Shown piece by piece: positions 1 through 64,000 of a stretch of 64,000 nucleotides of DNA (the first letter of the stretch is position 1; the number at the start of each line of letters is the position of its first letter). Location: contig NW_026262637.1 of the NCBI RefSeq assembly GCF_021869535.1, forward strand, positions 1,736,001-1,800,000, read 5' to 3'. The position numbers were made by a program, and so were the translations under genes. The notes below the pieces were generated by a model. It saw only the letters and a list, made by a program, of their open reading frames with translations. It was not told the origin of the DNA and did not search any database. Source of the stretch: Mytilus californianus. Its lineage: Eukaryota.

Positions 1-511
1 TGCCCAATTAGAGTTTTGACACCAATTTCACGGTCCACTGAACGTAGAAAATGATAGTGCCTGCTTCAGGTTTAAGTTTTTGGTCAAGGTAGTTTTTGAT
101 GAAGTTGAAGTCCAATCAACTTGAAACTTAGTACACAAAGTTGAATTATAAAAGGAGATGTGATATTATTGCAAGTGAGACAGAGTCCGAAAAACGTCGA
201 TTCAGCAATTATATGTAAAGCTTTCAACAATAAGCAAAAAATCCTTACCGTATGGTTCGCCATTTCGCCTCAAAATTTAAATTAAAGATCAAAGTAAGAA
301 AATGTATCAACTTTTTTAGTATTCGGGAAGAGACTTGTATTTACCATCGGTAAACCTAGCCATTCCAACATGTTCCCTATGATATGATCTTTCTAATTTT
401 AATTCCAAATTAGAGTTTTTACCCCCAATTTCACGGTCCACTGAACATAGAAGATGATAGTGTGAGTGGGGCATCCGTGTACTACAATGTACTATGGACA
501 CATTCTTGTTT
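1..511. repeat. End of a non-autonomous repeat with internal direct repeats (possibly Helentron/HINE-like)
   Basis: CCAATTAGAGTTTT..CCAATTTCACGGTCCACTGAAC..ATGATAGTG occurs at about 4-60 and again at about 405-462. It ends GGGGCATCCGTGTAC..GGACACATTCTTGTT, a short stem-like terminus. Class assignment is inference. Confidence 0.4.
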
Positions 512-556
512 AAAAATCTTTTCGTATCTTTTTATAGTTCTTTGAAAAATTTCTAG

Positions 557-649
557 AGAGATTGAAAGACGCATTTCCGAGAGAAGAAGGTCTGAAGAGT
601 AAAAGTACCATAAACCTTTTGAAATTTCTATTAAATGTTGACAGAAAAG
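557..649 (+). CDS. SH2-domain gene, first exon visible in the window (RLKDAFPREEGLKSKSTINLLKFLLNVDRK)
   Basis: Acceptor TTTCTAG at 550-556, donor G|GTAATT at 649/650. Open frame ending in phase 1, which completes GAC with the next exon. The acceptor could also be 558/559. Confidence 0.7.
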
Positions 650-719
650 GTAATTTTATTACTTCGACTTTTGTTTTGTATTAAAAAAAAGTCAAACAAA
701 TGCAATGTATATTCACAAC

Positions 720-2052
720 TACGGAAGCGTATTAGGGCCATCCTTTTTTTTTTTTTCAAATTGTCGACTTTAATCTTGGAATTATCAACTTTAATCTTGG
801 AATTATCATCATTAATCTTGGAATTATCAACATTAATCTTGGAATTATCAACTTTAATCTTGGAATTTCCAACTTTAATCTTAGAATTATCAAACATAAA
901 TTTTGGAATTATCAACTTTAAACTTGGAATTATCAACATTAATCTTGGAATTATCAACTTTAATCTTGGAAATTCCAACTTTAATCTTCCGACCCTCATT
1001 GGTGCGACACCGATTTTTCCGACTTTCATTAGCCTAGTGACACTCTGATTTGAGAACATCGTGACTTTTGGCTCGCTGGACTCTTGCCTCGGCCAAACAG
1101 TGAACTTCAGTTTGATGTGCTTTACTTTACTTTTTGTTGGTGATTGCGATTGTAAATATCGATGCACATCCGCCTATTCAGCAATATGATATAATAAATG
1201 CATGTACTGCATACATAATAACAAATGGATATTGAAATATTGACATTAACACATGGAAAGGGGGGAGAGGGTAACTTCGATTTTTTTGGTAGGGTGTTCC
1301 ATTTTTGACTAAAAAAATGTACCCATTTTTATATAACATTCACTAATAATATATACAAAGAATGACATTTACTTATATACAATATTTAGATTTTTAAATG
1401 CATAGATTGATTGATTCAAATACATTTTGATGTAACACAATTAGCCATAAATAAGATTTCCAATAACATATTTATATAAGATATGTAGAACATACCCCAA
1501 ATCAATATAAAGTTATGAAAGAACAATGCATATCAATATAGAATGTCATTAAAAAGTAGTGTAATATATATAAAATCTCGCAAAATTATGACCCATATTT
1601 TTGGCATACCACGTATACCCACTAATAGGAAGTTACACCCTTTTCATGGATATTAGGGTACGTGGAGCTATACAAGACTTTAGATACACGTCTTTTTTCT
1701 TTTACATTTTACAAAAAAAATTAGCCGTGAAAATAATTATAAGTAGAAGTATATATTGAGAAACACAATAAACTATGGGCTAGAAGTAAATGTCAGTCAT
1801 TTCCAAGATTATAGTTGGAATTTCCAAGATTAAAGTTTATTCCAAGATATAAGTTGGAATTTCCATGACTAAAGTTAATAATTCTAAGATTAAAGTTGGA
1901 ATTTCCAAGATTAAAGTTGATAATTCCAAGATTAATGTTGATAATTCCAAAATTAAAGTTTATAATTCCAAGATTTAAGTTGATAATTCCAAGATTAAAG
2001 TCGACAATTTGAAAAAAAAAATAAAAAAGGATGGCCCTAATACGCTTTCGTA
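720..2052. mobile_element. Non-autonomous fold-back DNA transposon, IS3EU-like termini, long TIRs containing a 21-bp tandem repeat
   Basis: Left end TACGGAAGCGTATTAGGGCCATCC (720) is the near-perfect reverse complement of GGATGGCCCTAATACGCTTTCGTA (ends 2052). A (ACTTTAATCTTGGAATTATCA)n array at about 767-985 is mirrored at about 1800-2000. CACAAC flanks both ends (714-719, 2053-2058) as a 6-bp TSD. No transposase ORF. Confidence 0.85.
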
Positions 2053-2559
2053 CACAACACTATAACTTAATATTAATGTAGAACAAACTCGCACCAAGAT
2101 ATATAATTAACCTCATCAGGTACATTTTTGATAAAGAAGTATGTATATCATTTAGTTCTTACTTGTTACAATGCACTATTGTATTATTCATTGACAAAAC
2201 GATGAAGTTGTGTTGAATTACTGAACACATACAATGTAAGGAATCTAATATCTGAAATTCTTATATCCTACAATCAGCCATCCATTGTTCAAATAACAGG
2301 TACACAAATAAATTTTTGCTTTATTTGTACTTATACAAATAAAGTCTCCTGTTACCCCGCTTCCAGGTTGAGCAAACGGTAATGTGGATATTTCGTTTTG
2401 CTTAACAGTTTATTTTGGGGTCCTCTTCGCTTTTGGGGTCCTCTTCGCGGTCCGTGTTTAAACTATGTCGATTTCTTTGAAAAAATAGAGACAATGATTT
2501 AGATTTTAACAGCTAAAGTTTAAAGTGTTGGATGTAAATTTCAGGATAAAAACAATATA

Positions 2560-2689
2560 TGTACATTGTCGGAAAATATAAAATTTATTTGTACTCGCTA
2601 CGAAACAGGAGAAAAGCTCAGCGAGCCTCGCTTTTCGTCCTGTTTCTAAAGCTCATACAAATAAATATTATATTTTCCGACAATGTACA
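2560..2689. mobile_element. 130-bp palindromic MITE
   Basis: TGTACATTGTCGGAAAATATA pairs with TATATTTTCCGACAATGTACA. Inner stem GAAACAGGAGAAAAGC / GCTTTTCGTCCTGTTTC. Flanked by TA on both sides. Confidence 0.75.
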
Positions 2690-2773
2690 TAGATTGTATA
2701 TATATTCGTTGTACTCATAGCGTATTTATGTTAATTTTCTCCATAATAATATACATTTACACACTTTTTAAAG

Positions 2774-2871
2774 ACCCTATTGCTGGTATAAAGCTGTCCG
2801 ATTTGAAGAGGATAACTGATTTATTTGGTCCAATCAAAAAGCAGGACGACAGATGTGAATTGATACGTCAG
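2774..2871 (+). CDS. SH2-domain gene exon (DPIAGIKLSDLKRITDLFGPIKKQDDRCELIRQ), EF-hand-like linker
   Basis: Acceptor TTTTAAAG, donor CAG|GTATAT. Phase 1 in, phase 0 out. Lies within ORF-track entry 2683..2913. Confidence 0.75.
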
Positions 2872-3865
2872 GTATATAAACATGTATATAAGATGGAACA
2901 ATATATGATGTAAACTGATTTGATAATTTCCCCTTAACAATTTTTCAATCATGGAAAATATAACGCATTTAACAATTAACGCGATAAGGGCAATGCTTTG
3001 TCTTAAATTAACAAAATTTTGAAAGAAAAAAATATAATTGAAGTTTTCCGTATAGTTTGTTTTAAAGTTATTAAAAATTAAAAAGGAGTAGACGATTCAC
3101 GACGTCGTGATATCAAGGTAAATGTCATTCAACGAGTTTTCGTGAAAAAAGTAGATATTGATTATTTTCCGGATATTTCTTGGACCCGCAAATGTACGGC
3201 AAATGCCAGTCTCAAATAAACAAATTACCACAACGACAACACCTTTCATGTAAATATTATTGTCAGGGGTAGTTTCATATGCTTAATACATGTAAAAATC
3301 CCATTAACACGTACGAAAATTTTGTCATTTTTTGAAGAAAAAATGGATTTCTCGACCGTGAAATATCAGTGAATATTCATAAAGATACAAACATTGGACC
3401 ATTTTAAACTTGTAAATACTTAATTCAATGGTAATCGTTCGTTGCTGTCTATGATCTTTTGATCAAACCGGTTGTTTTTCTCGTTTTAATTGTTTCTCAT
3501 TTTGTCATGTAGAGACCTTAAATACCTGACCTGCCGTTAATGCTATTGCTTATTATTGAAGGTCGTAAGATCGATTGGACAGGGGGTGCACTTAAAATGT
3601 TATCTGTTGTAGGTATGACCCGCTGAACTAATTATTTCAAGCTTGAATCGAGAAATTAATAAGAATTATATGACAATAATATGCGAATAAAATCACAGTA
3701 GTAAATATATCAGATATTTGGCAAATATATTCACATCTCAACGAAATATTGCAACCACGATAAGGTGTATTTATTATTAAAAATAATTTGATAGGGTTTG
3801 TATTTTTGTTATTCATATATGGAAAGGGTGTGGTATTGGATGTTTCAGTGCCCAAATTACTAAAT

Positions 3866-3910
3866 GTTAGTTTAGTTTAGTTTAGTTTTAGTTTAGTTAG
3901 GTTTAGTATA
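3866..3910 (+). repeat. (TTTAG)n microsatellite
   Basis: Directly visible, imperfect. Confidence 0.8.
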
Positions 3911-3994
3911 TTAGATGTTATCTATTTATCTGCTGTCCTTTTTATTATCCTACCTAATTACTTTTTATTATACATTTATTGTTTTATATTTCAG

Positions 3995-4056
3995 TTACAT
4001 CTGTTAATTAAAAGATCTCTGAAGACAAGAGATAAAGACAAAAGAATCAAATCAAG
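3995..4056 (+). CDS. SH2-domain gene exon (LHLLIKRSLKTRDKDKRIKS)
   Basis: Acceptor TATTTCAG, donor AAG|GTTTGC. Phase 0 in, phase 2 out, matching both neighbouring exons. Confidence 0.7.
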
Positions 4057-4544
4057 GTTTGCTTTATATATTTAATTAATTCGACCTTGAGACCACAAGT
4101 GCCTATATGAAGGAATGACATGTTTGTTTACAAAATCCTTACTGCCTGCGATTCATTAAATGTCAAATCAGTTAACGTTGAAACACAGCAATTTAACGAG
4201 ATAACAGATATAACTAAATGCACATGTATGTCTTTTTTTTTGGGGGGGGGGTTATTTTTTAAGGCAAAAGGGGAAGGGGAGGGGCTGACATAAGTTGCAA
4301 TGCAAACCTCTCTATAATATAAAAGTTCAAAGTTGCCTAACATATTTTAAGCTTAAAACGTCTAGCTTGTTGCTTAACTGAAACAAAATTGAAAATCCAT
4401 ATGAAAAAGTTAATTGTAGTATTAATATATTTCGATCAATGTTGTGCTATTACATGATTTTGGTGGTTAAAAGTAAATTTAAAACTGTACCATTAGTTGA
4501 TTCGTTGAGAAAATATGTGAGTTTTAAAACTTTCGCTTTATTAG

Positions 4545-4628
4545 TTGGTTTGTTGGTGATATGACCCGAGAAGAAGCCGAGAACTGTTTATTGGCTCCGG
4601 ACTGTAAAGACAAATCCTATCTCGTAAG
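4545..4628 (+). CDS. SH2 domain N-terminal exon (WFVGDMTREEAENCLLAPDCKDKSYLVR)
   Basis: Canonical SH2 start WFxGxxxRxEAExxL plus the YLVR (FLVR-type) motif. Acceptor TTTATTAG, strong donor AAG|GTAAGT. Confidence 0.9.
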
Positions 4629-5277
4629 GTAAGTACTTGTACTAAATCCTCCAGTGAGAAAAATGAGTTCATTATTAAAATATTCTTAAAAGTTTGATGT
4701 CCATTTTAACATGAATAATTTGACAGATTTATCATAGGAACATAGTAGCTTTCTAGCACATTATTTCCATCTATAGCAAATACTAATATACATGTATTTC
4801 TTTCTCTACTATAGTTGACTGGGGTATAGCAATATAGTTATCTCGTCCGACAGTACATTCCTAAAATGATGCAACCGTTTTAAACTGCAGGTTGTAAAAA
4901 TACTCATGTTACTTTGAATAGATACGTAAAATCCAACACCTTGCGTAGGGTGATTGCCACGCTGTTTGCATGTTAATGAACCTTTGCAACAACTTTCAGA
5001 GGTGATCTTGTGTATTATGTTGCAAGGTAAAATGTTGCTACCTTTTATATTTAAGTTATTTTAAACTTGTTCCCGTCGTGGCGTTGGCGTACCTTATGTT
5101 TCATTTGAAATGTAAATGATATCAAACAGGCACACATGATGCATACAAAAAACTGAGAGTTTCCAGTATAGATATCAACATAAGATATACAATATATCTC
5201 TCTCTCGCACACACACCCACACCATGCACACGCATACACTAATGATTTCTCCTTAAAATAAGTTGTTGTATTTGAAG

Positions 5278-5359
5278 GATTAGTGGTACGGATGGAGATG
5301 ATGGAGATTTTGCTTTGTCTGTCAGACACGAGGAGCACTGTCATCATCTGAAAATACAG
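5278..5359 (+). CDS. SH2 domain middle exon (ISGTDGDDGDFALSVRHEEHCHHLKIQ)
   Basis: GDFALSV and HLKI match SH2 betaC/betaD. Acceptor TTTGAAG gives AG+G = Arg of YLVR; donor CAG|GTATTA. Confidence 0.85.
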
Positions 5360-5369
5360 GTATTATTAA

Positions 5370-5580
5370 AAGAAATTAACAACGACTTGGCCAAAAAACA
5401 ACGAAAACTGACCAAAACACACACAGTGGTCTACAAAACACAACATAAAAAGCAAAAGACACACAATAGACACAAAACACAACATAAAAAAATAAAGAGT
5501 AAGCAACAAGAAGCCTACAAGAACTGAAATGTATCTTAGGTGCTCCGGATGGGTTATTAGAACCTGCTCTACAAGAGACA
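5370..5580 (-). mobile_element. 3' tail fragment of the Penelope-like family seen at 21150-21692
   Basis: Reverse complement resembles the CCGGAGCACCTGAGAT..TTTTCTATGTTGTGT tail of the other copies; diverged. Confidence 0.4.
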
Positions 5581-5726
5581 TCTAGACATTTAGATTGTAA
5601 TTACCGTGTACACCCATTGGAGGAGCTATTCTACATGTTTCTTATAGATAATAGTATGTTGTGTTGTATTTTGTATATTAACTGCCATTCGTAATCTACA
5701 TTTTCTTTATGTACGGTAATCCAAAG

Positions 5727-5951
5727 ACAGCTCTGTCTGAATCTCCATCCAATGCTCATTTGAAATTTGCCGGACGGGAGTTTTCTTCATTACCGGAAGT
5801 GATCGATTACGTTACACACAAACAGGAAATTGAAATGGACACAGAAGATGAAACTGGGGACTTTCACAGCTGTTCCTCTGTGATGTGCCTTCGAATCTTT
5901 ACTAAGTCTCCACTGAATGGTGCTATGTCAGGCTATGAGAAGACAAAATGA
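5727..5951 (+). CDS. SH2 domain C-terminal, last coding exon (TALSESPSNAHLKFAGREFSSLPEVIDYVTH...YEKTK*)
   Basis: FSSLPEVIDY matches the SH2 alphaB consensus FxSLxELIxY. Phase-0 acceptor CCAAAG; stop TGA at 5949-5951. Confidence 0.85.
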   Translation, partial: TALSESPSNAHLKFAGREFSSLPEVIDYVTHKQEIEMDTEDETGDFHSCSSVMCLRIFTKSPLNGAMSGYEKTK

Positions 5952-8900
5952 AAAAAATTACTTAGTGTCTACTCGAACATTTTCAGACATATTTTTATAA
6001 TCGCTGTATATTGTTTTATTGTTCCATAATTGATATGCTTTGATTAATATTCAAACAGAACCAATTTTTCTATTATTTGTTAAGTCGAAAGTTTGACTGG
6101 TACAAAGTCATGTATGGTATCTGTCGCTTTAAAAATTGGTAATTGTGCTTAATGTAAGGTTGCAACCGTCCATCCATGAGAAATGTTGAACCTAGACGTT
6201 TTGACTGTTGTGCCGGCTTTTATATATTTTGATCTCAAGTATATCTGTTGAAGGTTTGAATCACCTTCCATCTGATTTGTTTATTCCGTTCACATTGTGG
6301 GCAGTTCTGAATTCACTTTTTACAGATTATATATTCCTGTTAATCATACTTGATGTTCATTTCAGTGGCAGCTATACTCAATCTGTTTATGTGATCTATT
6401 CTATAGAATCAACTTTAATGCATCTTTTTAGTAGTGACAATAGATAGTTTGGCATACAAACTTATTGTTTTAGGGTCAACAGTATGCTGATCAAACAATT
6501 ATACTTAATGAAAATTTTATGGTATGCCCCATTATTTAAAATTTGTTGAATAATTTTCTCACTGGCAGTCATACCACTTCTACATATTTTATACTGAGAT
6601 TTATGTATTGAGTTTTTAGCATTTTCTCTGTGATAATTCTAACAAGACGGCACTATATTTACAATCTAAAGGCTTTCATTACTTTCATGTATATTATCAA
6701 CTTTTACTTCATGTTTTAATACATGTAGTGTGCATGTATACATTGAGAAAATATGTTTTGCAATCAATACGTTTTCATTTTGATCTGATGACTTTAAAAA
6801 AGAAAAATCATCTCAAATGTTCCACTAGCTTTGTATATGATATGACAAACAGCAATAATGACTTTGTTAATATGTGTAATGTGTGAGTGTACGTTGTTTA
6901 GAATATTTATAGTGATATTGAATTCGTTGATATTAATTTAGTAATAAGTATTTATTGTTTACACCCTCTTCCTTTATATTTTTGGATAGGTGTCTCATTG
7001 AGAATTATACCACATATCTTTATTTATATATTTACTCAGTCTTTGGCATTATAAATGCTCCTTGTATCATAAATACTATACAACAGGTAACTTTCAGAGA
7101 CCATACGAAATCTTCAAGTTCGTTTATATTCCGTCAAAAACTTCGGTGTAAGTAAAAGTCATTCGTTCGTCGAGGGGAATCGTCACTTCCATTCAATGTT
7201 GACTGAACTATTCGGCATCTTAAATCATGATAACTGTTAAATTTGATTACAACCTATGGAACACACATTATTTCTAAATTTTCCTGCTCAATAACGACCC
7301 CGAAGATGCTTGTTGAACTTTAAAAAAAGCCAAGATACAGGAATGTCTACATAGCTGTCAAATGACGCCATACAAGCACTCATAATTGACGAATTTTTCT
7401 GGTGAGGAAATAACTCAGAAACCCCTTATATTACCTTTGCTGTTTTTGAATTGTTTCCTTCTCTAAAATATAACTGTCGAGAATATTGCTATATATGGCA
7501 TTCTTATTTTACCCAAATTTAACAGATTTAAAAATTTCAACTAATTTTCAACAGGGCTTATACAAAACTTAAACATTGAAACATTAAAAACAAAATTTAT
7601 TCGGCGGGAAAATTTCCATTTTACAATTTACTAAATGTTACTAATCACTATTTTGAAGGATGTTTTTGTGTACATTTGTTAAGTTTTGAAATTTTGTATA
7701 CATAATAATATCTCAAGAAAATTTCGTTTGAATGCAAGATGTCTTTACAAGTGGACATATAAACAATCATTAGCGTGTACATTATACTAAGTCTTCATGC
7801 AATGACAGTCCAACAAACCAATGACCTGTAAACTGTGATACAAATCATGACATATACAATATAAATTTGGAAACGTTTGAAAATAAATATGAATCAAAAT
7901 TTACCTATACCAAAATATTGACTGAATGTTTATTTATTTTACAATTGTTATTTTTTACTGTTTACATGTACACAAAATGTATACATGTATTTACAATGTA
8001 CATTTATATATATTGTTTATTGTGTTTGGAATAAAGAAATAAAATTGCATATACATAGACAATCTTCATGTTTGTTTTATTCCAAGCAAGATATGGATGT
8101 CAATTAATCGTTGATATTTGTATAAACTCGCCATATCAATTTTCCATTTGCAAAGAAATGTTTATATACAATCATTTTTTTAACTGCAATGATATATAAA
8201 TAATGCTGATGACAATACACTGTCTCTATCGTCTAAAAATACACCTTGATCGGGCTTTGTTCAATTATCTAAAGATGGACCAAAATCATTTTGATTTAAC
8301 TCCAAAAAAGTCTTTACCTTGGACGACATTTCCATCAGTTTTTCAACTTCATTATCAAATTTAGATTTAGAGTTTTCCATTGTTTGCTGTGAGCCTCAAT
8401 GAGGAGCCACTTATTGTCTTAATGCGCAACTGGTTCAGTAAAATGCATACCATATAATATAAATACCGGATTTGTGATGCATGCATAGTACAAACGTCAA
8501 ATCTGCCGATGAACCTTGTCCCACTGCAAAAGATATTGGTGATAAAATAATTTTGTTTTACCTGACCTACAGACTTGTTCTGGTTAATACCAATCAACTT
8601 GAAGAACGAGCTTATTTCCATTTCATTAAGCAATATCGGAATATGAACTCCTTATCCAGATAAAACAAAAAAAATAATAACATAATATAATAAAATCTAA
8701 ACATTATAAATAATATCATAATCAATCTTAACAATAAACACGTATATATCAAGATAAAACAAAGCAAAAGTGAATAAATTTTGGAAAAAATTACAAAGAT
8801 AACAAATCCAGAACAATAGAATACAATAACAAGACTACAATTTTGAAACAAAACAATACAACACTAAGTCAACAACTGTGTTTTCACGGTCTTACTTAGA

Positions 8901-10239
8901 TTTGAGAAAAACTGTTTTGTTCTTTAAATTGAGTTTAGTTACTTTTATTTTATATACCATATATGTTATTTTACACTTGATTGTTTTGCACATGTTTACA
9001 CTGTTGGTAGTTTTAAATGTTTTAGAGTATCCTAAATGCATATTTATACAGTTTCGACACTTTAAAACAAAGACTTTAGTAACATTGAACTCAGCATAGC
9101 AATGTATGTCTTGTTAATTGATTTGAATAACACCGAATGTGTTTCTGTGTACAAGTATACGGTTTTAGTAATTTATAAATCTAACACGACTGAATTACAT
9201 CGACAAAAAAATGAAATAGCAAAGAAACTAAACTGCAAGGTAAATTCAAAACAGGGAAGTCGATAAAAACTAACATAAGCAAAAGCTCGGCTATGTCAAC
9301 CAACGGAATGACTGAAAAACAAATGTCATTTTGCTGACTTAGTTTTGGCATCTTCTGCGGTGGGCTAAACTTGGTTTTATAGCTAGCTTTAGCTCAAACT
9401 TGTACATAATTGCCAGTTATTTATAGTTCTGTTATATTGACAAAAATGTGTTATCAACCAAAACAGACATAACCATATAATCCTACTGCGTGTCGTTACT
9501 TTTATTTTGGTATTGCACAAGTCATGTCTTCTTTGACTGTCCATGTCGTTAAAACACTAAATTCATGCCTGTGATGTGTTTTAATTGATTTTAGTGTCTG
9601 ATGCATTTTATTATCAAATGTTTTTGCTTTAAACTAGCTTTCAGTAACTGCGAGTACTCTCAAGTCGTATTTTCGTGTTAATTTGACCTGTTGACACAAT
9701 TTGTAATGCATTTCTGTTATTCAATGTTTACTTATTTTGTGTTATATCTCGTCTTACAATTTTTATTATGTACCGCCTCTGATAAGTATTTAGTATGACG
9801 AATTTTTCACCTCTGCACTCGTACTATGAACAACAAATTCATTTTGTAAAAAATGTTTCGGTACTCCTAACAACAAAATTATTATATTTAAATTTACCTG
9901 TGTACGTTACCTTATTTAACGCCATTTTGTCCTAGGTTAAAGTTGCCTTTTTGATATTGATACATTTTTTTATTCATATTGTGTCATAGATCAAATTTAT
10001 TGGATCAGTGTATATTTACTTCTTTGTGAATATGTCTATTTGATCGAGTTAAGCTATTTCAATTGATATTTTATTGTGTGTCTTTTTATGTTGTAATGTT
10101 ACGCCACTGTTTCAGGTTAGGATGGAGGTTGGCGCCTGTTAAAACGTTTAAACCCGCTGCATTTTTATGCACCTGTCCTAAGTCAGGAGTTCAGTGGTTG
10201 TCGTCTGTTGGTGTGGTTCATAAGTGTTTCTCGTTTCTC

Positions 10240-10443
10240 GTTTTTTATATAGATTAGACCGTTGGTTTTCCTGTTTGAATTGTTTTACACTAGTCATTTT
10301 GGGACCCTTTATAGCTTGCTGTTCGGTGTGAGCCAATGCTCCGTGTTGAAGGCTGTACTTTGACCTATAATTGTTTACTTTATACACATTATGACTTGAA
10401 TATATAGTTGTCTCATTGGCACTCATACCACATCTTCTTATTT
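10240..10443 (-). repeat. Dispersed MITE/SINE-like repeat family 1 (AAGATGTGGTATGAGTGCCAATGAGACAACT)
   Basis: Same motif recurs at about 13765-13890(+), 14276-14460(+), 14690-14815(-), 18700-18875(-), 19720-19975(-), 36856-37140(+), 40750-40832(+), 50700-50935(+) and 52255-52455(-). Confidence 0.8.
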
Positions 10444-11033
10444 ATAGCTATATAACGTGACAATAATTGGGATCTAGCAGCCAAATTGTGAAAACAATAC
10501 ATCGGAGATATAAAATAACATAACTAAGTTAAGTAATCCAAACAAACATACAACAAAATTGAACAAATACGCAAAACACTTTTGTGGTAAATAGTAAATG
10601 TAATCTATTACGGTATTGTTAAACATAATGACATTTAAGTACAATTTGATAAATAGAGATATGCTAAAAAGAAGATAGACTTTAACAATTAATTTGATTT
10701 AAATTTGAAATTGCTTATTGTGAGATAAGAAAGTGTAGAAGCTACATGTCGAGTAAATATGGTAAAATGAAAATAAAATGATGTAATTTAAGAAGTTATA
10801 ATTGATAGTGTAGGTTACAACGCGAAGTACTTGTACAATAATGGTGATTAATACGATGGGCGTGCTTTGTTCATGTATCATTATCATAAAATCCTGGTTG
10901 AACAATTTTAATTTACGTGGATGTCCCTATGTAGCATTATATTTTACATAATTGACAACTTTCTATCTAGGTCCGGTTTTATCGGAACGAATATGGATCT
11001 TATGTAGAAATAGGTGCACTAGAGTACTAATAT

Positions 11034-11990
11034 ATGAATGTAAATAAAGATGTTAATATCAGTGAAAATACACCTACTTCATGTAATTGCAGTAATTCCG
11101 AATACATTTATGGACCCATTTCACATGTTATAACAGGAGATCTTAACATCGTTCAAGACCGAGAGTTAAAATCATTCCTCAGTAAAGGACCTAAATATCG
11201 TCCCCCGTCAATTATTAATTGGAATGAGTGTCGTAATATCATCCACGACTCACTCCATACTTACTGTTTGAAATGGATAAAACGGGAAAAAGCTGACAAA
11301 AAATCTTTGGACTCTTTTTTTAATTCAGTAATGAACATAGTTGATATACGTATTCAACATTTTAAAGAACATTTTACTCTTAAAAATAACCACAAAAAAC
11401 CTATTTCTCGTATCAAACATAAACTAAAAGAACTAGCCAAGGAATTTGTTTTTGTCCCGGCTGATAAAGCTGCTAATAATATTATTATTGTTTGACGTAA
11501 ATTTTACATTGAGGTTCTGAAAAAAGAAATCACCAATTCACCAACATTCCAACTGACTCCATTTTCAAAAAACGACATTTGTAACAAACATAAACTTTTA
11601 GCTACCGCTTTACAAGCAGAACCAAATACAATGAAAGTCCCAACTATGTATTGGCTTCCAGATTTTAGCGGGAGAAATTTATGTATTACTGAAAAATTAT
11701 TACACCAGGGTTTTCGATATCATAATCTAGTCAAAACATTTACTAAATTTTATCATCGGTATAAGGACATCATTCGTAAATATAACTCAACATGCAGACA
11801 TCTTATACGTTCGGGTATTTCACATCCAATCTTTTATGGTAATATTCTTTACAAAGCACAAAAATGTCAGTATTCACCTCAAAAGCTAACAAAACCTTTA
11901 AACAGACTTATTAAGAGGGGATATAGTTACGATACTGTTGTCAGGTGATTAAAAATTGCATATTTTGGCTTTAATATTGATTCACTTATA
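11034..11990 (+). mobile_element. Penelope-like retroelement ORF relic with the RT core deleted
   Basis: HVITGDLNIV, KGPKYR, FVFVPADKAANNII and PTMYWLP are pre-RT motifs of Penelope-like elements. They join directly at 11660/11661 to the C-terminal part (NLCITEKLLHQGFRYHNLVKTFTKFYHRY). In-frame TGA at 11493-11495. Confidence 0.8.
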
Positions 11991-12229
11991 GGGTCTTTGC
12001 ATCGGAATTAAACATATTTATTCTAAAACCAGTTGTTGGCATGACACGGGTTATGTTCTTCTGATATATTTTATGATGGTATAATACTAAACCCCTAACA
12101 GGAGGGATTGTGCCTGATATTCATATGATGAAGACATAATCTTTCTGTCAGTTTAATTGAGGTCTGGAGCTGGCATGTCAGTAACTGCTAGTAGTCTGTT
12201 GTTATTTATGTATTATTGTCATTTTGTTT

Positions 12230-12652
12230 ATTTTCTTTTGTTTCCTATTCTGACATCGGACGCGGACTTCTCTTAAACTGAGTTTAACTGTGCGTACTGT
12301 TGTACGTTTGTTTTTTTCTACATTGGCTAGAGGTATAGGGGGAGGGTTTAGATCTCAAAAAACATGTTTAACCCCACCGCATTTTTGCGCCTGTTCCAAG
12401 TCAGGAGCCTCTAGCCTTTGTTAGTCTTGTATCATTTTTAATTTTAGTTTCTTGTGTATAATTTGGAGTTTAGGATGACGTCCATTATCACTGAACTAGT
12501 ATACATATTTGTTTAGGGGCCAGCTGAAGGACGCCTCCGGGTGCGGGAGTTTCTCGCTGCATTGAAGACCCATTTGTGGCCTTCGGCTGTTGTCTGCTCT
12601 ATGGTCGGGTTGTTGTCTCTTTGACACATTTCCCATTTCCATTCTCAATTTT
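12230..12652 (-). repeat. Dispersed repeat family 2 (AAAATTGAGAATGGAAATGGGGAATGTGTCAAAGAGACAACAACCCGA)
   Basis: Second long copy at about 25190-25615(-) and a fragment at about 17197-17235(+). Confidence 0.8.
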
Positions 12653-15025
12653 AAATATGACAAATATGTGTCATCAAATTAATTATGCACAGATGATTTA
12701 TCTAAACAGTTCAGCTAATTTACAATATTTTGTCTAAATTCCTCAAAAATATAGCTATGTTATGCATACACTACCATAAAAAGTTATTAGTTTATTCGGT
12801 GCGACAAAAGTTTTATAGTATGTGTAGACACTCCTGTATATCGTTGAAGACTGTAGGATTTCTAGATGTTTTTGTCAGTGAAATGTTGTCTCATTGTGAT
12901 TATCTTACATCCTTTTTCCGGCAGAACTGTCAGTACAACTTCAAGTTGTAATTTGACGTTAATATTTATTTTTGATACTGCAAAACTGTGGTCGTACAAT
13001 GGCAAAAAGTAGAATAACAAAAATACCGAACTCCAAAGTAAATTCAAAACAGATAGTTCTTTATCAAATGGCAAAATCAAAAGCTCAAACACATCAAACG
13101 AATGGAAAACAACTGTCATATTTCTGACTTGGTACAAGTCAGGCAAGATAGTTATGTTTTCTTACCGCTTGTCTATAATAAGAACTTGTTATAAAAATGC
13201 ATATTTGACGTTTTTTTTTTCCATTTTATTATTTTCTAAGGGCTCTCATATATTTGGTCCTCCGAACTCATGAGATTGAATATTTTGGTCAAGTGTTATT
13301 TCGAATGAAGTAATTTTGATAAGTCATATTTGATTTCATTCAGTATCAGTAATTGAAAACTCTTAGTCTCATTTAAACCAATATGATTACATTAACTGTA
13401 AATTTTGATTATCAATTCGACTTTCAAAACGTTTAAATACAAAAGGTTTGGTATGTTGTGGGTTGGTTGTAATGCAATAAGATATAATTAATCCTAAAGA
13501 TAGCATCGTGTACAATAAAAGAGCGTTTATCTATACGACTGAAACGCACGGTAATAATCCTGATGTAATGTAAAATTATCTTAAAAACAGTTTTTCCAAT
13601 ACAGCAGAAGATCATTACTGATACCTATACTTTCTCTCTATTACCTAATTTTAAACCCCAAAAAACAAATAAAGACAAATATAATGAAAAACTTCATTCA
13701 AGAGCAAATAACTCCTATGAGGAGGAGGGGTTAGAAATAAGTATATTCTTTCGAAAATAAGGAGATGTGGTATATTTGCCATTGAGGCAACTATCTACCA
13801 GATAAATGAAATGGATGTAAGCGATTATAGGTCACCGTACAGCCTTCAACAATGAGAACATTCATACTGTATTGTCTAATTTAAAAGGCCACGCTATGTT
13901 GTAGCGTGTTCACTGAGATAGTCTACATAAATCTTTTACTTTTTACATTAACAAACAGTTGTACCGTTTGGTAAAAGCGCTGTTCTAATACTATACCCCG
14001 ATTATATACAGTATCTTCTAATCAATTTATTTTCTTAATCTGAATTCGAAATCGGCAACTTAGATTGTTGTTACAAAACTATCACTATGAAATTGCTAGT
14101 CTTAGATAGATCATTGTTTTGTTTGTTTTTATTGGGCTTTGGATTAGCTGTCATAAATTGAGAGCACTCTTAGATCTATACACTGTGCCTTTTGCATTTT
14201 GTTTTTACTTGTTTTTTGTGCTTTGTATTGAGTTGAAACCTTTTCAACAGATTTGTTGTAATATTATTATTAAAGTAAGAAGATGTAGTATGAGTGCCAA
14301 AGAGACAACTCTCCATTCAAGTCACAATGTATAAAATGTTCACAACTATAGGTTACAGTACGGTCTTCAACACGAAGCCTTGGTCCACACCGAACAGCAA
14401 GCTATAAAGGGCCCCAAAATTACTAGTGTAAAACAATTCAAACAGGTAATTCACCGGTGTAACCTAAACATCACTGTCCAAGGTTAGGAGAAGGTTTGGC
14501 GCCAGCAAACATGTTTTACCCCACAATAGTTTTATATTTCTGTCACAAGTCAGGAGACTCTTACTACTATTCGGTAGTATTTTCGATTATTTTTTGTACA
14601 TGAATCAGTCCATTAGTTTTCTCGTTTGGATTGTTTTACATTTTACATTTTGAGGTCTTTTACTATCTATGATGAGTTTATTTACAAGTTACTATGCAAT
14701 TTGGGTATTTCTCATTGTTGAAAGCCGTACGGCGACCTATAGTTGTTAACTTCTTTTTTATTTGGTCTTAGGCTAAAAGTTTGTCTCATTGGAAATCATA
14801 CCACATCTTATTTTTACATGAAATGTTTTATGATATGTATCAACAACTATTATTTTGTTCTAATATCCTTTTTGTAACCGAGACAAAATAATAATTCTAC
14901 CTGATTTGACTTGACGGCGACATGCATAGATTAAATATATTCCTTAAATTCAAAACTAATAATTATGTTTACAGAAAAATCAACGGACTCTTCACGATTT
15001 TAATTTTTTGAATACCGATATATAA

Positions 15026-15160
15026 AAAGTAAAATACCAAAAATACTCAACTCCGAGGAAAATTCAAAACGGAAATTCCCTTATCAAATGGCAAAAAAAC
15101 AAAGCTAAAACACATCAAACGAATGGATACAAACTGTCATATTCCTGACTTGATACAGGT
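15026..15160 (+). repeat. Dispersed repeat family 3 (AAAGTAAAATAACAAAAATACCGAACTCC..CTGTCATATTCCTGACTTGGTACAGG)
   Basis: Recurs at about 13005-13140, 22115-22240, 27175-27310, 34868-34940 and 57420-57560 (+), and 54120-54335 (-). Confidence 0.8.
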
Positions 15161-15529
15161 CGGACTTTTCTAGCTTTATCAAATTGTCCTCTAAATGTCT
15201 TTCAGTTATTTATACCATTGAAATGCAGTTTCCGTGACATTGACATCTCATTTAATGCAAACTCGTACGTTGAGTTATTTATTGCTTTACTTGTCAACGT
15301 ATATTTGTTCCGGTTAAAGCAGTTCCGCTGGGAACTTTATTATACAATGTGACAAGATATATTTTTTTTGGAAGAAATTTTCTATACCCTTAATATTCCG
15401 AAAGGAACATATTTCATTATATGTGTTTCAGTGGTAATAATATAACAATATATTTTTTCCGTTTGAACTTTAGTACGAAGGAACAGAACAATTATTTCAT
15501 AGCTCAATCACCTAATCATCTAAATAATC

Positions 15530-16150
15530 TACATCGTAAAGTAGAGAAAAACCTTGTCGATTTTTTGATGTAGAGAAAATCCAGCAGATATTTTATAGTA
15601 GATAAAATCCAGTGGTTATTTTTTATATTAGAGGTTATGTATATATATTAAATCAAAAATCATCAAGTAGATATTTCATGGTCGAGACAATCTTGTTAAT
15701 ATTGTACTGTAATGAACATAATTTAGATATTTTGAAGTAGAGAAAATATAGATAGTTAATAGTAGAGACAATTCTGTACATAGTTTTAAGCCGAAAAAGT
15801 CCTTTTGATATTTCTAATAAACAAAATCCTGCAGATAGTTTATAGTAGCGACAATATTTAGATAGTTTATAGTAGAGAACATCCTGCAAATATTTTAAAG
15901 AAGAGATAATCATGTAGATAATTTATAGTAGAGGGAAATCTGTAGATATTATGAAGAGCATAAAATACTAGATATCTTTATCCTGTGGATACAATTTTTT
16001 ATGTTTGTACTTTGTAGTAGAGATAATCCTGAACATGTTTCATAGTAGAGATAATCATGTTGATATTTTATAGTAAAGAAAATCCTGTAAATATTTTATA
16101 GTAGAGAAAATCAATGAGATAATTCAAAGGTAAGAAATCCTATCGATAGA
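15530..16150 (+). repeat. Degenerate minisatellite, unit about 28-29 bp (ATAGTAGAGAAAATCCTGTAGATATTTT)
   Basis: TAGTAGAGA(A/T)AATC recurs roughly every 29 bp. Confidence 0.7.
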
Positions 16151-17398
16151 TTTTAACACTGAAAAAATATTAGGCAGTAAGTTCAAAGGGAAAATGTACA
16201 CATTGCAGATAAAATCGTTTTATTGTCCTCGAATACAATCATAAAACTTTATAAAGTGTACGAATGTATCTTTACAGTTTATCAATCTTATTGATAAAGA
16301 TGAATACAAACAAATGTATTTCATTACGACGGACTATTTATGAACGTTTGAAAAATATCTAAACCATTACGAAAACCATAACAAACACTTTCAAAGCGCT
16401 TTTATGTAAAAAAAATATATTGCAAACGAATACTGAGTAAAGTTTTAATGAAAATGGGAGGGTCAAGCCATGCAAATGCATTGAATAGACCTCCTTTTCC
16501 TTTCGATCTCAACCACATAAACGACAGTGGCTTACAGTTATGCTAGGTATGGATAGCAATACTACCAAAGGGGATTTTTCTCAAACTTTTTTTTTGTTTT
16601 TGATATGTTCATAGGACTTGAAATATGTCATTTTCTAAACATTGAAGGAAAAAGCTAGGGCGTCCCAGTCAATTGCATAAATCTGCTTGATCTTTCAATC
16701 TTCATGAAATAGCCTAAAGTCTATCGAATTTAGCTAACAGTTAGGTTAAGCATCAATAACAATAGGTTTTTTCAATCACTTTTTTATTTTCGATATGATC
16801 TGCCATTTTACTATATATATACAAAATCTATGAAATTCAACGAATATCAAAAAAGGAAGGCCACGGTGCATTGGATAAACTTCCTTTATCTTTTATTCTA
16901 ATTGAAATTTAGCACAGGGAACGGTTTCTGTCTAATTATGTACGGAGGACTCAACGTGTCTGTTTGATAATCACAATATATTGCAAATTTCTACCGGATA
17001 CCCATTTAATGACATTAAGACCGTTTAAATCTTTCACTTTCTATGTTCGGAGAACTTAAAGTGTCATTTCACAACATAAAATCAACTAAAATTAAAGGAA
17101 AAGCTATAAGGACAGGAACATTGGATTCACATTATTCATCTTTCAATACTTTTCTTTGTAAGTGATACCATGCCTGGCATCTAAAGACAATTGATATTAA
17201 AATTGAGAATGGAAATGGGGAATGTGTCAAAGAGTGCTCGTTTTACTTTTAATTTTAAACTTATTTTCATACAAAAAAGTATTTAACCAGGCATACTATT
17301 TATCTTGATTTAAATTTTTATCGATTACGTACACGAACAATTTACATGTAGAAACGAATGACGTATTTCCTGTTATGTATTTATAGTTTACCTTCCAG

Positions 17399-17447
17399 GT
17401 GGATCATTATCAAAATACGAGAAAATGAAAAGAAAAAAGAAAACAAG
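17399..17447 (+). other. Candidate upstream (5'UTR or short coding) exon of the HEPN gene
   Basis: Good acceptor TTTACCTTCCAG and donor AAG|GTATTT. The frame GSLSKYEKMKRKKKT ends in phase 2 and would splice in frame to 26133 (R-E-MEAN). Unverified. Confidence 0.3.
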
Positions 17448-20367
17448 GTATTTTAAAAGATGTAAGTACAAACATGTTGCCTTATGCCTAAAGTTCAGAT
17501 ATTGGAAAAAGGTAATACTTTGGGTACAGGGAATCAATTAAAAAGGAAATATCTATCTAGCAAGATGAAAAAAAAATGTTTGTACTAAAGGGAAGGAATT
17601 CAAGCAGGATAAACAATAAACAAAATGGTTGACTGTTGTTTGTGTTCAGATAACGCAGTTTGAAACGTAAACATTAAAAACAGTTAGACATATGTTAACT
17701 TACAATAACTTTATTCATTATTTAAGAAATTTTAGAAGGTTAACTTACAATAAATTTATTCATTATTTAAGAAATTGAACATAAAATTCCTACTGAAATA
17801 ATAACTTTAATGTTGCTCAGGTGTCTTTCTCAATCTTGGAATTTTATAAAGCATATTACACTCGGTCTAGATCTTAGATTAAATGAGCAGATTTCGAGAG
17901 TAGTATGTAATTTATGTGCATGACTTTTCATGTTCATATAGAAATTTATGTGTTTTATCTCATTGATGGCTGTATTTAACGACAAACAAAGAATGTGTTG
18001 TGAATTGACGTACTTTATTATGTAGCAAGAAAACGAGTTCTGTGGCCTCGTTTGTGTCTTTTTCTAACATAAAAGCATATTATTAGAGCTTCTGAAAATT
18101 CTATGGTGTGCTTTTTTTTATCACACAAATTTGGCTTTTTCATGCATAATCTATACAAAATCTGACAATTTTACACAACTTATAGCGTGAAAAAATCCAG
18201 GTGACCCATACTTTTTATTATCTTTTTGAAAAAAGCATGGTATAGACTTCATTTTGACAAAAAATTTAAAAAATCTATGGATTTTGATACAGAACCCCAA
18301 TCTACCTTAAACCACCGCTGGCATGGTTTCTGATTTTTTACAAGTGTGGAGTTTGAGTTGTTTTTGACTCTGGTTTAGCTCTAATAATTTATCGTGGAAA
18401 ATAACAAATATGTCCTTACAATAAGACACAACGCAAGAAATGACATGCCACTCTGTGTTTTTGTAAGATGTATTTCTGTTTGTTACCATTTGAGTTATGC
18501 CTTTTTAAACTGATTTTAATAGATTGTTCTTATGTTGTACTGTTACACCACTGTCTCAGATTAGAGAAAATCATGTTTAACCACGCCACATTCGGTATGT
18601 TCCTGTCCCAAGTCAGGAGCCTGTTGTTCAGGGGTTCTCATTGGTTCATGTTTTATATTTGTTTTTCGTAAATTGTTTTGTTATAAATTAGACCACTAGT
18701 TTTCTCAATTGAATTATTTTATGTTTTTCATGTCGGGGCCTTTTATATCCGACCATACGGTATCGATTTTTTGCATTATTGAAGGCTGTTTGGTAGCGAT
18801 AATTGCTTACATCCATTTCATTTGAAGTTTAGTAGATAGTTGTTTCATTGGCAATCATGCCACATCTCCTTTTTTTATAATGAAACATATACGTACTTAA
18901 AACTCAAAATCATCACATTTAACATCTTAGAACAAATAATCCGCGCGTTATTAGATTACATTGTAAACACATAACACCTCCTACAGCACATGTAATACAA
19001 GAGCTGAACAATGCTTCTATATAAAGTTACTGTATCAGTTTTCTACCAAAAGTAATCTTGGAAACTGGAATCTCAATAAAACAATTATTGACTGCATGAG
19101 TCTAAAATAAATAGAGAGTATATCATCTGGTCCAACTCAAAACGAGACATTTAGCTCTTTTGAAATCCGATAATAGTCGGTTATGAAAAAATAATTAACT
19201 TTCTGCCGATGGGAGCAATGGATCAGGTTGAGATTTGGAAAAGATTAAAGTGCCAATATGGGAATTAGGTGTACATGCTGCTTAGATATTTCACATCTTT
19301 CACACACATTTTTAAATATATACAAAAACACATATCAAAGAATCATGTAAAGAATAATTTAAAAGAGAGTGGAAAGATAATACTAAAGGGATAATCACAC
19401 TGATAAGTCAAAAATAAACTGACAACGCCATGTAAAAAAAACAAAAGTACACAAACACTAAGGACTGAGCAACACGAACCCTACAAAAAACTGGGCTGAT
19501 AAATAGTGTTGGGAAGATTCTGCTACACATATGACCCCTGTAATGTTGTTCATGTAAGTTTAAATCCTGTGAAAAGTCTACTTCAATAGATCACAATCTT
19601 GGAAAAAAGCTCGGGATTGGATTTACGAAAATTGAGACATATCCCTTGACATCTGTGGAACGGATATTCCATAACGATCACCGAACTCATAATTGCGTCA
19701 TCATTTAAATGAGTAATTCAGTGGTTGTCGTTTGTTTCTGTGTTACATATTTGATTTTCGTTAATTGTTTTGTACATTAATTAGGCCGTTAATTTTCTCT
19801 TTTGAATTGTTTCACATTTTTTATTTCGGGGCATTTTTATAGTTGACTATGCGGTATGGGTTTTGCTCATTGTTGAAGGCCGTACGATGACCTATAGCTG
19901 TTAATTTCTGTGTCATTTGGTCTCTTGTGGAGAGAAGTTTCATTGGCAATCATACAACATTTTCTTTTTTTATATCAAAGTATTGTAAACAATCTATTCA
20001 TAACTATGACAATATCAATGCTAATTGTTGTCAACAAGAGCTTCCTAATGACTGCAGAAACCTCCACCAGCAGTGTCATCGATCCAGTGATTATAAATTA
20101 ACTCATTATAGATACTAGTATACAACAGCTACCATATGTAACTCTAGAATATGAAAACCTAAAAGGTCAAATAAAGAACAAAATTGATGGGCATTGAGCA
20201 CCAGAAATTCCTCAGGCTTTGCAAAGTACAAATAAGTTAATTCATTCATGGGGCGAAAAGTCCTTAGCATTCCTTAGCATTCTGAAAAATTCAAAGTTAT
20301 GTAAATATTTCATTTCTAAATCATAATCATAATCAATGAAATTGTATGTAACAATGCTTGAACCAAA

Positions 20368-20824
20368 GGTGTAACAAAATTAATTCGGGCCCGGCCAGAA
20401 AGCACATACCAGAAGGTAGTACATATTTAACACAAAATAGTTCCTACGCATGGGTGTAACTTTTAAAATATGTAGAATATTTAGGTAATTGTGGCATCAA
20501 ATGAAAGCTGAATGACTGGTGATCATTGTAGAACACTTTTTGACTTAAAATTTTGAATAATAAAAAAAATTGCATGCAATTTTAAAATGAGGATACATTT
20601 TGCTTGTTTGTCAGATCTTAAGTACCTATTATGATACATCCGAAGTTCCGGGAACACCGTTCTTATATGCCAATAAAGGTATGCTGCTTTATTCAGTACA
20701 AGACACCAGAAAGTGTTGTTTTGACATGTAATGATTGTCACTTAAAGCAAAAGAGCTGTGCCTGCTTGAAACTTGAGGAATTTAACATAGAAAGCAATGA
20801 GGCCACGAATTAGTGGTGTACTTC
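20368..20824 (+). repeat. Local duplication; second copy split into 22331-22671 and 23331-23454
   Basis: GGCCCGGCCAGAAAGCACATACCAGAA..TCAGTACAAGACA and AAGTGTTG..TAGTGGTGTACTTC each occur twice in the same orientation. Confidence 0.75.
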
Positions 20825-21149
20825 ATATTACAGAGAATCATCAGAAATTCAATATTTAGAAGTTTTATCTATTCCAATGAAAATTGGTCATATTTGATGT
20901 CAGCTATCATGTTTAATCAACTTTTGTGGATGAAACATTCTGTTTATGCGAAATTACAGCTCTTAAATTGACACAATAAGGTATTTTTGCCTTTTATGGT
21001 CATACAACATTCATGCAGTTAAGACCCCAAGTTCTTATTTTTGCATTATTTGGGAATAAAATCAATAAAACATGTATATTATGACTTGTTTATTGTAAAA
21101 CAAATAGCTCTTGGTGAAATAAATCAATAATTTTTCATAATTTATTGGT

Positions 21150-21692
21150 TTTTATATGGTAGCCTTTTACAATCTACTCAATTGGTATATACTCATATAT
21201 ACCCGGGCTTGTATTTCCTATCATGATTTCCTTGATAGAGGATTGCTGCTCACAAGGAAGCTATTAAACCAAGAGTTCAAAATGGTGAAGTTGAAATCAT
21301 CCCTTCGTAAATTTTACGGACGCCATCACGAGTTGGTTGACCGTTATGGAATAACCGTTTCACAGATGATATCGGATATGTTCCTTATGGCGTAACTACA
21401 ATACCCTTCCCTTTTCACGAATGTGACCTCCCGAACTAGACTATTTACCGGATTTGTAATAACATAAGCAACACGACGGGTGCCACATGTGGAACAGGAT
21501 CTGCTTACCCTTCCGGAGCACCTGAGATCACCCCCAGTTTTTGGTGGGGTTCGTGTTGCCTAGTCTTTAGTTTTCTATGTTGTGTCATCTGTACTATTAT
21601 TTGTCTGTTTGTCTTTTTATTTTTGGCCATGGCGTTGTCAGTTTGTTTTCGATCTATGAGTTTGACTGTTCCTCTGGTATCTTTCGTCCCTT
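21150..21692 (+). mobile_element. 5'-truncated Penelope-like retroelement (C-terminus and 3' tail)
   Basis: RACISYHDFLDRGLLLTRKLLNQEF..LKSSLRKFYGRHHELVDRYG; nearly identical to the copy at 55700-56462. Confidence 0.8.
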
Positions 21693-24339
21693 TTTCATAT
21701 AAGAAATCCAAAATCTCACTGTACATATATGCAATTTTGGACCAGTTTTGCAAGTTATCCAGCTGAGGGATATATGAATTGCTCTAATAAACTATATTGC
21801 ACCACAAAAGTAGGGTTTATACCAAAAATGTCAATTTTCCTATTTGAAGAAAAATAGGGGGACAATTTTCTCAATTATGTCTTTGGTTTGGACTAATGTA
21901 TTTATCTTAATGAACAACCTCTGATACAAATATGACTATCTAATGGTAAGCACATTGTTTTCCTAGTAGAACTTTACAAATAGAACCATGGTATTGAGAA
22001 CAAATTAATCATATTGGTCATTGGTAATATCCCTATATGCAGTTTTCTCTGCATAACACATATGTTACTAGCAGTCAAATTTGACCTTAAAATCAGTATA
22101 ATAGTGTTTGGAAAAAGTAAAATCACAAAAATACTGAACTTTGAGGAAAATTCAAAACGGAGAGTCCCTAATCAAATAGCAAAATGAAAATAAAACACAT
22201 CAAACATGGGAAACAACTGTCATATTCCTGACTTGGACTAAAGCTTTATATGTTTTTTATTGACTGAAATAGATCTTAGAATGAAATTAAGTAATGCTGA
22301 GGTCAATATGGCAACTTTGGTTCTGTTATAGGTGTAGCACCACTAATTCCGGCCCGGCCAGAAAGCACATACCAGAAAGTATAACATATTTAACACAAAA
22401 TAGTTCCTAGGCATGGGTGTAACTTTCAATATATGTAGAATATTGAGATAGGTTTGGTATCAAATTAAAGCCGAATGACTTGTGATCAATATAGAACACT
22501 TTTTGACTTATGATTTTGAATAATAAACACAAATTAAATAAAATTTTAAAAACAGGGTACATTTTGCCTGTTTGTCAGATCTGAAGTACCTATTTTGGTA
22601 CATCCTAAGTTCTGGAAACCAGTTCTTTATATCTGCCATTAAAGGTATGCTGATTTCTTCAGTACAAGACATCATTGATGAAGAGCTAACCGTTATTATA
22701 AATGGTTGGCAGATATTATGCAAATATCAATTATAAAAGTCACAGTATTAAACTATTTTGAAAGTCCAAACTTTGGAAAACTAGAAGCAAGATTTGTTAA
22801 GATAAATAAAAGCAGCTGTATCAAAAGCTAATATCATTAATAATAGTTATTAATTATTATAAATAAATTACAATATATGTGAAATAATTTGCAGTGTGTG
22901 CAAAAATACATGAATAATAAAAAAAACTGTAAACTGTCGAAATCAGCTGTTCAGTCTGAGCACTAAGTTGAAACTGACTATATTTTCTCAAAACGTTTGA
23001 AGGATCAAGTAAATCAATACACCTAAAAATAGAACGTGTGTACATAAATATGAAAGTAAACCAAAATGGCCTTCTAGTTGACAAGTATGAATTTGGATAA
23101 TTCTGACATTATAAAATGATAAATATGGATTAAGTAGGATGCATTAATAACTTAATACGGTAGTTATATTGTAACTATGGAAAATCATTCTGCATAACAA
23201 GCAAATGTACAAAAGTGACAATATGTATTACCTAGTTTAGCGGAAAATATACGCCGAGAAATACGAATGAAAATAAATGAATGAAGGTTATTATTAAAAA
23301 AATACTGTCAATTATCGTGGCACAACAATAAAGTGTTGCTTTGACATGTAATGATTGTCACTTTATTTGAACTTAAAACAAAAAAGCTGTGCCTGCTTGA
23401 AATTGAGGAAATTAACATAGAAAGCAATGGGGTCAAGAATTAGTGGTGTACTTCCCAAAGTCTTTTATTTTTTGCAGAATTGCATAAAACAGAACATACC
23501 ATCAGTAATGGAATTGAAGAAAAAGTACAACGTTTGTTAAAAGCATCCTTTTTGAAATAAGAAACGTAAGTATGCATGCAACTTTTTTTTAAATCATTTA
23601 AATATGGATAAATAAAAAACACGTTTGAATATTGAAACTAAATGACTCTTCTCTTTGATATTATATGCAAATAAAAAGGCTAGACGGTCCGGTAAGGGCT
23701 TATTTCGGCCTAAAATTTGAAGTACATCCGAGGACAGATTTTTGACATTTTCTAAACAAGTATCGATTCAATTAATTTATGTAAAAGACTTGGACTGATT
23801 TGGTCAATAAAGACGTCTAAATTTAAGCTTAAATATTTTAAAATCTATCAAATATGCCACAAAACGTAATTTTTTCAAATGGTTTTGTCTAAATGAGAAG
23901 TGACCGCATTCGTGTTCAGATTCAAACTTGATATATGTTATGTATCAAATACAAAATATTCTAAAATATTAAAACTGAACACAAGTGTGGCCACATATAT
24001 TTTGAAACAAACCCCATCTAATAATTAGCACAAATGCTAAAATTGTTAAGATTTCAGTAATTTTGTATGAATTAATCATCCTAGTACCTGGTGCATGTGC
24101 AGTGTACTGTAAACTTAGTCTCCGTTGTTAATTTGCATTTTACATGTTGTAATGTACATTTATATCATTTATTAATGTATTTCTCTGTGCTGAATGTTCT
24201 TGTGTTTGTTTGTATTGTATTTCTGTCACATAGTGTTGTCATAGCGGTATTTTTAACATTGCCATATAAGCGGGAGATTTCAAACTCTTAATTGAATTGA
24301 GATATTAGCACATACATGTAGCATATCGCTACCTATATA

Positions 24340-24900
24340 TATTTAACGGGAAGTTTAACACAAAACTTTATGATAAAAGAGATGATTTTTCATTCCCTAT
24401 TGTTAATTATACATCCTTAGATTGTGACGTTCCCTTGTCATCATCTTACGGTGTTTATTTATCTCAGCTTGTTCGATTCGCTCGTGTATGTAACAATGTA
24501 TTTGATTTAATGAAATAAACCTCTGTATTACTGCAAAAAATTATAACACTAGGATTTTCGACATCACAAACTTGTCAAAACATTTACTAAATGTTATCAT
24601 CGGTACATGGACATCAATCGTTATTCAGAATATATTTAGTTACGAACTATTGTCAGGTCAATAAAGACAACATTTTTTTAAAAATTAATATTGATTCACT
24701 CATAGGATCTTTGAATCGGAAATACACACATTTATTCTAAAACCAGTTGTTGGCATGATACGGGTTATGTTCTTCTCGTATGTTTTATGATGGTATGATG
24801 TGTTTCCCTCGGTATTAGTTTTTAATCCAGATTTTTTCTCTCAATCGATTTATGACTTTTGAACAGCGGTGTACTACTGTTGGCTTTATGATAATAAACC
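24340..24900 (+). mobile_element. Decayed Penelope-like C-terminal fragment (same family as 11034-11990)
   Basis: TKLYDKRDDFSFPIVNY..SYGVYLSQLVRFARVCN read in frame, then frameshifts. Shares downstream sequence with about 11680-12120. Confidence 0.7.
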
Positions 24901-26132
24901 CTTGACGGGAGGGACTGTGCTTGATTTTTTATATAAGGAGTACTTAATCTTTCAGTCAGTTTGATTGATGCCTGGAGCTGGCATGTCAGTAACTGCTAGT
25001 AGTTCTTTGAAAAAGGTTGAGCTAGTTATAAAACCAGGTTTACCCTACCACTTTCTACATAAGACAATCATTGTACACTGTATTCAAGTCATGAATATGA
25101 CAGTTGATATCCATTCGTTTGATGTGTTTGTTCTTTAGATTTTGCCATTCACTAGGGTTATTCCGTTCGGCTTTTTTGTTATTTTATCATTGTCATTTTG
25201 CTTAGTTTCTTCTGTTACGTATTCTGACATCGGACACGGACTTCATTTTAACTGAGTGTTACTGTGCGTATTGCTTTATTCTACATTGGCTACAAAATAG
25301 GAGGAGAGTTGAGATTTCACAAAACATGTTTAACCCCACCGCATGTTTGCGCCTGTCCGAAGTCAGAAGCCTCTAGCCTTTGTTAGTCTTGTATACTTTT
25401 TCACTTTTAGTTCATTTATATGTTTCGGAGTTAAGTGTGACGTCATTTTCACTAAACTAGTACACATGTTTATGTAGGGACCAGCTGAAGCCCGCCTCCA
25501 AGTGCGGGATTTTTTGTATCTGTGTTGAAGACCAATTGGTGGCATTGGGCTGTTTTCTACTCTTCGATCGGGTTGTTGTCTCTTTCGCACATTCCTAATT
25601 TCCATTCTCAATTTTACATACAGTCATATATGAGTGCAATCCATGTATCACAACATGCAATAAATCAGCATTTAACGACTGACATGACTTGAAACATACC
25701 TTCAACAAAGGCTAAAGATAGCAAGGGAAAATCAAAGATCATAAGTTGAAGAGAAATATTCAAAAACATAGCGGAAAATAACGAAAATACACTACTTTAA
25801 AACTTAAGATTGAGCAACACGTATCAAATCAAAACCATTGGTTTATATCAGGACCTCAGGAAGAATAAAAATATTTTTCTTCTCGTGTGGCTCTCGTCGT
25901 GTAGCTCATGCTTAGCTCAAATTTGGTGTTAATTCTCACAGTTGAGAGTAAAGTATTGGAGAATGGTTACGACAATTGGAACATATCCGTCAAACCAAAA
26001 CATTCACAAAGTTTCATGTTGAACAAAAAAAACATAGAAAAGTACTCGTTATGTTTTATCTATAAAATTTATAAATATTTGGCGAATAAGATGAAATGGT
26101 ATCTACAGTAAAAATATCAATTCTTATTTCAG

Positions 26133-26835
26133 GGAAATGGAGGCAAACGTTGATATTGAAAAACAGTTCCTAAGACTGATTATGTTTTGCCATAAGATAT
26201 CCTTACCAGTTGTTAGAACATTTTTTGTAAGTGGTGTTCTTGGATGCCCTGATTATAACAACAACATTAGTACTTTTCTTGAACATCACAAACATGAAAT
26301 ATTTCATCTTGTTGGAGATTATAAGTGTTGTCAATGCACCAATCTGCCTTTATTTCAAACAAGTTCACTTAAATTTCGCCTTGGAAAGGATCAATTCAAG
26401 AAATTATATGAAATTGGGCTTTCACAACCCGGTCATTTTATGAAAGGATCCGGAGGACGAGTTATTCAGCAATGTCTGTGCTGTGTTACAGTTAGAAAAG
26501 AAACAGATCCAAAGACATATGATATATCCTTGTTGTTCGCCATTTTATATAACTGTGTTCAATTATCCGATAACAGAAGATTATGGTTAGATACAATTAG
26601 AAAGGGGAGAAATAGATTATGTCATCTTAATGATATAAACGACCTTTCGGAAAATGAGCTTCAAACATTGTGGGGAAACTTAGAATGTTCTGTTGTTCGG
26701 TTAGCTGAAGAGATCCATTCACTTCCATATTATAAAGAATGCATAGAGCAACACGTTGACACCTTCAAATATACAGACTACAACAGAGAGGCTATAGTTC
26801 CGATTATAGAATCAATGAGATCTGAAATAAACAAT
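26133..26835 (+). CDS. HEPN-TIR-like gene, exon encoding a DZIP3/hRUL138-like HEPN domain (ATG at 26137)
   Basis: 233-codon open frame. FLEHHKHEIFHL..CCQC..H..CLCC, DISLLFAIL, then RKGRNRLCH (R-x4-H HEPN motif, 26608-26625) and LWGNLE. Acceptor TTATTTCAG, donor AAT|GTAAGT (phase 0). Confidence 0.85.
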
Positions 26836-27558
26836 GTAAGTTGTTACAAATAATATTATATCAAAAATTAGAACTTAACAGAATTCACATATTTTTTCAC
26901 GAGTCTTTGGCGTAATGCCAATTCATGATCTAATCTGCGAAATATATATATATATATAAATATGAAAAAGGTGAAAAATATAATAGAAATAAAAAATAAA
27001 CACAAAATCATGTTGTAACGTTTATTTTAAAGCGAGAATGAAGAACTTGCCAAAGACAATAACCGATATAATATTTTATTTGGAGATCAGTTTTTTAAGG
27101 TGCAATTTTGTGTTTTGAACGGTGATAAATATACATTGTTTTTATATTTGAGTTTATTCTTTTGTAGATTTAGTAAAAAGTAAAATAACGTAAATACCAA
27201 ACTCCGAGGAAAATTAAAAACGGAAAGTCCCTAATCAAATGACAAAATCTAAAGCTCAAACAAACAAGCTAATGGATAACAACTGTCATTCCTGACTTGG
27301 TACAGGCATTAACATATGTGATATGGTCCTCGAAGTTTCTATTGTTGAGACATTAACTCTTTGTAGTAATTTTTAGTGGAGGGTTTATTATTTTTATTAT
27401 TATCAGTCTTCGTGTTGTCCAAACTTTAGTTTTCTATGTTTTGTTTTGTGTTCTGTTGTGAGCATGTTGGTCTTTTCATTTTTAGTCATGACGTTGTCAG
27501 TTTATTTTCGACTTATAATTTTGAATGATGCTTTGATATTGTTTTTTTTTTTTTTTTT

Positions 27559-27873
27559 AGTAATTTGAAGTTATTAATATTCTCATAATAACGTTAACGG
27601 TAACAATGTTACTGCACCAGTAAACTTCATCGTATTTTGATTGTTTTTGTTTGTTTCAAAATTCAACTTTTAGTCAGTTTAAATCACAATTTTTTTCAAG
27701 CTGATACATCGGCTACGGGGCATTTGTAACTCATTTATAGAATCCCTTTGTTTTGAACTGTAAGATGGCCTAAACAATAGGATAATCCCTTACTAAGAAC
27801 AAAATTTCATTCATGCTTCACAATTAAGAAACACCAAATCCTACAATTTCATTGGTCGAGAGCACTTTGCTAT
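27559..27873 (+). repeat. Direct duplication, second copy at 28290-28614
   Basis: AGTAATTTGAAG..ACTGCACCAGTA..TTGTAACTCATTTATAGAA..GGTCGAGAGCACTTTGCTA occurs twice, about 730 bp apart. Confidence 0.8.
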
Positions 27874-30194
27874 ATTCCAGGAAAAGGTGTATACTATGAA
27901 ATTAAGATGGGCAAGCCCCTCGCTCTAAATTTCATAGTATATACCTTTTCATAGACTAACCTAGACTTATATCTTTTTTCATTTAGCTTAAATCAATAAA
28001 TACATTTGAGTTACAACTCATTTTATTTCACAGCCAATATTTTGGTCCGGCTTTTTAAATTTCATTATGTCAGGGGAATGTTCATATAAAATGCCTTTAA
28101 AAGTTTTAAATATATTCAAAACTTATATTAAATTCCTATTTTTTTTTTATCGGAATATTTGAAATAACTATTCTTCCCAACCGCTAGTCCAGTAATCAGA
28201 GTTTTGAAAAGCTAAAGATTCAGGTTATTTTTTTATTTTAAAACTTTTTTTTTCTTTTCTTGTATTGTTTTGATATTGTTTAATTTTTCAGTAATTTGAA
28301 GGTATTATTGTTTTCATAATAACATTAAAGGTACCAATTTTACTGCACCAGTAGACTTCAACTTATTTTGATTTTTTGTTTGTTTGTTTCACAACTCAAC
28401 TTTTAGTCAGTTTCAATCACTGTGTGATAAATCCTTTCAATCGGATAAATGTGCTTCGGGACATTTGTAACTCATTTATAGAAACTCTATGTTTTGAACT
28501 GTAAATAGACCCAAATAATAGGATAATCCCTAACTAAGAACATGATTTACATTCATTCTTCACAATTAAGAAACACCAAATCCTACAATTTCATTGGTCG
28601 AGAGCACTTTGCTATCTTCTAAGATACCTGGGACGATCTTATTTTGTAAAGAATATCTTTTGTTTACTAATTGTACCTCGAACAAGCGTTATTCAATTGT
28701 AAATTCATGTCGTTTTGTTTTTGGCATTCGTCTATCGATGAGAAAAAAGGGGGCTCAATAGCTTACGATTTTAATCATAGTTCAACTTTTACCTAATAGG
28801 GCATACTATACGTTTTTCGTCTAGCCAACGCTCTATTTTAATAAATTGTCACTCTAAAATTGTTTTCATTTGCTTCAGGACGTTCAACTTTGCATCTTGT
28901 CGTGCATACGAATGACATATCTGCCACTTGACATTAAATGAGCAATCAATTAAATTAAACCAGCTTCATTTAGTGAGGTATAATCATTAGTCTTCAGTTG
29001 ATAATCGTCTCAAACACTTTTTAAAATTTATGTATTTGTTTTTTATTTATATGATTTTTTTAGCGTAAATTTTAGCATTTCTTTCCTCATTTTTCTCTTT
29101 GCATTTAAATTCTTTTTACATTAAATAAGGTAGTCCACATCATGAGTTAAATTGTATCCTATCCAAATAAATTAGACGGAGGTGACTAGAACAGAGTTTT
29201 TTTTCATGGAGTGGACATGTATTGAAGCGAACAACAACGAGAGTCTCGTCTAGGTGACAAAATTTGCTGTTTCAAGTTTTATTTTATATCTGGTATTGTT
29301 GTCATAAAAGCAAAAATTGGATAAAAAATTGATGTTATATAAGGATTAAATTTATTTAAGCCGTTTCATTTTTTTAAAGATATTCTCTTACTAATCGGAT
29401 TTGTTATTTAATGTTTTTTTCCATCTACAATTGTCCTTACAAAAGCGCCAAAAAGTGTTAAAATCAGTCATTTGACTTATTTGAAGATTTAGCTGACCGT
29501 TGTTGTTGTTTAGAGATTACAATCAATTAACTTTTGCGTAGATCGTATTTCTCCTTCAAAGGGTTATTCAAATGTTTCTTTAACGTTTATATAGCGTGAA
29601 GCTCTCACTAAACCGACATCGGATATATACGACATTTCTATTTCGACCGGACCAAGCTGCATATGTATACATCCGAACAGCAAACGGAAGTACCCCTTAT
29701 TCATTTGGTGTAGCAAGCTTAAGGATATACTGTCGGACGGGAGAAGTCGAGAGATGTCAACAATATTTCTATACTCAAGTCAATACTTGAGTTTAAATGA
29801 AAGGATATAAAGATATACATTGATCCGACAACAACCCAACGACACAGACAAATCAAAACATTAAGAGTTACCATACAGTCTTTTGAAGTAGAAAGATGCC
29901 TATACGGAATAATAAGCTCAAAACCGCCTTATGACTAAAACATACGGACTTAATTACTAATATTTACTGTCAAAGATATCTAACCAAACACATTTGATTT
30001 AATAGCATTTACCGGCAAAGATTTCCCAGCAGATTGTTTGGTTGAACAATATCACCTGCCTTGTTTTTAATTTCGATCGATGGTAATTAAAGAAGTGTTG
30101 ATATAAACCAGTAGAAGAAAAACACTTCACTGTATATTAACGGAAATATAAATGATGATGATGGATGACGTCCAGCGGCAAATTAAATGCATAT

Positions 30195-30470
30195 TCAGGA
30201 CGGTAACATGTAAATATAATATGAATATCAACCTTGCTTTGTACTAAACCGACACGCTGAGCAGGATGTTTTAAGTGTAAATTCGCAAGCTAACAGTTCG
30301 TAGGAAGGAAAGTCACCCTTCCCGGACATATTTCTGACTCCGTTCTCTTACTCTTAAATGCTGCGTGTTAAGCGTTAAGCAATTTTAGAGTCTTTGTTTG
30401 ACCCAATCGGGATTCAAACCAACGACCTCCCTCTCTCGAGGCAAACACACTCCCATGAGACTAACAAGGA
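30195..30470 (-). mobile_element. tRNA-derived SINE, decayed
   Basis: Minus strand reads a tRNA-like head with a B-box-like GGTTTGAATCCC, then GGGTCAAACAAAGACTCTAAAATTG..CACGCAGCATTTAAGAG, resembling the central domain of mollusc SINEs. Superfamily not assigned. Confidence 0.6.
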
Positions 30471-31726
30471 GAGTGGTAGTATAGAATATTATACCAAAAA
30501 CTCAAGTACAATAAACAATACAGTTTCATGAATTCTCACAGTAACTAAAGTGAGCTGAAAGTACCTAACCTAAATTAAATGCGTTATATGATATTGGTAC
30601 CTACACGTAAATATCGATGACCGTCTTCACTGTTTATTTCATAGAATAAAGCTCTCTGCAAATTAGAAGAAAACTCTTGCACCAATTATTTGAGGGGCCC
30701 AGTTTGGCCCGCAGTTGCAAGGCTAAATTTCTGTCCTCATTCAATATACCCTCATTGGTGTTCCAAGTTTCACGTCCATCCAGTCTGTCGAACTCCTATT
30801 GCAAGACCTACCTATTGTTTTTAAAATTTATGTGTTGTCGTCATGGACAAACATGTGCATGAACTATTTGCCACTGGACATAATGCAAACAACAATCTTT
30901 AAACTTCATGAATTATTCCATGTTCATAAACACGAAGATAAGATCATGTGTACATATCACAGTAGGTATAGTGTCCTGCTAGGATCGTGGTTTTTCGAGT
31001 GAATCGGTCCATTTTTTTCGAGTGTAGATCGGGTTTTTGCGAGTGATAAAACATGCGATAAGGTCAATTACCTGCTATTTCGTAATTATAATAGTTTTTT
31101 ACACGACTACCCATCTTATTTGGAATACTATACATGTTTTGAGCAACAAAGAAGCACAATATCCTTGTATTTAACCAATAAATTCAGTGTTTAATATTGT
31201 CTGGGTTTTTTCGAGAGCAACTGTGAAACCGTCCTGATTTTTAAACAAATGGTCCGTTTTTTTTTTTTAAGATAATCTTAATAAGAAAAAAGGTATTCTC
31301 GACTTAAAAAAAAAGATTTTTCTAGTTTATAACTGTAAATAAGTGAAGAACAATATCATATATTCCAAACAAATCACCAAAACATATTACTACGATGATC
31401 AAAATTAACCTTTTCAATTTAGTGCATATTTTCGGAAAATGTTCTACCACAACTTTCCAGTGTTAAATTAGAAATTACTTGATCCTTTATAAAACAGTCT
31501 CTAAAACATATTACAGGGACTCATAATCTTTTCAAGTTCATTTCATGCTACTTTTGTTTTTACAGTTAATAATATTTTTTTGTGGTGAACCCCGGAGATT
31601 TTAAAAAGCAGAAAGAAACTTACTGGAAAGCAGTGAAGAATCAGAAAAATACTACATATAATAAAGAATATCCTACTAAAAGAGGCCTGCCCCCGCAAAA
31701 ATAAAATCCATGAATAATAATAATAA

Positions 31727-31760
31727 AACACACACACACACACACACACACAAATACACA
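31727..31760 (+). repeat. (CA)n microsatellite
   Basis: Directly visible. Confidence 0.9.
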
Positions 31761-34700
31761 CTTAATCCGCCCCATTATTATTCCCATTGCCATTAAATTT
31801 TAATTAAATTTCATATGTAACTAACAATGAAATGAATAGTTCATCAGCTTAACACTATATGTATGAACGTCTCAAACCAAATAGTCTATGCTTACATTAG
31901 ATTGTTGACATCACGAATATATACTGTACATGTAATTAATAAGATATGACAAACAACAATATATACAAATGAACGATACTTGCTTTAAAATGTAAGTGTG
32001 AGTACACCATTATCAAACTGATGAATGCATTGGTTTCGTGTCTTGAAAAGTACTTAATTTGAACCTTTTGTTTATTGTTTTTGAACGTAAATACACTGAC
32101 ACATAACATTTTAAGGTAGAGGAAATTTGTATAATTACTCGATAAAACACGGACGCTCTCGAAAAAACCCGAACTTCTCTCGAAAAAACCCGGATATGTA
32201 AAAATGAATTTAGTCTCAAAATTTTCAATGCAAATACAAGAATTTTTGTAAAGTGTCTGTATATCTAAGTATATATAGATTCCGTGTTTTTTTTAAAGGT
32301 TTTTATGCTTCATTTACACGTGAAAAGGGAATGACGAAAGGCTAAAACAAAAGTGTTTGTTTTCATATAATACATTGTATTTCAATTTAAGAATGATGAT
32401 CAGCCTTGCAAAAATATCTCATCTATACACGTTGTGATCGAACCACAAAAACCAACATCACTTGATGCTAAAGATGTTTAGTTTAGGCTATTAAAACGAT
32501 TTTATTCTTTAAAATTTACAGGCGTAGTTTTTAATTTAAAAAAAACAAACAAAACAAGATTTATTAATTAATTTGACTGAACAGACAACACTAATTATTT
32601 TGCATTTGCACGTAACGCCGTGTAGGAAAATTAAAGAAGCAAAACCAAAATAAACATTTATCTGACCCTATACATCTAGGTCTGTTCGATTAAAAGCTGT
32701 GAAACTATCTATTTAAATATCTAATTGTTGGAAGAGTTTACCTACTGTTTTCATATGGTCTGGTCTTTGCGAGTTTACTTCATGATTACTGACAAATTAG
32801 AAACATCAAATATATATAACAAGAAGTTTTAGTGCAGACCATTCATTGGTCAGTTGTAAATGAGGTCGGTATAGGGTTTTGTTTTACTCATTTATAAAAT
32901 AAAAAATCCTTATTTTGAAAAGTTGGATTCAAAAATATAGATTTACCCTTAAATTTTATAAAACTATCCTATGGTGTTATTTTAATGCTTAAACATAAAT
33001 AGATAAATATTTAAATCATGTACTGCTATTTAATCGGTCCGTTTCCGCAGCAATTAGATAACTGTTATTTGTAGAGATCAGTCTGAGTACTGTTTAACTA
33101 TCATTTAAGTTGAATATATGTAGACTCGTCCATTTCAAGGGAATTAGACTTCTGCAAGTGGTTTCTTTGTGTACTTTTCTTGTGTTTTTGACGGTTTGTA
33201 AGTCAGTAAAAGTTCAATGATTAAGTTGATTTTGATATTAAAAGACCGCCTCACAAAAAGAACTCCTTCGGGCTCGGGGATCTCAACATCCCTTTTTGTT
33301 CGAAGGTCTTTTAATATCAATATTAACTTATCATTGAACTTTTACAATTACTTACAGTTGGGATGTCACATCCTCAATTTTTACAGTTATGTTGTTTAAA
33401 GGCCTGTTAAATATTCTTATATTTTGCTACTACATTTACACCATTAACCCATGATGGGGAAGGTTTAAGTGCTCACATCTTTCGTTTGTCCCTGTCTTAT
33501 TTTTTTAAGAGTTTGCAATTTTGTTGTATGTTTTTTTTTATCATTAATAAGCCATCTTGACATTTTGTTTGAAGTCTTTAACATTTTTAGTTGGTACTGT
33601 TTGATGACAATATGGTATGAATTTTGCTCATTATTAAAGGCCATACGTTAAATTATAGCGACTCAAATCCAAGTCATTTTGACTATGATGCCTCATCTCC
33701 TTATTTATATATATGTGATAACCACTATTTCAAGTTCGACGGTGCGTTGTTGGCAAAAAATACCTGATGAAATGATTTTTTTCTTCTGCTTTTTCAATTG
33801 ACACTTGCAAGCTCCATCCGTTTACAAGACATCTGCTAACTGCAACGAAAATCAAACAGTTCTTGTCAAATCATTTCCGGATACTTCATGAAGTCATCAA
33901 AAACATCGCTGTATCTAGTGACGCATCTGAGAAGAATTCCTTGAGAAATAGAATAATGTTTTTTTAAAGAAAAGACTACACTCCAATAATTTACAAATAC
34001 TCGTACGGAACTACAGAACAGAAAGTATCAAATGATATCGTCATAAAATTATGAGATTTTTATTAACGATAAATAGAAAGATTTCTCTTGAAATAGAATA
34101 ATCAGTAGAAAACATGTAAACAATCATCACTTTCTCTTGCAACAATAGAAACGATTCCTCTGTTCTTCTATTTGAACAATGGTGAATTACACTACCGCTC
34201 AACCCAATACAAAATCTAAATACTCACAAAGAGTACAGTCAGTACATTTAATCGATATGCGGGTAATACAGACGTTAGTGTCAGCCTTAATTGAACAAAA
34301 AAATAATGAGTGTAGCAATAACCATTATCATAGTACTTCAAACTGCAAGCACTCATTGATATGTTTAATGAGTTATCAATGTTTGGTTTGATTTATATAA
34401 TATATGTACAGTACACGTTTTTGGTTATTGGATATGTTAAGATAGTATCTCATTGGCATATACTCCACACCTCTTTGTATCAATAAACGTGAATTGGTGA
34501 TATCACATTAAATTGAAAACTTATAAGACTAAAACAAGAGCAAAATCAAATGTACTAAGAGGGAATTGTTATATATCTTTATTAGATTTGAACATATTAA
34601 AACTACCTGTGGGTCTTTCAACAACAGCACTTAAATAATAATAAAGCTGCGTCATCTTTCACCATCATGGCCATATCAAGTGAACTAATGTTATGGATAA

Positions 34701-35653
34701 GCAATTACGACTGCTACAGCTAAAACCATCTATGAACTACACTTTACAACGCATTGGAAAATTGTTTATCTAGTTTTAAAAACACAAAGACACTTAATTC
34801 GAAGACAAACGTAGTTAGATTTGACATACTCAGAATCCTTCTAAAATCATCAGACAAATTAAAATATAAAGTAAAATAACAAAAATACCGAACTTCGAAG
34901 AAAATTCAAAACGGAAAGCCCATTATCAAATGGCAAAACATTCACCTTAGCACAATAACACAATGACGGGATGTATAAGTACAGATTCACATTAGTTCAC
35001 TTGATATGGCAATGATGGTGAAATATGACGCAGCTTTATTATTTTAAACCCATAAAACGCCAACTTTTAACGACACACCTCACAGACAGCAGTATACACC
35101 AAAACTATGGAGTTTGTGAAACCAATCAGAATATATATCTGACAAATTGACCCGTACCGAAATCAATTCTATTTGTTAGGAAACTCAACTGAAGAAAACC
35201 AAACCCTGACAGGTATCACCAACAGCAGAGATTATTCTGCTTTTAATGAATGTTCCCTCTTTTTTAACTAAGATACAATTGGTGTGTGTAACTCTGCTGT
35301 TCATGAATTGACTCCTCACTTGAAATACCTATTATTTCATATTTCAATTGAAAAACGCAAATTCATTTCATTTTAAAAAGTATAACAAAACTACCGACAT
35401 CCAAGGAAAATTCATGAAGGGGAGAGGTCCATAACAACAAAACAACTAACAAACAAAAAACAAACAAATATGACTAACGACATATACAGTCCGGACATGC
35501 ACATAAAGAATGGGGCGGGTTCAAATATGTTTGTGAGCGCTCAATCCTCCCTGAGCGCACGATATTTATACATCCATAACAAGAACAAAATACTGGTGTT
35601 ACATGTTGAGTCAATGTTTGCAAGAAATATTTAGACATGCATTACTATTTTAG

Positions 35654-35915
35654 AATATCAATGAGGTCATACAGAATCAAATGATTTCTCAAGAGGAAAT
35701 AAAATGTCTGACCATAAATGTCGAACAACTTTCACAAAACTGTAAGAGAGACAACAAAAATATGTTGAATCACGTAGCAGAATCAGCAAAAACTATTGTT
35801 GATTTACATCAAGACGCGGTTCATCAAGTGTCAGCACAAGTAGCTAAATGCCATATCGAAGAGATAGAATTCATTAAAGATCAGAATAAAGCTGTCATCG
35901 AGTCATCTGAAAAAG
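35654..35915 (+). CDS. HEPN-TIR-like gene exon, helical/coiled-coil segment (NINEVIQNQMISQEEIKCLTINVEQL...SSEK)
   Basis: Acceptor CTATTTTAG, donor AAG|GTAAAA. Phase 0 in, phase 1 out; open frame. Confidence 0.8.
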
Positions 35916-35989
35916 GTAAAATCTCATCAATAATACCAAACTTATCTTTTGGCACGCAATATATGTTTCCGTCTACATGATACTCATTA

Positions 35990-36300
35990 GTTGCAATTTA
36001 AGCAAAACATTAAGCAGACTGAATGAAATACGAATATGACAATTATATGATGCAGTATTAGCAGATTTCATAGGCATTTGATCAGTAGTTGTTATTTGTA
36101 TGTAATAATCAAAAACATACTGAATTCTCTGAAAAGCTTCTGTAAAGCTTCTGAACAGCACTTGAAAGATAATAGAATGATCTGTTGGTATTTCTCTTCG
36201 AAACTCAACATATACTCCCGAGACGCTTAAGTTTAAAATAGAAGTGAAGGAAGCTGTATCTGTGGTTTCTTTAATCTCTACTTCATGAAAATGAAAATAT
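35990..36300 (-). mobile_element. Decayed Penelope-like RT fragment
   Basis: EVEIKETTDTASFTSILNL matches ELEIKETTDTVKAASYLDL in the other copies. Confidence 0.55.
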
Positions 36301-37153
36301 ATTGATGGAAAGACATGGGAAAAAAGCAATAACGTGTTAACTAATAGAACATTATCATTATACTTGTATGTGAAATCAAATGATCTTGGTTATTCGGTTT
36401 TCTTGTTTTTACAAGTGATTAAATGAACTCCGACCCATATAGAATAATAAAAGATCGGACACTCGTCACCAAACAAATAGTTAGGCACAGACGAAATACT
36501 TGAAGGACAAAGTGTAAAAAATATAAATGAACAAAATTAGCATTACAACCATGAAACACATAATGTAAGATATCGTTTGTTATTATTTTCGTGCAGTTTG
36601 CAATATGCATGTCGTACAAGAGCGATAATGACTAGACTTGTTTTCTTTTAAAAAAAATATTAGTGTTAAACTCATTAAAAAGGTTGGTGTGAAATATCCT
36701 TTTGTCACTAATTTCTTACAGTTGGCATCATATTTTTTTCATTTATATCATTTGCTTCAATTATCAATCGTTAAATTTGTAATATTTGGGACCTATTTTG
36801 ACAGTTATATCCCTGCTGTAAAAGTTTAGAGGTTGGTTTTGAAAAATAGAAATAAGAAGATATGGTATAATTACCAATGAGACAATACTCGTTCAGGAAA
36901 CAAATAACATAGAAGTTAATTGTCGCCATACGGCCTCAGACAATCACCAAAACCCATATCGCATGGTCAGCTATAAAGACCAAGAAATGACAACTGTAAA
37001 ACGAGAAAAATTACAAACAGATATATGTACAAAACTATGAACGAAAAACGAACAGGATATTCAGCAACAACTGACAACCACTGACTTGGGACAGGTACAT
37101 ACAGAATGTGACGGGGTCAAACATGTTTAGGGCCGCACAATCCTAAACGAACC

Positions 37154-38289
37154 TTTTTTTTTTTTATAATTCTTTATTTTTTTTTTCAACTCATACAATA
37201 ACTATAAGCATTTTTTCTATCAAAGAAGAATACAATACATGTTTATTTATTTTGACCTGTCAGTGTCAGCGCTTCTATTAACATCCCCCTTCACATACAA
37301 AAAAAAACTAAAAAAACAACAAAAAAAACTAAACAAACAAACAAACAAACAAACAAAAAATCCAAAAAAAAAAAATTAGCTTATATTCATATATGATTGA
37401 ATTGATATTAAAAGATTATTATTATTATTGATGCAACATAGTTATTCTATTCGTACATGTATTCATAAAGAAAATTATATATATAGGGACATACATTTGT
37501 ATTTTGTTGTTATTTTCTTTTCCCGACAATATCTGAAAATCATATAAAAAACAGTATTTTAACTCCTATTATCATAACATAGTAACCCACATTTAATTCT
37601 TACATACATATATATAATATCTATAGGATGCAAACTAACCACTGTCCAATTGTGATGTGCATCCAATTGTGTTACACATTTATTTTCAGTTAAGTATGAG
37701 TTATCTTTCTTGTATCATAAAATTATTTGTTGAAATGGTTCCTATTTTTTTTTCTTTTTTTTCACCTATTGCAGGAGAAATGTGAAAGGTGGAAGATAGT
37801 TTTTCAATAATATAATAATTTTTCAATTTCTTTAGTGCAATCTTAACACAAGGTAACAGTGAGTTCAATCTACAAAAATAAATATAGTACTTCAAGAGAA
37901 CAGTGAAAAAATTTCCATAGATATCTATAATATCTGATCCCAAGAGGATGTTTTGTTTTGATCATTTGTGCATAAAATTCTGTGCAGAATTTTGTATTGA
38001 AAACTGATCAATTTATTACTCAAAGAACACTTGAAGGGATGCATATAGAAAAGATCCCAATGACCTATTTCCATAAGCAAAATTTCTTTCTATTTATTTT
38101 GTTATTTTATGGGGTTTTCATGTAGACACAAATAATTTATAAAAATATAGGCATGATTTCTGATTTGTTTTCAAATAGTCTAAATTATCGCAAGTGATGT
38201 TGATTTTCTTTTCACAGTTTTTGATGTGGTCCTTCCAACTACTTGGGATCATATGATATATACCATAGAATTAAAGAAAATTTGTATTA
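37154..38289 (-). mobile_element. L1/Tx1-clade LINE, 3' part with polyadenylation signal and poly-A tail
   Basis: Minus strand reads FYGIYHMIPSSWKDHIK and VLLKYYIYFCRLNSLLP..LKNYYIIEK, then AATAAAGAATTAT(A)12 ending at 37154. TSD AATCCTAAACGAA at 37139-37151 and 45626-45638. Confidence 0.8.
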
Positions 38290-39849
38290 TTATTGATGCG
38301 CAATGATTAGAAACACGGTATTGGCAGTATTTGGCCACAGCTTTATTATAAAATTATAAACACATATAACTAGGTAAACAGTTAAGATATATATATGTAT
38401 AGTAAATAGATATTTAAATGAACGTAGTCACCTTTCATATTGGCAAACTACGACACGATAACTAGATATTAACTAAATAGATAAATAATTAAGATATATA
38501 ATTTATATAGTAAATAGATAATTAATTAAACGTAGTCACCTTTCATATTGGCAGACTACAAAAAGATAACTAGATAACTAATTATTTACAATAAATGAAG
38601 TATCCAATTAATAGAATCCTGGGAAACAGAGATTTGTTAATTTTTGTGTGGTGGTCCTGGGATACAGAGACCCACAATATCAAATGTTTTGGATGCTAAA
38701 TGAAATATGACGCCAAATAAGCATATTTAAAGGAAACGCAGCGAAATGTGCCCGTAACTAAATATCACTACGGAATGTTCATATAAACCGGCACATTCAA
38801 AAATTGTTCTTCCATGATACATGTACGAACGAAGTCACAGATTACTGTATTTATAAATGTCTAAGAATGAATAGTCTTAAAACACAACACACGTTGAGAT
38901 GGCATAGCTATACTAGCAAACAACGTACAAGTACACTGTAGATAATAATCTGATGTTCCACATATACTGCTTAGTTGACGGTTCATCCAAACTGTTGTAC
39001 AAGGATCATCCTGAAAAATATAGTAAAGACACAGCAAAAATATATTCATGATATATTATGCTAGGTAGTATAAGTCATAGTGGTGGGTGGGTGGGTCTTT
39101 AAATCACCAAATAATATTTCGTCTGTTTCTTTCAAATGTCGGAATGAAAAAGATCGCGTACGCAGTCATATTGCGCATTGACAAACATACATCTGATAGC
39201 CTACATTTAATAGAGGTGAAACAGCTAATCACACAAGTAATCTATGCTTACACTAATTACCGAATTTATGCTGAATCATAAATTCTATCATTATTGATAA
39301 ACAATGATTAGAAACACGGTATTGGCAGTATTTGGCCACAGCTTTATTATAAAATTATAAACACATATAACTAGGTAAACAGTTAAGATATATATATGTA
39401 TAATAAATAGATATTTGAATGAACGTAGTCACCTTTCATATTGGCAAACTACGACACGATAACTAGCTAACTAAATAGATAAATAATTAAGATATATATA
39501 TAGTAAATACATAATTAATTAAACGTAGTCACCTTTCATATTGGCAGACTACAAAAAGATAACTAGATAGATAACTAGATAACTAATTATTTACAATAAA
39601 TGAATCCTGGGAAACAGAGATTCGTAAATTTTTGTGTGGTGGTCCTGGGATACAGAGACACACAGTATCAAATGTTTTGGATGCTAAATGAAATATGACG
39701 CCAAATGACGAATATTTAAAGGAAACGCAGCGAAATGTGCCAAATTGACCAAGACAGTCATAAATGACTGTCAGGTCAACCTCCATTAAAAGCGGATAGA
39801 GCTGCGTAGAAGCTGTGAACCAAATACAATATAAAGGACTCATATATTT

Positions 39850-40420
39850 AAACCCTAACAATAACTGAATTCTAATGAATATCCTGCAATTTCTTAATAC
39901 ACATTGTGGAAAGTATGTGGTGTGTAGACAAGAAAGGCTTCTAGCGCGCCTTGAAATGTGGTAGCAAAATGTATTACCAATATGAGTCAAATGTTCACCA
40001 TCTTGGCATTTAAATATGGAATTGGGAGATACATCAGAGTATCGTATGTATTGATTGCAATATCCCCCTTGACGAATGATCAAACTAGCCAGCCAGCTGA
40101 TTATCATCTTTCTGGTTCTAATCATTGTTTCTGTTACTACGGAATAATGTCATGTTTATTTGGCAAACTTAAGACCACAACAATCTGATATTCAGTAAAA
40201 GAACAGAAACTATATTCACAGTTTTTTCCCACATCTTATATGTTATACTCCTGTCGTATTGTCAACTCAATCAATTCCGCATATCTGCATATGTGTAAAA
40301 TGAGAGATATTGAAAACCGAATTCCAGTTTAATCTTGTACAAGATGAATGACACCTGGTTTATTCCGAGCTTGAATAAATTCGTTTTCTACAAAGGTGGA
40401 AACCAAACTCTAATGGCTAC
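39850..40420 (-). pseudogene. SGNH/GDSL-hydrolase-like relic downstream of YR
   Basis: FIQARNKPG..HL, RTRKMI.SWLAS.II.QGG..IRYSD, DGEHLTHIGN (39973-40002; block V DxxH) and FQGALEAFL after a frameshift. This explains ORF-track entry 39583..40125. Confidence 0.65.
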
Positions 40421-40524
40421 TGGCGAACCTGCTAATTTTACATAACGGCTAGTATTACTAATGTAATTGCAAGTTCTAAACATAAAATTAGAAAAAATTC
40501 AAACAGTTATACCCATTGTTGTAT

Positions 40525-42260
40525 TTGAATATATGAACGAAATGACATAGACTTCCATCTACACATTGCCTGAGGTTAAGAATCAGTTCAACCATTTATG
40601 GCAGCTCTGTAGCAGCGCCTTTCCTGAAGAAACGAGAACTATGTATCCCTTGACTTAATCCGAAAATATTCAGTGACTATTTTAGGACTCCTAAACTGAT
40701 ATCTAGAGAAAGGAGTTCTATCAAAACAAGCATTCTGAAAGTAATTAGATATAAGAAGATGTGGTATGAGTGCCAATGAGACAACTCTCCATCCAAGTCA
40801 AATTTTAAAAAAGTAAGGTCAAAGTACGGTCTTCGCAATACATAGTCACAACCGGTTAATAATTCATTGTACTGGAACCAGATATTAACTTGATCTATAA
40901 CTTTATCATGGTGTAAACTATAGAACAAATATCAAGTCAATATATTCAAGCATGACGAGAAAAAAAAATGTGGAAAACTGATTATTAAGTAAATTTTTAT
41001 TAAGTCCAGGGACCATTACTCTGCACAAAATTACCAAACCGGAATAAAACTCGAAACTTGAGCAATTACTTGTCATGATAAAACTATATACCAATTATTA
41101 AAGCAATATCTTCAAGCATGACAACAACAAAAAATTGAGGAAAACTGATAATGTGTGTGAATTTATAGAGTATTAAGCCCAAGGACCAAAACTCGGCACA
41201 AAAATCAGCAGACTGGAACACAATATGAACTTGATATGTAACTTGACATGATAAAACTATGTACAAATTATCAAATCAATATCTTCAAGCAATAAAAAAA
41301 AAAATAATTGCGGAAAACTGATTATTTGGGGGAATTTTCTTAGTCCAAGGACCATAACTTTGAACAAAATCATTAGACTGGAACACAATTTGAACTTAAT
41401 CTGTAACTTGTCATGATAAAACTATGTACCAATTATCAAATCGATATCTTCAAGTATGACGAAAAAATATGCGGAAAACTGATTATTTGAGTGCATTTTC
41501 TCAGGCCAAGGACCATAACTTTGCACAGAAGCATCATACTGGAACGCAATTCGAACTTGGTCTGTAACTTGTCATGATAAATCTATATACCAATTATCAA
41601 ATCAATATATTCAAGCATGACGAAAACATGTGCGGACAAATGATTATTTTAATGAATTTTCTTAATCCAAGGACCATAATTTGCACAAAATCATCAGACT
41701 GGAACACAATTCGAACCTGATCTGTAACTTGTCACGATAAAACTATATACCAATTATCAAATCAACGTCTTCAAGTATGACGAAAAAATGTGCGGAAAAC
41801 TAATTATTTGTGTGTATTTGACCAAAACTCTGCACAAAATCATCAGACCGGAACAACATTCATACTTGATCTGTAACTTGTCATGATAAAACAATACACC
41901 AAATATCAAATCGATATCTTCAAGCACGAAAACAAAAATGTGGAAGACTGATTTGCCGGATTGACAGGTGGACAGACAGAAAGACGAACATAGTGAGAAC
42001 CTTAAATCCACTTAAACTCAATCGGTAGGGGACTTATAACAAAACAATTGACCAGCGACAGGTTTAAACTTGTAAATAGTTAGTTATTTCGTTTAAGCAA
42101 AAATAGGATAAGCATCTCTAGGCCGCTCATTAATAACGTGTGTGGTTCCTTCGAAGCACTGGTCAGTCTTAGATAAAATTAAATGGAGTTCAATACTATA
42201 TATATTTTTCTTGATATCTGGCGAGATGACAATATTATTTGTAAATCATTTCATTTGTTA
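40525..42260 (-). pseudogene. Tyrosine recombinase relic, interrupted by two insertions
   Basis: ELHLILSKTDQCFEG (SKTDQ at 42159-42173) and GQLFC (42039-42053); after the inserts, FQYNELL, GLSQGIHSSRFFRKGAAT (FRKGAAT at 40608-40628), then a frameshift to AAING*TDS*PQAMCRWKSMSFRSYIQ. Matches the DIRS/Ngaro YR consensus HSFRIGAAT..GRWKS..Y. Confidence 0.8.
40880..42038 (+). mobile_element. Tandem-repeat-carrying non-autonomous element (HINE/Helentron-like), unit about 120 bp
   Basis: About 9 copies of AAAATCATCAGACTGGAACACAATTCGAACTTGATCTGTAACTTGTCATGATAAAACTATATACCAATTATCAAATC..; ends with GACAGACAGA microsatellite and a terminal ATCGGTAGGGGACTTAT motif. Inserted in the YR relic. Confidence 0.7.
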
Positions 42261-42639
42261 GAATAATTTTTTTTTTATTAGTATTAATCATTAGAGTAGA
42301 GATCGTTTGTACACTATTTTCGATTGTAAGTTACTTTTACAAACTTGATCACCAAAAATTTTGATCTTTCATAAGATTATCGTCTGCAAATCGTCGACAT
42401 GAATTTACAATTTCAGAGAGTTAACGGTTTCCTTACATTTACTATATATCATTTCTAAGGTCAAGAAAAGTTCAAATCGTAATCGGCATCGCAGGTTGTA
42501 GATAATTACGTTAGGAATTTATTATCTCAGACTGTAACGTATCTAATTAGAAAGATTTTGTATTCGAAAAAGAAACATCGAAATGTGTGTTAAATAATGT
42601 GAACAGTATCAGGTATATATTGTAAACATTAAACGTAGA

Positions 42640-43240
42640 TAACAGAATATTCGTTTTAATGACAGCCAAATCGATTGAGAATATAATAATACTGCTATAT
42701 CAACATAGTCGTCGAATGCCAAGTCCCAAACCGTCGAACGTTATATCGAGCTTAATTCCGCTGCAAAAGTATCTCAGCAACATTATATTTATACTCAAGT
42801 TCAATTTCTTTATTTGTTATTTTTGTATGAGGCAAAACTGGTTTAATAACAAGTTTCCACTGTTCATATGACACTTTTTGCTTGTCATTTTCAATTATAG
42901 AGTTGTTCCTAAGTAGAACAAAAATGACATACTCGCCCGTTTGATTTTTTGATTTTATTTTAAGTACTGACTAACATCATAATCAAGACTAGGAGAGTAA
43001 CTAGTTGTTTGCGTGAGATTTGAATGATCTTTACCGATTGCATTACCTGGTCGATTTACTACATCAAAAGAACAACTATCCTCCTGAAGTTGGGGGATCG
43101 TTAGATGCTGATACTGAACCTGGTTAAAGTTGTGTTTCCTCTTGTCTTGATGCAGCTTCTAATGTTGCAGTGGCTTTTCATCTTGTTGATGACCTTCTTG
43201 TATTCATCTTAGTGCCAAACAAGTAAAAGATTACATTGAA
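42640..43240 (-). pseudogene. gag-like relic of the Ngaro element
   Basis: GEYVIFVLLRNN..KQKVSYEQWKLVIKP..KITNKE (GEYV at about 42926-42937) resembles the DIRS/Ngaro gag pattern GEYVDL..LL..KI. Many stops. Confidence 0.5.
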
Positions 43241-43617
43241 CAACCAAATCAGAATATTGCTTTGTACTATAAATAAAGAATTTGCAATTAGCGACCTTTA
43301 AAAGTTCATTGACGCCTATAACCAACCAGTTTAACATTCATCTGTCAGGAATGAAATATTTGTGTATACGTGAAGTGATACCGTTGCACAAATGTCGGTC
43401 AGCTTCCGATAACAATAAAATATTCTGGGTTACACGAGCGAGGAGGCTGATTAAACAATCTGTACCGAATGACGATGCTGTTAAAATAGCGCAAGTGAGG
43501 TGATATGTGCTAATTTTATATTATAAAATCCGTCAAAGTAATTAAACGGACACAGTGGTAATTTAACAGAATACTAGACGGTATTTAAAACACATGTACT
43601 ATATATAACTATCTATA

Positions 43618-43760
43618 ATGATGATAATAACATCTAGAATGATGATAATAACATCTAGAATGATGATAATAACATCTAGAATGACGATAATAACATCTAG
43701 AATGATGATAAAAACATTTATAATGATAGTAATAACATCTATACTGATAATAAGACAGCT
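43618..43760 (+). repeat. 21-bp tandem repeat (ATGATGATAATAACATCTAGA)n
   Basis: Four near-perfect units and about three degenerate ones. Confidence 0.9.
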
Positions 43761-44411
43761 AACAAATTGTTGCTATTGCATATATAATGATGCTTACAGT
43801 TAAGGTTATGGTGATGCAAGAGATAAAAAATAATTATGTTGAACATGCGTAACCTTCAATTAGCATCAAGCTGTGACCGCCGGAGTGAAATGTGCAGATC
43901 GGTGTCAAGCGTTGAAATGAAATGTAATAAAACGTGTATATCTCTATGTAACAGTACATAAAAAAACATTAATAGCTCAATACTTATACATAAACACCGA
44001 TCGCTACCTCCGGATAGTAAAACTATTATAACATGTAAAAATAAGCAAAATAAGCAATAAATTGAAATGAATTTGCTTTAAAACACTGATATTCCATTAA
44101 ATATCCCACAATTGTTGCGGGAGGCTAACTCCAATTATACCACCTGAGTTCCAATTGTAGAAAAGTGGTACAAAACCTGCACAATGTGGATCCTATATCT
44201 TTGTAATCACCAAAATAATTTTCTTTAAATCACCAAATAATATTCCGTCTGTTTCTTTCAAATGTCGGAATGAAAAAGATCGCGTGCGTAGTCATATTGC
44301 GCATTGACAAACATACATCTGATAGCCTACATTTAATAGAGGTGAAACAGCTAATAACACAAGTAATCTATGCTTACACTAATAACCGAATTTATGCTAA
44401 ATCATAAATAC

Positions 44412-45625
44412 TATTAAGATCGTATGTTTCTTTAAATTGATTAAAGAGAGAAATTCATTGTTCTCATTCAGTAAATCATTGACAAAACATATTCCTGCCT
44501 CACACCATTTTTCATAGAAAATAGTTTTATTATCAATTTTTAAATGTGTATTAAACCAAAAAGGTTGGCCCATAAAGTAATTTTGGTCATGGGCAGCATT
44601 CCTCAGTTTAGCCCAATTTAAAAGGATGTCCTTCCAAAATCTATTAAAATATATTGAAATTTATTTAATACTATCCCTATTCATCATCCAAACTTTATCT
44701 GCACCATATTTTCCATATTAATCATTGAAAAGAATTTTCCAAGGAGAATGATTGAAAGGGTATAATAATTTATAGATCCATGCCATTTTGAGTGCATAAC
44801 AGAATGATTCAATATGAGGCATCTTTAGCCCACCAGTATCATATGATCCACTTAGAACATTTCTTTTGATTTTATCTGGTTTACCATTCCATAGAAACTT
44901 TAAAAAAAATTTCAATTTTCTTAAAATTTTCAAAAGAGGGATTTGAGTTAATGACTGAATGAGAATTGGCAATGCTAAAGACTTGATGACTGTAATTTTT
45001 CCTAGGTATGAAAGATCTTGGTAAATCCAAGTATTTAGTAATGCCTTTATCTTTTCAATTTTCTCTTCAAAAATATAGGCAGTCTTGTCGACAGCAAAAA
45101 GATCATAGTTTATACCTTAGAGTTTAAATTTCCCTGTCTGATTCCAGTTTAATCTTTCTACTTGGTGAAATATTTCCTTTGAATGTGCTTTTGACCCAAT
45201 CCAAATGGCTTCTGTTTTTCTAAGTTTGCTCGTAAACCAAAACACTCAGAGAACCTTTCTAAAATATATAGAGATTGTTCTAACGACTTTTCATCATCAT
45301 TTAAAGTTAAGGTTGAGTCATCTGCATATTGACTAAGCAAATATTCAGAGTTGTCCATCTTAATACAATTAATATCTGCATTATTTTTCATTGCTGCACT
45401 GTTTCAGTTCCAAAGCTAGTACAAAAAGGTAAGGGGATAAAGTATTCCCTTGACGAACCACTCTGTCTATCTTAAAGAAACTAGATCAATGACCATTATT
45501 TATGATACAACTTTCGATATTGAAATATAAAGATTTTACCCAATTACAGAAATCAGGACCAAAACCTAAGAATTCAAGTGTTTTCTTTATGAATGACCAT
45601 TCAAGAATATCAAATGCTTTTTCAA
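44412..45625 (-). mobile_element. L1/Tx1-clade LINE, 5'-truncated RT part
   Basis: DFEKAFD at the truncation point (about 45609-45629), RQGNTLSPYLF, SQYADD (YADD at 45317-45328), FLWNGKPDKIKR..GGLKMP..ALKMAWI, QPFWFN. Frameshifts and stops present. Confidence 0.9.
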
Positions 45626-46633
45626 AATCCTAAACGAATCTTGGACAGTGGTGTAACAGCAAAACATATGATTAAACTATAAAAACAGTTGAAAGGTTTT
45701 AACTCATCAGATCGACACAAAGCAGAAAAAACAAGTAGCAAAAACACAGACCGGACGTGGCAGGGTATTCACACAACATCAAAAGCTGTGTGCATTTGTG
45801 AGAATGCTCACACTGAAGCTAGTTCAAAGCCAATAAGAACTAATAAAACATCATGAATCTAAGACTAAAATATCAATCAGTACACATCCAACATACAGTG
45901 AATTTAGTATAAAGACGTTTTTAACAGTCAGATAAAAAGATGACCTTTTGCAATGGCAAATTACAGGTATCAACAGATTGTAGAACCGTGAATGTGCATA
46001 TGTATATAACAATAATATTTAGTTTGCTTTTAATTTATTGATAACCAAATCAATATGTAAATCAATAAAAACTGTTTCAAATATCTAATCACAATGTTGA
46101 ATTGGTAACCTCACAAAATATGTTTATCTAAAGGAAAGATAAGTTTACACGTATCTTCTTTAAGTTTACGGGGTCTGTAAACAGCATGTCTGTAAAAATA
46201 AGAATGTGCTATCCCGTTTGAAATAACTATGTGTTGATCATTAATACACCAACTTCTTTTTAATCATTTAGAGGACAGGATGCACCACACGGAGAGTAAA
46301 AAACAAATACGTCGAAAAGAACCTCGAATAATTCTGCCGACGAAAAGACATACGACAAAAAATATTGTCAGGAAATTTCTTATTGGGCAATGAGTTTCTA
46401 CCAAAGAAAGAGGATACTCCAGATAAGCGTTTTTGATTAAGGTTAATCTGGAAAAGCGATTCGGATGCACGATAGTATTATTTTCATTAACCTCATTTAT
46501 TAGATTCTAATTAATATATCCAAAATAATTGGTCTTTGGTCTAGCGAAGCTGTAATAAACATACGTTTTATGTGTTATATATTTAACTATGTAAAGTACC
46601 TTTCCTTAGAACCTTATATGTATCTAGTTTCAG

Positions 46634-46735
46634 GAACAATGGATCATGTCATAGAAAAATTGAATTTTCTAGTCGATATAGCTATAGACAACAAGAAATA
46701 TCAACACACAGAAAACGACAGTACTTTACCAAAAG
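46634..46735 (+). CDS. HEPN-TIR-like gene exon (GTMDHVIEKLNFLVDIAIDNKKYQHTENDSTLPK)
   Basis: Acceptor TAGTTTCAG; phase 1 to phase 1. Donor is either G|GTGGTC (46735) or T|GTACGT (46744), both phase 1. Confidence 0.7.
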
Positions 46736-47353
46736 GTGGTCAATGTACGTATATCATAACAAACTTATTTACCTTTTTTATTGAAGTACCATATGACAAT
46801 GATAAAAAGGCGAAATATAAGTACATTTTTATTTTTGAACGGCTTTTGTTATGAAGAAAAAGAATTATTTGTTAACCTCAAATCTTAAGTTTGTATGACA
46901 GCTTTTTCTTTATTATTGTTTTGTCATTTAGCATCCATTGCCTGTCATATAAATTGTACTTTTTTACTGATTGATCCTTCCATGCATTTGAGACAATGCA
47001 TCTTATGAACTCTATATACTTTGCTGTTCAATGATTCTACAAACAGAGCTTGTTTTCATTAAAACATTAACCTTATCTTTTCCTGACACAATAATGTACT
47101 TTATGGATTAGTTAATGATTAATTTTAGAAAATTTCCTGTGTCAGTGTTGAAAGATGTTTTTTTGGAAAATACGTGTGATACTTCATAAGTTATCAAGAA
47201 ATACACATTTTAAAATTTAATCGTAATCATGTGTTTTGCTAATGATTGTTAAACAATAATCAACAAGTTATTTTAATTATTTAGTTGAGCGTAAACGTAA
47301 GAGGGAACAATTTGAATTACACTACATACTATTATTACAATTGTTCATTACAG

Positions 47354-47401
47354 ATAACGAAAGGTGCACAACACAGGAGCAAAAGTATAGTGAAGAGCGA
47401 G
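47354..47401 (+). CDS. HEPN-TIR-like gene micro-exon (DNERCTTQEQKYSEER)
   Basis: Acceptor TTCATTACAG, donor GAG|GTAAAG. 48 nt, phase 1 to phase 1. Confidence 0.6.
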
Positions 47402-47829
47402 GTAAAGTTATAGGTATGATAAGTTTAAAGTTCATCGGATGTTATGATAATGTTTCACCGAAGTCATTAAATATGATTAAGTAGCAGTGATGTATACACT
47501 ACAATACGCAAATAAACCACTTATTTGGGTCGAACTGTTCTGAATAAGAGGCGGAAAATACAAAAGGACGGTCAAAACTCATTGAAGAAACAGTTAACAG
47601 CATGGCAAAAACAAGGAATAACGAAAGTATAAAAAAAAACAACGGTTTACAAAACACAAAATAGAATATCAAAAATTGAGCAATACGATCCTACAAATGT
47701 TGGTTGATTTCAAGTCCTTCAGATCGGCAAATACATCCTTTTCAAAAGCAGATATGTTTTATGTAGTATTTCAAGCTATAATACGCCTGATTCCATTCTT
47801 AATCTATTTCAGTTCTTAAACATCCATGG

Positions 47830-48290
47830 CTTTAAAATACTCGGCTTTGAGCGTTCCTGATGATCAAGATTTAATTAACGTATTTGATATCCAAATAGTC
47901 GATTTGAAATTATTCCTTCAACAGTTGTATGGATGCCATAACGAGTTAAATAACCTTTTTGGATTGTCTGTGTCTAGTTGGCACTAGTATGGGCCAATTA
48001 GCATAACCACAATCCCGTCCTATTTTTCATATTGTGTAATCGTCGAGATAGACGTAACAGCAGATGTGTACTTGCATGAGCAACAAAACGGGTGCCCCAT
48101 GTGGTTCAGGAACCACTTTACCTTCAGAAACACCATATTTAACCCCCTGTATTAGTGGGGTTTGCGTTGCTCAGTCTTTAGTTTTGAGGACATGTTAGTA
48201 CTTTTCGTCTTTTGGGGTTGTGCTATTTTCTTCGACTTATTAGTTTTGATTGCGCACTTGGTATCTTACGCATCTTGATTAAAAAAGAGG
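47830..48290 (+). mobile_element. Decayed Penelope-like 3' tail with a hammerhead-like fragment
   Basis: CTCGGCTTTGAGCGTTCCTGATGA at about 47840-47863, and a tail CAACAAAACGGGTGCC..GTTTGCGTTGCTCAGTCTTTAGTTTT..GGTATCTT like 21450-21690. Confidence 0.5.
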
Positions 48291-48715
48291 GACGAAAGAT
48301 ACCAGAGGGACATTCAAACTCATTGATTAATGTACATAAGAATACAGGACTTCTTGAACAAGTGGGCAGGCACAATGACCTTGTCATTTTAAGGATGCAG
48401 TGATCCATTTTGTCCATACAAGGAGTAAAGGACTGAAAACAGCGTATAATACAAAATACTAAATTCTAGTAATGAAATTGATATGATCCACGCTAAAAGT
48501 ATGCATTGAAAAATCATATTTTATTTTGATATTATGATTAGCCAAAGATATTTGATTCACAAGAACACTTCAAAACAGGCTAAAGGAAGAAAAATATTTA
48601 GACAGTCTTGGTTATGCATTGTAAAGTCTATACGTTTCAATAAATTGAATTATTTCCCTAGCGTTTATTTGCTGTCTTTTAAAACATGAAATTAATATTC
48701 TGAATTATCTTTTAG

Positions 48716-49027
48716 ACATAGAGCGCTGTAAGTTACATTGGAGGATAGAGACCCCAGAATATCTGGAATATAAAAAGGATGATATCGTGAAGGCAATGAA
48801 AAATGCGATTGAGATTGTGAAAATAGGTACCTGTCATGAAATTGAAGACATCAATGAGGGCTCTATAACTATTGATACATTACTTCCAATCAGTATACTA
48901 CAAGACGGAAAAGCATTTCATCATTCCATTCGAAAATTTTTGGATGCAATGGTCAGCATTTGTGGGATAGACACGAGTATTCCATTAGAAGTAAAGGTCC
49001 AGATTACTTTAATTGACCAGGAACAAG
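48716..49027 (+). CDS. HEPN-TIR-like gene exon, about 104-aa alpha/beta domain (CKLHWRIETPE..INEGSITIDTLLP..IRKFLDAMVSICGIDT..VKVQI)
   Basis: Acceptor TATCTTTTAG, donor AAG|GTAAAT. 312 nt, phase 1 to phase 1, open. Confidence 0.8.
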
Positions 49028-51559
49028 GTAAATTATCACATATATTGGTTTTTTTTATAATATATTACCCAACAAAAATTTTGTGGATCGCTTGACGTCC
49101 AAAAATAAAGATCGTTCTCACATTGAGTGTTACTTAAATATAATTATTTCTAACATTACGCTGAAATGATCAAATTCAGATTTCTATCTGAACTTCTGAC
49201 ACACATTTTGGTAAGTTGATTGACCAGTTCATGGGTTAGAATTACTACACAAGCGGTAGTTCAGACATATTGTGTGTATAAATTAGATCGAATATAGGCA
49301 TCAACAGGACGAAGAAGATAAAATATGGTCAAGAACAGATGGAATAACGAGAAATAAATTATTCATTGTATATGTAGTTTCTAATCTCTTTGTATTTCAT
49401 GTTAGTGGTTGATGAAAAGATATTGTTGATACTTTCACAGTATAGCTCTTATCTATTTATACATTCATGTGTTCAGAATAACATTTTGTTTCATTTTTTT
49501 TTATATTCAAACAACATCTTTTTTAGAGAAAAGAGTTTTCGGAATACTGGCCATTTATAATTAAACATCATTACGTTTTTTGAATTGAAAACTGATGGCA
49601 TTTGTTAATTTTCTTTGAAAACATAAATTAACTGCTTTGAACTTTCAAATATGTGCACAAGTGAAACAAAGATGCACATAGTCTACATTTCCTCACGGTA
49701 TATTCTTAATACTGTATGCTTAAACACGTAATTACCAGGTTCGTCTAGTGGGTGTTTCGTTCCTGAAAGTATCACTTACCAAGTAGTCAGCATTTGTATG
49801 TACATGTACTGTACATATAATGTTGAATTATTCGATACACATAGGTTTACCTCCTTCATAGGCATAGATTGCTTTAAGCGTGTTAGTTTCAGAATTATCG
49901 GTTTTTGAAATGCGCTTTATCTTCGTATGTGATTTTGCTCTCAAACTGTTTTGATTAGAGCGCCAATGCTGAGTCTGATGGACGAAATGCAAGCCTGGTA
50001 TATGTCGTGATGTTTTACAATCACTTGGTCGATTCCACTGTTGGTGAATGATGCGTTCCCAAGGATATCACCAGCCTAGTTGTCAGCATTTTTGTGTCGC
50101 GATTTCATATGTTCTTTTTCCTTAGATTTACTGTTGAATTATTTGACAAATTCAACCTGCAGGCAAACGTTTTTTAGCTCTGTTTGGAATTGTCTACTTT
50201 CTATACTCTTCAACATAGTTTTTTATTTGGCCTTTTGATTTTTTTTATTCGAGCCCACTGCTCAACTTTCTGCAGACGAACAGCGTGTCTGATGTATCAA
50301 TTTTAACAACCTCAAAACGGTGTCATATTCTTCAATCTGTGTCAAGTCGAAATGACATTCGTCAACATATGTCTGTGTTAAAATATTGCTTCTTCAAATC
50401 TGTGTTCAATAACGTCGTTTACAAATCTATGATGAAAGTGAAACCGGCAGTCCCCTGTCATCGTTTGTTTTTGTTGAATTTTTTACCTTGAATTGGTTTA
50501 CTTGACTTGCTTATGAATTCTTTCTATTAACTGTTTAGCCACATTTTGTTTCATGCTGCAATGTATAGATATCTCCACAAACCTTGTTATGATCCTGTTT
50601 ATTTTATTTTTTTTGTAATGATTAGTTTTTGCCTTTCTTTCTTTATCATTGACATTATCAGTTGGAATCTGAACAAGAGAACAAATATAAAAATAAAATG
50701 ATGTGGTTTGACAGCTCTCCACACGAGACCGAATTGCATAGGAATTAACAACTATAGGTTACCGTACGGCCCTACACAATGAGTAAAACCCATTCCGCAT
50801 AGTCAGTTTTAAAAGGCCCCGTATGACGTCGACAAATGTAAAACAATTCAAACGAGAAAACTTACGGCCTGATTTATGTAAAATATAATGCACGTAAAAC
50901 AATCAACAGCAACAAACGGCAACCACCCAAAATTCCGTATAACTATTGTAATGACATTCTTTTTTTAAAGAACAATTTGCTGATTTCGCTCGGCGAAATA
51001 ACTCATGAACAAAACATTAAAATGTAGATTTCAAGAAAAAAAGAGCAAATTAATTTTAAGTATAAATTCATGTGGCCTAAACAGGAAGCAATCATCTGGC
51101 GTAGCTTGATAACATTACATTTAAATCTCAATGTTCTATGATTTTGAATATTGTTTAGACAAAAACAAATCGAAAATGAATTAACAACTAGTGTGGTCTC
51201 GAATGAATGGTGCATAATGGTATATATGCACTTCAAAAGGAGAGAAACGGGATGACTTGGTTAGTTGAGTTAAATCAAGGCACAAATATTCAACCGATGT
51301 TCGAAACTCATAAATCAGTAAGGAATCAATCGGTGAAATGACATAAAAGACGACTTTTCTATTATGTAACGAAAACATGTCGCCAGTGAGTTAGATTATG
51401 AAGGAGATACAATGGATTAGCTTTGGCTTGTTTTTACGATACAACACTTATGACACGTATAGAAGGACACGCTGACCATGTCAATTTACACGGTTTTGTT
51501 CCTTTATAGATTCATATGATGAACTCAATTTATGTTTGTAACTTGGTATGTCTGTTACT

Positions 51560-53070
51560 ATTCTTTGTGCGAGATTTGAACATCGATAAACTACTGTTAA
51601 AAGTGTCCTTAGAAACAACGTTATATTGCTGGGTCTTCCAAGTGCTCCACGTAACCTCTTTCTAAATCAAAAACATCAATTTTATCAGCAATCAAAGCCG
51701 CGCTTAAAGGTTATTGTGAAACCACATATTCTAGAGGTGGCGTTAATACTAAAAAATCCCAAAGATCTGTTATAGTAAATGCAATCTAAGTCTTTTTCAC
51801 CTGCAAAAGTATTAAAACATATGACTTTTCTACACTTTACATAAGTATTGGCCATTCCAAACGCAATGGCGAATTGAAAGGGTTATGCCTGTTTTGTTTA
51901 GTAAAAAAGAATAGCCAACAACGATACAAGTATCTTGTCTTAGGGAGTTAGAAATCGTATTTTGTAAAAAAAAAAAATCACCCTGATTCAAACAAACAAA
52001 ATCTTTGAAACTGATATATGCATTATCACGATGCTTTATTTCTTGATTGACAACATATTTATTACGTTTTGAGAACTAGTTCTTGAAAAAACAATCGGCA
52101 TTCCCATAGGAACCAGGTGTGCTCCTTATCTTGTCGAGTTGTTTCTTTATTCATATGAGGCAGACTTCATATAAGTACTTCTTATGAAGAAAGAAAATAA
52201 GTTAGCCGTATCCTTAAACTATACTTTCCGCTATGTTTGCCGTTTTTTTCGTTTTGAACATAGATTAGACCGTTGGTTTTCCTGTTTGGATTATTTTACA
52301 TTAGTTATTTTGGGGCCCTTTATATCTTGCTGATCGGTATGAGCCAAGGCTCCGTGTTGAAGGCAGTACTTTGACCCATATTTTTTTTATTTTTACACAT
52401 TGTCATTTGGATGGAGAGTTGTTTCATTGGCACTCATACCACGTCTTCTTATTTCTATATGGTTGATGTTTTCTCAAAATTTGGTGACTATGCTAAAAAC
52501 ATCTATCCCAACGAACTTGAGATAAAGGAAACTACAGATACAGTTAAGGCTGCATCATATCTTGATTTACATCTAGAAATTGACACGAGGGACGGTTGAT
52601 AATAGAAATTACGACAATAGGAATGATTTCAACTTCCCAGTTATGAACTTTCCATTGCTATCTAGCAACATTCTAGCAGCGCCTACATACGAAGTATATA
52701 TCTCCCAGTTGACACGACATTAAAGGGCTTGTATTTCCTCTCATGATTTTCCCGATAGAGTGTTTATGCTAACTAGGTAGCTATATATTATACCGATAGT
52801 TCCAGGTGAGTGGTGAGGTTAAACGCACCCTTTCGTTCATTTTACGGACAACATAACGACTTGGATGACCTAAATGAATGTCCATAGAAAATAGCGGATA
52901 GGTTCAAATTGTCATCAATTCAATCTTGTCCTGCTTTCCCCGAATGTTACCTACCGAATTAGACTTATGACTTGGTTTGCCCTAAAATGAGCAACATGAC
53001 GGTAGTCACATGTGGAGGAATATCTGCTTACCCTTCTGGAGCACTTGAGATCACCACCAGTTATTGTTTG
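51560..53070 (+). mobile_element. Penelope-like RT fragment, heavily mutated, with a family-1 repeat inserted at the YxDD motif
   Basis: FLIDNIF..IGIPIGT.CAP.LV.LFLYSYEADF..TFRY | insert about 52235-52455 | (M)VDV..IYPNELEIKETTDT..SYLDLHLEID. Confidence 0.75.
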
Positions 53071-53079
53071 CTTTGTGAC

Positions 53080-53760
53080 AAGAATCTATGACAAACAAGA
53101 TGATTTTAATTTTGAAATTATCAATTTCCTCAACTTAGTAGCAATATAACAACTTGACCTGCGTATGGGATATATATTTCCCTAATTATTCGGTATTCAA
53201 GAGCTTAAAGCTGCTACTCAGACTTTGTAAAACGTCACCAGTATCTGAGTAGAAAGTTAATGAACCAGGGGTATGTCAAAGATCGTCTCGTCCTTTTTCA
53301 TAGGAAGGAACCAAGACCTTACTGATAAATATTCCGTATCAACTTCACAAAAAAATACACGATGGACTTGAAGTATAGATTTTAGACACTGACGTTGTTT
53401 ATAATCTTAATAACGTGTTATAGTATTCTTTTGTTTGTCTTTATGCATATTACTTTTACTGTTTATTCTGTTTTGGTGATATTCATTTGACGTTGCTCTG
53501 TACGTATACATCCAGTCATTGTGTTATTGTGCTATGGTAAATTTGTGTATTCTTGTCTTTCATTTTTGCTAATGTACTTTGTTTATATGCCTTGTTGTGT
53601 TTCTTTGTTACATATGACGTGGCTCTGTACTTATACATCCCGTCATTGTGTTATTGTGCTATGGTAGATTTTTGTATTCCTGTCTTTCGTTTTTACTAAT
53701 GTGCTTTGTCTATATGCCTTTTTTATGATTCTTTGTTACATAATTGTTTCTTTTTATAGT
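53080..53760 (+). mobile_element. Another Penelope-like C-terminal fragment with a duplicated ~125-bp 3' unit
   Basis: IYDKQDDFNFEIINFP..AYGIYIS. GTCATTGTGTTATTGTGCTATGGTA repeats at about 53515 and 53641. Confidence 0.6.
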
Positions 53761-54825
53761 GATGAAGGTTATAACACAATAATTTAATGGTGGATGTAAC
53801 ACGTCTTCTAATTGGCTGAAAGTGTTTTGTCTATCAGCTCAAATATAATTTTGTCATTTGACCGTGACGTCACCAACGTTTTTTTTCAAAATTTACTCCT
53901 TAAAAATGGAATTTAGAATTAAATTATAAGGAATGATTCAAACATTTTTTCTGTCTATTCGAAATAACCTAAACAATGTGGTGCACACTTTTTAAATAAC
54001 CCGCTACGCGGGTTATTCAGTGTGCACCACATTTTTGCTGTTATTTCTTCATAGACAGAAAAAATATTACATTTACCTATCATGGTTTTTTGTTTTGTTC
54101 ACACATCGTTGTCAATATTATGCGACTGTCATACAAGTGAGAGGTTTAGCTAGCTGTAAAACCAGGTTTATTCTATCATTTTTACATAAGAAAATGCCTG
54201 TATCAAGTCAGGAATATGATAGTTGTTATCCATTCGTTTGAAGTGTTTGAGCGTTCGGTTTTGCCATTTGATAAGGGACTTTTCGTTTTGAATTTCCCTC
54301 GGAGTTCGGTATTTTTGTAATTTTACTGTTTTGTAAACTGTTGTTTTGTCCTGGCTTTTTTTTTAGCCATGGCGTTGTCATTCTATTTTTGACTTAACAG
54401 TTTGAATGTCCCTTTAGTATCTTTTGCATCTCTTTGACGTCGAATTTCACAATTTCAGTTTTTGTTTTCATTTTTAAAGCTCTATTTTGCAAAACCAACA
54501 TTTTCATTTTGAATACTAAAGTAATGCACTAAAAATAACCATTTTTAAGATGTATACAGTTATTGGAATAAAATTATAAATAAAATCAGACGTATTTTAA
54601 TATGTTTTTAAAATACTCAAATGTACCTTGAAAGAGGGGCGAAAGATACAAGAGGGACATTCTATCTCATAGATCGAAAATAAAATGACAACGCCATGGC
54701 TAAAAAATGAAAAAGACAATTAGACAAATAATAGTACACAAGACACAACATAGAAAACTAAAGCTAATGATTACGAAACTGACAATTATCTGCAATTTAC
54801 AACTAATGGCATATGCAAACTTCTT

Positions 54826-55287
54826 CTAAAGTAGGAATACATGTTTGTTAAGATTTCTAGGAAGAAACAGAAATCGAGCAACGTCATGATTTACACTCAT
54901 AGAATTTTGACTTGCATTTGTAATGATGTATTTTGAAATATACGAAATCACTCTAAATAAATATGAATTTAGGTGTTTGACGCGCTTTTCTTCCTTAACT
55001 TCCTTCAGGAACGATCCACGACAAAAGAATGAAAACCCATGATGTATATGTACCTTAGCAAATAACAAACAACAACAAAAACGCAGAAACTGATCATTTT
55101 CATTGAAAAAAGAACAATGACACAAAATGAATTTTAAAAAACCGGGGTAACAAAGTAAACAGTTTAAAAACAGACGGGGGTCTAATAAAAGGCTAAACCT
55201 TATATTACAGCTCATTTTAACATTGCCGTTACTACCTTCTACACGCGTATGTTTAAATATATATTTGAGGATACAAGCCCTATGCAT
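54826..55287 (-). pseudogene. Antisense intronic ORF, Cys-rich and hydrophobic; possible membrane-protein relic
   Basis: 153-codon ORF in non-repetitive sequence. Protein-like residues continue past the TAG (KKFAYAISCKLQIIVSFV) until a repeat insertion. Product not recognised. Confidence 0.3.
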
Positions 55288-55699
55288 CTTTTGATTGGTG
55301 TTTATTATATTTTCAAATTAGTCATGTTCATAAAATTGTTTACTGACAACGTTAATTGGCATTCATCATTTTACAAATAATCAAAGATGACAAGCTGATA
55401 GTTTTGTACACTGGACGCACGTTTCGTCTACACGAGACTCTTCGAATTCGGTGGCGCTCGTTTAAAATTAGTTGGAAGGCCAACCACGGTGTTGTGAAGC
55501 TATAAAAACCTAAAATAATCTACATCTTGGTGTAGAAACACCTTAGTGTTTCGAACACACTGAATTGTTTGAAAAGCTAACGAACAGTGCTCCAATTGAG
55601 TTTTCTGTACAGTACGACATTTCTAAACGAACTCGATAAAATCTGAAAAATAACTGAAATTATGTTTGTTGTTCAGACGTTTCAGATCATGTTTAGCTC

Positions 55700-56462
55700 A
55701 AAAAAGTAGGGCGAAAGATACCCGAGGGACATTCATACTCATAGATCGAAGAAGGGTAAGCAGATCCTGCTCCACATGTGGCACCCGTCTTGTTGCTCAA
55801 GTTATTACAAACCCGGTTAATAGTCTAATTCGGTAAATCACATTCGTGAAATGGGAACGGGATTGTAGTTATGACATAAGGAATATATCCGATATCATCT
55901 GTGAAACGGATATTCCATGACGGTCAACCAACCCGTGATGGCGTCCGTAAAATTTACGAAGGGATGATTTCAACTTCAACATTTGGAACTCTTTGTTTAA
56001 TAGCTTCCTTGTGAGCAGCAACCCTCTATCAAGGACATCATGATAGGAAATACAAGCCCGATAATATCGTATCAATTGGGAGATATATGCTCCGTATGCA
56101 GGCGCTGCTGGAATTTTGCTACATAGAAATGGAAAGTTCACAATTGGGCAGCTGAAATCATCTCTTTTGTCGTAAAGTATTGTTTTCAAGCGACCCTCAT
56201 TGTCAATATCTAGATGTAAGTCAAGATATGAGGCAGACTTAACTGTATCTGTTGTATCCTTTACCCCTAGTTCGATGGGATAGATGCGTTCAACATAATC
56301 ACCAAATTTTGAATTATTTAGTGAGAGAACATCATCTATGTAGCGGACACTAAAGTTTAAGGATATTGCTAACTTCTTTTCTTTGTTCCTAAAAGTACCT
56401 GTATGGAGTCAGCCTCATAAGAATACAGAACAAGTCGGCAAGAAGAGGGGCACAATTGTGAC
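55700..56462 (-). mobile_element. Penelope-like RT 3' half, 5'-truncated
   Basis: CAPLLADLFLYSYEAD, RYIDD (56331-56342), SYLDLHLDIDNEGRLKTILYDKRDDFSCPIVNFPFL, RKFYGRHH. Confidence 0.85.
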
Positions 56463-57829
56463 TGTTTCAGATTAATGTTTGGGTTGGTTAGCATTCGATA
56501 GCAGTCACTATATTATTGATTAACGACTGTTGCTATTGATAATTTCAAATCTTCATAGCAGTTTGAACTTGAATGCAATGTTTATACGTTCGTTTAAAGT
56601 GTCATTTGTATGCAAGAGTGACATCCATTTGCACTAAATCAAATTCGAACAAGTCTTTCGAATCAATGACTTTTTTAACTGCCTTGAACAGGTTCATTAT
56701 TTCAATTTTACATAATTTGAGTCCACTTTTTTTAGAAACTTAAAACATAATTCAAATGTTGTAGTGACAAATTATGAATGACACCAGCATTAAACATTTG
56801 AACATTTGTTTGAAAGACTTTATCATAGAAAAAACAATACCGACAAAGGAACAAGAGTAATCTAAAATTAATCATCAAGTATGGCTACGGACGCACGAAA
56901 TTTATAAAATGTTGTTTACATTTTTTATGTCTATTTGATTTCCTTTAGATTGCATCATAAAAACTGTTTTTGTTTCCTTCCACTAAACTTTTTTTTAAAC
57001 ATGAGATTATCCTTAAACTTTTTAAAGTTATATTCGTTTTCTGAAATAACTTATCAGTGATATACGTAAAAGACATGACCTGAGACTGTATTCTTTAATG
57101 AATAATAAAACAAGATTAACTATTTGATGAATTTTATGGTGCATTTTGTGTATATCATTTATCAAAATGCAAATTATAGTTTGTCAGATTGTGTGTTAAA
57201 CACAGATTTATCCATATAGATACATATCTCACCTCTGTTAAGTAGTGCAAAATATGTTTCGAATGTGGCTTTCTCTAAGTTCGAAAAATTACACTTCAAA
57301 ATGAGTTTTTTTTTTCTTTTTTCCGTGAGCGGCACTTTCCATTTAAATCAAGAAGTCTTAAGACCAAAGCAAATTATTAGAAAAATATTTTCATAAAAAC
57401 CGATATCGTAAAAAATATATAACAAAAATACAGAACTCCAAGGTAAATTTAAAAAGGAGGAAGTCTATAAAAACTGACAAAATCAAACGTTAGAGTAAGT
57501 CAACATGATTGGTAGGAATGGAAAGCAACTGTCATATTCCTGAATTGGTACTTGGATTTTTAATAAGACAAATGTGGGTTACACTTGGTTGTATAGCTAG
57601 CTAAAGCTCTCATTTGTATAACAGTTGATCATAGTTCCGTTTTTATTGACAAAATTGGGTATGCAACCCAAACAGACATAATACATTTGTAGCTTAATGT
57701 GACTATATTTGGGATCCAGCAGCAAACTGTAAACATACTTCACAGACATACAACACCAAAAACTGAAACTTCCAACATACCACCAAATCTAAAGACGCCA
57801 ACAAAAAAGTTTTGAAGGTTGTTAGTACA

Positions 57830-58430
57830 TACCGTACATAGTTTACATATAGGTTCCCGATAAAGTACAACTTAAGGAAATAATAAAGACAAGGATAAAC
57901 AAAATGAAAACAACATTGTTAAAACCTGTTCCTTCCAGATCACCACTCTGGACCATCCTGATAAAGGAACGTCCAAAGCCCAAAACATATACTTTTATAT
58001 AAAGGATTATCTTTGTGGATTTTTTCGTCTTTGTCAGATTTATTTGTATATGTGCTTGCATTTTGAAATTCAGAAGTAGGTGTAATACCACCATTGATTT
58101 TCCTAAATTGTCCTTTGTTAAATTTGCACTTTTCAAAAAATTTTCAGGAATATATCTTTGTTTCAAATAAAGAAATACTTGGCATGAGTTAAGTTTATTA
58201 TCCTGTCCAGTTCTATAGACAAAATATCACATAACATTTCATTGTATATAAGAAAATAACCATCACTGGAAGTTAACCAATCAAATGTTCACCTTTTTCT
58301 ACCTGTGTACAAGCTTTAGTAACCATGTAACCTCAAGTTTCCAAAATATTCTATAGTAACACCGAATAAAAAATAATGGTGCTTTGAAACAACCAAGATA
58401 TATGTTGATGACCCAGAAATTTTTTACTGC
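57830..58430 (-). pseudogene. Possible two-exon antisense pseudogene fragment of a multipass membrane protein
   Basis: Acceptors TTTCTTTGCAG and TTTGTCTATAG, donors CAG|GTAGAA and CG|GTATGT. One frame reads ..SWLFQSTIIFYSVLL*NILE.. and ..ICFGLWTFLYQDGPEW*..VYPCLYYFLKLYFIGNLYVNY, with several stops. Confidence 0.3.
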
Positions 58431-59864
58431 AAAGAAATGTAGGATTAATTTTCTACAACTGTCAATTTCAAGTGCATATTTTTTTCGACCCTTTTTCGTA
58501 TGCAACCTGATATGACGTATTATGATTTGGTGGTGTAACACCAAGTACCGTATATCTATGATGTATATTTACACAATTTTGACTCCTGTGTACAAAAAAT
58601 GTATCATGAGTACGTCTGTTTTGGTTTATCACTTCATTTTGTCAATATAACTGAATTATTAACAATTGGCATACAAGTTAGAGGTTTATGTTACTAAACA
58701 TCAGGTTTTTTTTCGGAAATGCCTGTAAAAAATCAGAAATACTGCTGTTGTTTTATAATTTATTCCGTCTGTTAATATAGTCGAACGTTTGGCTGGTAAA
58801 TTTAAAGCAGAACCAGCATCAGATCTTTGAATTGGGGTGATAAATTCCCCATTTTAGAATAATTCTTAAAAAAAACGTTTATGCGAACACCGAATGGACT
58901 AGTGATACCATTTGGGATCTTTCATTCAACTACAAAAAGTACTACCTCAGTGGTAGTTATGCTATTAACGGTGTCCTTTTAACTGCATCAGATATGCATT
59001 TCGACTCTTTAATGATGCCTGAGGTCAAATCAAACGTTCAAAAGCTTCTAGAAAAAAAAACATAAGAACAAATGTATATCCAATCATGAACAAAGAATCC
59101 GAGCCTTGCATGTAGGAGATACGTTCCATTATTTTAAATTTTGTTTCTGATTTTTTTACAGCAAATTTCAAATAAACTATATCCGTATATTCATGCAAGA
59201 TAAGTATTGGGTATATTGCAGCATACGAAAAGACAAACAACAGAACACAAATATACAACATGGGGCTTTTCTCATTTTATAAAAAAAACCGGGCTAAACT
59301 CAGGACTCTTACAAGGTATTCAGTCCTTGCTAAAAAAAAAGTGGCACATGATGTGTTAATCTGTAAATTGTTTATTTTCAGAACAATTGTTTAATGCAGA
59401 TAACATGAAACGTCCTTTTTGGTTGGTAACATGTGTTGTCAATTATACGGTTGATGATCTGAATCATTAGGTACAACGTTATGCAAGCGCAGTTGACGTG
59501 TCCGGATAATTCTAATGATTCATTCTAATCTTTTCAAAAAAAATGGTCTCAATTTGTCAACTACAGTATTGTTATTCTTCAATTCAGTATAAGTATCTCG
59601 AAGCTTAACACATTGCCTTTTTTGTGTTTGGTATTCTTAAAATACATATTGTTCTTTTCCGAGTATTATTATACTCCAAATGTCTGCAAACTTTGTGTAA
59701 TGATCCCCAAAGTAACCATTACTTTATTGTCGCTGATATAAACGAAAAATACATAGAATTTGTCATATTCATGGACCTCAATGTATGCTCTCGATTTTAT
59801 ATTCCACTATTTAAGTGTATCATATTTTCATTAACCAGGTTCATAAGTAGCTTTTTTATTTCAG

Positions 59865-60023
59865 GGTCGGTTAGATATTCCATTGATGAGATTAACCACA
59901 CAACAACGATTAATCGAGCTGTACAAGCTGTACCAACAATGATTGATAGAAGCACTACAGCAATTGAAAGTCCAATCAATGAAACTACTGACAATCCAGA
60001 TTGCATCGAAAGAGAAGTTGGCG
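59865..60023 (+). CDS. HEPN-TIR-like gene exon, Thr-rich linker (GSVRYSIDEINHTTTINRAVQAV...EREVG)
   Basis: Acceptor TTTTTTATTTCAG, donor G|GTAACA. 159 nt, phase 1 to phase 1. Confidence 0.6.
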
Positions 60024-61882
60024 GTAACATATAGACAATACTTATTAATAAGTTTGCAAGAAATATATCATGCATTAACATGTCAATCGCACATTTGTTT
60101 GGGTTTCATTTTTAAGATTTTTATGACATTTGAACTTAGCCTGACATAGATGGAAAATACAATGGTTCCAAATGTAATTTTGATAACAAATTTTTACAAA
60201 AATTCTGAATAAAAGAGATATTAGGACAACGATTTCAATAATCTAAATCTATGACTTTCATGTTTTTTTCTAACCGAAACCGTTATCCCACTTCATTTGC
60301 ACTACTATCATATAATGTGTGTTGCTACTAATAACCAAAGTTGACTGTTAAATCCATATGCCGATCATTCATACAACAGCCATTGGTTTAGAGGGGGGAA
60401 AAAAGACTCATCAAAGATGCCAGGCTTATAATTTGATACGCCAGACGTGCATTTCGTATAAAACATGGAATCGTCTAAAAAATGATATCGTCTTCACAAT
60501 TGGCAACGACCAAGTTGTGGCTAAAAAAAATCTCCGAAAATAAAGAGGCTTTTCATTACGTTTGCCAGATGCTCGTTTTATCACAAATAACTCAACAGTG
60601 ACGCTCAAATCAAAAAATTTGAAAAGTGAAATTAAGTACGAAGTTTAAGAAGAATTAAGGGCCCAAATTCATATTTAATTTGCCAAAGACGGCTCAGGTC
60701 ATTTGACATTCATCTATGTATCTAAAATAAAAAGTAGTAAACAAATATTCAATAATTAGGTTATAACTCCATATATAACACAGACGAAAAAACGTTCAAT
60801 ATTCCATCTTAGGTGAATCAGAGGTGTAAGAGAAAAAAAAAGTCTCTATTCGACCAATTATTGAATTTATCAAGGCAAAAAAAAAAGGACAACCTCTAAG
60901 CAAATAAGTTAAAAGAGTCTTTACAACGACACATAGCAAAGCGTTTCTTCAGGTGCTTTTCTTGATTTATCTTAATCAGGAACACTCAAAGCCAAATATT
61001 TGAAAGCCAAGGAAGCATAAATACCAAAACACGTAAAGAAAATAATGACCAAAAGGACATCTAAAAATCAGGCTGCAAAACAAAATACATAGTTCATATA
61101 TTCACAGCATACACAGCATGTATTTTAGGAAGACCAGTTTGACCAAATTTATAAACAAATACTACATTTACAACACAATACTACAAATTTAAACATTTGG
61201 AACAATGTGACTTTAGCATATCTATGGTAGCTGTTTTTCACTTGTTATATTCATTTATAGCGTTTGATTTTGTCAGTTTATGTAGACTTCCCCTTTTTGA
61301 AATCGATTTGGAGTATATTTGCTATACTTTTTACTAGTATAATGTATAGTATGATTTGCAACTTTAGAAACGGTCACCTGCGATGTTTTGAATATATATC
61401 TTTCTTCCTTTGTATATATGGATATAAACGTTTAAGTATTTTGACTCACATATGTTTTACTTTAAAGAGACTTGATAAATTGTTTACCTGTTGCACACAC
61501 TGATATCTTAAAATATGGTAATGTAGGATGATTTTGTCTGTTCTAAATGGTTTACGAATATCTACGATTTCTTCTCTTCACGTCGAACAATGACTAAATT
61601 TCACAGTGAAGCCAACCTCTACCATGCGAGCACTATTTCATTAAGAGTCAATTTTCGGAGATTATCATTGAAGATAATAAAAATAAGATCAGTTGCGTGC
61701 TAACAGTTTTTGAGATACACAATCAAAATGTAAGAATGTTCTTTGCTAGTTAAAATCTAGATTGACATTCTTCAAAATGGAAATTGATTCAGACATTTGT
61801 TTTCACTGTACACGAATACATATCTATATTTTCTTCTTTTGTGTTATTGTAGTACTAATGGTGTATAGTATGAAGATTAAAG

Positions 61883-62326
61883 ATAATGCATTGATTCCAC
61901 CTTCTAAACTGCCATTTTTTCGTACCAATGATGATGACAGCAAAGGGATAACGATAACGAATCTCGATCATACAAATATGGTACTACTGGGATGTTTCGA
62001 TGATGTAGAGTGGGTTGAATCAATATTAACTGTTTGTGAAAGTCTTACACCAATTTGTCAGATACAGAACACAAAAATGACAAAAAAGCTTCTCAACCAA
62101 GTGAAACATATTGTATTTGTTGCTTCTATGTCATCACAAGAATCTTATAATCTAAAACCATTGCTGGAATGTCTCAGTGAGTCTAAACTGTTACCAAAAA
62201 AATTCGTTACAATAAAAAGGGATCACATTATGCTTCCAGATGTGTTGAAAAAATCAAAACAAATCAGTATTAGTGTTGTAGAGAAAGAATGGGTTTCTAA
62301 CGTGATGGATGCTATAGCTATGACAG
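61883..62326 (+). CDS. HEPN-TIR-like gene exon, degenerate TIR-like domain
   Basis: MVLLGCFDDVEWVESIL..E, IVFVAS..S, FVTIK..I.LPDVLK and EWVSNVMDAI follow the TIR beta/alpha pattern. Donor CAG|GTACGT (phase 1). Phase-1 acceptors exist at 61853 and 61883. The next exon was not found. Confidence 0.65.
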
Positions 62327-64000
62327 GTACGTTCTTTGTTCAACTGTATTTTAAAGTATCATTTTAAGATAAGTTAAATGCTTATTTTTTACAATAATTT
62401 ATTGCAAACAAAACGGTTTCATAACCTTTTCTTTGTGAGATACATCCAGATTTACATACTGTACTGGGAAGTTTTCAATTGAACCTTATTATGATCATTA
62501 TTAGGAACTTATGTTGAAATGTGATAATATGTTTCTTGTGATCAGCTAGAATGACAGCTGTAACATTCCAAAATTGCGATAACATTTTCAATGAAAAACA
62601 CTTTGTGAGCACGCCCAGGTACCCTTTGCCCCCACATTGTCACTGAGGCAAAACAAAACTCACCAGATTCTTAGGTTCAAAGACTCAAGACCTAACAAAA
62701 TTTATCTGATTTAATATTTTTGTAAGGTTTCATAGAAGCAGCGATGACCATTTTTTGCATTTATAGAAAAAGAAGGGATATTGGGTATCCACACATTGAC
62801 ATAAATTAGTACATGGACAGCAAAAAACCCACACAATAAGCAAAGGAACAGCGCTTGTATTGCTGTTCTTCATTTTAAAGTCACAATGAGGCCTTCAACA
62901 CGACTGGTGACCTAAGCATTGACAACAACTCGTCTCTACGAAATGTGTTGCCAATTGCACGTAAATCATAAACTGGAAAAGCGACTTTAAAATACTTAAG
63001 GTTAGTTAAATATCATGCGAGACGATGATGCATATAGAGATGTAGATGCTCCTTCCAATAGAATTAATTCTGTGAAGTTGTTCATACAATAATATATAAT
63101 AAGAATTAATGGTTCTTTGAACGGTCGTGTTACTTTTTTCATCGGTGAGCATATTGGTGTGAAGCACTCGTCATACATTCATTGCAAAAGTGTTATTGAA
63201 ACCAGGAACGAAAAGCCTCAATCAATATAGTTGTTGTGTGTATTATACATGATATTAATTGCTTGAAAAAGTATTTTGTTGTTGAGAATTCCCTTCTACT
63301 AAATATGCACTCCAACGACAGTTATAAAAGAGGATATTCTAAACAGTTATCATTCGGTTTTAGTTTCTTTTTTCAAATTTGAAACAAAGATGAAAAACTC
63401 AAATGTTCTTCACTCGGCTAAATACTCCACAAAACCTCTTCCTTTCAAAATTAGTAAAATCTACATGTATTTCATCAGCAATCAAAACCGGGTTTAAAAG
63501 CTACTGTATAACTACCTGCTCTAACGCAAGGGAGAGTTAACCAGACGTGGATACTAAAAAATCATATGATCTGCTAGAGTATATACAACGAATGCAAATT
63601 TTAAAAACAATTTACACATCAAAATATAAACAATCTACTTAAATCGGGACTGTTGCGATAAAAGTCATAAGCACAAATTGAAATTGGGGACTACCAATGT
63701 TTTAAAAAAAGAGAAAAGATACGAAAAATCCTACAAAAAGGGTAATAAATCCTGGTGCTCTGGAAGGGTGAGCAGTTCTTCCTTACATTTGACATTTGGG
63801 TCATTCTTTTCTACCTGATTTACAATTCTGTGTTTCCGTAAATCCCGGTATGACTTGGCACCCATAGAAATAAGAACAAATATGTAGTGTTTTCCTATAA
63901 TAGAAGATCAACTAAAGCTATTGTAAAGAATTATTATGACGCGTAAATATCCCTTTGATTAGATTTATTGGCCGTGTCCCTTTCGTGGGTTGTTCGCCGT

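What the first reader, a model, noticed from the sequence alone, without database searches (positions are those of the whole stretch)
26133..62326. Candidate innate-immune fusion gene: HEPN nuclease + helical stalk + unnamed alpha/beta domain + TIR-like domain
Seen: seven exons with GT-AG ends, compatible phases (0, then all 1) and no internal stop. Established: HEPN domains with R-x4-6-H are metal-independent RNases used in antiviral and toxin systems (RNase L KEN, Cas13, abortive-infection proteins), and TIR domains act as immune adaptors or NADases. Inference: this is a single signalling-coupled RNase, an animal analogue of the HEPN/TIR combinations in prokaryotic defence. I know of no described protein with this order of domains. 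The gene continues past 62326.
Basis: partly seen in the sequence, partly recalled or inferred. Interest (0 to 1): 0.8.

Follow-up and report, generated by a model that had tools for sequence, protein, structure and literature searches.

The report
Mussel HEPN gene with seven TIR-like repeats
A mussel (Mytilus) locus encodes a predicted RNA-cutting HEPN head of a large, already known bivalve immune-type family, most likely joined in one gene to seven tandem copies of a mussel-only domain that folds like a TIR signalling domain. The pairing is unusual, and the join itself is not yet proven.

Summary
The exons are real. Transcript contigs from public runs splice the linker exon to the 'TIR-like' exon exactly at the predicted sites.

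- **Exon 1:** a DZIP3-type HEPN domain with the R158-x4-H163 motif intact.
- **Exon 1, a Pro/Gly-free helical exon and a ferredoxin-like exon:** together these form an N-terminal cassette, the HEPN and ferredoxin-like exons recurring together at 20 or more other loci in this genome. Annotated Mytilus relatives fuse it to RIG-I-like helicase, Death, OTU, B-box/NHL and STAND domains.
- **The 'TIR-like' exon:** it has no sequence match to TIR. Its moderate-confidence model finds TIR domains first in three structure searches.
- **New here:** this exon is the first of seven diverged tandem phase 1-1 exons that run 38 kb past the window. The domain occurs nowhere else in the genome and only in close relatives.

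No read was laid on the HEPN exons, so the join of HEPN cassette and TIR-like array in one mRNA is inferred (about 70-75%). It rests on contig lengths, boundary bases and exon phases.

The scan noted another HEPN-TIR fusion elsewhere in this genome. Verdict: a new variant of a known kind.

The parts
26133..26835 (+). Exon 1: 4 nt of 5' UTR, then ATG at 26137 and 233 codons. DZIP3-type HEPN domain with the RNRLCH motif (R158-H163) and a conserved Cys/His cluster. Donor AAT|gtaagt, phase 0.
   Evidence: Sequence read. Pfam HEPN_DZIP3 E 7e-4, below cut-off. 19 of 30 relatives hit the family. Motif position and conservation. At least 86 paralogous exons in the genome. Homodimer model score 0.36 against best control 0.06.
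35654..35915 (+). Exon 2: 87 codons plus 1 base, phase 0 to 1. Predicted helical or coiled-coil stalk.
   Evidence: Acceptor tattttag| and donor AAG|gtaaaa. No Pro or Gly in 87 residues; chance of an open frame 9.5e-4. Relatives have 70-100 residues between the HEPN and alpha/beta domains. No direct homology or RNA evidence.
46628..46744 (+). Candidate extra stalk exon: 117 nt, phase 1-1, donor GTACGT. Uncertain.
   Evidence: Best-scoring phase-compatible exon in intron 35916-48715 in my own splice and codon-usage scan. No homology or RNA evidence.
48716..49027 (+). Alpha/beta exon: 312 nt, phase 1-1. Ferredoxin-like domain that is the third part of the family's N-terminal cassette.
59865..60023 (+). 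Linker exon: 159 nt, phase 1-1. Ser/Thr/Asn-rich and probably disordered.
   Evidence: Splice sites. Covered by X1 and X2 contigs up to its boundaries and spliced to 61853 in an X2 contig. X1 contigs carry 1731 and 1220 nt upstream of its acceptor.
61853..62326 (+). Repeat exon R1: 474 nt, phase 1-1. A variable 35-40-residue lead-in, then a 120-residue TIR-fold domain. It is the first of seven tandem repeat exons. R2-R7 lie outside the window at C57:1802485-1802946, 1805884-1806318, 1817348-1817755, 1830448-1830870, 1832632-1833069 and 1835481-1835912.
   Evidence: Splice sites. RNA contigs in X1, X2 and X6, with the donor at 62326 in use. Seven copies and no more in the genome. AlphaFold pLDDT 62, pTM 0.60. 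TIR domains top three structure searches. No Pfam or profile match to TIR.

Best explanation
This is a Mytilus-specific member of the bivalve DZIP3-like HEPN expansion.

**Layout.**
- The family's conserved N-terminal cassette comes first: a HEPN RNase domain with Rx4H and a Cys/His insertion, a helical stalk, and a ferredoxin-like domain.
- Phase-1 introns join it to a short linker.
- A private array of seven tandem exons follows, each encoding a diverged TIR-fold domain.
- The protein would have at least about 1500 residues.

**Proposed mechanism (inferred).**
- The HEPN head is the effector. Like other HEPN RNases it needs two heads side by side, and the stalk and the predicted homodimer interface would provide that.
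- The TIR-fold array is the regulatory or assembly part. It would act as a scaffold that clusters with itself or with TIR adaptors, or as a set of variable decoy surfaces.
- Clustering would bring HEPN heads together to cut viral, transposon or host RNA.
- NADase activity of the repeats is unlikely for most copies, because no acidic residue is invariant among them.

**Shown:** the exons, their phases, splicing of linker to R1, use of the R1 donor, family membership of the head, the fold resemblance of the repeats, and the fact that the repeats are unique to this locus.

**Inferred:** that head and array share one mRNA, that all seven repeats are included, and every biochemical activity.
For: **Exons**
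- Canonical sites and matching phases.
- All 11 located exons are open in a genome where a stop is expected every 13 codons.

**HEPN head**
- Pfam HEPN_DZIP3 hits in 19 of 30 relatives.
- R and H of the RNxLxH motif each kept in 26 of 30.
- Relatives are named 'DZIP3-like HEPN domain-containing protein' in Mytilus.
- The homodimer model passes its mark: score 0.36, best control 0.06. That mark was reached by 21 of 30 solved homodimers and 0 of 23 solved monomers.

**Cassette used as an N-terminal module**
- The HEPN and alpha/beta exons lie close together (2-20 kb) on the same contig and strand at 20 or more loci.
- Annotated Mytilus proteins carry the cassette before RIG-I-like helicase (P0149, P0191), OTU (P0157), Death (P0160), B-box/NHL (P0057, P0074) and nSTAND3-ankyrin (P0048) domains.

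**TIR fold of the repeats**
- Foldseek: 10 of the top 11 hits are TIR, TM 0.51-0.58 for the MyD88 rows.
- ESM Atlas: 9 of 10 rows are TIR_2/TIR clusters, TM 0.54-0.59.

**One long transcript**
- An X2 contig of 4072 nt splices linker to R1, with 212 nt upstream and 3224 nt downstream. R2-R7 sum to 2598 nt.
- X1 contigs have 1731 and 1220 nt upstream of the linker acceptor. Exons 1, 2 and alpha/beta sum to 1277 nt, or 1394 nt with the candidate exon.
- The contigs match two bases ('AG') before the linker exon, and the alpha/beta exon ends in AG.
- The contigs match one base ('G') after R1, and only R2 among R2-R7 starts with G.
- No credible coding exon lies between 49028 and 59864.
Against: - No read or contig was laid on exons 1, 2 or the alpha/beta exon, so their expression and their join to the linker exon are not shown.
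- The boundary-base matches are weak evidence, because many exons end in AG.
- A raw-read RNA run of the same species label (X9, about 6% sampled) gave no reads on the linker or R1 exons.
- No long protein with a close copy of exon 1 turned up among 1.84 billion cluster representatives. The best hits were 67% (272 aa) and 51% (249 aa) identical, and the one I read (P0001) ends in genomic read-through. So no public gene model supports the fusion.
- Sequence comparison with TIR fails: hhalign probability 0.3%.
- The predicted dimer interface (residues 16-32 and 195-214) does not name the R158/H163 helix.
- The 3' end of the gene was not found.
Confidence: 0.6

Rival explanations
1. There are two genes. 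An ordinary roughly 450-500-residue HEPN-coil-ferredoxin-like gene ends shortly after 49027. A separate gene made only of the linker and the seven TIR-like exons starts from untranslated exons between 49028 and 57500.
For: - Many relatives with the cassette are only 456-513 residues long (P0012, P0014, P0020, P0084, P0148, P0152).
- The repeat domain occurs with no other HEPN gene in the genome.
- The linker exon has an in-frame ATG that could start translation (sequence).
- The join was not observed.
Against: - The alpha/beta exon ends at a good phase-1 donor (CAAG|gtaaat) with a stop 21 codons into the intron. The short relatives continue past this point with coding tails.
- X1 contigs carry 1220-1731 nt upstream of the linker acceptor, which is long for a 5' UTR and close to the summed HEPN-cassette exons.
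- I found no exon-like stretch in 49028-59864.
- No contig piece or joint into 59865 lies within 57500-59862.
Confidence: 0.2
2. The gene is one unit, but the seven homologous exons are used as alternatives, either as mutually exclusive or variably included cassettes. Each isoform would then carry one or a few TIR-like domains. This would be a way of diversifying the C-terminal module.
For: - All seven exons share the same phase (1-1) and conserved acceptor and donor contexts, so any subset splices in frame.
- They have diverged to about 25% identity, as expected for functionally distinct alternatives.
Against: - The base after R1 in two contigs is G, which fits R2 and none of R3-R7.
- The X2 contig has 3224 nt after R1, enough for all of R2-R7 (2598 nt) plus a tail.
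- I saw no docking or selector RNA structures, and I did not look for them.
Confidence: 0.12
3. The repeat domain is not a TIR relative. It would be a new or unrelated three-layer alpha/beta (flavodoxin-like) domain that merely resembles TIR in a mediocre model, with no link to TIR signalling or NAD cleavage.
For: - No Pfam hit, hhalign probability 0.3% against the genome's own TIR domains, and no language-model neighbour.
- No Foldseek match at E <= 0.001.
- No conserved catalytic Glu or BB-loop-type motif in the 14-sequence alignment.
Against: - Three searches with different aligners and libraries all rank TIR families first, covering 110-126 of the roughly 120 core residues.
- The strand and helix order matches TIR from beta-A to alpha-E.
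- The partner domains seen in this gene family are those of innate-immune proteins.
Confidence: 0.25

Closest known systems
DZIP3/hRUL138-like HEPN domain proteins of bivalves and cnidarians (Pfam PF18738; Anantharaman et al. 2013, PMC3710099; Takeuchi et al. 2022, PMC9646362)
   Same: - N-terminal HEPN head with the Rx4H motif and Asn after the Arg.
- Large lineage-specific expansion: at least 86 exons in this genome, and 202 proteins in the diploid pearl oyster genome.
- The head sits in front of immune-type domains.
   Different: - The partners listed in those papers are NACHT, Death, CARD, ankyrin, TPR, RING and LRR. The passages I searched name no TIR or TIR-like array.
- Exon 1 itself scores below Pfam's cut-off.
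- The coil plus ferredoxin-like extension of the head is not described in the passages I read.
Mytilus HEPN-cassette proteins annotated as RIG-I-like/DDX58, OTU-, Death- or B-box/NHL-containing (P0149, P0191, P0157, P0160, P0057)
   Same: The same three-part N-terminal cassette (HEPN, helical stretch, ferredoxin-like domain) followed by a variable C-terminal module.
   Different: Here the C-terminal module is seven copies of a domain with no Pfam family, found only at this locus.
TIR domains (MyD88, SARM1, plant RPP1/RPS4, bacterial TIR_2/ThsB)
   Same: - The predicted fold and secondary-structure order match.
- TIR domains give the best structural matches in three libraries.
   Different: - No detectable sequence similarity.
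- No invariant Glu at the NADase position and no recognisable box motifs.
- Seven copies in tandem in one gene.
Prokaryotic HEPN and TIR defence effectors (Cas13, Csm6, Abi HEPN proteins; Thoeris ThsB, TIR-APAZ, Cat1)
   Same: They share the logic of an RNase effector with an assembly-prone TIR-type module in an immune context. Cat1 and TIR-APAZ are among the structural matches.
   Different: This is an analogy only. There is no evidence of common descent of the combination, and this is an intron-rich animal gene built by exon shuffling.

Membership tests
HEPN_DZIP3 (PF18738) | Score over Pfam's gathering cut-off (27 bits) | tested here: not met
   Exon 1 scores 19.7-19.8 bits, E 7e-4. By transitivity it belongs. 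19 of 30 aligned relatives match, the best at 2e-9. P0048, whose N-terminal HEPN passes at 31.2 bits, aligns to exon 1 residues 11-229 at E 4e-11.
HEPN_DZIP3 (PF18738) | Rx4-6H motif, usually with Asn after the Arg | tested here: met
   R158-N-R-L-C-H163. R, N and H are each kept in 26 of 30 relatives.
HEPN_DZIP3 (PF18738) | All-alpha HEPN fold | not tested
   Both structure-prediction jobs went to the other two domains. The complex run folded exon 1 at pLDDT 76-79, but I made no fold search. A profile search of PDB sequences found nothing.
HEPN_DZIP3 (PF18738) | Metal-independent RNase activity | not testable with these tools
   Needs a recombinant protein assay.
TIR / STIR superfamily (PF01582, PF13676) | Sequence or profile match to a TIR model | tested here: not met
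   No Pfam TIR hit for any of the seven repeats at E <= 10. hhalign of the 14-sequence repeat profile against 12 TIR domains of this genome gives probability 0.3%.
TIR / STIR superfamily (PF01582, PF13676) | Flavodoxin-like five-strand fold with TIR domains as nearest structures | tested here: met
TIR / STIR superfamily (PF01582, PF13676) | Conserved catalytic Glu of NADase TIRs | tested here: inconclusive
   The 14-sequence alignment has no invariant acidic residue apart from the near-invariant D152 in the last helix. The E-rich stretch after the third strand varies between copies. I had no residue-level structural alignment.
TRADD-N (considered for the alpha/beta domain, because HEPN-Ig-DED-TRADD-N proteins are reported in oysters, PMC8195603) | Match to the Pfam TRADD_N model or to the TRADD structure | tested here: not met
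   No TRADD_N hit in 34 family members at E <= 1. TRADD is not among the top 50 structural matches, which are generic ferredoxin-like proteins.

The most novel reading that the evidence does not exclude
A single protein of about 1500 or more residues couples a dimerising HEPN RNase head to seven tandem copies of a TIR-fold domain. That domain arose, or diverged beyond recognition, within Mytilus and exists only at this locus. The array would work as a built-in TIR assembly platform or as a set of decoy surfaces that switches the RNase on. It would be an animal counterpart of assembly-activated prokaryotic defence nucleases, and a case of a young immune domain family created by exon duplication.
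Probability: 0.4. Interest if true: 0.7.

Novelty: new variant of a known kind. Interest (0 to 1): 0.55.

Why it matters
Bivalves carry huge, fast-evolving families of HEPN-headed proteins that nobody has tested at the bench. This locus offers three things.

- **A defined module.** The HEPN, stalk and ferredoxin-like cassette is reused in front of RIG-I-like, Death, OTU, TRIM-like and STAND modules. That marks it as a general effector or adaptor head.
- **A rare architecture.** The head is paired with seven TIR-fold domains, so it can be tested whether TIR-type assembly controls an animal HEPN RNase.
- **A young domain family.** The repeat family is confined to one locus in one genus, which makes it useful for studying how immune domains are born by exon duplication.

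If the two halves prove to be separate genes, the interest drops to an ordinary HEPN family member next to an orphan repeat gene.

Tried and rejected
- **Searching for a full-length public model.** The word-based protein search only sees proteins of 0.55-1.75 times the query length. I put longer relatives first in alignments with the window's exons. The words were drawn from the first sequence, so only that protein's own relatives came back.
- **Exhaustive search with exon 1.** Most hits are about exon length, and the top three, which I read, are of that kind (P0001 ends in intron read-through). The longer hits are more distant relatives, not a long close relative.
- **tblastx against the neighbouring paralog.** Transposon matches swamped the output. 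Only exon 1 and the alpha/beta exon were shared.
- **P0033's C-terminal domain.** It looked TIR-like by eye but shows no similarity to R1 and has no Pfam hit.
- **Language-model search of a repeat.** Noise only, with scores of 0.81.
- **PDB sequence search with the HEPN profile.** Nothing real.
- **Ab initio scans for further exons.** I scanned between the repeats and for the terminal exon and found nothing convincing, so the 3' end is open.
- **A processed retrocopy that would reveal the mRNA.** I judged it absent, because R1-like sequence occurs only at this locus.
- **Raw reads of run X9.** No reads on the linker or R1 exons at 6% sampling. This is not evidence of silence.
Full report
**Setting.** The window is 32% G+C. 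It lies on contig C57 (1736001-1800000, + strand) of a 1.65-Gb assembly in 175 contigs. Relatives of the encoded proteins are all named from Mytilus species. Earlier notes of the scan call the genome the California mussel.

**Checking the exons.** I read the sequence around each long open stretch.
- Exon 1 has acceptor ttatttcag|GGAA at 26133, ATG at 26137 and donor AAT|gtaagt after 26835, giving 233 codons in phase 0.
- Exon 2 is 35654-35915, phase 0 to 1.
- The alpha/beta exon is 48716-49027.
- The linker exon is 59865-60023.
- The 'TIR-like' exon is 61853-62326.
- The last three each begin and end in phase 1.
- From the window's base composition a stop is expected in 7.7% of codons. Open frames of these lengths are improbable by chance: 8e-9, 9.5e-4, 2.6e-4, 1.6e-2 and 3.5e-6.
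My scan for phase 1-1 exons with good splice sites found one candidate, 46628-46744. It found nothing convincing between 49028 and 59864.

**RNA evidence.** Only one reads call of at most 6000 bases was allowed, so I laid four runs on 57500-63400.
- Contigs of X1 and X2 (libraries not on record) cover both the linker exon and R1. Contigs of X6 (an RNA-seq library) cover only R1. In each case coverage runs up to the exon boundaries, with no depth in the neighbouring intron bins.
- A 4072-nt X2 contig joins 60022/23 to 61852/53 over a GT..AG intron. It extends 212 nt upstream and 3224 nt downstream.
- Two X1 contigs carry 1731 and 1220 nt upstream of the linker acceptor.
- Another X1 contig runs 428 nt beyond the R1 donor.
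- Both exons are therefore internal exons of a long spliced RNA.
- All three contigs that reach the linker exon match two extra bases, AG, before it, and the alpha/beta exon ends in AG.
- Both contigs that leave R1 match one extra base, G. Of R2-R7 only R2 begins with G.
- Exons 1, 2 and alpha/beta sum to 1277 nt, or 1394 nt with the candidate exon. This fits within the 1731 nt and leaves a few hundred bases for a 5' UTR.
- These facts fit one gene but do not prove it.

**The HEPN head.**
- Exon 1 hits Pfam HEPN_DZIP3 at 19.8 bits, under the 27-bit cut-off.
- An exhaustive search found 140 relatives. Of 30 that I aligned, 19 hit HEPN_DZIP3, the best at 2e-9.
- The motif RNRLCH occupies residues 158-163. 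R, N and H are each kept in 26 of 30 relatives.
- A set of His and Cys residues (H53, H57, C64, C65, C67, H100, C113, C115) is conserved even more strongly. This suggests a zinc-binding insertion.
- The genome holds at least 86 paralogous exons.
- A homodimer prediction passed its mark, with score 0.36 against a best control of 0.06. That mark was reached by 21 of 30 solved homodimers and 0 of 23 solved monomers. On animal proteins the test is weaker. The interface uses residues 16-32 and 195-214.

**The cassette.**
- The alpha/beta exon has 24 paralogs. Most sit on the same contig and strand as a HEPN exon, 2-20 kb from it.
- Annotated Mytilus proteins show HEPN, about 70-100 helical residues, then this domain.
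- Exon 2 has no Pro or Gly in 87 residues.
- With 34 sequences the alpha/beta domain models at pLDDT 83 and pTM 0.73 as beta-alpha-beta-beta-alpha-beta.
- Pfam finds nothing in any of the 34 members, including TRADD_N.
- The cassette precedes very different C-terminal modules in relatives: RIG-I-like helicase, OTU, Death, B-box/NHL and nSTAND3 with ankyrin.
- It behaves as a portable N-terminal head.

**The TIR-like part.**
- A search of the whole genome with R1 found weak matches only downstream on the same strand.
- After fetching 100 kb more, an iterated search found seven copies. A profile search of the genome found exactly these seven and no others.
- All seven are whole multiples of three bases (408-474 nt) in phase 1-1. 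Five of them share the acceptor context attgtag|, and six of the seven have a |gtaag donor (R1's is gtacgt).
- They are only 22-26% identical to R1, yet all are open.
- Only seven related proteins exist among 5.8 billion, within the 86-275 residue range that this search could see. All are short Logan contigs of close relatives, and all end in intron read-through.
- Pfam finds no family. A profile-profile comparison with twelve TIR domains of this genome's Toll-like receptors gives probability 0.3%.
- The AlphaFold model made with 14 sequences is moderate: pLDDT 62, pTM 0.60, and about 70 in the core at residues 41-157.
- Even so, TIR domains lead in every structure search.
  - Foldseek/PDB: MyD88 at E 0.03 and TM 0.51/0.56, then SARM1.
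  - ESM Atlas: 9 of 10 rows are TIR_2/TIR clusters, TM 0.54-0.59.
- I accept a TIR-like fold and reject family membership by sequence.
- No acidic residue is invariant where NADase TIRs have their Glu.

**Gene size.** The located exons total 4504 nt, or about 1500 residues. The 3' end was not found.

**What is known.**
- DZIP3-type HEPN expansions in oysters and cnidarians are described, with fusions to NACHT, Death, CARD, ankyrin, TPR, RING and LRR (PMC3710099; PMC9646362; PMC8260672).
- HEPN-Ig-DED-TRADD-N proteins are reported in Crassostrea (PMC8195603).
- None of the passages I read describes a HEPN head with a TIR or TIR-like array.
- The scan itself noted a HEPN fused to a TRIF-like TIR on another piece of this genome (s1-318101). 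I did not test that claim.

**Verdict.**
- The domain reading is right for HEPN and right at fold level for TIR.
- The single-gene claim is probable but unproven.
- The real extra is the sevenfold, locus-private TIR-fold array.
- I rate it a new variant of a known kind.

Noticed in passing
window 26137-26835 (residues H53, H57, C64, C65, C67, H100, C113, C115): A Cys/His cluster in the HEPN exon is invariant or nearly so in 30 relatives. It is more conserved than the catalytic Rx4H motif, which suggests a zinc-binding insertion in this HEPN family.
   Followed up: partly
outside the window: C57:1725093-1725779 (-) and C57:1720717-1721037 (-); loci L002, L014: The closest paralog (43% identity in both the HEPN and alpha/beta exons) lies head-to-head about 36 kb upstream of exon 1. 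It has no TIR-like exons.
   Followed up: partly
window 59863-60004: Run X1 holds two contigs over the linker exon, one with 1 mismatch and one with 9 mismatches in 142 nt. This means two divergent expressed alleles or haplotypes, or a paralog missing from the assembly.
   Followed up: no
window 57500-58680, 60258-60454, 60849-61045, 61243-61439, 62819-63015: Intronic repeats carry very high summed contig depth, in the hundreds to thousands, at 90-95% identity in all four runs. These are transcribed high-copy transposon families, not part of the gene.
   Followed up: no
window 38290-44411: A retroelement fills much of the intron between exon 2 and the alpha/beta exon. Another note of the scan calls it Ngaro-type. 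I did not examine it.
   Followed up: no
proteins P0149, P0191, P0193, P0200 (Mytilus RIG-I-like receptors): Annotated mussel RIG-I-like helicases carry HEPN_DZIP3 where vertebrate RIG-I has CARDs. At least P0149 also has the ferredoxin-like domain, and several others have an Ig domain.
   Followed up: partly
window 52375-52596 (+), 55869-56189 (-) and the fetched flank at window coordinates 64004-64975 (locus L019 4-975): Recurrent transposon-derived open frames, with motifs such as ELEIKETTDTA and FPFLCSNIPAAPAYG, recur in several introns of this locus.
   Followed up: no

What the first reader, a model, noticed from the sequence alone, without database searches (positions are those of the whole stretch)
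38290..44411. Ngaro-type tyrosine-recombinase retroelement hidden from the ORF track
Seen on the minus strand: A1(44411-44222), gag relic, YR relic, SGNH relic, B1(39741-39291), A2(39285-39096), a 343-bp spacer, B2(38752-38290). Established: A1..B1-A2-B2 split direct repeats with gag/RT/YR define Ngaro/PAT-like elements. Unusual here: no RT/RNase H between gag (about 42640) and YR (about 42260), and a unique spacer between A2 and B2.
Basis: partly seen in the sequence, partly recalled or inferred. Interest (0 to 1): 0.7.

Follow-up and report, generated by a model that had tools for sequence, protein, structure and literature searches.

The report
Broken Ngaro retrotransposon inside a LINE
This is a dead copy of a known kind of jumping gene in a mussel-like genome; it has lost its copying enzyme, and its fresh ends suggest it last moved by borrowing enzymes from a working relative.

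Summary
The split direct repeats are real, at exactly the stated coordinates (A1/A2 7 mismatches in 190 nt; B1/B2 about 91% identical with indels; 343-nt spacer). Pfam misses the relics, but Mytilus proteins of an intact RT/RNase H-YR-SGNH family match them: YR C-terminal half (66% identity, split by a 1310-nt satellite-bearing insertion), SGNH (55%), and the ORF1 start. RT/RNase H and also the YR N-terminal half are undetectable, so about 2.2 kb is lost and the YR is dead: this is no RT-free mobile element. The gag core could not be confirmed. The element appears to split a LINE at a 5-nt TAATA core shared by all three junctions, as YR integration predicts. The spacer starts with a C-rich tract also seen in two intact relatives, so it is probably a family trait. 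The one interesting point: the genes have decayed about 16-23% (7-11 stops against about 1 expected), while the repeats diverged about 1.7% per copy, which suggests the copy was already dead when it last moved, using helper enzymes. Gene conversion remains a rival. Verdict: defective member of a known superfamily; modest interest.

The parts
44412..44416 (-). 5-nt core TAATA at the 5' junction
   Evidence: same core at 38289-38285, one mismatch (TGATA) at 39290-39286
44222..44411 (-). Repeat A1 (190 nt)
   Evidence: 7 mismatches to A2, no indels
43208..44221 (-). 5' non-coding region, with a 21-nt tandem array at 43605-43753
   Evidence: RT profile at null level here
43080..43207 (-). Start of ORF1 (putative gag), ATG at 43207
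   Evidence: matches N-terminal stretches of Mytilus gene models P0010 (66 bits, shuffle max 21.5) and P0015 (31 bits, max 23); that it is gag is inferred from position and from similar starts of ORF1 in L001/L002
42219..43079 (-). Unassigned 860 nt; simplest reading is the rest of gag (ATG to YR junction is 330 codons; ORF1 in L001/L002 is about 370/315 aa from the first Met)
   Evidence: no same-family gag available; gag profile, YR N-half and RT tests not significant
42036..42218 (-). YR relic, part 1 (P0015 residues 255-313, SKTDQ motif)
   Evidence: phmmer of 1.84 billion proteins E 7e-07 to P0001
40726..42035 (-). 1310-nt insertion in the YR: 6.6 copies of a 161-nt unit (40887-41953) plus about 100 nt of a repeat dispersed in the window
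40513..40725 (-). YR relic, part 2 (residues 314-385; the His of H-x-x-R is changed, Arg, Trp and Tyr kept)
   Evidence: 166 bits, shuffle max 14.5
39901..40426 (-). SGNH/GDSL hydrolase relic, with a 26-codon deletion, 7-8 frameshifts and 4-6 stops
   Evidence: aligned to P0005 residues 497-693 (Pfam Lipase_GDSL_2 E 1.5e-05, below the curated cut-off)
39291..39741 (-). Repeat B1, with an internal ~100-nt duplication and AATAAA at 39348
39286..39290 (-). Core at the internal B1/A2 junction (TGATA), the copy of the circle junction
39096..39285 (-). Repeat A2
38753..39095 (-). 343-nt unique spacer starting with a C-rich tract (39095-39080)
   Evidence: no unusual fold (z -0.33)
38290..38752 (-). 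Repeat B2, AATAAA at 38347
38285..38289 (-). 5-nt core TAATA at the 3' junction
44417..45630 (-). Host LINE relic, 5' flank (RT domain and downstream ORF2)
   Evidence: Pfam RVT_1 E 1.4e-09; 6 minimal reading breaks against 17.4 in shuffles, 0 of 300 as open
37930..38284 (-). Probable continuation of the same LINE, 3' flank
   Evidence: same codon phase across the core and L1/Tx1-like motifs recalled from memory; no tool confirmed it

Best explanation
A defective copy of a Ngaro-superfamily tyrosine-recombinase retrotransposon from a family that is intact elsewhere in Mytilus (identity about 0.93 likely). Shown: repeats, YR and SGNH relics, loss of RT/RNase H and of the YR N-terminal half (about 2.2 kb), shared 5-nt junction core. 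From the published model for this order (untested for Ngaro): an RNA copy is reverse-transcribed, its ends are rebuilt from the internal B1-A2 junction, and the YR recombines the junction with a matching short target, here TAATA in a LINE. Inferred (about 0.6): the genes were already ruined when this copy last moved, so it was copied and inserted by RT, YR and probably Gag from an intact relative; reverse transcription reset the A and B pairs, which have since diverged 1.7% per copy. The copy encodes nothing functional today.
For: Family match and colinearity. No RT/RH: 0 of 121 fetched proteins hit the element with their RT/RH part at E<=0.05; 114-sequence profile best iE 2.7 in the whole window; a decayed 300-nt piece of even a distant RT was detected in 90% of 30 trials. 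YR N-half at null level. Clock: 21 substitutions in 633 repeat bases, 1.7% per copy (95% range 1.0-2.5%), against ML decay 0.16-0.23 over 290 aligned codons, while the reference proteins are 94-95% identical to each other. Stops: 11 (codon-aware) or 7 (BLOSUM) against 0.96 expected, P 6e-09 or 6e-05; frameshifts 11-12 against 2.4 expected, P 4e-05. Both repeat pairs give the same age (3.2% and 3.4%) though 5.1 kb and 1.0 kb apart, and A mismatches are spread out. The 5' LINE flank, which must predate the insertion, has 6 minimal breaks; simulated decay of 0.17 gives 11.4, with 6 of 300 as low.
Against: One copy only; no sister copy with the same deletion could be sought. The 3' LINE flank is as broken as shuffled DNA (4 against 4.2), and both flanks together are only weakly younger than the Ngaro genes (22 of 300 at d 0.17, 62 of 300 at d 0.13); a like-for-like count of minimal breaks gave P 0.33. 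The 3' flank is called LINE from recalled motifs only. Gene conversion is predicted in 25% of plant LTR pairs (PMC7251063, abstract). The internal core has one mismatch. A borderline RT-like stretch at 42486-42357 (1-13 of 100 shuffles as good with P0003, 0-5 with P0005; not significant family-wide) would mean several deletions, not one. Part of the amino-acid distance may be subfamily divergence.
Confidence: 0.6

Rival explanations
1. An ordinary autonomous Ngaro inserted long ago and decayed in place; the deletion came later, and gene conversion kept A1/A2 and B1/B2 alike.
For: Needs no helper. Conversion between terminal repeats is reported in plants (PMC7251063, abstract). The 3' flank is no more open than shuffled DNA. 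The last ~100 nt of B1/B2 before the end are identical.
Against: Two short pairs at different distances would have to be reset to the same age. The 5' LINE flank fits decay of 0.02-0.08, not 0.17-0.2.
Confidence: 0.3
2. A new RT-free element that moves as DNA with its own YR (Crypton-like), keeping Ngaro repeats.
For: No RT; YR C-terminal motifs present; 5-nt core fits YR recombination.
Against: The YR lacks its N-terminal half including the box I Arg, has lost the His of H-x-x-R and carries stops, frameshifts and an insertion. Relatives with 92-95% identical YR carry RT/RNase H. DNA-only movement would not reset the repeat pairs.
Confidence: 0.03
3. Two unrelated local duplications or two nested fragments that mimic the A1-B1-A2-B2 order.
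For: The window is rich in repeats; B holds internal duplications.
Against: A and B abut at a shared core, ORF1-YR-SGNH lie in family order between A1 and B1, the flanks are in phase across the core, and B ends resemble those of relatives L001/L002 by eye.
Confidence: 0.03

Closest known systems
Ngaro-like YR retrotransposons (order DIRS), e.g. Xenopus DIRS-53_XT (PMC9210276, first fifth of text and passages)
   Same: A1-ORFs-B1-A2-B2; YR followed by an SGNH ORF; no methyltransferase; similar repeat sizes (236 and 152 bp there)
   Different: This copy lacks RT/RNase H and half the YR, all frames are broken, and 343 nt lie between A2 and B2
Unnamed Mytilus family represented by gene models P0001, P0004, P0005, P0010 (M. 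coruscus) and P0015 (M. edulis)
   Same: Same YR, SGNH and ORF1-start sequences, 54-70% identity to the relics
   Different: They keep RT/RNase H and the whole YR; their DNA and repeats were not available
TOC1 of Chlamydomonas, non-autonomous version of the YR retroelement TOC3 (PMC5613634, passage)
   Same: A YR retroelement moved by a helper; recalled, not confirmed in print here (one search found 0 papers): split repeats with a short unique stretch between A2 and B2
   Different: PAT-like group, active and multi-copy; here one decayed copy
Cafeteria Ngaro type 2b (PMC8547959, section 11) and SIRE of VIPER (PMC6681497, passages)
   Same: Deletion derivatives of elements with split direct repeats
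   Different: Type 2b loses ORF1 and keeps RT and YR; SIRE is only the A2-B2 region
Crypton DNA transposons (PMC13465315, passages)
   Same: YR, no RT, 4-6 bp direct repeats at the ends
   Different: No long split repeats, gag or SGNH; different YR lineage for CryptonA; here the YR is a fragment

Membership tests
Ngaro superfamily | Split direct repeats A1 ... B1-A2-B2, internal pair downstream of YR | tested here: met
Ngaro superfamily | Tyrosine recombinase ORF | tested here: met
   C-terminal half as a relic; relatives hit Pfam Phage_integrase above cut-off; the relic itself does not
Ngaro superfamily | RT/RNase H ORF in this copy (needed for an autonomous member) | tested here: not met
   so filed as a defective derivative, not an autonomous member
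Ngaro superfamily | RT/RNase H in the parent family, upstream of YR | tested here: met
   P0001, P0003, P0005; profile A1 matches solved RT/RNase H chains, best E 1e-07
Ngaro superfamily | gag-like ORF1 | tested here: inconclusive
   ORF1 start matched; core at null level with distant gags
Ngaro superfamily | No methyltransferase after RT/RNase H | tested here: met
   P0003 shows only RVT_1 at E<=0.1 and ends after the RNase H region; P0005 runs from RNase H into YR. Tested on the parent family, by absence of a Pfam hit
Ngaro superfamily | SGNH hydrolase ORF after YR (some members) | tested here: met
   intact relative L002 has the same order
Ngaro superfamily | RT or YR groups with named Ngaro references in a tree | not testable with these tools
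   no labelled Ngaro, PAT or DIRS reference sequences were available
PAT-like | Split direct repeats plus a methyltransferase domain | tested here: not met
   no methyltransferase in the parent ORF2; definition from PMC4157794 and PMC7192593, passages
DIRS-like | Inverted terminal repeats and internal complementary region | tested here: not met
   element repeats are direct; no inverted pair between its ends
Crypton | Complete YR as the mobilising gene, no long terminal repeats | tested here: not met
   YR is half deleted; long split repeats present
Non-autonomous YR retroelement family (TOC1-like) | Several dispersed copies sharing the same defects | not testable with these tools
   only this 64-kb window of the genome was available

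The most novel reading that the evidence does not exclude
This is one copy of a non-autonomous Ngaro lineage in mussels that kept retrotransposing, over many rounds, with helper RT and YR after its own genes had decayed by 15-20%. What it kept would then mark the cis-acting signals of Ngaro replication: A, B, the 5-nt core, the poly(A) signal, and a C-rich tract directly after A2 (G-rich on the cDNA) that is also seen in distant intact relatives and may set the end of the A strand transfer.
Probability: 0.4. Interest if true: 0.5.

Novelty: new member of a known kind. Interest (0 to 1): 0.3.

Why it matters
Ngaro elements are known in bivalves (PMC10294476, passage) and broken copies are common, so the element itself is ordinary. 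If the helper reading holds, it would be an animal Ngaro counterpart of TOC1 and a natural deletion map of what these poorly understood elements need in cis; among the papers read here, experiments on replication were found only for DIRS-1 (PMC7192593, passages). The interrupted LINE also gives a clean view of the YR target core.

Tried and rejected
Pfam on six frames of 38201-46500 and on 10 relic pieces: no YR, SGNH or gag hit. Word-based homologue searches with the YR and SGNH relics: 0 of 11 and 0 of 4 candidates. Rfam on the window: 0. By-eye readings of 43130-42219 as gag zinc finger, YR N-half or RT thumb were mutually incompatible and none passed a test. Spacer as a diverged part of A or B or of the flanks: no alignment above shuffles; no special fold. 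Strand-specific G-to-A editing: 17 G>A against 12 C>T and 12 G>T among 87 single-step changes, no clear signature. Independent confirmation of the 3' flank as LINE failed or did not complete. The insertion as a Helentron-type HINE element (PMC7492417, passages) fits its build and a GTCY-like microsatellite near 41990-41965, but no exact terminal inverted pair was found; left as a lead. TOC1 repeat sizes: 0 papers. Ngaro plus C-rich: 1 paper listed, not read. PMC8498967 and PMC3783388 (passages) held nothing on non-autonomous Ngaro. Cluster members of P0001/P0002 could not be looked up, and metagenome and viral contig collections stayed unchecked. No supplements were read; Repbase-derived tables in PMC9210276 may give A2-B2 spacing.
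Full report
Observation. Self-comparison of the window gives two repeat pairs on the minus strand. A1 44411-44222 and A2 39285-39096 differ at 7 of 190 bases without indels. B1 39741-39291 and B2 38752-38290 are 91.4% identical over 475 columns, with 15 substitutions in 445 aligned bases and 5 indels. The 343 nt between A2 and B2 have no other copy in the window and do not align above shuffles to four neighbouring regions tested.

Finding the family. Pfam found no YR, SGNH or gag in six frames or in 10 pieces, and two word-based searches found nothing. phmmer with 42500-42021 against 1.84 billion proteins gave 2 hits (E 7e-07 and 4e-06). P0001 carries RVT_1 and Phage_integrase and is named as a Mytilus coruscus protein. 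A search with it listed the best 120 of 429 relatives, among them a full RT/RNase H ORF (P0003, 93% identical), a M. edulis YR (P0015) and an RNase H-YR-SGNH model (P0005). The host is therefore probably a Mytilus-like mussel (inference).

Anatomy. A frameshift-aware alignment puts P0015 residues 255-384 at 42218-42036 and 40725-40516, split between adjacent residues by one 1310-nt insertion; 84 of 127 residues are identical, with 5 frameshifts (one is the insertion) and 3 stops. SGNH lies at 40426-39901, 92 of 166 identical, with 7 frameshifts, 4 stops and a 26-codon deletion. The ORF1 start at 43207 matches P0010 and P0015 (66 and 31 bits against shuffle maxima of 21.5 and 23, 30 shuffles each). 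The insertion holds 6.6 copies of a 161-nt unit and a piece of a dispersed repeat with 11 other matches in the window.

What is missing. RT/RNase H: none of 121 fetched proteins hit the element with that part; a profile of 114 of them (7 chimeric or non-RT models left out) gave a best iE of 2.7 anywhere in the window; in simulation a decayed 300-nt piece of a distant RT was found in 90% of 30 trials and a 150-nt piece in 57%. One 130-nt stretch at 42486-42357 is colinear with P0003 residues 286-329, but 1-13 of 100 shuffles did as well (0-5 with P0005) and it fails a family-wide null; a small remnant is not excluded. The YR N-terminal half, with the SAM-like domain and the box I Arg (motif name recalled), is at null level with the family protein (14 bits, 67 of 100 shuffles as good) and with a 9-sequence profile. 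ORF2 plus that half is about 2.2 kb. The 860 nt at 43079-42219 stay unassigned: a profile of 7 distant gags was at null level, and L001 and L002 gags alone scored 49 and 42 against shuffle maxima of 51 and 44. The ATG-to-junction distance of 330 codons fits a whole gag, so one deletion from the end of gag into the YR is the simplest reading (inference).

Insertion site. The 5' flank is a LINE relic (RVT_1 E 1.4e-09). Its frame ends in the core, and the 3' flank starts in the same codon phase with motifs that I recall from L1/Tx1-type ORF2; no tool confirmed that flank. A short sequence shared by both ends and the internal junction is what YR integration of a circle junction predicts; PMC7192593 (passages) describes this for trinucleotides in DIRS elements, and also reports that DIRS-1 cDNA is mostly linear and the circle junction was not amplified.

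The spacer. A scan of GTDB with the RT alignment returned 11 loci, apparently animal DNA in binned genomes (inference). L002 is an intact ORF1-RT/RH-YR-SGNH element. In L001 a 119-nt repeat, whose second copy precedes ORF1, is followed at its first copy directly by CCCGCCACCATCCCC; in L003 a CCCACCCACCC tract lies 117 nt into the 339-nt gap between two identical 379-nt repeats downstream of the YR. In the window the pattern occurs once in 128 kb, at the base after A2. The tract was in 2 of 11 loci; in the other 9 no split repeats were found, and L002 and L006 end soon after the last ORF. Neither L001 nor L003 holds all four repeats, so spacer length there is not measured. The spacer is thus probably inherited. 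I recall a unique stretch at the same place in TOC1, but one search found no paper for it.

The clock. The repeats differ at 21 of 633 bases, 1.7% per copy (1.0-2.5%). Stops number 11 or 7, by aligner, against 0.96 expected at 2% decay; frameshifts 11-12 against 2.4. Stops and frameshifts cannot come from a lineage under selection, so either the genes were dead before the last reverse transcription or the repeats were converted later. The host LINE is a second clock: its 5' flank needs 6 breaks against 17.4 in shuffles, whereas the Ngaro relics need 8 against about 9.8; simulated decay of 0.17 leaves 6 or fewer in 6 of 300 runs. Against this, the 3' flank shows no such signal, both flanks together give 22 of 300, and the direct comparison of minimal breaks has P 0.33. 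A hand count along recalled LINE motifs (13 breaks in about 525 codons, frames) against 22 in 290 gives P 0.001, but it compares unlike methods. I put movement in trans at about 0.6 and decay in place with conversion at about 0.3.

Comparison. The definitions come from PMC9210276 (first fifth and passages), PMC4157794, PMC3783388, PMC7192593 and PMC13465315 (passages): Ngaro has split direct repeats, no methyltransferase and sometimes an SGNH ORF. The copy meets these, fails the RT test and so is a defective derivative; no tree against named references was possible. Non-autonomous or deleted YR retroelements are known: TOC1 (PMC5613634), SIRE (PMC6681497), Cafeteria type 2b (PMC8547959). Searches (top 20 listings each, seen as titles and abstract starts) showed no report of an RT-less Ngaro lineage in molluscs, which is weak evidence, since Repbase and most subscription papers are not covered.

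Verdict. A real, well-delimited, dead Ngaro-type copy; new member of a known kind. Interest 0.3, for the clean junctions, the conserved C-rich tract and the sign of helper-driven movement.

Noticed in passing
window 724-2060: Foldback-like element: long inverted arms made of 21-nt tandem units (759-988 and 1801-2009, up to 95% complementary) with matching outer ends.
   Followed up: no
window 26095-26853 (+): 252-codon open frame with a weak HEPN_DZIP3 match (E 9e-04, below cut-off); possibly a host exon.
   Followed up: partly
window 40726-42035: Insertion built like a Helentron-type non-autonomous element: short left module with microsatellite, 161-nt tandem array, right module; followed by a second dispersed repeat.
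   Followed up: partly
window 6554, 6990, 10408, 14781, 18840, 19935, 36850, 40753, 52419 and others: A dispersed repeat family with about a dozen copies on both strands; several further dispersed families (D4, D6, D13, D18, D20).
   Followed up: no
window 15540-16141 and 53484-53742: Decayed 28-nt tandem array (about 14 copies) and a 127-nt tandem duplication.
   Followed up: no
L001-L011: Bacterial MAG records in GTDB hold contigs with intact eukaryote-type YR retrotransposons, probably host contamination; L003, L005 and L007 are large perfect palindromes, likely assembly artefacts.
   Followed up: partly
window 39348-39310, L001 786-815, L002 about 4835-4865: The 3' end of B looks conserved by eye across distant relatives: poly(A) signal followed by a similar ~20-nt motif.
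   Followed up: partly
window 11031-11948, 54826-55317, 55869-56408, 61750-62367: Open frames of 150-205 codons with no Pfam match above cut-off.
   Followed up: partly
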